A DNA stretch of 64,000 nt from Blastocystis sp. Blastoise (taxonomy: Eukaryota > Protista > Bigyra: Opalinata). The notes beneath the pieces were generated by a model, which had not been told where the DNA came from, searched no databases, and saw only the letters and a list, made by a program, of their open reading frames with translations. Where the stretch lies: contig JBBPEB010000026.1 in NCBI GenBank assembly GCA_039096225.1, positions 744,001 through 808,000 on the forward strand, read 5' to 3'. Below, one piece after another: positions 1-64,000 of the stretch (position 1 is the first letter of the stretch; every line of letters begins with the position of its first letter). The position numbers were made by a program, and so were the translations under genes.

Positions 1-9370
<9,370 letters not shown>

Positions 9371-9478
9371 ATTGATGAGAAAAAATGAAATAAACAATAA
9401 TGATGTTGAAAAATTAAAAAATTGTTAATTTCTCGACTTCAAGCAAAAGCCTAACAATTGCCATCAGTTTCTAAAAGG

Positions 9479-9517
9479 AAAATTCATGGGGAAAAGAGTT
9501 TTTTCCCCATGAATTTT
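9479..9517. promoter_or_regulatory. Perfect 17-bp inverted repeat in a divergent promoter
   Basis: aaaattcatggggaaaa-gagtt-ttttccccatgaatttt lies between ATGs at 9370(-) and 9611(+). Confidence 0.7.
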
Positions 9518-9610
9518 TTGTTTATTTCTGTATTATTTTCAATTTTGTAAAAATGTGACGACAGAAGTCTTCGACTTGAGTATATAGAAGTATTCCTTTA
9601 AATAATCTAC

Positions 9611-11352
9611 ATGAACGCAGCAACTAAGGTTGTTTCTATATTGGCATTGCTTGTTCTGCTAGTACTTCTTTTTTATTGTCAATTGACTTACAATTCCATT
9701 GTTTTATCGTCTCAAACAGAAAGATCCTTTCCATCATCAGATGAGAATGAAGATGAAGATAGTATAGAAATATATATTTAGTGTTTATAATTATGTATTT
9801 CGTTATTCAAATTATTTTTATTTATATAGGCTATTTGTTTATTATATCTCCTGTTGTGGAACGTCTTGCATATAATAATACTAGAGATGATACTAGTCAA
9901 AGTATAGGACAAATTCCTGTTGATATAATGAAAAAGACACTTTCCATAGTTTCAAATAATGAAAATATGCGTATTTTTTTTTTTTATTTTTTATTTTTTA
10001 TTTTGTTTCTTTTTTGTTTTTTGCCTATATTATTTAAAAATAACACTTTATATACATTTATAGCATATAATTCCCAAGAATTGCAAAATTCTGTTTATAA
10101 GAAACAGAAACAATCTATTTTCTTCAATCGAATAAATACCACAAATGATTCTATAAATATTCTCCCAAGTATAAGAATATCGAACAGTAGTTTTCAATAT
10201 GAACCTTCAGTATTATCACTTTTTAATTCGTATTCCTTGTCAGATATAATATCATTATTTCAAAAGAATAATAATCATTCTATGGAAATATTAAAAGATG
10301 AAGAAAGTGTATATAGATCTATTCAGAATGGAACAATTTATGGTGCTTTTTCTTATTATAAACCAAATACTATTAATTTAAATTTATTTGAAGAACAAAA
10401 TACTATAGAACCAAAATTATATTATCAATCTATAAATATAAATAAACCTCAATATTATCAATATTCAGTATATAATACTTCTGTTAAACATAAGCATGAT
10501 TATTATAGATATACATTACATTCTATTCTATTTCCTCGTACATTGCATTTCTCATTTATAAGTATACCAAGAGTCGAAAATTCACTAAATGAATTATTTA
10601 ATCCTTATTTTATGGTAGGATTTATTAAATCACAAATTCAATCTTTCTCTTTAAGAAATAGTATACGAAATACATTTGCTACTTTATCTCCTAACCAACC
10701 GAAGCATTTATTATATAAGTTTTATTTCTTATTAGGAATTAAGAAGGGTATGAATGATCATTTATTGAAATTATTATTAGCAGAACAATATAAATATAAT
10801 GATTTAATTATTTCAAATATAATAGATTCCTATCAAAATGTTACTTTAAAAGTCTTTATGGCTGAAGAATTATTTATTACTTCGAATGCTACTTCTCCTT
10901 ATGTATATATTGGCGATGATGATACCTGTTTAAAAACAAAATATTTAATAAAACAATTAGAATCTGCTCCTCGTAAACGTTTTTATAAAGGAAAATGTGT
11001 ATTTTCAAAAATAGGTGAAGATGATCCTCATAGTAAACATGGAGTATCGAAGGAAGCCATGCCTAAAAGGATATCATTTTCAGTAGCTTATGGTATGGTA
11101 CATTCAAAGGATCTTATCTATAGACATCAAATGTTTTATAAATATCTAGATTATTTAACACATATTGATGATGGTCAACTTGGTATATTTAATAATTATG
11201 ATAAAGTTAGTATTCTATGTGAAAAGAATATTAATACTTATTATCCTCATAGTGATTATAATAAGAAATTTCTTGACGATCCTGCTTTTATTGGATATCA
11301 TAATGTTAAATCTGCTAAATTAATGAATAAAATATGTGGTTCTATTGTATAA
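9611..11352 (+). CDS. GT31-family (beta-1,3-galactosyltransferase-like) type II membrane glycosyltransferase
   Basis: N-terminal anchor MNAATKVVSILALLVLLVLLFY and two GT-AG introns. 'LLAEQYKYNDLIISNIIDSYQNVTLK' and the DxD motif 'YVYIGDDDT' are typical of the Galactosyl_T family. Confidence 0.8.
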
Positions 11353-11484
11353 TGTATGTTAGATTATAATATTATTTTATTTTTTTATTATTTTTAATTC
11401 ATTTTCTTCTTTTTTGTTGTTTTTCTTTTTTTAATCCTTGCTTCGATTTTTTCAATTTTTATTAAATTTTTATAAATCAAACAA

Positions 11485-11528
<44 letters not shown>

Positions 11529-12587
11529 TGTTTTGTTTGTCTTACTAGTATTACCTTTTTTTATTTCTATATTATGTTGTTTTGTTTATCTCAATGTGTA
11601 TATATAGTATCATGTTTGTTTTTAAAAATATACATATATTGATATAATTATTTCATTTATATAAATCACAACAATATGTTAACAAAACAATTATATATTA
11701 AATAAAATTAAAAAAAAATATGAATAGAATAAAAAGAAATACCTATATTATTATTATATATGATTCTTAGTTTAAAAAAAAAAAATGAATAAGAGTAGCC
11801 AATATATATATATGAGAGATTATATACTTATATAAAAGAATAGAATAATGGGAAAGGTTTATAACAGAAGAGTAATCAAATGATGAATTACAATAATTAT
11901 ATAAAAAAAATGTTTTATAAGAGTTGTTATATATAATAGTCATGTTTGAAATAGAATATATTTATTATGTAAAGAATATATCAAAAACAAAAAGCATTCA
12001 TTGAATTACTGAACGAAAAGAAAATAGTTGTTATTGAATATAAAAGGATATATGTAAATATTTAAAAAAGAAAAATAGAATTTATAGATAAATAAATATA
12101 ACGAATGAATAATATATTGAAGTGACAGAAATAAGTATAAAAATACCTAAGAACAAATATATATATATATACTTTTAAAAAACTATACAAAAGATGAATA
12201 AAAGGAAAGAGAATAGGACTATCATATATATAAAAAAGGATTTGGCTAAAAAAACTAAGATTGATAAGAAATAATAGAAACGATATATACAAGATGATAC
12301 TAATAAAATAAAAGGATCAAAATAATTTATGATTAATAGGTAAATACATACATAATTAGAAAATAATTGAATAAATAAAAAAAAAATTGAATAATTTGAA
12401 AATAAAATTAATTAACAACTAAAATTTCGGTTTTAAGAAATTTTAATTAAAAAAATAAAATTAAAAAATAAAATTAAAAAAAAATATATATATATATATC
12501 TAAAAAAAATTTTCTTTTTATTAAAAGAAAATAAATCATAAAACAAAAATCTATATATATATTCACTTAAGATTGTTTGTAAATAGT

Positions 12588-15500
12588 TTAAGAAGAAGCA
12601 TCAGGTAATTGTTCAGAAGCATAATAAGGTGGTAAATAAATACGAACATTTTTATTTTCAATATTAAAAATAGAATCACCAGATTGAGTTTTACCAATCA
12701 TTTTTTGCATAGATTGTAAAATAGTATCTGAAACACCATCATATAAAGCACCACGAATCTGACTGTTCTTATCACATATAGTAGCATACATATAATCATA
12801 AAAAGGAGTAATTTCATTAAGATCTCCAACACGAATAACAACATTCATAGCAGTAGTAGAATAGACTAAAGGAGATTCACTTACTCTACTGGACCCTTCA
12901 ACATAATAAACATTAACATCACGAGTACGATGAATATAAGTATTAGAAGGATCATTAAATATTTTCTTCATTAAAGTACGTTGAAGAGCATAACGTATAT
13001 CATAACTAGCAGCACGAGGATCTAAATTATCAATATATACAATCATAGGAACATCCCAATAAGTTATATTAATAATTTGAACAACACTATTTGTACTAGG
13101 TTTATCAAAATAACTACCAAAATACTCAGGTTTACATAATCTAGTAAGTTTACCATTATATTTTTGTTCAATACTATCAGGAACAGGAGTATAAGCATAA
13201 TAGAAAACTTCAGTTTCTTCAAAAGGAACATTTTCTAATACTATACTAACAGGATTTGAAGTAATATTATTAGGATAATAAATAATAGGTACATTAGCAG
13301 TTTCAGCTTTACATTTAGCAGATTTTTCTTTATATTCATAATCACCAAAAGAAATAGAATGAGTAGAATAAAATTCAGGATTAATTTCTTTTAAATAAGT
13401 ATTTAATGTAGTTTCATAATTACCATCTGCAAAAGAAGCTAATACTTGATCCGAAGAACCATATTGAGTATCAAAAACAATATCAAATTCATTTCTATAT
13501 TCATCACCAACTAAAGAATAAGAACGTCTAGTTATATAGATATCACGTATAGGTATTAAAAATGTTTGTTTTAAAGCATATTCTATTTCTTCAAATATCC
13601 ATCCAGAAGTATTTAATAAAGAAATATCATCAGCATCACTAGGATTACCATTGATTTCTAATTCAAGTGTAGCATGAAGTTTAGAATATACATGTCCTTC
13701 AGGAATAGTAATATCTTCATTTTCATTAATAAAATAAGATAAATGACATTGAACAGTCTTAGACATTATTTCAGCTTTTACATTCATAGGATTATATACA
13801 CAATATTGTTGAGTATAAGTATTTGTAGTACTATCACATTTTTCTTCAATAATATTATCTTCACTAATTTCTGTATTAGTATATAATAAACTATCTATTC
13901 CAGGGCAAACAGGACGTACATAAACACTAATAGTACGTTGACCAACATAACAAGTAAAAGGAATAAAAGAAGAAACAGTAAATAATAATCGAAGTTGTTC
14001 ATTTTGATATAAAGTAACAGGAATTTGTTCTTTACTCATTTGTATACCATCTAATCTACAAAATACATTAGCAGGTGAAATATTAAATAAATAATAAGGT
14101 AAACTAAGTATTTCATCTTGTTTAATAGTATAACTCTTACTAACATCTCTTAATTTAAGAATAGTAAGAGAATATTCTTGGCTATAACCTTCTCCATATA
14201 CAGTATCAAGAGTAGTCGTAGATACAGTAAGATAGACAATAACATCTATAGATAAAGGATTAACAACAGTAGAAAGAATATGTGTATTCATTGTATCATC
14301 ACCAGCTAATACAATACCATAAGTATTACAAGCAATATCTTGTTTAGTAACACCATTATCGGTAGAAACACTACAAGTAATTTGATAATCCTTAATAGCA
14401 GTACAAGAAGTATTGGTTTCATCCTTATCATCACAATTAAAATGGAAGAAATATGTATTTTCTTCCATAAAAGTAAATGATGTTTGAGGAATAATAAGAT
14501 TTTCATTATCATAAAGTGTAAATTTAGCAGCATGAGATATAAATACTTCATAAGAATAAGAACAATCATATTGATTATGAATATCATGTCTTTCTAAAGT
14601 ATCGGATTCCATTACAGAATATTCATTACTACATAAAGGACGATAAGTATTCGTTTCAACAATATCTTCACCATAATAAGAAGAGACAGTGGTAATAGTA
14701 GTACATAACATAGAAGTATAAGTATTCGTAGCATTTACATTTGTTTCAATATTATTATATACTACACTATCATAAGAAGTAACAGTAGACCAAGTAGAAC
14801 AAGAACCATATTCAAAAGGATAACTACCAAATTGACGAGTAACAGTAGGAGCACCAAATACTTTAATAGAATAATAATGATCTTTCTTTAAACATATGGA
14901 GGTAACAAACAGAGGATCAAAATGATAAGTATTAATACTAGCAAAACCATAATAAGTTTGAATTAACTCAGTTTCTTTAGTATCTTTATTTAATGAATAA
15001 ATACTAAATCCTTCATAACCACCATCAGTAGTAGCTAATTTATGAATAACAGCTACTTGTTCATCTTCATTACAAAGAATAGGACCTACATGGAATGGAA
15101 CAGTAACATCACTAGTAACAGTAGAATCATCATTTATAGTTGAATAAGTAGCAAAATAAGCGAAATCACCAATAACATGTCCATTAAAATCATGGGAAAT
15201 ACCATTAGTTGTACGTTCAGATAAACTAGTAATAGTAACATAGGAATCAGTTTTCCAACTTTCACCTTTTAATATACTATTTGATGTATATAAAGACATA
15301 AATAAAGAATAATCACCAGAATCAAAACAAAAAGCATGTTCATAGATATTATTAGCCACACTATTTCCTCCTCTCATAAATATAGAAGACCATGCATCAT
15401 CGTTACTAATAGTAGAACCAATAACAGTAGAATCTTTAGAAATAGAGAAGACTTCATAATAAGAAGTAGTAGAATAAACACGAGTAACAATAATAGGATA

Positions 15501-16374
15501 TTTACCACTATTTTCACCATCACAACTAAATTTAGAAAGAGTCATAACAGTCTTTGTATTTTCATTATTACCATTAGTAGAAGTAATAGTAGCTGCATCA
15601 CCAGTAAAAGAAACAGTACCATGATAATAATACTTTTGTTCATTAAATAATAATCCATCAACTAAAGGATCTGTGACTGTAATAATATCACCAAGATAAG
15701 TAGCTGTAGCATCAACAGAAGTAGGAGAATCACTAGCTACTGATAATATAATATCAGGACGAAGAGTAAAAGGAATATAATTATCTATATAAGATATTTT
15801 ACTAACTCGAGCATTAAGAAGGACAGCAGGAGTTTGAGTAAGAATAGAGAAGAATTCATCGAAAGAAGGAGAATAACCAATAGTATAAATACAGTTGTGA
15901 TAATAAGTAATATGATAATTATTATCATAAAAAGAAATACAAGGACCACTGACAGTTGAGGTAGGACTAACTTGAATAACATTATAATCGTTATTACTAG
16001 CGTATCTAGGTAAACAGAATCTTTGAGTAGCTGTACCAGCAACAATTTGACTAGCAGTAAATGTATATGATTTCTCACAAGTAGCCATATTGTTTACATC
16101 GGCAGAAGGAAGAAAACAGAAATTAGATGATGTTGATATTACACTGTTGACATAGTAATTGAAAGATAATGAAATAGAATCAGTAGCAGTATAACTTCCA
16201 ATAAGAGGTCCAGTAATAGAAAGAGTCACATCACTCTGAGTTTCAGAATTGCAAACTAGAATAAATATATGTTATTTAGTAAAGAAATGAGATACACTAA
16301 GAAGAATTTACATAAAACATACCTAACTGACCAAATGCTAATAAAGCAAATAGCATAAATATAATAAATTTCAT
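12588..16374 (-). CDS. Large (about 1240 aa) secreted or surface Thr/Ser/Tyr/Cys-rich protein of unknown function
   Basis: Signal-peptide exon MKFIIFMLFALLAFGQL (ATG 16374), one GT-AG intron (about 16257-16322), then a single 3.6-kb open exon. No C-terminal TM segment is seen. Confidence 0.8.
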
Positions 16375-17233
16375 TCTATTTAAATATAAATAATAAGTTA
16401 AATAGATTGTAATAATAAATAAATAAATATTAAGGAGTGTCTTTTATATCGAAGTTTTGTGTTGTGACTTCGTGCAACCAGATTGATATTTGATTATAAA
16501 AAGAGTAAAGTGGTTTGAATTTCTCTTGATAATAAGCTAGAATTTGAATGAATTCGACCACTTTACTCTTTTTTTCCATAAAAGAGCAATTGCTTTTTTT
16601 GTTGTCCATACTTATTCTATTATTGGAGGGTTTCAGGTTCAGCGAATAGATTTATAGAATAGATTAGTTCATCCACTTATCTTTCAGGAAAATGATTAAT
16701 AAACGAAGGGTTTATAAATAGATGAATTTTCTTGAAAAAAATTTAAATTTATTCTATTAATTCTGGGGATCCGTTGTTTTTATTTATTTAGGAATTCAGA
16801 AGATAAAAAAGTATATTATTCACTGAGAATGATTCATGATGTTTTCTAGAGGTTTATAATGTGTTTGTTTCGGATGTAAAGTCTGTATTTCTTTCTGGTT
16901 TTAAAAATGGATAATTGAATTCGAATAAACAATGCAAAGATATAATGAAATAATAAATTTGATGATCAGTTACGGATAAGCTAAGGTTTAAATAGATTTT
17001 TAATATAAAAAAAACAAAAATAAAATGACAGATACTATAAATAAACTCAAAAAATTAAAATATGGATATAATTTTTACTTATAAGAACAGCTAGAAGAGA
17101 TAATAGAAAAATTTTTTGGTAGAGAAAAAGAAAAGAAAAATGAAAAATTTAAAAAAATTATAATAATAATAGAAAGAAAGATAAATGAAAAAAATAAATT
17201 AGATTCAATGATATTTAAAAAGAGAATATTTAA

Positions 17234-19172
17234 TTATCGTGTTAATGTATCATGTAATAAATATTGAGACATGATTTCTGTTGTATTATAGAAGATAAAT
17301 TGCCAAGGAACTATATATAGAATTAATATTTATGAAAAAAAATGATTATAGAAATAAGAATAATCAATTATAGATAAATATATATTAATATATAACAAAT
17401 CTTAATACAGTTATTGAAAAACCTTTAAATAAAGCACTAACACCTTCTGTTCGTAAAGTCTAAAGAATATATATAGAATAATTTGATGAGTTATAATTAT
17501 ATGAAAAGTTATAAGTATATATAGAATAATGTGAAGAGTTATAAGTAAATATATAGAATTATTTGATGAGTTATAATTATATGTATATATAAAAATACTT
17601 TAACAAAACAATCCCATGAGCCTTTGTATAATTCTTTACCCTATAGAAGAAGAAATATATATTAAAGAATTAATTATAATTGTTATTATTATAAATAGAA
17701 TAATAAAGATAATAATAAATGAAATAAATATAATAATAATAATAATAATTTTTATTATTATAATCAGAATAATAAAGATAATAATTATTATATATATATA
17801 TATATATATACATAATGTTGATTAACAAGTCTAGTTTTGACTACATCAAAAGGGCTTGCTACAAGTGTACATAATACACCACTAATAAGAGAAGCAAATG
17901 TACTATATATACACTTATAGTAGAAACTATGTGTATCATCTTTGCCTATATATCTATATTAAAAATAGTTAATAGTGAATAAGAAATATAAATTTTACAA
18001 AAAAATGAAATATATTATTATTTATTATTATAAGGATAAGAAATAAAAATAGAAGCAAACATAGTGTATTAGGGTGAATAATAAATAGAATAATAAAGGA
18101 ATAAATAAAAATAATAAAATAAATAATAAAAATAATAAAATAAATAATAAAAATAATAGAATAAATAATATAAATAATAGAATAAATATTAAAAATAATA
18201 AAATAAATAATAAAAATAATAAAATAAATAATAAAAATAATAAAATAAATAATAAAAATAATAGAATAAACAGTAACCTATTATATATATCCGTTACATA
18301 CTGTTTAATAATGACCCTGGATTGATCATAGCACGCTACTCCTGAAACAGACATGCACATACAACGACATAAAGTAGGACCTGTACTCTTATAAAATGCT
18401 TTTATTCCTTCTGTCCTTAAGATAGATATACATGCATTACTAAAAGAAGTATATCGAGGAGGTAATCCTTGTTTCTTTAAACGACCATCGGCTTGCATAC
18501 GAATCTTTATTGTATCCTATATATATATATATTATATATTATATTATATTATATTATTATATATTATTATATTATATATTATATTATATATTATATATTA
18601 TATTATGAATAAAAAGAATTTAAAAATAATATATATTATATATTAATAATCACATCATATTATATTATGAATAAAAAAAAATTATATATAATATATATTA
18701 TATATTAATATTCACATTATATTATATTACGAATAAAAACAATTTTAAATATAATATATATATAGAATAATACACATACCAAGGGTAATGCAAATAATTG
18801 ACCATATAAACCAGTTACAATAGATACAGAAACACGTTGAGTAAATGTGTTTTTTGTATTTTTACCATATAATAAGTCTTTTATAGGTTTATAAAATCCT
18901 ATTCCAATACCACCACATAATAATTGACGAATCAAAGCACTTTCACCTCCAGCAAACAGAGATTTCACACCTTCCTCCTTTATCACATTCTTAGCTATCT
19001 TTACAATAGGAAAACGCCTCACAGCCGTCTGAACAACCTTTTGTCCTTCTCCATTTAACTGCATTCGTATTTTCAACATATCAAGAGGTAAATTAATGAA
19101 TTCAGCTAATGTGCCACAAGAAGCAGCAATGAACCAACGAGTAGAAATATGATAGTCAGTCTTAACACTCAT
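17234..19172 (-). CDS. Mitochondrial carrier (SLC25, UCP/oxoglutarate-dicarboxylate carrier-like)
   Basis: Three Px[D/E]xx[K/R]x[K/R] signatures: PLDMLKIRMQ, PL|DTIKIRMQ and PFDVVKTRL. Ends 'PWQFIFYNTTEIMSQYLLHDTLTR*'. Confidence 0.92.
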
Positions 19173-20201
19173 ATAGTTGCCTACAATTATTCTTATAAAG
19201 TTTTATACTTAATTATAAAGTAGAAACACTCTTATTTCCTTTCTATTGTTCTCCAGAAAAGTTTCTGGTTTCTTATTTTGTGAACAAGAAGAAGTATGGA
19301 AACAAATGGACAAGAAAGAGGGAAATAATCATGAAACAATACAAATATTCAGTAGAAAGAAACGAATTAATTAAGATTCTTTTTCTCTATTTCTTTCATT
19401 TTCTGTTTTCTATTTAACAACTCTGTTTCCCTTTATTCTTCAGTTAATAAATCTTGATTCTCTCTTATCTATCTTTGCAGATATTCTTCACTTTTTACTG
19501 TATATGAAATCAAGTGGAAAAGACCATTTGTGATTCATTATCATTGACTTATATTCTTTTTTTTTACTTATAATAACTCTTATTGAATGCTTCGTTATCG
19601 TAATGATCATTTTATTTAATAATGAAAGTTAAATTTTTATTAATACAATGTAAAATCATTTGTTTAAGAAAACAAAAATTAAATACATCTTCTATGACGT
19701 ATAAAGTCTATTGACAGTTGTGGTTAATAAAATGTAGCTTATTTTTTTTTAAATAATTGCCTAATCTATCTTAAATAAATACTAATTAACTCTTAAATAG
19801 CTCTCTCTTATATATATTCCGTTTTTCTGATATTTTTATTTAAAATAATAATAGTATATAAATAAAAGGAAAATTGAAAAAAAAGAAAAATTTCTTTAAA
19901 AAAAGTTTTTGAATTTGATTTTTTATAATTTCAAAAGTAAATTATTAATTAAAATTGTAAATTAAATTCATTATGTATATACTCTTTTCTTTACAATATA
20001 ATATATTTTTTTTTAGTTAAAAATTATAGGTAATTATGAATTTATTAGAAAAAAAAAATCAAATGTTCATTTTGGGATCAAACTCAAGTTACAGATATGA
20101 GAGTATATATCTGTAACACTTGTTTGATAGTATATCTACAGTTTATTGTGATGCATTCCTTTCTCTTAGCTATTTCTTTATCAATACGTGTTTGTCTATA
20201 G

Positions 20202-20774
20202 ATGATTCACTCTCCTTATTGTGCTGGATGTGTTGAAATTGTTGATGGTGATGACTTTGTCAGTGATCACACTAGAAAATGGCATGTGAACTGTCATGAT
20301 CTTTTTTTATTAGCGGTATGATATATATATAATGAAATAAAATTTCATTTTTCATTTTTTATGAATATATTATATGATATTATTCTGCATTGATTTGTAT
20401 AACTCAACTTTAGATTAGTACCTTAATTCCAAACATATATATGATTCAATACTATATAGAAAAAGGTCATTCTACATCGAATGGTGGATTCTCTAAAAAG
20501 TAGAATTTAATTCATAAATTTGGTACTGGAAATGATACTTATGTTTATCATAATCCTAATGAAATATTATAGAATAAGAAAGGAGTATCGAGTATGAGAA
20601 TCAGTGGCACTTTCTTCCCTCCTGAATTCACTGTAGACAGTCTTATTAAAACTGTATATTATATTATATTATATTTTTATAATATGTTGATTACTTTTTG
20701 ATTTATATTATATAATATTATATGTTAAATATTTGTATATTATTATGTTATATATATATATATTTATAATAATG

Positions 20775-20805
<31 letters not shown>

Positions 20806-21123
20806 TAATAATAATAATAACATATATAGGATGGAAACAAGGTTGATTCTTTAGATATTAGTTTATTTAAAGTGCCAAAATAAGAAAAAATGAAAACTAA
20901 CAATGAATATATTATTAAAGTATATAAACTATAATATATTTATTGAATTCTATATTGCATATATATATATATATATATATATATTTATTTATCTGTTTAT
21001 ATATTTTCTATATATATATAGTTAGAAGGAATATCCCGTTTATATTGTTTAAAGTGTAAAACAGAAGAAGATCTTCTTCAATGGATGGCAGCACTTGGAA
21101 ATGAATCCAAAAGCATATTTTAA
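20202..21123 (+). pseudogene. Decayed LIM + PH domain gene
   Basis: 'CAGCVEIVDGDDFVSDHTRKWHVNC' is a LIM half whose following CxxC is missing. The final exon 'RLYCLKCKTEEDLLQWMAAL' is a PH C-terminal helix. In-frame stops occur in the intervening exons, e.g. 'FKVPK*EKMK' near 20881. Confidence 0.65.
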
Positions 21124-21470
21124 TCATGGGAATAAGCTTATTAATTTCAATATAAGTTTTTAAATATTTTGCCATGTATCCTTCTATTAACTTTAAACTA
21201 CTGTTTATTATTAATATGTATATCTATTATGTTGTAAAATTAGAATTATAATACTATTTGTTGACTAATTGCCACAAACATATAAATATTGTGAATATTA
21301 ATGTTTAAAGTCTTGATTTCTCGATTAATAAACATATTTTTAAAACAAACAATGAATAAACGAATGGATATATATTATAAATATCATATTTCAATAGATT
21401 ATATATCAATTAATAAAAGGAATTTTATATAAAAAAATAAAAACAATATCTATAATAGAAATAATAGCAA

Positions 21471-22522
21471 TTAACATTTTAATTGTCTTTCAGTAATACC
21501 AATTTTTTCAGATTGTGTTTCTTTCTCTCCATCCTCATTAACTATATAATTATTAATAGACATTTTGTGATCTTTTAAAGTGATCTCAATCATACGACCT
21601 CCTCTTTTTACACTATATATATATAAGATTATATATATATTGAAATAATAACGATGAATAGAAATATATAGGGTTATATATGAATATCAATAGTTTTATA
21701 ATTATATATATAGAGTTAAATTAATAATAATATATATATAATTTAATTGTAAAAAATATTAATAATAACATTATATATATTGAAAAAAAGCAAATAACTC
21801 CATATACCCTGAAGAAGGCCCATAGCAACCTATACCTGTTTTACGTCCATATATAAGATCAATGCCTTCATAATTCACTATATAATCATTTGTGTGATCA
21901 TGACCTACATATACACTATGCATATCTCCTCTATATATATACATAAATTAAATAGTCTTTATAATCATTATTTAAAAAGAATAATAAATAGATATTTGAA
22001 TACATATTTTTTTAAATATAGTATTAATTTTTCTTATTATATATATATGTAATAATCGCTTTATATATAGAGTGTTTATTATCATGTATACCTCTTTTTC
22101 ATGGCGGCAATAAGACCAGGATTGGCGGGGAAACAACAAACGTGTTCATCCTTTCGACCAATAGGTTTGCCATCCTAATATAGGTATATATGTATGTAGG
22201 TCATATATTGTATAGACATAATAATGATTTATATAAATAATTAATGTAAAGAGATTGAATGTTATATATAAATATATAAAGAGGTATTTAGGTGTTTAAA
22301 TAGGAGGGAATGAGGGTTTAAAAAGAAAAAGAGGGTTTATATGATTTAAAAAGAGTTTAATTGGAAAAAGGGAGGGAATTTATTTATAGGGGAAAATAGA
22401 GTGTTTATGTGTATAGTATAGAGGAATGTATTTAGGGGTATATTTATATATATATATATAGGGGTGTGGGAAAAGATGTGAAAATGAGTTAGGGAGGGAA
22501 TGAGAGATATATATATATAGGG

Positions 22523-22559
<37 letters not shown>

Positions 22560-22617
22560 CCAAGAAGTCATAAATTCAGGTGGAGGAATATGAAAGAATG
22601 AAACAGCTATTTGTATA

Positions 22618-22651
<34 letters not shown>

Positions 22652-23685
22652 TATACCAGGTATTTTATATCCTTGTTCTTTTTCCATTTCTTCACTCTTC
22701 TTATAATACCATTCAACTATATATAAGTTATTACTATCATTTTTATCCTTATATATTAAATATATGTTCATAATATATAATAATAATAATATATGATAAT
22801 AATAATAATATATGATAATAATAATATATATATATATATACTAGTTTCTAGTTCTACACATCCATATCCACTTATACCCATACATCCACTTCTCATAGAA
22901 TCAAGGAACCACATATTAAACGCAATACGAGAAGTACTATTATATTCATATACTGGTATCACAAACTAATAGAAAGATAATAATAAATAAAATAAATATA
23001 ATAATAAATAAAATATATATAATAATAAATATAATATAATAATAAATAATATAAATATAATAAAATATAACTATAAATATAATAATATAATATATATACA
23101 TTAGAAGCTCCTACAGTTTCTTTTGGTGCTAATTCACTCATACTCCAGGGATTTGTCATATCTAATTCAATAATTTGTTTTCTCTTTAAATCAGCCTATA
23201 ATATATATACATATAGTATCACTTTAATAACATTTTATAAGAATAAATATTAAAAACAAAATAATAATATACTTCTTCATCATGATTTCCTAATGCATAT
23301 CCATAATATATCTTGGTTTCATTAGCTATCGATGAAAAATGTCTCCATTTCTTTTCATACCAACCTGATTTCTTATCCCAACCATATCCTATACATACAA
23401 ATGATGAGTGAATAATGCTTTCTTTCATGAGGATAACAAACTATATAAATAATAATATTTACCTGCAACCATATCGCCAGTAAAAGCAATAAAATCTGGA
23501 CGATCAGCTTCAAGAACTTTTTTCATAATATTATAAGTACCACTATCATTATCAGAATCACCAAAATGAAGATCGGTAAATTGAGTAATCTTAAAAGTCT
23601 GATCTTGATGCAATTGAAGCTTTGGCTTTTCAGTAAAAACACGTATATAAAGTGTAACAAACATAAAGAAGAACAACGCTTTCAT
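21471..23685 (-). CDS. Calcineurin-like metallophosphoesterase (DCR2 / PAP14-16-28-like), with signal peptide
   Basis: Motifs 'FKITQFTDLHFG', 'AFTGD', 'GNHD', 'FFHIPPPE', 'VGHDHTND' and 'YGRKTGIGCYG'; eight GT-AG introns. Confidence 0.92.
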
Positions 23686-24019
23686 TTTCTTTTGACTTTA
23701 ATGCAAAAACAAAAATAAAAAAATTATGTATTCCAAACAATACTTAAAACAGAGTTTTGATCTTTATTTTTTTTATGTTGTCTTTTATTATTAAACCAAT
23801 AGATCTCTTTCAAATTGAAGATTCGTTTGATTATAGGATAAGAATCTATTTATGGAATTATGCCATAAGTTATTTGATATCTTCAATTAAAGGATAGTAT
23901 TGGTGTTTAAATTGTGGAAATATAGATGTCATTTGTGTTCAAATGGTTTTTATATTTATCAACTGATTGGCTCATTTAAAAATAATCATCCACTCATTAA
24001 ATAATAAAAAAAAAAAATA

Positions 24020-24091
24020 AGCAGCCAGGCGGGTTTGAACCACCGACCGCACGATCTGCAATCGTATGCTCTACCACTGAGCTATGGCTGC
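24020..24091 (-). tRNA. tRNA-Cys(GCA)
   Basis: Reverse complement GCAGCCATAGCTCAGTGGTAGAGCATACGATTGCAGATCGTGCGGTCGGTGGTTCAAACCCGCCTGGCTGCT folds as a cloverleaf with anticodon GCA, followed by a T-run terminator. Confidence 0.95.
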
Positions 24092-24342
24092 ACTATAATT
24101 TGTATTTATTATCTGGAGCCATATAGCTATTCCACTGCTTTCTGTTGAAAAATGATTTATCTTGTTATTAAAGCAAGAATCTTTTGTAACATGTTATTAT
24201 AATGAAACGAAACAATTAAGGTGAATGACGCTATTTTATGAAAACTATTTAAACGGTAAATATCAATATATATGTAATAAATAAGGAGATAAAATAAAAC
24301 AATAAGAATAAAAGAAGTAAATTATGATAAGAATACTAATGT

Positions 24343-25858
24343 TTAATGATAGAAGAAAAGATAGACAATAAGAGCAATACTAATAACATTAAGGATAGCA
24401 AGTAAGATAACCCAAATAGTTAAGGATTTCTTGGTGCAGCAAGGTTTGATTTCTTTAAGAAGAGGTTCATTGAGAGTGATTTCTGTAGTATTTTCATCAA
24501 TAGGAATAGAAACATCATTAGTTTTCATATTATATTCAGTAGTATCTTTGGTAGTTGTATTTGTTGTTTCTTGTTCAGATATAGGATTTAAAGCGGCTAA
24601 TTTTTGTTTTTCTTCTTCAGCAGCTTTAGCAAGAGCTTCTCCTTTCAGTTTTTCGGATAATTCAGAATGTTGTCTAATTTCATTCATACGACTAGCAATT
24701 TTAGCTTGTTCTTCATCATTATAAGATACCTTCTTATGTATATTACCACTAATTTCATAAATAGGCTTAGATTCAAAAAGATTAATTCTTTCTTTAAAGT
24801 TAATAGGAGCCTCTTCTATAATTCCTATTGCCTTTTTCTCTGTTTCTATATTTATATATATATAGTATTGGAAAAAATATAAAATTTATAATAAAATTCA
24901 AATTTATTAAAAAAAAAATAAAAATACATTTATAATAAAAAAAAAGATATAAAAAACTTTATTAGAAATAAAAAAAAATAGATATAAAAAAAAAATTTAT
25001 AATAATAATCAATTATATCATTAAAAATACCTTCAGAAGGTTGTTCGGAAACAATAGGTTCTGAAATAGGTTCAGATTGAGTAGATACAGGTTCTAAAGG
25101 AGAAGAAGCAGCTGGAACAGAATCAACAGGAACTTCTTCTTTAGGTTCTTCAGGTACCACAGGTTCTTCAGGTACTACAGGTACTGTATATAAATATAAT
25201 TATATGCTTATACATAACATATTAATAAACTAGAAAAAAGTTGATAACGAAAAAAGTTGAATAATAAATAAATAATAGAACATAATTAAAAATATATACT
25301 TTCAATGGTCTTATAGGAAAGTTCACCAGCAATATGACCAACTTTTAATGTCTTAACAACATGACTATTAATAGGAACCTTAATAGCACCTAAAAAACAG
25401 AGAGAGACAGATAGAATATGAGGAATAAAATACTGTTTGAAAAATACTAAATAAAAAATAAAAAAAATAAAATACCAGTGCTTTCAGTTAATTCATAAGA
25501 ACCATTACCAAGAAGGACTTGATTCACATTTCTAAATAAAAATATATACATAAAAAAATATCCAAAAAAAATTTGAATTTTCATTTTGAAAAAACATATA
25601 AATAAAAATAGTGATATATGCATATAGTAAATATAAAAGGAGATAAAATAAAATAAAGGCATACACAGCAACTGTTACAGTACTAGGCATTTGCGCAACG
25701 GGGAGTTCAATAGTATCAAAAAGTTTGACTAAAGAAGAAGAAGCAGTAAGAGAAGAAGTGATTGTTTCATCTCCACAGGAGAAAACAAAATCTAAATAGC
25801 GATTGGCTACATCAGTTGTAGATAAGAAAGTTAAATTTGATAAAACAGCAACCTGCAT
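24343..25858 (-). CDS. Tail-anchored protein with a possible C2-like N-terminal domain, Pro/Glu-rich linker, coiled coil and C-terminal TM (start uncertain)
   Basis: Exons join in frame through GT-AG introns. 'VLLGNGSYEL...VGHIAGELSY' has a C2-like beta pattern; PEEPVVPEEPK repeats follow; C-terminal 'LTIWVILLAILNVISIALIVYLFFYH*'. Confidence 0.65.
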
Positions 25859-26094
25859 TATTATATATATATATAGTTATAGAATAGAAATCAAATAAAA
25901 AACATTGTAAAAGAAAGATGTTGTTCATTTTTGAAGAGTGATCATGAATTTCAGAATTCATTCTTTAGATTTCATGTTATTCTAGAATCACTTTACTTGC
26001 TTTTTCCTTTCAAAGATTATTATTTTTTCTCTGTGAAAAGGAAGACAGTTCTTGTCTTTTTATCTATTATTTGATTCTTCTTTGATATATTGCA

Positions 26095-26162
26095 TGAATA
26101 GTCATATACGTTTTTAAATCTTATTGAATGAATAGTCATATACGTTTTTAAATCTTATTGAA
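26095..26162 (+). repeat. Perfect 34-bp tandem duplication
   Basis: tgaatagtcatatacgtttttaaatcttattgaa present twice. Confidence 0.9.
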
Positions 26163-26994
26163 AGAACCTATTATATTAAAAGTAATTGATACAATATAGA
26201 ACAGTTTATAGTTAATTGAGCATGTTCATGTTCATTTTCAAGAATCAAGAAATATGGCTTGCTATTCAATATGATGCGAATGAATAATATATATAATTAT
26301 TAATTGAAAATATTGATGTGAGAACCTATTGTCGTCACTGTATTTACGTACAGAATTTGTTTTACTAATTTTGTTGAATTACCCTAAAACTTTTATCTTG
26401 TTTTTACTTTTATTATTACAAATTGGAAGCGATGTCTATTATTTTATCATAAATTATGGTTCAATATATCTTTCAAAGCTCAGTTTACATATATATAGAC
26501 AATTAATGAAGATACTATGAGTTTTCAATAGTCATTATAGTGATTTTGGTGATACTTGGATGCTTTTCAATTCTTATTATTTATCTATTATTGTATGTAT
26601 AGCTATAAATCATTGCAAAAATGAAAATGTTCTTTTCTTATACCTATTTGAATCTCATAAAAATGAGTTTATTTATAAAATAATTAGAATCATGAAAAAA
26701 AAAGAAATTAACTAAAATAATTTCAGAAATTCATGATTCTGACAAAACATAGAAAGAAGGCGCATTCTTGATAACACGGTTATTTTAGAGAAATGTCTGA
26801 TTAAATTTATAGAATCATGATTATTTCTTCTTCTAGGGACGATTTTGATATATTCAAATTTCTTTTTTGTTTTGTATTCTCTATTTAATCGTTGATTACG
26901 AAAAGTATATTAAATTATTGTTTATTTCATCATTTTGTCAATTTGATCTGTCGATACAATTCATTTACAATAATACATTTCTTTTTTTATAGAA

Positions 26995-31825
<4,831 letters not shown>

Positions 31826-33720
31826 AAATGATACTTTAATAATAATAATATATATATAGGATACATTGGTTTTAAAATAATTATTTATATTATATTTTTT
31901 ATGATAGATTCTTTTTATTTTGTTAAAAATCTTTTATTTGATTTATATTTATAAATATATTTATTATAAAAAAATGTCTCAAAAATTTATTTTTTCTCTT
32001 TTCTGTTTCTTTCTTATTTCATATATTTTTATTGAATCTTTTTTTTTATTCATCTTTATGTTATTGAAACCAGCCATTTTTGTTTTGTTTTAATAAAAGC
32101 ATTTTTAGGTATATATATATTCAGTGCCTTCCCGAGTGTCTGTGACACTTGCGGCGACACTTTTGTGACACTTTTTTCAGCCATGCTTAATTCGGCTGAA
32201 TTCGATAAACTGAAGCCAGATTGTGATTTCTCTCACTGATAGGTACTTTTGACTATTTAAAGCTTTTTCATGGCTTATTTTTGCATAAGAACATTTTTAA
32301 TCAATAATAATTCAATAAATAAAAGACTTGAATACAAAAGAAGAATATTTCAGGAAAGTTTTATGTAGATTAATGATTTAGACTCAAAAAAACTATTAAG
32401 CATATTTTATCAATGAATTGACATCTTTATATTATTCTAAAGTGTTATACAATATCAAAAACGTTTCTGTTTCATTCTAAGTCGCCATTTTGACAATAAT
32501 GGGGTCAATATTTTAGAATTTTTTATAGCTCTGTTCAAAGTGAAAGACCTCTTAAATTCATAAACATGTGTAAAAGTGAATAAAATGACATCTATGAGTC
32601 AAAACGACAACCAAGTCAAAAAGTCAAAAAATTATTTTTTTACACTGAAAGAATGAACCGAGCCTATTTGTTTGGCTGAATAAAAGACCAGAGTTTTGAT
32701 TCTTTTGTATTTACGGGAATAATTTTCTTGTCCAAAACTGAGTCTGTTTATATTTTGTTATATATCAAAGCACAAAAAGATTTTAGAATAGTTTTTACAT
32801 TATATTTTAGTATAATTAAAGGTTCCGCATCAAAAACTTTTGTCAGAAGTTTAAACTAAGCAGTTATTTTTTAGTATCAAATAAAAGTCGTTTTAAAAGT
32901 TGCTATTAGAGTAATTTTATGTAATAGAAAAGCATTTGAAGTTGAAAACAGTAGTTTTTAGACGAGTATATAAACAGATCAGAAAGTCAAAGAAAATGAG
33001 TTATTTTTGAGAAGCTAAAAGTAGTGGGATACAATAGAATTGTGTAAATAATGTATTGTCTGACGCGTTAAAACTAATAATCTTAATAGAATATCTCAAA
33101 AAAAAACTGAAGAATAAAAAATGTATTTTTAAGAATATTTTTAGTATTTGACTGAAAGATTTGAATTTAAATATGAATACATTTTTATATTTAATTTGTT
33201 GTCTCTATGTAGAAATAGAACTTATTACGAGGACTATAGATGCTTTTAAGCAATCCTAATGCTGTGTAAGTATTTATTTATCTAATATATCATATTATTT
33301 TACATTATTCTTTTAGATTCCCCATTTTGGATTTCCTCTTCCTTTCAAACAGTCTCCTTGGTCTATTTCAAATACATTTATAACATGGAATCGTTGATTT
33401 GATTCTTATAAGGTATTTTATCTAATTCCTTTTTTAATTCATTTAGGTTTCTTGGTTATTATTGTCTATACCTCTTCCAAATAACAAATCAAAGCAATAT
33501 TGAAGGTATATAAATATATCTATTTGTTTCTTTATTACATTGACACATTTTCTCTTTTTTCTTTTTTCCTATTAAAATTATTTATTTAATTTTTATTTAT
33601 TTTATTTATGTTTTATATTTATCATCAATTTATATATTATATAGAAAATTTATTTCTTATTGCCATTCTTGAATTCTGTGCTTTTGTTTGCTAGTTAAAA
33701 ACGAAAATAACAAATTTTGT

Positions 33721-33777
<57 letters not shown>

Positions 33778-35113
33778 TCATCTATCTATCTATCTATCTA
33801 TCTATCTATTAGGGCATCCAATTGATATCTCCTACAGTATCAACGATTCCTTTGACTTCTACTACTATTACTCCTTCTGAATATCCTCTCTTCTTCACGA
33901 GTACTGCAGGATCTATATATCCACTTCAATTATTCCTTAATAGTCGATGTGGACAAATACCTATAGATATTGATCTCGAAAAACGAATTAAAATCACTTT
34001 TATTAGTGATCGAAAGGGTATATTTATTATTATATATATTTATTATTATTCTATATATATATAGTTCCATCTCTTCCTACATATACCTTCTCCTATCTTT
34101 CTTCTTCTTCTCTTTATTTATATTTAAAAGCTATCTATGTAGCTATATATGATATTTATATAACAGTAGATGGTATTCCTATTCATTATTCTCCATTTTT
34201 ATCTGCATGGACAGTAACTCATGGTTCTCTTCTTCCTTCAAATACTATTTTTATACCACCAAATAGAACTACTAGTGTTGGCATTATTCGTATATATTTA
34301 TTTAATTAATATTTATTTAATAATATATATATATATATAGATGATTTTGAAATATATTTTCGTGATGAATATAATAATACAGTTCCTACAACATTATTTA
34401 CAGGAACAATTCTATTAAATACAGATCAATCTTATTTCTTTACTTCAAAAGAAGGTATTTATTTATTTATTTATTTATTATTATTATTATTATATATATA
34501 TAGATCCATTACATGAAAAATTAATATATCAATTTGTTTCGTATACTTCAGAATCTGTTTATTTTAGATGGATGTATATATATATAAATATTTATATAAA
34601 TAATAATAATATTTTTATAGTGTGAATGGTTTATCTGTGATTAATACTCCATTCCAATTATCAGTATATAGTGATGTTCCTTCTTATCTCTACTCTTCTA
34701 TCTCTACTATCTATTCAATTATTCCTTTATATAGAAGTGTTGATGTATATATATAATAATAATAAAAATAAAAATAATATATATAGTTTACATTAATAGT
34801 AAGAGATCGTTATTATAATTTAGTGAATCAGAATAATTTTATAATAAAATTATATGTAACATCTTCAGAAGGATTTGATATTCCTTTATTTCCAGGGGAA
34901 TCCGATCAATTCTTTAGTTATAGAATCACTATGGATTCTACTTCACAATATACATTATCCATTCGTTTCTTTCGTGAGATTTCTAATGGTCATTTATATG
35001 TACGTCTTCTAAATCAAGAAGAAGAAGAAGATATTGATACAATTAATTCTTATATATATTGTACTATTCAAAGTAGAATTAGTCCTAATGATTGCTCGAA
35101 AACTGAAATCTAT

Positions 35114-35190
35114 ATATCCTTTTATTAGTTATTTTATATTATATTCTCTCAATAATAATATTATATATATTTCTTAATTCTACTTTTTAC
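35114..35190 (+). other. U12-type AT-AC intron
   Basis: Donor ATATCCTTT, branch-like TTCTTAAT at 35171, 3' end AC; splicing gives KTEIY|SPISFAG in frame. Confidence 0.88.
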
Positions 35191-36853
35191 AGTCCTATTA
35201 GTTTTGCAGGCACATTAACGTATATGTATATATATACAAGAGATATATATGATGATGGATATTGTTTAGATAATCGAAGAGATAAATATAAAGTGTATAT
35301 TAAAGGTGATGGAGAAGTATATATATATTTATTTAATATATTATTATTATATATAGTATACTCAGAAATCCTTTTATTCATTTTCAACATCTCCTTCTCT
35401 TGATATATATACACAAGAATATCAATATACTTCTATTTGTCCTCTTTATACATTTATTCAATTACCTTCAAAAGTTAGAAATATAACTGTGAAAATAGAT
35501 TGTTTATCTGAAGATAATATTTGGTCCTCTTTAGAATGGAATATCACTACTATACCTTCTACTGAAATGTATATTAATTATTATTATTCTCTTATATATA
35601 TATAGTACATCTACAATAAAAGTAACTCATGATTCTCTTTATACTGCTGGTGATATTATTCCTATAAACATCAAATTCTTTGATATGTAATTATTTATTA
35701 TTCTTTATTTATATATTATTTATAGATATAATAATTCAGTAATTAATTTACAAAGTGTGTATAAAATATGTGATTATAGTTATGTAGAAGGTATATTTAA
35801 ATATATATAATTTGAATATAATTTTATATAGATCGAAATACTTATTATGATGTTATGAATCCAGATTCAATAAGTCTTCTTAGTACATGTTCTATACCTG
35901 CTAAAGTATCAGGATTCCATAAGATTTCATTGATTACATTAGTTTCTGGAAATATCTATGATTCTTATCTAAGTAAATATATTTATATTTATAATATATA
36001 TTATCTATAATAGCTGTTGTTCCTGGTACTCTTTATATTGCTCATACTGATATTCATGGTACTGGAATTGAATTTGTTTCTTATTGTGATTCTACTAATA
36101 TTTCTATTTGTGGAGATATCTATATGAATTTAAAAGTATTTATTTATTATTATTATTATTATATATTTATAATAGGATGAATATTTTAATTCATTGAATG
36201 CTACATATTATATTGAAGAAGGTGGATATTCAAAAGAAGATCCTTCTTTTTCTATATATAATCATGAAGGAGAATATATTGATATAGATATTCGACGAGC
36301 TGATACTTTAGAAGATACTCCTTTCACTGTAGATAAACATATACTCAATAATACGTATATTTAATATTATTATTTATATTTATTATTTATTTATAGTATT
36401 CATATTCATTATATTGTTGAAATGTCTTCTATTATTGGTCTTACTGAATCAGAATATCCTTATTTATATATACGTCTATTCTTTCAAAATAAACAAGATA
36501 ATCTATTCTCTAAAGATATTCCTGTTACTCTATCTTCTCTTCCTTATTCTCTATTCATGTATATATATTTTTTATTATTATTTTCAATATCTGTATAGAT
36601 TAACATCTCCTCTTAAATTTCATGTATCATCGATATTAAATGTCAATTTAGAAACTGATCCATTCTTTTTATTTCAAATATTTGATGAAAATCAACATAT
36701 TATTACGGGTCAACAATCTAATCTTAAATGGTATTCTATTATTATTATTATATATAAATATAAATGAATATATATATATAGGATAAATATAGATGAAGAT
36801 TATTATGATGGAATCATGTATATAGTTGAAACTACATCACCTGGTACTTATAA

Positions 36854-36918
36854 ATATCCTTTTATATATATATATATTAATAATAATTAAACACTATTAT
36901 TTTCTTTAATCTATATAC
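36854..36918 (+). other. U12-type AT-AC intron
   Basis: Donor ATATCCTTT, branch-like TTCTTTAAT at about 36902, 3' end AC; splicing gives PGTYK|TIPHLP, in frame with the downstream ORF MPILDISV. Confidence 0.88.
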
Positions 36919-38050
36919 AACTATACCTCATCTTCCTACTGCTCGTAATTATACGTTTATATTATTATATAATAATATGCCTATATTGGATATATCAGTG
37001 ACAATTACTACATTCACATGTTTAAAGTATTCTTTATTATCAACCTATTCAGGAACATTCAGTATGGGATTTGTACCTGAAATAAGAAGAGAATTAGATG
37101 TTATTGTTAAAGATATTCATAATAATGAAATGTATATTTATTTTTATATATTATTATTTATTATTATATAGTCCTATTCCTATAAATCAACAATTCAATT
37201 TAACTTCTTCTCCTCCTCTTCTCTATTCTTATACTCTCAATAATAATCATATCCATGTATATATATAATCATATATAATTTATAATATTTATATAGTTTC
37301 TAATAGATTCTCCTCTTCATCTTTCTTCTTATCGAGATCTATATACTATTACTATTTCTACATCCTTTGAAGATCAACCCTATATAGAAATACTTACTAC
37401 TACTGCTTATGCTTATCCTAATTTGAGTATATATATAATATATAATATATAATAATATTATTATATAGATCTTCTTGGATCTCCTTCTTATTTACTTTGT
37501 CCTGATGAATTAACTACAGGAATAGAATTCAATTGTACATTTCATCCACGAGATATTTATGGTAATGATATTAACCCTACTTATATTCAACCATTCTTAA
37601 AATCAACATTGATTGATTCTAAGGGTAATAATCTCAATGTATGTGATTTACCTTATTGTACAGGGAATAAGCCAGCTATCTTTATTTTTGATCATAATAC
37701 TATTTATACAAAAATGTATTATATTGATGCTGATACATATACTATAACATTTTCTCTTGAACAAGTTCATTATGAACAACAATTTCAATTGATTATTTCT
37801 CCATCAATTATGGACCCTCAACAATCATTTATTCATTTCCCTTCGAATAATAATCCTATTCCTGTTCCTAATTATGAAGATTATGGAAAAAATGGTATTT
37901 ATTATTTATTTTTATTATTATTATATATATAGAATTATTAGATGATGAAGGAATTAATAAAAGTATATATTTATATTATTATAGTTATTATTTATATATA
38001 TAGCTTATATAGCTGGTAATCAAATTTTCATTCATGTTCATCTCTTTGAT

Positions 38051-38113
38051 ATATCTTTTATATTATTATTTATATATATTTTATAATATAAATATTTTTT
38101 TCTTAATAATCAC
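38051..38113 (+). other. U12-type AT-AC intron
   Basis: Donor ATATCTTT, branch-like TTCTTAAT at about 38100, 3' end CAC; splicing gives HLFD|SFNNTIEED in frame. Confidence 0.82.
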
Positions 38114-39155
38114 TCCTTTAATAATACAATAGAAGAAGATATATCAAAAGAATTATATATAGAAATATATAAGAATGAAACTCGTATAGAAACTGATAGG
38201 TATATATATTTATATTATTATTATAATTATTATATAGTTATGCAATATTAATTTATGGAAATGTATATGTATTTTCTTTATATCATATTATATTATATAT
38301 AGATAATAAATAGATCAGTTTTATTATTAACAGTATATACAAATGATTTTATATATATTATAGGACAACAACATTTTTATATAAAGGTATGTATTTATCT
38401 ATATATATATTTATTTAAATTATTCATAGTTTTATAATTAGTTTATATAGGATAGGAAAGAGTTTCCATATATATATTATAATGATTAATTTTTTACATA
38501 TTATCTATTATATTATTAAAATTGTACTATGTCATATTTAATTATAATATTCTTCTTGTTTGGTAGATATTTAGAATTAGTTGATTTACAGATATCTTTT
38601 CTAGTAGAGAATAATAAAATATAAATAATTCAACATTAGTTTTTTATAAAAATATAATCTTTATTATGTTAATGATAGGTTGTAAAACGTTTCAGATATT
38701 ATCTATTTTATTTATATATGTATAATAATCTATAATTGATTTAAATAAGACATGTTACACAAGAAATGTTTATAAATTGTGAATCTCATCTTAATAAATA
38801 ACTATACTGATTATATATTTTTATTCTGTATAAGATTTATATCTTAAGCAGAATGCTATTTTATTAATATAACTGACAAATATATTTAATTGAAATCATA
38901 GTGTGTTAAAATAGCACGGTTTTATCTCTGTAACATCTAAATATATATGTTGTAATTAAATAATTCATGCTAAAAACTATATAATATATTTATAAATTAA
39001 TTGATAATCAAATAGACTTTTTGTAAAGAAAAAGAGTAATTTTATAATTTTATTAACCTCTGAAAACAAAGAATTTTATATAGATTCTTATAATAGTAAT
39101 AATATATTGACTATTATAATTCAAAAATAAAACAATACATGTAAAAAAATAAAAA

Positions 39156-39228
39156 TGCCCCAGATAAGATTTGAACCAGCGACAATAACCATTATAACTA
39201 TAGCGCTGACCAACTATACCAACAATTC
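39156..39228 (-). ncRNA. Degenerate tRNA-like (A-box/B-box) element 1
   Basis: The reverse complement contains TGGTATAGTTGGT (A box) and GGTTCAAATC (B box) at tRNA spacing, then a T-run; the stems do not pair. Confidence 0.6.
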
Positions 39229-39511
39229 TCTCAATTTTTTGTTTTTATATAATATATATAATAAATTTAAATATAGCTAAATCTTCAAATTTTTATATTC
39301 ATTATCTTTCATAACATTTATGTCAGTATAGACATGCTTAGAATAACTATTAAATAGAAATTATTAATTTTTGAAAATAAATTGTCTATTGATGTGGTGA
39401 TAATGAACTCAAAAAGAACACCTCAGTGATGTAAACGTTTTTTAAATACTAAAAATGACGCAGAGTTGATTGAATCATTATAAATAGTTGTCAAAAAAAT
39501 TTAAAAGAAAA

Positions 39512-39583
39512 TGTCCCCTATAAGGATCGATCCGTCGACCATGTAAAAATTTTATGCGCATAAACCATTCGACCAAATACCCC
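39512..39583 (-). ncRNA. Degenerate tRNA-like (A-box/B-box) element 2
   Basis: The reverse complement contains TGGTCGAATGGT (A box) and GGATCGATCC (B-box variant), then TTTT; the acceptor stem is unpaired. Confidence 0.5.
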
Positions 39584-41229
39584 TTATATAATATTTATCA
39601 TCAAGTCATATAATAATTATAAAACCAGTGACTACTAACCTTTTTTTATTTTTCCCTTTTTAAACATAAAAATAATATATTTTACAATATAAATATTATA
39701 AATGTGTTGTGTGACTTATTCTACATGTAAAATACATTTTAAAACCATTTTTAAAGGCTATTAAAAAACATTTTGTCTGAAGTATTGTTTTTTAAAATCT
39801 GACTTTTGTTCATACTGTTGTTTTTTGTTTGGTTTTTGAAAATAATTATTTTAATATGCTTTTCGTTTATTTTTTTTTATTACTAGTCAGGGTGTATCTG
39901 TAGAGTCCCTACAAGACTACTTCGTGATATTTAACAAAAACAAAAACTTTTTAATTACATTATTATTTTTTATAATATTATTTTAGAGTTTATTGACAAT
40001 ATTATTCATTATAACACATAAATAATACTATTTGAAATAGCTTAAAAAAAGTATATAAACAATTGACTATTGTCACAAAATATTTTTATTTGTCACCCAA
40101 CTTAACACGAATAGTCAAACATAGGAATCATACTTGTTGTTATTTGATGACTTATATACTTTTCAGTCATGTATCTGTCACAACATGTGTCACAAAAAAT
40201 ATTTTATTTGACTTATTTTCAAATAGTCATACATTATATATCAAAATAATACGTTTTTAGTCAAAAACTGTCACGTCATAATATAATAGTCAATGAATGA
40301 ATTATCTTTTTTATGTCACCCGGTCCTTTTTTCATGAAAAGTGTGTAAATCGACGTGTCTTGATGAGCTGAGTTTGAAAATATTTTTTTTATATTTTTAA
40401 AATTAAAAACAAAAAAGTTATTTATCATTTTTCATTTTTGTGTCACAAATTTTGCTGACAATTGCGACGCCGCAAAAAAAAAGGGCCTTTTGGAAGTCGC
40501 TGTATATATTATTATTGCATTCAACAAAAAGAATGAAACCTATAAGTTATTTTCTTTTAATCGATAACAAATTATGTATTTGTTTTCAAAATATACATGC
40601 AATATACAAAAAAAAAAATAACATTTTTGAAAAAAATAACTATCATCTATTATTTAAATTATACTATTCTGTAGTATTCATTAACTTTCATTTTATTTAA
40701 TCTATATTTTAAGAGATATTTTAATAAAAAGACAATTAAAATGAAGAAATTTATTATATTTAACATCATTAAATGCAAATCAGAAGGTCATTCGATAGAA
40801 TGAAATGCGACAAAAGTGTTTCAAAGATAATGGATTCAATAAGATCTATTATATGGTTATAAAAGAGAAATGATACATTTTATTCTATTCTTTATTTTTA
40901 ATTATAATATAAATATATACTTATTGACTATACATTCCTTGAGCATATAAATCTAGTTATTATAAGACCATTCAAACAAATTAATTCCAACTTTCAACCG
41001 ATTTCCAAACTGAATAACAGTAATACATACGAGATATTGAATATTTATATCAGAAAATTGCTTGTTATAATAAAAACATCAGTGAAAATGGTCTTATGAG
41101 TGTTTTCTTTATTGAGAAAATAATCCAAATTATTCGGATAAAAAATGAACTAGAAACAGCATTCAACCTAAGATATTTCTACACATTTACGTTGTAATTC
41201 TTCTTAAATTACGATATCATCCTTTGAAG

Positions 41230-43104
41230 ATGCAACAGTTATTATTTCTCTTTATCTTCGTGTCCTGTATATATATTTCATGCAGGTAATTTATAATGTC
41301 TATATTGATTTAGGTGCATTATGTGTTCTTTCTGAGGGCAATGAATTAATAAAAGTGAAATACGAGCAGTATTGTTTTGTAGGAAAGGAAGAAGTTTGGA
41401 TTATCTATGGACTTGTCAATAATATTCGAACTCAATTCTTTAAAACTAAGTGTTCATCAAGAGACTCTATATACAATGGAGAATTCTATGTGAATAAAAC
41501 TGACTCTATGATTTATGAAGCTACATTCACATTATCGTATTTGTTTCGATTATTTTTGTTTAAATGTTTAGTTCTTCATCTGGAACTGATGGATATCTAG
41601 CTATTTATGATGACTACGATACATTAGTGATGAAAGTTTCTGCTCATGGCTTGACAAGCAGAACTACATTTTTTTCATGTATTTATATATATATTTATTT
41701 TACATTTTTATTATAGAAATAGTATAAATTATATTAATGTATAATTTTCATTAAATAATATAGTATTCATTTATATTTTATATATATATATATATATAGT
41801 ATTTCATCCAATATCTCAACATGATTCTGTTTCTTATAAATCGGATAATGTGGATTCTGATTGGATGACGAATACTTATGATTATTCTAATTGGTCGAAA
41901 ATCAACTTTGGCCAATCAAAAGAGCCTTCAGAACAAGTACAGTATTATATAAAGGAATTTGATATATCGAATCTATATACATATGCTGCTTATACACTTG
42001 GATTATTATATACTGGCGAATGTTTTATTTATTTAAATGGATATTTAATTTGGAATGCTAATAAGTATATATTTATTGTGATAAAGTTAGTATTTTTTAT
42101 ATATTTATTTATTTATTTATTTATTTATTTATATATTATTTATTTATTGATATTTATTTATTTATATATTTATATATTTATATATTTATTGATATTTATG
42201 TATTTATTTAATTATATATTCTATATATATATTCTATATATATTCTATATATAGGACAAATACACAAGAAATGATCTATTCAAAGTATATATATATAATA
42301 ATAGAAATAATAAGAATTATATATATATAGAATAGTATTATCGACAGCTGCTTTGTTGGAACACAATCGACTTTCGATTTCTGTTTCATCTCCATCTGCC
42401 AATCAATATCTTGATATGTACATATCCCTCTTTTATTCTAACGAAGATGAACGTATATATATTTTAGTTATTCTTTGAATATTCAATTACATATATTCTT
42501 TATTTCATTTAAACTATTTTTGTTTCATATTATTCTAAAAAATAGTGAACGATATTTATTATTATGTATATATATATTTATATATAGAATGTGCCTATAC
42601 ATTAGATAAATTTTCTCTTTCTTCTTCTTCTTCTTCTTCTTCTTCTTCTTCACTTTCAAATATTATGGATTTTAAGGTATTAACAAGATACTCAGACAAT
42701 TTTTATAATACTACTGCTATTACTTTTACTATCCTTCTTAATAATACGTATATATATGCTTTATTTTTCACTATACATATAATAAAATTTATTTTTGTTT
42801 TATAGTTTTTTCTATTTATTACTATGAATTGAATTATTTTATATAATATTTATAAATATATTATTATATAAATACTAATGAAAATCTTAATATAGATATA
42901 TTCAAATTAATGATTATATTATGTTTGAAGGAACAATTCTTGGTGCGTCACCTTGTTCGTTTGATTTAACTGGTAGAAATAATGATGACGAAGAATGGAC
43001 TATATTGGACGTTAAAGAGGATTATCCAATCAGATCTTATTCCAGAGAAACACAACTATTTGCAAATACAAAAGCTTATAGTCAATATCAATTTAAAGTG
43101 AATC

Positions 43105-43168
<64 letters not shown>

Positions 43169-43761
43169 TTATTAGTCTTATCATTATAATATATATATAT
43201 ATACATATATAAAGAGGTTTGTACGGGTACAAAAATATCTTTATCGGATATTTACCTTCGCACGTGCGGCCAATCTTCTAAAGGACTGATATATCCTGCA
43301 AATAATTATGATTTCGCAATGAATATACCGATTCCCGTGGTTATGCCTCTTTATTCAGGATATTCAAGTATTCATGTATCTCCAGATCTTCCCACGGGAA
43401 TTCATCTAAATAGGAATACTGGTCTTCTTTATGGAACTGTATTTATTATGTTTATTATTATATTTATTATGTTTATTTTCATGTTTATTATATATATTAT
43501 ATTTATTATATTTATGTTTATTATTATTATTATTATTAGCCTACAAGTGTTTCGGAGAGTGTATTATATACATTTACAGTTGGTTCACTTCCGATATCAA
43601 CTCAAATGTTTATCTCTGTTCATTATTGTCAAGGAGTTCTAGTTAAGATTTACCGTGATTATTCCAATAAAGCGTCTCTTAGCGAATCATTTTCTCTCTA
43701 TAATCAATTACCCAATCAATATTCATTTATACAAGAACCTTATATTAAACCTAGAAATGGA

Positions 43762-43839
<78 letters not shown>

Positions 43840-44491
43840 TAGATATATTTGATGTGTGTCTTCCTAAAACGGATTATATACTTGATCTTCATCTATATTC
43901 AATGAGTGGGTCAACATCATGGGCAGACAATAGTTATTTCGCGGTATATTTGGCGCCAAATACAAATAGAGTCAGTTATAATCCCTCTGATTTATCCAAT
44001 TATATTCAAATATTACGATGTCGATATGATGTTATGTTAACAAATACTTATTCTTTCTCTAGTATATATATTAATAATTATACTATATATAATACTATAT
44101 ATAGCTAATTTTCTTCTTAGGGGAGGGGACCAATGGCGGTATTCTTCTTCTTTCCCGCCATCAAATTGGATAAATCCCTCTTTTGATGACTCCAAATGGG
44201 AGTTAATATCCGTTTCAGAAACCCCCATCCCTCCAACAGCTCATTTTTACCGCCATTCTATTCAATTTAATAGTACTATATATACAAATACTAAAGATAT
44301 AATTAATCTATTTATATCCTATAAAAGTGGAATTATAATTTATATTAATGGAGAAATTGTGTTCTCTAATAGAATAAAAGAGTATATATATATATATATA
44401 TATAGTTATATATATATTATATATATATATATATAGTATATCTCCAGATACTCATCCTTCGTCTTCTTATACAGATATTATATATAGAAGG

Positions 44492-44522
<31 letters not shown>

Positions 44523-47500
44523 ATAATATAATAATAATAAATATATAGAATTACTATTCCTCTGTCTGTATTCCATGAGGGAAACAATATCATTTGTGTC
44601 GCTGTAATCCCTGAACTTAACGATGAGGCGTCATATACGTTTGATATTGCCATGACCAATGTTGGAAATGGTCCTTCTTATTCTATTTATCATACTATAG
44701 CTACTCCTGGAACAGAGAATTTATATAGATATCAATATATGACAACGACTCATGTGAATATAACTGAACACCCCTCAATTTGTGTTTCTTCTTCAATAGA
44801 TGAGTATATATTCTAGTTACACATTATTCTATATATATATATCATTTTTGAGTTGATTTTATAATATCATTTATCTTCTATTAATATATATATATTATTC
44901 TTATAGGTTTTCATATACTACGTTTTATGCGATGACAGTTTCTTCGTCATCACACCCAATCACGTGGGATCTTCAGGCGCGTCATCATGTATTCAACACA
45001 AGTGATGACGAGTCCTGGATCACCTTAGATCATAAAGAATCTATTGATTATTCTTATCTCTCTTCTAGAAGATTATTCTTTACTATTTCTCCAATAAAGA
45101 GAGGTATATATAATGAATATCGTTTGACAAATATTATTTCTTCATCTTCTTCTTCTCCCAATATATATGATTTGAATAGTTTCGAGTTATTTACTTCTCC
45201 TTCTCCTCCTTCTCCTCTATTTAACTATACTTCAAAAGGATATACATATAAAGGTACATATATGGATCAAATGATCCCTAAAAATTATGTGTATTACCAC
45301 GATTATTTGACTATTCCAACTCTTCCAGAAGGAGTCTCTATTGATTCCATTACCGGTATGATTCGTGGAATTCCCGCGGTTATCCCAAATAGTTTTGAGT
45401 ATACTATACATGCAAAAGATGTCGAAGATCAAGAATATTCTCAACAAATAACCGTGGGAATTATGGATTGTAAAGAGAATCATGATTTATGGACTGTTCA
45501 ATATATATATAATAATAGAAATCGAGAAGTAAGTACCTCTTTAACATCAGAAACAGTATTCTTAAAGGCTAATGGTATTAATAATAAACGAATTAATAAT
45601 CCTTATAATGAGTATGTATATGTATTTTTTTATTTAGTTTATTATTATTAGTAGTAGACTATTTTAATGATTATTTTTATCACTTTTATAAATATATAAT
45701 AGAAATATATAATATAAAAATATAATATAAAAATATATTATAAATATATAATATAAATAAATGATACATTTCTATATATAGTTACGAGGATCCCTCAATA
45801 GATATTACACATGAACGTATATATACTGAATGTCTTCCTTTTGGTAGATATATACTTACTATTGAGGATGAAAAGAATGCATTAAAGTACCCTTATGGTT
45901 ATACTATATATAACTCAGAGAAATCATTAATATATACATCTTCTTTACATAAAGAAGAAACGAAGAAACAATATATTATCGACACAACCCTTCCTATACA
46001 GTCGGGAGTTACTGAATGGAGTTATTTGACATCCAATAGTTATCCTTCATCTGATTGGACGAAACGAAGTTATGATATCAAATCCTGGCCCGTTACAAAA
46101 GAATCAATTATTAAACATAAAGAACAATCAAATTTATTCTTAAGAACTTATGTATATATTTAAATATTATTTACTTATTATTCATTTTCGTTTTATACAT
46201 AATTTATAGTTAATAATCTATATATATTTTTTTACTTGCTATTATTTTATAATATATATATTATTTTTACATATTATTATGTCTATATATATTTATATCT
46301 TTTTTTGCTATACTTATTATTCTTTTAAATTATATATAGTTTTCATTATATAATATAACACGATATTCTTCTGTGAATATATATATGAAATGTAATAGTA
46401 AAGTGATTGTATATTTTAATAGTCATATTTTATATTCTTATTCTGATGGTACTTCAACTGTCCATGATCATCATTTCTCGATTCCATTACAAAATAATTA
46501 TATTAAAACAGAAAATAATATTCTTGCAATTTGGATTATGACGACTATAGTTCCTTCTGAAGGATATATATTTAATTTCGATATGTCTTATAATAATCAA
46601 CCATATTCAGCTGAATTCAGACAATTTCAGATTTACGATGAATCTTCTACAGAGACAAATCATACAGCTATGAATATGTTTGATAATAATTATTTAACAA
46701 GCACAATATTCACGGGAATGAAGCAGCAAGTGACACTAGTTTTTGGAGAGCATGTTATGCCTATATCACGATTCAATTCTTTATATATTCAGACACTTTC
46801 AGACAATATTCCAGAAACAATCACTATAAAAGGCAGAAATTCAGATTCTGAAGATTGGTTTTTATTATTAAATAAAGTATGTATATTTATATTGTTTTTA
46901 TTATTATATATTTTATTATTATATTTTTTATTATTAAATAAAGTATGTATATATTGTTTTTATTATTATATAATATATAATAATTTTTTCATTAGCATGT
47001 TATTGAACAGAAGCATACATTGGAATCTATTATCGATATTCCCATGGGAATGGTTATGTATACATATATATCTATTACATTTAATGAGGATCAAATCTCT
47101 ATACATAAGAGTGAAATAGTAGAATTATCTTTTGTTTATACTCCTTATTCTGGTCCTACATGCTATGCTATTGATGGATACTATGCTACAGGAGAAGATA
47201 CATATAGTTATAAATATTGTTCCAAAGGATATGAAGGACTAATGTCTAGATATTGTGATGGTATTGATTTTGAAAAAGAAGACAGTTCGAAGTGTATAGT
47301 ATCTCGTCCTAGTCATTTGAGTTATTCACAGTCTACTTATATTCTATATACATATACATCGTTTGATTCGATTGTTCCTTCCTATAATAATATTATTCAA
47401 ACATTTACTATTGAACCAGGTATATTTATACGATTAGTCTATTTATATATATATATGAAGTATAGAATAGTATTTTTATTTTTGCTTCTTTTTATAAGTC

Positions 47501-48406
47501 TATTTATCATATTCAATTTTTATTTATAATATTGTTCTGTTTTTATATCTATGAAAAATGATAAAAAAATAATAATATAAATATAATAATAATATAAATA
47601 TAATAATATAAATATAATAATATAAATAAAATAATATAAATAAAATAATAATATAAATATAATAATAATATAAATAAAATAATATAAATAAAATAATAAT
47701 ATAAATATAATAATCAATATATAATATAATAATAATATAATAAACATATAAATATAATAATCATATAACAATCCTATTCTATAGATCTTGCTGAGGGTTT
47801 AATATTTAATACAACAACTGGAGTTATTTCTGGAGTTTCAAAACAACTTAGTCAGTCTACTGAATATACTATAACAGGTAAGAATTCCCGTGGTTTTACA
47901 TCCTGTACACTATCTTTAATTGTTGAAAGTGGTATTTGTCCTTCATATAATGGTTTTAGTCAAACAAATTTATTTGAATATACAAGTATACCTTGTCCTT
48001 CAGGATATATAGGTATTCAAAATCGACACTGTATATTAAATTCAGAACAAACACAAATTATTTGGGGTGATATTGAAGATAATTGTACAAATATATGGGT
48101 ATATATAGGAACTATAGCTACAATTGTATTGATCATAGTACTGATAACCGTGGTTATTTTTACTACTTTTATCAATAAAAAACGAAAGTATATATAACAT
48201 TATTATTTTTTATTTTATTTTTTTATAATATCTATTGTTTATTCTATTTTTACAATATCTATTTTTTATTCTATTTTTACAATAATTAAAATTATTATTG
48301 TTTATATGCTAATAATCTATTTAAATATATATATATCTATTATAGGGCAGAAATAAAGCGATTACGTAGTCATATTGCAACTTCTGTGGTTAAACAAACT
48401 TATTAA
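41230..48406 (+). CDS. Large type I membrane surface protein with putative Ig (He_PIG-like) repeats and sugar-binding-like beta domains
   Basis: Signal peptide MQQLLFLFIFVS. Three repeats: 'LPTGIHLNRNTGLLYGT', 'LPEGVSIDSITGMIRGIP' and 'LAEGLIFNTTTGVISGV'. 'W...FDDSKW'-type motifs, a C-terminal TM 'WVYIGTIATIVLIIVLITVVIFTTF' and a basic tail; about 17 GT-AG introns. Confidence 0.85.
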
Positions 48407-48855
48407 ATAATTTTATATTCTTTTTTAAAACCATAATTTATATATTTTTTTAAAGCTACTATAAAGTTTAAAAAATATATTCGATGTTGTTTGTTAAAAT
48501 AACATTTAAAAAATATCCTTTTTTGTATCTCAAAAAAAAATATATATATAAAATAAAAACAAACAAATTTTTCATAAATAATTATATCTTATTATTACTC
48601 CTATTTGTATATTAATTATTAAAAAAAAAAACAATATTGTTCATACTATATATGACATACATATTTCAATATGAGCAAAGAATTAACAACAAATAATAAA
48701 GATAAGTATACAGTTAAAATTGTTAAAAATAAGATTTCATGAAGATAAACAATAATATTATATAAAAATAATCAGAGAGAGAAATTGATAAATATATATA
48801 TATTTATCAATAATATTATCCTATTGGAATACTAATTTATAAATATTTTCAATAC

Positions 48856-50429
48856 TTAAAAATCAATAAAGAAAGACGTACTTTGAATTTTGTTAATAGG
48901 ATATGAAATCTTTGGAATAGGATAAGGAGCCACACAATCTTCAAGTTCGTGAATATTATGAGCAAAGTATCGAGTTCCAAAAGCAGTTTTATTGTGATTT
49001 ATTAGTTTAATTAAGTCTTTTCGTTCTAAAGTGTGTTTGAAACAATACATTCTAGTTTGATCAATTTCATTTTCTTGATTTAAATAGGGACATAATAAAC
49101 TTGTTTCATGAACTATATAAACAGGACCTTTTAAAGGAGCAGAAAGTCGATATGCACGACCTTGATCACTTTTACCATTAGGACCATAATTATTGCCACT
49201 AAATAGTTTTGAATTAGAAAACCAACGAAAATGCAGAGTTCCAGATTTAATAGCTACAGGTAGAATGACTCTTAGAGCTCGTTGATCATCTCCTAAATCA
49301 GAATCATCAAGAGTAGCATAAAATAAATTTCGTAAAAAGTGTTGTGTACGTGAATTCCAATTATATATTAAAGCGTGGCCACTACAGAACCTCTCATCTA
49401 CTGTACGTGAGGTACATGAAAAATCGACATTTGTTGTTTTAAAAAAATCAAGTATCCTTGTACCTGCATTCGGTATGCAGAAAGATGAAGAAGAGTCTAA
49501 AGCTAACGTTGTTTTGAACGGAGTTAATCCTAAATATAAAACTCGAGTTCGAAATTGTCGACTTGATGTGTGATATTTAGTATTTGGTTTTCCTGGAAAT
49601 ACATGAAAAGGAGGTATAATCTTGATCATGATTCTTTTTGTTGATGTTATATTTGCTGAATCTGATGTAAAAATACATATTTGAATCTAGATATACGACA
49701 ATGAGTAATTCAAACATATATATTATATATATATTTATAGAAACTAGAATAGATTTGAAAAGATATATATTCAAATAGAGTAGTATATCAAAAGATGTAT
49801 TGTGAATACTTGATCATCAATTTGAGTCATTTTAAGAGCAGAACCATAAGCTTCTTTAAAATATTTTCTAGCTGAACTGGAATCTGTACTGTAAGCGAAC
49901 ATAATAACACCTTGCCCTTTCTTATCACGATTATCTAACGTTTTATAACCATGTGAATACCTTTCACTTTCATAATAATTGACAAATTCCTAAAAAAAAA
50001 TCAAAGATATTTATGTATATATGATCTTTTTTGTGAAAGTTAAAGTAAATGATATATTAGAAAAAAATAGAAAAAATATATAATGATACAAATAAATACA
50101 TCATTCGTAATCTGACGCGATGGGAGAGTTTTTGTGTTCTATAAATGATATTATACCAGTTAATGTGGAATATAAATACAGCTACAACGTTTTCAGTCAA
50201 CGTATCATTATTGAGAGTGTTTTTCATAGAGAAAAAAGCTCCATTAGTGGATTTGTTGCTTTTATAATTAATCTATAAATAGTTATGTTATTCATACATA
50301 CGAATAAGTGACATTATTTACATTCCAAATTGTTTGCATGCTTTCACACGTCATCATCAAATAATACGTTACTAAAGCCAAAAACAGAATGATCAATGTT
50401 TCCACACTGATGATGACAGATTTATTCAT
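48856..50429 (-). CDS. Type II membrane putative glycosyltransferase (GT-A / nucleotide-diphospho-sugar transferase-like)
   Basis: Anchor MNKSVIISVETLIILFLALVTYYLMM; 'TPFKTTLALDS' and 'DDQRALR' motifs; four GT-AG introns. Confidence 0.65.
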
Positions 50430-50519
50430 AATGTTATTTAACAAATAGAGGGTAAATGAGAGATATGGTATGAAACGTCAAAACCTGAAAATACTCGTTT
50501 TTTCTTTTCGGTTTTACCA

Positions 50520-50937
50520 AGAAGACTCTCTTGGAGTACAGACATTTCGAAAGTTTTTTTTTATTTTATTAATATTTTTTTAGGTTCTCAAAACGTAAAA
50601 CTAAATTTTTCTGGGGTAGGCTCCTTATCCTGAGTAGTAGATGACTAACCCTATTCAAGAAAATTCTCATAATTTCTTTTTATCGTTGTCCATGAAAACT
50701 CTTGATATTTATGAAAAATTCTTTAGGGTTAGTGAATTTTAAGAAACTGTAGAAACCATTTCGGGTTTGTGTTTTTTTTTATAGTATTTGCCACAAAGAC
50801 TCTTTTGGAGTACAAAATTGCTGAAAAATATTGTATTTATGGGTACCTTTAGGCACTTAAGACGTAGATAAAAACTCTCTTGTAGTATAGACAGTACTCG
50901 AAGTACAGTTTGGCGAACCCTGGCGTTGCCAACACTG
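50520..50937. mobile_element. Possible hAT-type terminal remnant
   Basis: The reverse complement of the right end reads CAGTGTTGGCAAC then CAGGGTTCGCCAA. Three degenerate ACTCTCTTGGAGTACA repeats and an internal inverted repeat are present; no matching left end was found. Confidence 0.4.
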
Positions 50938-51477
50938 ATTTTTCTTCAAACTTCATAATGAAAACAACTTTTTATTTTGTAGACTACTACAGTAATGTAA
51001 TTTTAATAAAAATACCCAAAATATATTAATATAAGAAAACACATAAAAGTGAAACTATTATTTCAAAAAACAAACAAAATTGTTGTTGAAATGAATTATT
51101 AATTGAGCAAATCTAAAAAGAATCGAGAAATTCTCTTACTCAATACTGTACGCCTTTCCTTTTATATATTTATTTAATGAAAAATACAAAATCAAATAAA
51201 AGAAGTAGATTAATTTGACTTTATACGTGCTATGTATTCATGATTTATAATATAAATCCGAAACATATGCTTTTAAGAGTTCTTAGGTTGACTATAAAAG
51301 TGAATATACTTAATAAAAGTCTAACAAAGAAAAAAGAAATAAATATTCGTGATTTTGATTGTGTATTTGACTGTTCCGTTTAAAATATTCATGGAAAATT
51401 TGTATGGTGAAAAGAAAAAAGTGTTTTGTATTTCTTTGCTTGTTAATCTTATTGATATTATAAAAGATTTGAGAAAT

Positions 51478-52740
51478 ATGGTTACCACGACAAAGTTAAC
51501 AGTTTCTAACAATGAAAGTGGATATTTTTCGTTGCCTATTTTTTTTGGTGATGTGCCTGGATGTAAAATACTGTATTGCAAGCCAAATAGTTTAAAGAAT
51601 GATGAAGATTCTAAGACTTTATTTGTCGCTAATTGTAATGATATTTCAGAAGGAGACTTTAAGAAATTATTTGGTAGTTATGGTGATATTGAAGATATTC
51701 AATTAGGAAAACTTGCTAAAGGAGATACGCAAGTTGCTTATATAAAGTTTTCTACAAAAGCTCAAGTTCAAAATGTAATAGATGCCATTCAATCAGAGTA
51801 TATATATATAATGTTTATTTATTATGTTGATAAAAATGATATAATTATAGAAATCCTCCTACTTTAGAACAAAAAAATACTCGAATTTCTTTTTTCCAAG
51901 GTATAAAAGTTTTATTTATTTTTTGATTTTTTTTTTAATAATAATATTATTTTTAATAATTATTTTTCTAAATAAGATTATTGGTTTGAATTATTATAAT
52001 AATATATAATAATATATAATAATATATAATAATATATAATATTTAGAATCCTTAACAGAATGTAGAGGCCAATATATGGATACAAAATCAATAAAAGAAC
52101 AAGCTTTTAAAACTATTAATGATTATAACGAACAAATGGAAGCTGTATATATATAATATATAATATATATATATATATATTCTTTATATTTTAAGATCTA
52201 TGAATATATTATAAATATTACTTTAGATTTTAATAGAATTTTTTGAGTTATATGTATAGAATATTAATAATAAACATAATAATCACTTTTAATATTAATA
52301 TAGAATATTATTTTTATAATACTCTTATATATATATATAGGAAGAGAATCAGCCTACAGTTGATGAAGATGGTTGGACTATTGTACGAAAAAAACGTTCT
52401 ATATATGATGATAATGAAGATGAACCTCCTCGTGTATTTAAAAAACCTAAAACTAAGGGAACTCTTCAAAATTTCTATAGGTATAGAATAATATTATTAT
52501 ATTAATCTGTTATAAAAGTGTTTATTATTCTTATTTATCATTTTTATTAACTATTTATTATTATTATTAACAATTTTTATATAATTATGAAACTATTCAT
52601 ATTCTCATTTAATGCTAATATATAGATTCCAAATTAGAGAAAATAAGCGTGATCAATTGATGAAACTTAGAGAACAATTTGAAAATGATAAAGAAAAGAT
52701 TAATAAGATGAAGAATTCTAGAAAGTTCAATCCTCTGTAA
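51478..52740 (+). CDS. RRP7: Ribosomal RNA-processing protein 7
   Basis: RRM 'KTLFVAN', 'DEDGWTIV' and C-terminal 'NFYRFQIRENKRDQLMKLREQFENDKEKINKMKNSRKFNPL*'. Confidence 0.93.
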
Positions 52741-53219
52741 TCATTCAGCATATCTCTGTGCTTATTTCTATATTAAAATGAATATGACTTATTTGATTGT
52801 TTGTTTATTTGTTATCTAATTATGTGTTTTTTTAATTCTTTAGTTTGTATTTCTTGTTGGATAAGAACTATCTAGTGTTTATCGTATATTAATTAAATCA
52901 ATTAACAATTTAACAAAGAGATTTTCTACATTGAATTATTTTCCTCTTCTATTTCTATAAATAAATCTACTCACTCATATCTTATGAATTGTTCCAGAGA
53001 CAAACAAAGCTATTTTACGCTATTTAACGTAAAAGTGATAAAAAATAGAATCACAAAATCAGAATATTTCAGAAAAAAAAGAAATTTTAATTGTTTTTCT
53101 TACCCATGAATAAAAGCGTAACTTCCGCTTTCATTTTCTTTTTTTCCATAATTCTAGTCACTTTTTACATTTTTTTTGATAACTATTTATCTTCATAAAT
53201 TAATTATTTGTTTTGATTC

Positions 53220-55064
53220 ATGGGTAGAAAGAAGAGAGAACAAATCAAAGAAGACTTTTGGTGTTACTATTGTGAAAGAGAATTTGAAAATGAAAAAACG
53301 TTGATGACCCATCAAAGTGCTCGTCACTTCAAATGCTCCACTTGCCATAAAAAATTAAATGATCTCGATGGTCTGATTAATCACATTGCTAATATTCATA
53401 AAGGAACTATTTCTGAAGTTCCTAATGCAATCAAAGGAAGAGAAGGCATTAAGATGTTTGTATTTGGTATGACTGGTATTCCAAAAGAACTTAAAATTGG
53501 TATAAACATTTTATTTTATTATTATTATTTTTTATTTTTAATAATAAAAAAAATAATAATATATATATTCATAATATATATATATATAGCTCATTATGCA
53601 AAGAAATATGGAGTCGATCCTAAGAATTTACCTTCAAGTATTTTACAATTAGTCAATGATTCGACATCTACTGTGGATATGAGTAATCAAAAAGAATTAG
53701 ATGATGCTTTATTAAAGAAGTTATCTGCAACTCAAACACCTATGATGCCTGCTATTCCTACAGCGTATATATATATAGTTATTATATATTTATTCTTTAT
53801 TTCTTTCTTTATTACATTTAGTATTATTATGTATATAAGTATACTATTCAATTCATATTAACATATTATACTATATATCTATGATTCTCTTTATATATAG
53901 AGCTACTTCTATTCCTTGGACCCCAACCCCTTATGCTGCTCCTGGATTCGTTCAACAACCAATGGCACCTTTTCAACAACGTATATTTATTTTATTTTAT
54001 TATATGTTATTTTATTATATTATATTTAATATATTTTATTTTATAGATATATAAATTATTTATTTATTTTATTATAATTTATTATAGATATATAAATTAT
54101 TTATTTATTTTAATATATTTTATTATAGATATATAAATTATTTATTTATTTTAATATATTTTATTTTATAGATATATAAATCATTTATTAATTTTATTAT
54201 ATTTTATTATAGATATATAAATGATTTATTTATTTTATTATATATTCTAATATTATAAATACTGTTATTCTTAATATACTATACTCTATAGCCTATATGG
54301 TACCCGGTTATGGATATGCTCCAAATATGTATATGCCGCCAAACCCTTATGGCGCGCCAGTGCGTCCCTCTATGCCCCCCACTATTCCACCAATGACATC
54401 TCCATTACCGAATCCATTAGCCAATCCATTTACTACTTCTCCTACTACTCCCGTTACTCCTACTCCTTCTATTCCTATTCCTTCTATTCCTAATACTACT
54501 TCAAACAATAATACTACATCTCCTACTATTAATAGTATATGAATAAATCATTTTATAATATATATATATTCTATATATATATTTTTTTGTTTTCTATGAA
54601 TTGTTATATATTTATTTTTCTATAGTGACTACGTTACCCATTTCTTCATTAACACCCTCATCCATTCCCGCCACTACACCCACTATTCCCGCCAAACAAC
54701 CTACTATTATCACAGAACCAGGAAAGAAACCTTATCAACTTATTTATGACAAAGAAGATATGTGCATGGTATATATATATATTATATTTATTTATTAATT
54801 TTTTTATATATTTATAAAAAATTATTATTATTAATAAAAAAATTATTATTATTAATAAAAAAATTATTATTATTAATAAAAAATATTATTATTAATAAAA
54901 AATTATTATTATTAATAAAAAATTATAAAAATACTATGATCTTTATATAGGAAGAATATAGAGCATCTTTTTCAAAATATATGTATGCAGAGAATACAGT
55001 ATTAAAAGCATTAAAAGAATTGGAAGATGAAAGTACAAATGTTCTCTCTAAATATCTTAGTTAA
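53220..55064 (+). CDS. ZNF207: BUB3-interacting zinc-finger protein (ZNF207/BuGZ/SUF4)
   Basis: 'MGRKK...WCYYCEREFENEKTLMTHQSARHFKCSTCHKKL...VPNAIKGR...VFGMTGIP', a Pro-rich middle and 'LIYDKEDMCM|EEYRA'. Confidence 0.93.
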
Positions 55065-55533
55065 ATAATTTTTATAATATATATATATATATATATTTCC
55101 AAACTTTATGTATATTGTATTTGTGTCTATTTTGATTGTTTACTCTATGGATCTAATTGTTGTTTTCAATCATTTTTGTTTGTTTAATGACGAGAAAAAC
55201 TATTTGAAATGATATATAAGTGAATCTTTAAATACAAATGCATAACGTAAAGCAAAAAACAAGGTTATAAAAATAAAGAAACAATACATTATTAATCCTA
55301 TTTTATTATTATTTCTTGATTTAGTTGCAACAACAATTTATAACAAAAAAAAAACATAGAGTCTATGATCCTTATTCCTTATTCATGATGAATTATATGA
55401 AAATATATTAATTCAGAAATATAATAAATTTTAGCTTTAATTTCATTAATATTCCGTGAATATTCATAAAAAAATATTTTAGAAATCTTGAATTGATAAA
55501 TCTTGAATTTATCTTTGGTTTTTGATTTTGAAA

Positions 55534-58345
55534 ATGAGATTATTAGATAAAAAGATACAAAAGGTATTAAGTCTTCAAACTACAAAGCCAGAAGTCTTGG
55601 AAGCACTTGATTCTTTTTCTGATTTTTTTGTTGCTACAGATAATGCTATTGATGCTCGAAAGAGCATGAGATTAACATTAGAAGGAATTGGTATCGATAT
55701 TTCAAAGAAGTTTTCTTCTGAATTACAAAGTTTTTTCCAAGTATATGTTCTTTTTATTAAAAAAGTTTTATTTGTTTATTACACATAATTTAAAGAGTGT
55801 TCGTGATAATAAAATTTTGTTATTTATAATAATTTAGATTCATTTTATGTTTTTATTTATAGGTATTTAATAATTTTTCAAAATCTCTGCAAGAAGTTGA
55901 AGAAACTTGTGATGAAATTGAACATAAATTAGATACGACATGGGATGAAGCGTCTCTTGTATATAATCATATTAATGAAACCAATGAAATGACGTATATA
56001 TTTTTATTTTTATTATGTTTATTATGTTTGTTGATTTTATTATGTTTTTTTTTTTTATTATTTTTATTATTTTCATATTTTTTTTTTATGTTTATTTTTT
56101 TATTTTATTATATTTATTTCTATTATTTATTATTTCTATTATATTTTTTATATTTATTATATTTATTATATTATTTTTCTTAATATAAATATATATTAAT
56201 ATATTATGATTACTTCTTTATTACTATCTTTCTATTAAATAATAATATTATATAGTATATTAATGGATACGCGCCGAAAGAAGATTTCTGAGTTTTTATC
56301 AAAATATTCGTTATCGGATGCTGAAGAAGCTATATTCTTAGATGAGAAAATACTAGATGATAATAATTATGAGTTTTTTAATATACATAATAAGACATTA
56401 ACAATACGTAAAAGTTGTGATGAATTATTAAAAGATCCTTATTGTATATTATCCTGTACTGTTCAGTTATTAGAACGTGTGTCTAGACAACAAGAGGAAG
56501 CTTATAAAATGCTATTTGCATGGACTCAAAAACAATTAGGTCAATTAACAAATTCAACTTATGTTCAAGATAATAATGATTTAAAGTTTTTATTCTTTCA
56601 AAAAGCATTTATTACGTTACGAGAACGTCCTTCTTATTTTGATCATTGTTTAGAATTATTAAATAATAGTCGTAAAACAGTTATTACTAAGAAATTCAAT
56701 GAATTACAACGTACGTGGAAACAAAGTAAAAAACAAGGTTTATATGTTAGTTTAATTAGTGATTTATTCGCATCTATTCATCAAATTATGGGATCTGAAG
56801 CTGAATTCTATCAAAGTGTACTTACAAATGAAAAGATAGGAGATGAGACTATTGCTAATAATAATAAAGATAATAATAATAATGATGTTATTATGAAGAA
56901 TATGAATTTATTAAAGAAATCTTTAGATATTGTTTTCTCTGGTATTTTATCACCTCTAAATGTATATATATATAGTTGTTATTCATGTTTCTATATTCTA
57001 TATACACTATTTTTATACTGAATAGATATACTTTATAGTCTATATTTATATATAGTCAATTATATATATATATATTCAATTATATATATATAGGATATAT
57101 TAGAAGAAGCAGTAATGTATGAGACTAAAGTTCAAGATTTATTTACTCTTCATCAATTATTAACATTTTATTGTCATTCTTATGAACGATTCTTATCTTT
57201 AGATGGACCTCTCTTAACTATGCTGAATCAAGCTGAAATCTCTATTTGGGATACTATATGTAGTCTTATGTCTGAAAAAGTGTCCAAATCGAATTATAAT
57301 ACGTTATTATTCTCTGTAGATGTCTCACCACTTCCAGTAGTTCAAGAATTTGTGTCTATTATGACATCCTCACTTATTACGTATGTATATATTGTTTTTT
57401 TTTTAATTATATTTATTATTTATTTAATAAATAATTATAAGTTTTTTTTATATATATTTTATAAATAATTATATGCTGTTTTTTATTTTTTTAATAAATA
57501 ATTATAAGCTAATTTTTTATATATTTTCTAAATAATTATAAGCTGTTTTTTATATATTTAATAAATAATTATAATTTCATTATTATTATACATCATAAAA
57601 TTATAATATTCATTAAATGTTTTCTCTATATATAGTTTTGATACGTCATTATTAGAAAGTAATAAAAAAACAGAATTATTTAATCAATTAGCTGAAGCTA
57701 CTATTTCTCCTTTATTAGTAGTATGTCAAAAGAGTTTTCGTAGTATTGATTCAACTGAAACACCTATATTTATGATTAATACACTTGAAGAATTAAGAAA
57801 ATTATTAGTTACATATTCATTTACTGTAAAATGGGTTATGAAATGTGCGGATGAATTAGAATATTGGATGGATAAGATTATTCATGAAAAAGTATTTTGA
57901 AATGTTATATTTTTTTAATTTTATTATTATTTTATTTTTTTATGATAGTTTATTCTTATTACATTAGTATATCAACTATATTTATATAACAAAATAGGTT
58001 ACTGGATTATTAAAACAATCAAACTTATTAGATGCTATTCAATATTTAGAAACAAAACCAAAAGATCAACCATTAAGTGCTTATCCTAATGCATCGCCAT
58101 TAATTATTGAAAGAGGTAGTCAAGCATTAGTTTCGAAAATGTATGCTTCTATTGCTCCAGAGTATTCCAAAATCACAGCTAAAGTTAGAGAACGAGCTCG
58201 TCTTGAAGCTTCTCGTTCTATTGCAGATGCTTATGAAAAATTATATAATGCTATTCATGATCCTTATAATGGATATATAAGTCCTGATAATATTATGATT
58301 CATACACCAAAACAAATACGTACATTACTTGATTGTGATAATTAA
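55534..58345 (+). CDS. COG6: Conserved oligomeric Golgi complex subunit 6
   Basis: 'FLSKYSLSDAEE', 'QEEAYKMLFAWTQ', 'LRERPSYFDHCLE', 'IFMINTL' and C-terminal 'HTPKQIRTLL' match the COG6 pattern. Confidence 0.85.
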
Positions 58346-58750
58346 ACTATTTTAAAACCAATCGGTTTTATTAATTATAACTTTTTTAAATAATTTTATT
58401 TAATATTAACTGAACTCTTACTAGTATTGCTCTTCTTTTTTTATTTTGAATACTTATATATTCTTATTATTCTATTCTTAAGGTCATTTTTTCTTGTAAT
58501 TGTTTTTTCCAACTCTATCCTGGTTTCGTTCTATTCACTATATCAATCGTCGTCTATAGTATATGTTGAGCACATTTCTTTAAAGTTTAAGAAGATCATT
58601 GTAACATTTTCTTGCTTTTTTCTAATAGATTATCTTTTCATGATTATTTCAATTGTTTGACTTAAAAAGTTCATATAATCATAGAAAAATAATATATTAT
58701 TTTATTCTGACTTAGTTGTGTTATTTCTTCACTGTATTGAAATTAAAACA

Positions 58751-59375
58751 ATGTCAGCTAACGATAAATTGATGGAATTCTTCAATGAGGTTGACAGTCT
58801 TCCTGTTCCAAAACCAATTACAACACCTCTTGCTTCATCTACACCAGTTGTATGTATTTTATTATTTATATCATAGACTATATGTTTTCTAATTTCTTAT
58901 AGCTTATTTCTACTAGTTATAAAGTATCTACTCCACAAGAAGATTGTATTTTTTTATTTTATATACTATTTATTCTATATTATTTAGTTTCTCAATTGAG
59001 AACAGCATCTGTGTATGATTCTATGAAGAAATAAAAAGAAATTATTATATATAGACCTGTATCACCAATTCCTCAGATTCAACCGTATTTTATTTTAATT
59101 CTCTTTTCTATAATTTATTTTGTTTATATATAATTATATAGTTCTACAATGGTTACAACAGACAATGTAAATGCACCAACACAAAAACAAGTAGAACGAC
59201 AACAAAGTGGATATAAAGTGAATCCTGTATTTTTATTATTATGTTTATTATGTTTATTATGTTTATTATGTTTATTATGTTTATTATATTTATTATATAG
59301 GCTAAATTACGAGTTTCTGGAGATAAGAAATTCTTCCGTCGTGCTGCTGGTCACACATGGCAAGATCCATCATAT

Positions 59376-59461
<86 letters not shown>

Positions 59462-60029
59462 GTTACACCATTACTATTAATATTATTATTATTATTATTA
59501 TTATTATTTGAGATATTATATTCTTTAACAATAATACATTAGCAGATTGGCCTGATAATGATTTCCGATTATTTATTGGTAATTTAGGGAAGAAGACTAA
59601 AGACGATGTTTTAACTGCACTATTTAGTCAGTAAGGAGCTAATTTTATATATTGATTATTATTGATCTATAGATTTGTTTTTATCTTTAGATATTTTTAT
59701 ATATTTTTTATTTTTTTTCATCTATTTTTCTTTATTTTAATTATTTTTTTAACTTTCTCTATTCTTTTTATTTTTTTTTAAATTTTACTACATATTCTAT
59801 ATTCTCTCCTATTCTCTATATTCTCTCTTTATTTTCTCTTTATTTTCTCTTTATTTTCTCTTTATTTTCTCATATTTTCTCTTGTATTTTCTATTTTATC
59901 TATAGTTATCCTTCATTTAATCGTGCCAAAGTAATTTGGGATAAACGAAAGGATAGAACGAAAGGATATGGTTTTGTTTCCTTTATGGATCCATTAGAAG
60001 CTATTCGAGCTATGAAAGAACAAAATGGT

Positions 60030-60072
<43 letters not shown>

Positions 60073-60493
60073 TAATATTGTATTCTTTATATATTACTAT
60101 TCAATACTATATTATATTTTATGTATATTAAGTTTCTATTCTTTAAATATATATATAATACATTTAAAAAAATGTATATTAAAAATATGTAATTAATTTT
60201 CTCTATTATTCAATATATATATAAAGGTAAGTTTTGTGGTGATAAACCTATGATGATTCAAAAAGGACAATGGAAGAAGAGAGATGAAAAAGTGATATCC
60301 TTATATATATATATAAAAGTATATTAATATAATAAACATATTTGCTTAATTTTAATATAATAAATATATTAATAAACTATTTTTAATATAATAAATATAT
60401 TTTCTTAATTTATTGTTTTACGTGAAAATTGATGAACGAAAATTAAAGAAAAGTTTCAAAGAAATACAAGAAAGCAGAGGATCTGTTTTTTAA
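58751..60493 (+). CDS. RBM42: RNA-binding protein 42 (RRM, spliceosome-associated)
   Basis: 'RRAAGHTWQDPS|LADWPDNDFRLFIGNLG', 'YPSFNRAKVIWDKRKDRTKGYGFVSFMDP' and 'AMKEQNGKFCGDKPM'. Confidence 0.93.
59372..59537 (+). other. U12-type AT-AC intron in RBM42
   Basis: Donor ATATCCT, branch TTCTTTAAC at 59521, 3' end AC; splicing restores the conserved WQDPSLADW. Confidence 0.92.
60295..60421 (+). other. U12-type AT-AC intron in RBM42
   Basis: Donor ATATCCTT, branch-like TTCTTAAT at about 60402, 3' end AC; splicing gives WKKRDEKV|VKIDERKLKK in frame. Confidence 0.85.
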
Positions 60494-61279
60494 AAGGATT
60501 CTATTTATTTGAAATACTTTAAAAATATTTTTATTTTTCTTCTTCATTGATTTACGTATTTGTTCACAACTATTGTTTCGCTATTAGTTGTATATATAAA
60601 TATATTAACATATCAAATAAATATATAGAAATCAATTTTTAACAGAGCATTCTCATAAGTATTTGAGAAACGATTGCATCCTTTTATTTCGATTCCTATT
60701 AAAAATCTTTTTTTTTTTAAGGAAAAACACCATTATCGTGAACTGCACTAGCTATCGAATGTTTGAATGATATTAATATCTATATTTACTTTAACATTAA
60801 TAAATTTTATGCTATTAAACATAACTGCTACAAATTCATAATAAGCCAAATTATGTATATATAATTTAACAGTGTATATGATAAATTTCCTAAATCTAGC
60901 CATAAATAAATACATATTTCAAATCTATTTCTAAAAGAATGCATTTAATTTTATCATTTATTATCTTTATAAATTACTGAAATCATTTTAGACAATATAA
61001 GACAAAGAAAATAGATAAATATACTAATAATCATGTTTACTTTTCTATTAAACTAGTTCCAATCATTATGAATCACAAGATGAATAGTTTACAAAATCTT
61101 GTAAGCAATAAGATGATATAAATACTTGTATAACAAACGCAAAATGCTATAAAAAATATCTTTAAAAATTTCAAAAATAACTAAGGGAAAAACGTAATTG
61201 TGAGTTGTATTTTAATTTTTTGTTTCTTATTTTGAACAAGATTTTTTTGTTTGAATAATTACATCAATAGTCCTTTACA

Positions 61280-64000
<2,721 letters not shown>

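What the first reader, a model, noticed from the sequence alone, without database searches (positions are those of the whole stretch)
32122..40502. 8.4-kb cargo-carrying (Pack-type) hAT-like element between MCM6 and a surface-protein gene
Seen: both ends start CAG when read inward (CAGTGCCTTCC vs CAGCGACTTCC) and share TTGCGGCG and TTTGTGACAC blocks within about 60 bp. The same 8-mer, TATATATT, abuts each end. The interior has no transposase but holds a 5-kb intron-rich gene and two tRNA-like modules. Known: 8-bp target duplications, short (C/T)AG-starting TIRs and subterminal repeats define the hAT superfamily. Inference: a non-autonomous element that captured genomic DNA and could act as a gene-duplicating vehicle for Ig-repeat genes in this protist. 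Caveat: the TSD is low-complexity in an AT-rich genome, and the TIRs are imperfect.
Basis: partly seen in the sequence, partly recalled or inferred. Interest (0 to 1): 0.88.

Follow-up and report, generated by a model that had tools for sequence, protein, structure and literature searches.

The report
Gene-carrying hAT transposon in tortoise Blastocystis
A recently multiplied cut-and-paste transposon in a tortoise gut protist carries a 4.5-kb slice of a giant surface-protein gene (behaviour already known in plants and animals), and its otherwise identical copies differ by cleanly missing introns, which is either intron loss caught in the act or, slightly more likely, an assembly-polishing error.

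Summary
Confirmed. Window 32122-40502 is a real non-autonomous hAT-type transposon of Blastocystis sp. Blastoise (Rus-B). Six copies on five contigs share both ends, each with its own perfect 8-bp target duplication. The interior is a mosaic: a CACTA-family left arm with small exons, a 1,135-codon open internal slice of a multicopy filamin/GEX2-like Ig-repeat gene (three AT-AC introns), a CACTA-linked 3' piece, and a hAT-family right arm that holds the two tRNA-like modules. Relatives with the same ends carry other cargo, and a 193-bp MITE family shares the ends. The slice was probably captured inside a Pack-CACTA that the hAT ends now move. Five copies with zero substitutions in about 6 kb compared differ by six exactly excised introns (four seen directly, two inferred); a sixth copy lacks four more. 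These losses scale with copy number, not age, and neighbouring MCM6 carries a footprint of spliced reads. Artefact (about 50%) versus a real RNA-templated burst (about 40%) stays open without raw long reads. Pack-hATs are known. The scan already noted a sister copy of this element (s1-725999) and similar intron losses elsewhere in this genome.

The parts
32114..32121 (+). left copy of 8-bp target-site duplication TATATATT
32122..32233 (+). hAT-type left end: imperfect 11-bp TIR plus two subterminal TGTCAC motifs
   Evidence: identical in 6 copies, 78-87% in 26 more loci
32234..33809 (+). CACTA-family left arm (starts CACTG): about 1 kb upstream region, then four small exons from 33240 and an intron ending in (TA)n/(TCTA)n that is joined to the cargo
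   Evidence: 72-78% to at least 24 loci, most of which start at CACTA/CACTG with unrelated flanks; 60 terminal-motif hits vs 0 control; NCBI model P0009 of the C26 copy splices these exons into the cargo
33810..38283 (+). captured internal slice of a giant filamin/GEX2-type Ig-repeat gene; 1,135 open codons, 23 introns here, 25 in the fullest copy
   Evidence: donor copies continue in frame past the 3' breakpoint
35114..35190 (+). AT-AC (U12-type) intron a, predicted
   Evidence: ATATCCTTT start, branch-point-like TTTCTTAAT, keeps the frame; NCBI models use a GT-AG alternative, so unconfirmed
36854..36918 (+). AT-AC intron b; inferred to be exactly absent from one C13 copy
   Evidence: length bookkeeping and BLAST break; P0011 reads across it
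38051..38113 (+). AT-AC intron c
   Evidence: spliced in three NCBI models; an AT-AC-type donor sits at the same position in outgroup L061
37257..37713 (+). cluster of variable introns: 37257-37296, 37427-37468, and two absent from this copy (45 nt after 37609, 41 nt after 37712)
   Evidence: exact GT-AG junctions in copies with no substitutions
38284..39144 (+). 3' piece after the capture breakpoint; 38600-39100 is related to sequence found 5-8 kb downstream of other CACTA left arms
   Evidence: 71-75% hits at C5, C8 and C15, same strand as CACTA left ends
39156..39226 (-). tRNA-like A-box/B-box module 1 followed by a T-run
   Evidence: conserved in right-arm relatives; no ARAGORN or Rfam call; fold z 0.15
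39512..39583 (-). tRNA-like module 2
   Evidence: z -1.04
39145..40502 (+). hAT-family right arm with seven TGTCAC motifs and right TIR
   Evidence: 82-86% to 24 held loci; L037 and L039 end in the identical TIR
40503..40510 (+). right copy of the TSD

Best explanation
A non-autonomous Pack-type hAT transposon that moves as one 8.4-kb unit by cut-and-paste, using a hAT transposase supplied in trans. Shown: six dispersed copies, identical ends, a distinct 8-bp TSD each, no transposase inside. Inferred: enzyme in trans. Inferred build order: a CACTA-type element sat just inside the hAT left end; a 4.5-kb slice of a host Ig-repeat gene was copied into it at DNA level (introns kept; the 5' junction lies in a TA-rich intron, suggesting template switching during gap repair); the CACTA right end was lost; the hAT ends then amplified the composite. 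The CACTA arm probably supplies promoter and leader exons for a chimeric transcript. The exact intron differences between copies need spliced RNA as template. Whether that happened in the cell or in the polishing software is unresolved (see rivals).
For: TSDs and ends. Same-end relatives of about 16-31 kb with other cargo and at least 19 MITEs of 193 bp. About 19 near-identical hAT ORFs of up to 888 codons, at least 17 of them in elements with 17 distinct insertion flanks, so hAT activity is recent. CACTA termini, and a CACTA-linked 3' piece on the far side of the cargo. Nine or more donor copies at 92-97% without the ends, seven of which continue in frame beyond the 3' breakpoint. Run X1 holds 0.48 of the cargo words, close to the 0.50 expected for spliced RNA.
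Against: No transposase bounded by these exact TIRs was identified. The CACTA right end and its 3-bp TSD were not seen, so the order of nesting is inferred. The donor copies may themselves be carried by another element.
Confidence: 0.9

Rival explanations
1. Intron differences, reading A: an in-silico artefact. Spliced RNA-seq reads entered short-read polishing and deleted a few percent of short introns per copy.
For: Losses follow copy number, not age: 3 among 17 giant-hAT copies that differ by 2 substitutions versus none among four relatives 4-7% apart. One 34-nt intron is missing in 3 of 5 CACTA copies against a tree supported by 18 and 14 sites. The MCM6 intron 29599-29763 begins AT, and its first six bases equal those of the next exon; only 1 of 103 canonical introns has such a run of 5 or more. 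[quoted passage not shown]
Against: The methods name Illumina DNA for Polypolish. MCM6 and other single-copy genes keep many short introns that a 150-nt read could bridge, including one next to the odd donor (rough models). One lost intron is 100-138 nt in its closest relatives. The MCM6 footprint is a single case, and my search for odd donors was conditioned on such a match.
Confidence: 0.5
2. Intron differences, reading B: real and very recent. Reverse-transcribed spliced cargo RNA recombines with the genomic copies, helped by transposase-made breaks, in a burst that coincides with the present transposon and retroelement expansion.
For: Every junction is exact, including an AT-AC intron. Neighbouring introns go together (4 in C26; 2 each in C13a, C13b, C17 and L045). 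All six losses in the five young copies lie in the 3' third. The intronless junction after 37609 occurs only in four element copies, in none of the donors, and those four share a T-run state not seen in C20 or C26. Outgroup L061 holds three of the introns, so they are losses. The genome has 20 RT matches over the cut-off, most in long open frames up to 2,787 codons, 10 of them with the same score.
Against: A steady process at this rate would have stripped the older relatives, which it has not, so a recent jump of 100-fold or more must be assumed. T-run characters are homoplastic in the 17-copy family. It does not easily explain a broken donor in essential MCM6.
Confidence: 0.4
3. Intron differences, reading C: one or a few old intron-poor copies, spread in patches by DNA gene conversion or by long-read consensus mixing among identical copies.
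For: CACTA copies are mosaics with conflicting splits. The C26 cargo is several times more diverged than its arms (13 substitutions in about 880 exon bases versus about 5 in 1.7 kb).
Against: Conversion from donors at 92-97% identity would import substitutions, and none are seen. It still needs an exact intron-poor template with zero substitutions.
Confidence: 0.1
4. The ends are two unrelated short elements flanking a resident gene, or a segmental duplication.
For: A 193-bp MITE family with the same termini exists.
Against: Six copies share the whole interior with sharp ends and six different TSDs.
Confidence: 0.01

Closest known systems
Pack-hAT / Pack-TYPE transposons of maize and rice (Gisby and Catoni 2022, PMC8903248)
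   Same: Non-autonomous TIR element with TSD and captured coding DNA; relatives with the same ends and other cargo; DNA from more than one source.
   Different: Found in a stramenopile gut protist; 8.4 kb with a 1,135-codon open slice; contains the arm of a second superfamily (CACTA).
Multicopy Pack-TIRs of animals: hAT-N8_XT carrying CAPSL sequence, and Ssk-FB4 (Tan et al. 2021, PMC8277862)
   Same: Repeated transposition shown by distinct TSDs; copies far from the donor; chimeric transcripts likely.
   Different: Cargo far longer than the 291 bp of the frog case; copy-specific exact intron differences.
Pack-CACTA of Arabidopsis (described in PMC8903248)
   Same: CACTA/CACTG-ended arm whose relatives carry different cargo downstream.
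   Different: Here the CACTA right end is missing and mobility rests on the hAT ends.
Intron loss in CACTA transposases (PMC4158355) and recurrent intron loss in grasses (PMC4256211); titles and abstracts only
   Same: Intron loss in DNA-transposon genes; repeated loss of the same intron.
   Different: Those compare families or species; here losses would outrun point substitutions among identical copies.

Membership tests
hAT superfamily (non-autonomous) | 8-bp target-site duplication | tested here: met
   6 of 6 copies, all different
hAT superfamily (non-autonomous) | short TIRs starting YARNG (consensus from own knowledge) | tested here: met
   CAGTG and CAGCG; 9 of 11 complementary; the P-element consensus CANRG is not met
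hAT superfamily (non-autonomous) | subterminal repeats at both ends | tested here: met
   TGTCAC twice left, seven times right, inward-oriented
hAT superfamily (non-autonomous) | cognate hAT transposase bounded by the same ends | tested here: inconclusive
   32 PF05699 hits in the genome; the largest family has another TIR (CAGGGTGTGCC) and carries a relative of this element nested inside; none shown between these TIRs; 29 rows were not listed
hAT superfamily (non-autonomous) | empty pre-insertion site or excision footprint | not testable with these tools
Pack-TYPE / Pack-TIR | no transposase; host gene sequence between the ends | tested here: met
Pack-TYPE / Pack-TIR | donor copy elsewhere without the element's ends | tested here: met
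   nine or more copies at 92-97%; seven continue in frame past the 3' breakpoint; whether they are resident genes is not shown
Pack-TYPE / Pack-TIR | capture at DNA level (introns kept) | tested here: met
   25 introns in the fullest copy; three at outgroup positions
CACTA (inner arm) | termini CACTA/CACTG | tested here: met
   three opposed pairs 12-13 kb apart
CACTA (inner arm) | both TIRs present in this element | tested here: not met
   no convincing right TIR inside 32122-40502, so it is a remnant here
CACTA (inner arm) | 2-3-bp TSD and linked Transposase_21 | tested here: inconclusive
   4 PF02992 hits, none inside the paired ends; right-end flanks not held
tRNA gene | cloverleaf recognised by ARAGORN or Rfam | tested here: not met
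   only A/B boxes and a T-run
U12-type AT-AC introns | ATATCCTT donor, branch point, AC end, spliced | tested here: inconclusive
   motifs and frame fit for all three (c has the variant donor ATATCTTT); splicing supported for c by NCBI models and for b only by its exact absence in one copy; common in Blastocystis (PMC10639083)

The most novel reading that the evidence does not exclude
The copy-specific intron losses are real. In this protist, spliced RNA is written back into genomic copies so often that introns, minor AT-AC ones included, vanish faster than point mutations arise, in a recent burst tied to intact retroelements and transposase-made breaks. Families of identical transposon copies would then be a natural experiment on how introns are lost.
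Probability: 0.38. Interest if true: 0.85.

Novelty: new member of a known kind. Interest (0 to 1): 0.5.

Why it matters
As an element it extends Pack-type gene-fragment capture to a stramenopile gut protist (I found no such report; the genome paper mentions transposons only as a genome fraction). It also shows nesting of three layers: a CACTA arm in a hAT shell, and relatives inside giant autonomous hATs. The intron differences matter either way. If real, they make the long-standing question of how introns are lost (cDNA recombination versus deletion) testable among identical copies. If artefactual, the public Rus-B assembly has RNA-induced deletions and altered splice sites, which would undercut many intron-level observations on this genome.

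Tried and rejected
Two separate short elements, or a segmental duplication: rejected by six distinct TSDs. Helitron reading of the inner arm (TC start): rejected, because relatives start at CACTA/CACTG and have opposed partners. Intron gain: rejected for three introns by outgroup L061, and for a fourth by donors and C20. tRNA genes: no ARAGORN or Rfam support. Pfam on single exons and on P0001/P0002 gave nothing significant; the filamin/GEX2 label rests on language-model neighbours at 0.92-0.94 and a weak hit to a filamin-repeat protein. The search for homologous proteins found nothing outside this genome. The look-up of encoding contigs gave no independent DNA contig of the cargo.

Full report
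Source. NCBI names on proteins identical to the cargo give Blastocystis sp. Blastoise. Size and GC fit isolate Rus-B of Lind et al. 2025 (33.3 Mb, 23% GC; PMC12129017). The window is contig C17:744001-808000.

Observation. The termini, the shared blocks and the flanking TATATATT are at the stated positions. The element lies between MCM6 (PF00493) and a gene with an Ig domain (PF05345). Searches with both ends and the middle found six copies at 98-100% identity: C17 8,381 bp, C20 8,465, C23 8,422, C13 8,343 and 8,269, and C26 16,868 with two nested insertions. Each has its own perfect 8-bp duplication.

Family. The left end has 26 further relatives at 78-87%. Several pair with right arms to give elements of about 16, 19, 24 and 31 kb whose sequence next to the right arm differs from ours. 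At least 19 MITEs of 193 bp share the termini. About 19 near-identical hAT ORFs of up to 888 codons lie 12-13 kb from relatives of the right arm. Those are elements of 16 kb or more with another TIR; 17 distinct insertion flanks were seen, and they carry an 8.8-kb relative of our element that has lost its right TIR. No transposase bounded by our TIRs was found, so the partner enzyme is unidentified.

Interior. At 32234 a different repeat begins. Its relatives start at CACTA/CACTG with unrelated flanks, give 60 terminal hits against 0 in the control, and form opposed pairs 12-13 kb apart. It holds about 1 kb of upstream sequence and four small exons. The cargo, 33810-38283, is an open slice of 1,135 codons with three AT-AC introns. 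Nine or more donor copies at 92-97% lack the ends, and seven continue in frame past the 3' breakpoint. A homologue in a Logan contig (L061, 38% GC, about 30-nt introns, so probably another Blastocystis; inference) also extends on both sides. Its nearest language-model neighbours are filamin/GEX2 Ig-repeat proteins. Sequence at 38600-39100 recurs 5-8 kb downstream of three other CACTA left arms, so the cargo sits between two CACTA-linked pieces. I infer that a Pack-CACTA made the capture and lost its right end, and that the hAT ends now move the whole (about 70%). NCBI's model of the C26 copy splices the CACTA exons into the cargo (P0009), and run X1 holds the share of words expected of spliced RNA (0.48 vs 0.50). 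A chimeric transcript is therefore likely but was not seen directly. The two tRNA-like modules lie antisense in the family's right arm, keep A/B boxes and a T-run in relatives, and are not tRNAs. A polymerase III or boundary role is a guess.

Intron differences. Over about 6 kb compared, the five young copies show no substitutions (the two apparent ones are a T-run shift), yet differ by exact GT-AG introns of 40, 42, 45 and 41 nt. One C13 copy is inferred from lengths and from P0011 to lack a 51-nt intron and the 65-nt AT-AC intron as well. C26 lacks four consecutive introns. The outgroup holds three of these introns, so they are losses. The same is seen in the giant hATs (3 losses) and in the CACTA copies. 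Exact excision needs spliced RNA as template, in the cell or in software.

For a real process: co-loss of neighbours, 3' clustering, one junction confined to four copies that share a T-run state, many RT genes with long open frames, and retention of bridgeable short introns in single-copy genes. For an artefact: three losses against two substitutions in 17 copies, but none among relatives 4-7% apart, where a steady rate predicts tens per intron; one intron missing three times against a well-supported tree; an AT-AG intron in MCM6 whose first six bases copy the next exon; and methods wording that leaves room for RNA reads in polishing. Unchecked scan notes report more odd splice ends in housekeeping genes. 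I put artefact at about 0.5, a real recent burst at about 0.4, and conversion or read mixing at about 0.1.

Known kinds. Pack-hATs are described in maize (PMC8903248) and multicopy hAT Pack-TIRs in frog (PMC8277862). AT-AC introns are common in Blastocystis (PMC10639083). The element is a new member of a known kind. The scan had already followed up a sister copy (s1-725999).

Limits. My own spliced model was searched exon by exon by reference; the joined model was not sent to any database search and was used only inside scripts against sequences already held. NCBI's own models were searched by protein id. Gene models of single-copy neighbours are rough.

Noticed in passing
window 29599-29763: MCM6 intron with AT...AG ends whose first six bases equal those of the next exon; no GT-AG placement keeps the conserved KSQFLK motif. 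Looks like a spliced-read polishing footprint.
   Followed up: partly
L044-L060 (e.g. C33:553.5-569 kb): About 17-19 near-identical autonomous hATs of 16 kb or more (TIR CAGGGTGTGCC, ORF about 873 codons) carrying a nested 8.8-kb relative of this element; L045 and L051 lack exact introns of 36+78 and 63 nt.
   Followed up: partly
genome-wide, e.g. C2:66655-66847, C15:684734-684926: 193-bp MITE family with the same termini, at least 19 copies.
   Followed up: no
C10, C13, C14, C15, C29: RT-bearing open frames up to 2,787 codons, several in tandem at about 8.5-kb spacing with identical scores; probably a recently amplified site-specific non-LTR retroelement.
   Followed up: no
L007/L008 863-1506: Older (about 80%) version of the hAT-end plus CACTA-arm junction, interrupted by a 530-bp element with 200-bp inverted ends and nested in another giant hAT.
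   Followed up: partly
C26:1083097-1099964: Sixth copy carries insertions of about 2.9 kb (inside AT-AC intron a) and 5.7 kb (right arm); its cargo is several times more diverged than its arms.
   Followed up: partly
L009-L030: CACTA family with a shared left arm and leader exons but different downstream cargo by subfamily; copies are mosaic and show exact intron losses of 34, 42, 47, 63 and probably over 100 nt.
   Followed up: partly
window 24020-24091 (-); L047 3899-3971: tRNA-Cys in the window; tRNA-Gly in a flank of a giant hAT.
   Followed up: no
C23:636.5-639.9 kb: Another locus with CACTA leader exons about 2 kb upstream of the later part of the same Ig-repeat gene (P0002), suggesting a second, separate capture.
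   Followed up: no

Follow-up and report, generated by a model that had tools for sequence, protein, structure and literature searches.

Minor (U12-type) introns usually make up less than 0.5% of all introns, and Physarum polycephalum has tens of thousands of them, with transformed signals. The minor-intron enrichment of this species is described as dwarfing every other known case (Larue, Elias and Roy; bioRxiv 10.1101/2020.10.12.336362). In Blastocystis ST1, 346 of 35,412 introns are U12-type (~1%; 0.98%), mostly AT-AC, with a median length of 39 nt (PMC5608401; PMC10639083), and a later survey put the AT-AC share of the ST1 minor introns at 77% (Larue and Roy 2023, PMC10639083). ST1 has the full set of four minor snRNAs, and its minor introns do not avoid phase 0 (Gentekaki et al. 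2017, PMC5608401; PMC10639083). The tortoise lineage and the human subtypes share 40-42% protein identity, and introns of the tortoise clade are generally longer; the Blastoise genome preprint makes no mention of U12 or the minor spliceosome (PMC10690189). The literature on the genus already describes abundant AT-AC minor introns, but not for the Blastoise strain.

The genome of Blastocystis sp. 'Blastoise' (tortoise isolate Rus-B) comprises 33.3 Mb at ~23% GC. In a 64-kb window of this genome, the whole stretch of DNA that was analysed, five segments are, on sequence evidence, very probably genuine U12-type AT-AC minor introns, part of a genome-wide trait that would continue the ST1 pattern. 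The two host genes and the five segments are as follows:

33838..38489, + strand, host gene of introns 1-3; own gene model, 5' end upstream of 33838 uncertain
35114..35190, + strand, intron 1, probable U12-type AT-AC intron, 77 nt, phase 0, in a multicopy surface-protein-like gene
36854..36918, + strand, intron 2, probable U12-type AT-AC intron, 65 nt, phase 2
38051..38113, + strand, intron 3, probable U12-type AT-AC intron, 63 nt, phase 0
58751..60493, + strand, host gene of introns 4 and 5; own gene model, RBM42-like RRM protein, ~236 aa, 9 introns
59372..59537, + strand, intron 4, probable U12-type AT-AC intron, 166 nt, phase 2, in the RBM42-like RRM gene
60295..60421, + strand, intron 5, probable U12-type AT-AC intron, 127 nt, phase 0, in the RBM42-like gene

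The sequence was re-read, and the ends, donors and branch motifs given in the first-pass annotation were borne out. The donor was ATATCCTT in three of the five introns (1, 2 and 5), ATATCTTT in intron 3 and ATATCCTA in intron 4, that is ATATCCT or ATATCTT, in agreement with RTATCCTY. The branch box was TTCTTAAT in introns 1, 3 and 5, TTCTTTAAT in intron 2 and TTCTTTAAC in intron 4. In introns 1 to 5 the distance between branch A and terminal AC was 14, 10, 8, 10 and 14 nt, respectively; the spacing to the 3' end is thus 8-14 nt throughout, within the expected range of ~8-20 nt. In six further AT-AC introns, found on contig C4, this distance was 10-14 nt. All five segments end in AC, and the frame is kept on removal of each; the gene finder also picked all five as frame-keeping, as the first-pass annotation had claimed. 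The 77-nt sequence of intron 1 recurs identically at C13:1011307, C13:1168237, C20:1054483 and C23:350157, and near-identical variants of it occur at other sites of the genome.

Gene models were built with our own exon-chaining program, which was trained on the window and is uncalibrated. It modelled 15 genes with 136-137 introns in the window, so that the earlier hand count of ~130 introns, ~4% of them minor, agrees well with the 3.7% obtained here. As a control, the same finder was run with reversed or shuffled donor and branch motifs. Strict decoys produced no intron calls in the window and 0-1 in another 200 kb, against 5 and 6 with the real motifs, for a total of 11 real AT-AC introns in 264 kb vs 0-1 decoy introns. 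These 11 introns are 63-291 nt long, and their phases (0/1/2) are distributed 4/3/4, with phase 0 not avoided. The finder called no GT-AG U12-type introns in the 264 kb, and only one of the 475 GT-AG introns there carried a GTATC[CT]T donor.

The host of introns 1-3 (gene 7) encodes a lineage-specific Tyr/Ile/Ser/Thr-rich repeat protein of ~1,190 aa and has ~27 introns. Its exon 34787-35113 occurs in 15 genome copies that are 97-100% identical in amino-acid sequence and spread over 10 contigs, and several copies lie close to a contig end; no relative of this exon family was found among 1.84 billion protein representatives. Each copy carries several AT-AC introns, and the family was most likely amplified recently, carrying its AT-AC introns along. 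As indirect evidence at the RNA level, 31-mers were sampled from 34900-38400, and run X1 contained 0.57 of them; the expected share is 0.587 with all modelled introns missing from the contigs of the run and 0.672 with retention of the three AT-AC introns. In the second host, the exon downstream of intron 4 (59539-59628) aligns, over its residues 2-30, with residues 374-402 of human RBM42 (PDB 6qw6_R). The first residue of this exon falls opposite RBM42 373, and the upstream exon is too short to align.

AT-AC introns were also found elsewhere in the genome. In a methyltransferase gene, the residues flanking the AT-AC intron C4:1070466-1070546 align without a gap to positions 45 and 46 of PDB 2pxx. 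Three tandem MFS paralogs, ~50% identical by eye, share one codon position at which each has an AT-AC intron; a second AT-AC position is common to two of the three, the third model ending before that position. The bodies of the introns at shared positions are unlike in length and sequence. A fourth MFS paralog, on C29, keeps the second AT-AC position and has an apparent GC-AG intron where the three paralogs have AT-AC. The AT-AC hosts comprise the RBM42-like gene, MFS transporters, a lysine-methyltransferase homolog and the lineage-specific repeat protein; to our knowledge, none of these is a classic minor-intron gene.

The minor snRNAs were then sought in the genome, as proposed in the first-pass annotation, and all four were found. 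U11 (62.9 bits; 5' start AUAAAGGGC) and U6atac (63.8 bits; a single gene in the genome) scored above the gathering threshold. U12 scored 46.8 bits across the full model length, under the Rfam gathering threshold of 53, and its branch-recognition sequence is canonical (consensus AUGAGUAAGGAAA). The U4atac candidate, which has an Sm-like site, scored 29.7 bits and is weak by the covariance model alone; it was validated by its pairing with U6atac, in which stem II (13 bp) and stem I (8 bp) lie at the canonical places. Compared with human, stem II shows covariation between U4atac and U6atac, an argument for selection on both. All four snRNA genes have ACTTCTAATCA at -58 to -65. Among the protein components, the SNRNP25 domain was detected over two exons (45.9 bits), and PDCD7 is probably present, as one C-terminal exon scored 25.3 bits against a cut-off of 27 bits. 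Two zf-U11-48K matches look like a TRM13-like protein and a two-finger GTSF1-like protein and so do not establish 48K. In U6atac, GCCG stands in place of the conserved AAGG, the pairing partner of donor positions +5 to +8. The box GCCGAGAGA, compared with the expected AAGGAGAGA for donor +5 to +9, leaves three of five pairs in the canonical register. This altered box is a feature of the machinery, not of the intron class, and is not taken as grounds to exclude the U12 class.

By analogy with the known pathway, the 5' end of U11 (AAAGGG) would bind the ATATCCTT donor and the canonical GUAAGGAAA of U12 would bind the branch site, after which U4atac/U6atac would come in for catalysis. By inspection, GUAAGGAAA would form Watson-Crick pairs with TCCTTAAY and two G-U wobbles with the commoner TTCTTAAT, the variant branch box whose complementarity to U12 had been raised earlier. 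Sequence conservation and the machinery together suggest that the minor system is active.

Genome-wide, one AT-AC pattern gave 63 matches vs 19 in the control, an excess of ~44, and the AT-AC pattern with the canonical TCCTTAAY branch gave 31 vs 3, an excess of ~28. The GT-AG version gave 6 vs 4, an excess of ~2, which is background. The control of a third pattern count was non-zero too (46). When pattern counts were scaled by the share of the 11 found introns that they capture, ~300 minor introns (range 160-1,000) were obtained, roughly 0.5%. Of the 350 introns in the unselected 200 kb, 6 were AT-AC minor introns (1.7%; 95% Poisson range 0.6-3.7%), a density from our own uncalibrated finder and one sample, in which five of the six introns lie in three tandem paralogs and represent about three independent positions. 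We estimate from these counts that a few hundred to ~1,000 introns, ~0.5-1.7% of the total, may be minor, and that essentially all of them would be AT-AC. An expanded, AT-AC-biased system had been proposed from the window. The bias extends genome-wide; the 4% density is only local and is not the density of the genome, because three of the five introns lie in the 15-copy gene and the introns are clustered in two genes. The proposed AT shift of the branch consensus holds only in part: TTCTTAAT is commoner, but the canonical TCCTTAAY is also strongly enriched.

Several other explanations of the five segments were weighed. They might be U2-type introns with other GT-AG borders, or be partly coding, with the AT...AC ends as an artefact of reading. 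When the U12 class was disallowed, frame-keeping GT-AG substitutes did appear for introns 1, 3 and 4. The substitute for intron 1 (35128-35192) keeps the frame, so that frame alone cannot force the U12 reading of this intron, but it has a poor GTT donor and adds four codons. The sole GT-AG alternative for intron 3 (38016-38162) removes coding sequence on both sides, and that for intron 4 (59350-59512) loses upstream residues. For introns 2 and 5 there was no substitute: the model of gene 7 split in two at 36890/36977, its score falling from 353 to 301 (198.5 + 102.5), and the model of the RBM42-like gene stopped within the segment at 60327, its score falling from 59.1 to 23.2. Given also the exact donor, branch and spacing at 11 sites, we consider such a misreading very improbable. 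Even less credit is due to chance motifs in DNA of 22% GC, or to hosts that are decaying pseudogenes. The loose reversed decoy did give 7 calls vs 16 with the real motifs, and the genome pattern controls were not empty. However, the strict decoys and the genome-wide excess speak against this reading, as do the long open frames in all hosts and the intron positions kept in diverged paralogs, and a gut poly-A metatranscriptome run contains one third of the gene 7 words; this explanation is already largely refuted. It is also very unlikely that the introns are rare U2-type AT-AC introns spliced by the major spliceosome, with the minor snRNAs serving few or none. The altered donor-pairing box of U6atac might suggest a weakened minor pathway, but neither the ATATCCTT donor nor a branch box at a set distance of 8-14 nt from the 3' end belongs to U2-type AT-AC introns, whereas the present introns have the two features, enriched in combination, the recognition sequences of U11 and U12 are canonical, and stem II of U4atac/U6atac co-varies.

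A further question is how far the genuine U12-type AT-AC introns have spread. A lineage-specific expansion far past the level of the genus, to several per cent of introns and second only to Physarum, would agree with the 3.7% in the window, the 1.7% in the unselected 200 kb and the several AT-AC introns per copy of the 15-copy family. We regard it as possible but rather unlikely, because the pattern scaling gives only ~300 introns, the 200-kb figure amounts to effectively three independent positions, and ST1 already stands at 0.98% (PMC5608401; PMC10639083). Equally tentative is the broader proposal that minor splicing was remodelled in the tortoise clade, with introns nearly all AT-AC at a density of at least 1.5%, the highest outside Physarum, the sole U6atac without the donor-pairing AAGG, introns multiplying via the 15-copy family, and class switching between MFS paralogs (AT-AC in three, apparent GC-AG in a fourth).

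The expectation that gene predictors would fail on AT-AC introns proved correct. The deposited protein WA158_007284, the one case checked, reads through the U12 donor into the intron and then stops, and the 15-copy family, which has no counterpart among the protein representatives, seems absent from the deposited proteome. The public annotation of a reference-quality genome therefore mis-models AT-AC genes, with at least one protein cut at a U12 donor, and comparisons of gene content between tortoise and human Blastocystis based on these models could be biased. A re-annotation that permits AT-AC junctions is warranted. An AT-AC-dominated complement in a second, deeply diverged Blastocystis lineage means that the trait is older than the split or arose twice, and provides a genome pair for dating the gain, loss and class conversion of minor introns. 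Should the alteration of the U6atac box be confirmed, it would be a natural experiment on relaxing the pairing of U6atac with the donor.

Compared with the AT-AC introns of animals and plants, those of Blastoise have the same ATATCCTT donor, branch box near the 3' end, terminal AC, four minor snRNAs and canonical U11 and U12 recognition sequences; they are several times denser, and AT-AC ends are the norm instead of about one in four. At roughly 0.5-1.7%, their density is well above the usual share. Blastoise resembles Physarum as a protist lineage above the usual <0.5% ceiling, and differs from its massive expansion in that the minor introns number in the hundreds, make up at most a few per cent, and have classical signals and AT-AC ends. 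From ST1 it differs in that its minor introns are 63-291 nt long and not very short (median 39 nt in ST1), which fits the generally longer introns of the tortoise clade (PMC10690189). Moreover, the GT-AG minor subtype is at background vs about a quarter in ST1, TTCTTAAT outnumbers TCCTTAAY among the branch boxes, a 15-copy gene family contributes part of the count, and the donor-pairing box of U6atac is altered. ST1 belongs to the same genus, and the two have in common ~1% minor introns, mostly AT-AC, the four minor snRNAs and the use of phase 0.

The five segments that the first-pass annotation had proposed as U12-type AT-AC introns were re-read in the window sequence, and its description of their donors, branch motifs and AC ends proved exact. 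All are on the forward strand.
35114-35190, + strand: intron 1, in gene 7 (33838-38489, +)
36854-36918, + strand: intron 2, in gene 7
38051-38113, + strand: intron 3, in gene 7
59372-59537, + strand: intron 4, in the RBM42-like gene (58751-60493, +)
60295-60421, + strand: intron 5, in the RBM42-like gene
Each segment starts with ATATCCT or ATATCTT, ends with AC and contains TTCTTAAT, TTCTTTAAT or TTCTTTAAC; the A presumed to be the branch point lies 8-14 nt before the 3′ end. Gene models were built with an exon-chaining finder, which scored codons by log-odds and splice sites by donor and acceptor weight matrices obtained through iterative training on the window itself, and which also scored length; a U12 class could be switched on or off. 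The finder returned 15 genes with 136-137 introns and chose all five segments, so the earlier estimate of about 130 introns and the derived share of about 4% are sound. When the U12 class was switched off, gene 7 broke in two at 36890/36977, and the model of the RBM42-like gene terminated within segment 5. Poorer GT-AG introns took the place of segments 1, 3 and 4: at segment 1 the replacement used a GTT donor and added four extra codons, and at segments 3 and 4 coding sequence was lost. Strict motif definitions replaced the loose ones, under which decoys matched too often. With the real signals, strict definitions yielded 5 introns within the window and another 6 within 200 kb of independent sequence (contig C4, 1000001-1200000); four decoy motif sets gave 0-1 introns in total over both stretches. 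A strict GT-AG U12 class received no calls in the same 264 kb, in agreement with the earlier statement that GT-AG U12-type donors were not seen. The loose definitions had given one more call in the window, at 48855-48904 (-), which disappeared under the strict ones, and a ATATCCTT match at 12051 (-) lies in intergenic DNA.

Some general features of the introns were also recorded. Major-type donors are strikingly uniform, with GTATATA at the start of 224 of the 475 GT-AG introns in the window and the C4 stretch. The median intron length is about 100 nt overall, both in the window and on C4; introns of 35-60 nt are numerous in the window, notably in gene 7, and there is a long tail to 400 nt. 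Long microsatellites of the (AT)n and (ATT)n types fill intron 4 and also a GT-AG intron close by (59380-59510 and 60030-60070), which fits the 12% of low-complexity DNA reported for tortoise isolates.

The intron boundaries were compared with homologs and paralogs. Single exons were used as queries in homology searches, and spliced models were translated for frame checks only. A lysine-methyltransferase homolog carries an AT-AC intron (C4:1070466-1070546) between two exons. Their alignments to PDB 2pxx, as printed, join query residues 19-60 to chain positions 2-43 and query residues 1-40 to positions 46-85; after extension, the residues flanking the intron correspond to positions 45 and 46. 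In the exon after intron 4, residues 2-30 align to human RBM42 374-402, which places the first residue opposite 373; the 23-residue exon before intron 4 was too short to give an alignment to RBM42. An AT-AC intron occupies one common codon position in three MFS-transporter paralogs that lie in tandem on C4 and are, as judged by eye, about 50% identical; the introns measure 180, 106 and 93 nt. Two of the paralogs share a second position (87 and 291 nt), before which the third model stops. The bodies of these introns cannot be aligned, and the donor and branch boxes are preserved. Such preservation of signals in a drifting intron body is what would be predicted under purifying selection on splicing signals. 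A fourth paralog, on contig C29, keeps the second AT-AC position. At the first position, its intron starts with GCATAT and ends with AG, and a TTCTTTAC box is still present some 20 nt upstream. This intron may represent a U12-to-U2 class conversion.
L016:4765-4944: first-position MFS intron, AT-AC
L016:8223-8328: first-position MFS intron, AT-AC
L017:1758-1850: first-position MFS intron, AT-AC
L031:1866-1990, - strand: first-position MFS intron of the C29 paralog, GCATAT...AG

Sequencing runs were then checked for 31-mers. In run X1, which is probably RNA, the share of sampled words of window 34900-38400 present was 0.57 (348 words, standard error about 0.027). The share of 31-mers lying wholly in exons is 0.587 under the gene model and 0.672 if the three AT-AC introns are retained. 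The observed share is therefore compatible with removal of all introns, given complete exon coverage. In X2, a poly-A gut metatranscriptome, a third of the words of the gene 7 stretch were present, which indicates that gene 7 or its copies are expressed.

The gene 7 family encodes a Tyr/Ile/Ser/Thr-rich repeat protein from a gene with about 27 introns. In the gene 7 model, positions 33572-33623 fall within an upstream intron whose call is uncertain. Counting the window, the genome has 15 copies of the exon before intron 1 (34787-35113), which are 97-100% identical and spread over 10 contigs, with several close to a contig end; the 14 other copies are on C8, C13 (three), C14 (two), C16, C20, C23, C26 (three), C30 and C31. 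Five copies share the same 77-nt intron 1 and the rest have a near-identical one, and a second AT-AC intron recurs with it about 4.2 kb away. Thus, three of the five window introns come from a single, recently amplified family. When 1.84 billion protein representatives were searched with the gene 7 exon, no relative was found, and a metagenome scan with this exon gave no match. The protein search returned two weak matches, both unrelated, of which one lies on a contig of 50 Mb from another organism.

Abundance was estimated from genome-wide pattern counts.
Genome-wide matches to U12-type intron patterns and to reversed-pattern controls
ATATCCTT, 25-55 nt, TTCTTAAY, 4-14 nt, AC: 63 matches, control 19
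ATATCCTT, 25-55 nt, TCCTTAAY, 4-14 nt, AC: 31 matches, control 3
GTATCCTT ... TTCTTAAY ... AG: 6 matches, control 4
ATATCCT, 56-86 nt, TYCTTAAY, 4-14 nt, AC: 88 matches, control 46
These counts indicate that AT-AC dominance is almost complete, and the suspected AT-AC bias holds genome-wide. The proposed AT-shifted branch consensus stood in part: the shifted variant is somewhat commoner, but TCCTTAAY is in use too. The richness of the window is swollen by the amplified family. The patterns catch 4 of the 11 modelled introns, and scaling the excess of about 110 on this basis gives about 300 minor introns (plausible range 160-1,000). In the 200-kb sample, 6 of 350 introns (1.7%) are U12-type, five of them in the three tandem paralogs, and extrapolation gives about 1,000 of about 58,000 introns. 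The genome total is estimated at a few hundred to about 1,000 minor introns, or 0.5-1.7% of introns.

The whole assembly (33.3 Mb, 34 contigs, 22.5% GC) was searched for minor snRNAs with Infernal, a check suggested in the first-pass annotation. Two were found above the gathering score and two more weakly.
U11: 62.9 bits, above gathering
U6atac: 63.8 bits, above gathering
U12: 46.8 bits, match over full length, under the 53-bit gathering score
U4atac candidate: 29.7 bits, not detected until the threshold was relaxed (E = 0.045)
Folding the full lengths of U4atac and U6atac as a duplex gave no useful information, and pairing was examined by a direct helix search instead. The first 13 nt of the candidate pair with U6atac nt 37-49 through 12 Watson-Crick pairs and one G-U pair, as in canonical stem II, and canonical stem I is formed by its nt 58-65 with U6atac nt 23-30. 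Because of these two stems, changes on both strands of stem II relative to human (compared with the Rfam consensus) and the presence of an Sm-like site, we take the candidate as real on sequence grounds. A tRNA gene (66.7 bits; L025:2078-2149, -) lies about 450 nt upstream of it on the same strand. All four minor snRNA genes have ACTTCTAATCA at -58 to -65.
L001:1443: ACTTCTAATCA upstream of U12
L002:1689: ACTTCTAATCA upstream of U11
L003:1682: ACTTCTAATCA upstream of U6atac
L025:1696: ACTTCTAATCA upstream of the U4atac candidate
This motif does not occur in the 264 kb, and composition predicts only some 48 copies in the whole genome. It may be the proximal sequence element in snRNA promoters of Blastocystis.

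U12 has a canonical branch-recognition sequence, and the 5′ end of U11 is canonical as well. Complementarity of U12 to the branch variant TTCTTAAT therefore exists through two G-U wobbles, not through an altered snRNA. In the sole U6atac gene, nt 12-15 read GCCG against AAGG in the family consensus; these nucleotides form the box for pairing with donor positions +5 to +8. Searching by pattern revealed no further copy.
L003:1501-1617 = G000:C21:544821-544937, - strand: U6atac gene, single copy
In mammalian work by Incorvaia and Padgett in 1998, U6atac G14 and G15 reportedly pair with donor C5 and C6. Since the donors here are still ATATCC despite GCCG, a canonical U6atac-donor helix would keep three of five pairs. 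Among minor-spliceosome proteins, we found the SNRNP25 ubiquitin-like domain in two exons (45.9 bits) and one PDCD7 C-terminal exon (25.3 bits, just below the 27-bit cut-off). The first zf-U11-48K match is a TRM13-like protein, and the weaker one has two tandem CHHC fingers and is not evidently 48K, so these matches do not establish the presence of 48K.
L027:1400-1900 = G000:C13:542854-543354: two-tandem-CHHC gene, fingers split by an intron, GTSF1-like layout

Mis-modelling by gene predictors, which had been anticipated, was found in the deposited protein WA158_007284 (383 aa), which is the C29 MFS paralog. It terminates with AYPPRYICLF-stop, the translation of GC followed by ATATCCTCC..., that is, of a U12 donor read through.
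L031:1313-1414 = C29:1182775-1182876, - strand: true intron of this paralog, ending TTCTTAAC-5 nt-AC
The exon after this intron is in frame and encodes residues conserved in the other MFS paralogs. The deposited model also omits an upstream exon (about L031:1709-1753, -), and a search for contigs encoding WA158_007284 returned none. The proteins deposited for this genome are in the parent collection of the 1.84 billion representatives, yet the gene 7 exon found no relative there; we infer that the deposited proteome probably lacks the gene 7 family or contains it in a wrong frame.

The five-segment observation is thus confirmed, and its U12-type AT-AC interpretation is essentially right. AT-AC minor introns are an already published trait of the genus. 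In Blastocystis ST1, 346 of 35,412 introns were reported as U12-type, typically AT-AC, together with four minor snRNAs and seven specific proteins, and both were also found in ST7 (Gentekaki et al. 2017, PMC5608401). Another study counted 253 minor introns in ST1, 77% of them AT-AC, with no phase-0 avoidance and a median of 39 nt, and gave about 0.55% as the top minor-intron densities outside Amoebozoa (Larue and Roy 2023, PMC10639083). The genome preprint PMC10690189 describes the Russian-tortoise isolate Rus-B (33 contigs, 33.3 Mb, 23.1% GC, 8,547 genes) and takes up the greater intron length of the tortoise clade; neither "U12" nor "minor splic..." appears in its text. The genome studied here fits the ST1 pattern and represents a new, somewhat divergent member of it, which poses a practical annotation problem. 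Compared with ST1, its minor introns are longer (63-291 nt), the GT-AG subtype is virtually absent, the branch box has the TTCTTAAT variant, introns have multiplied with a gene family, and the U6atac box is changed.
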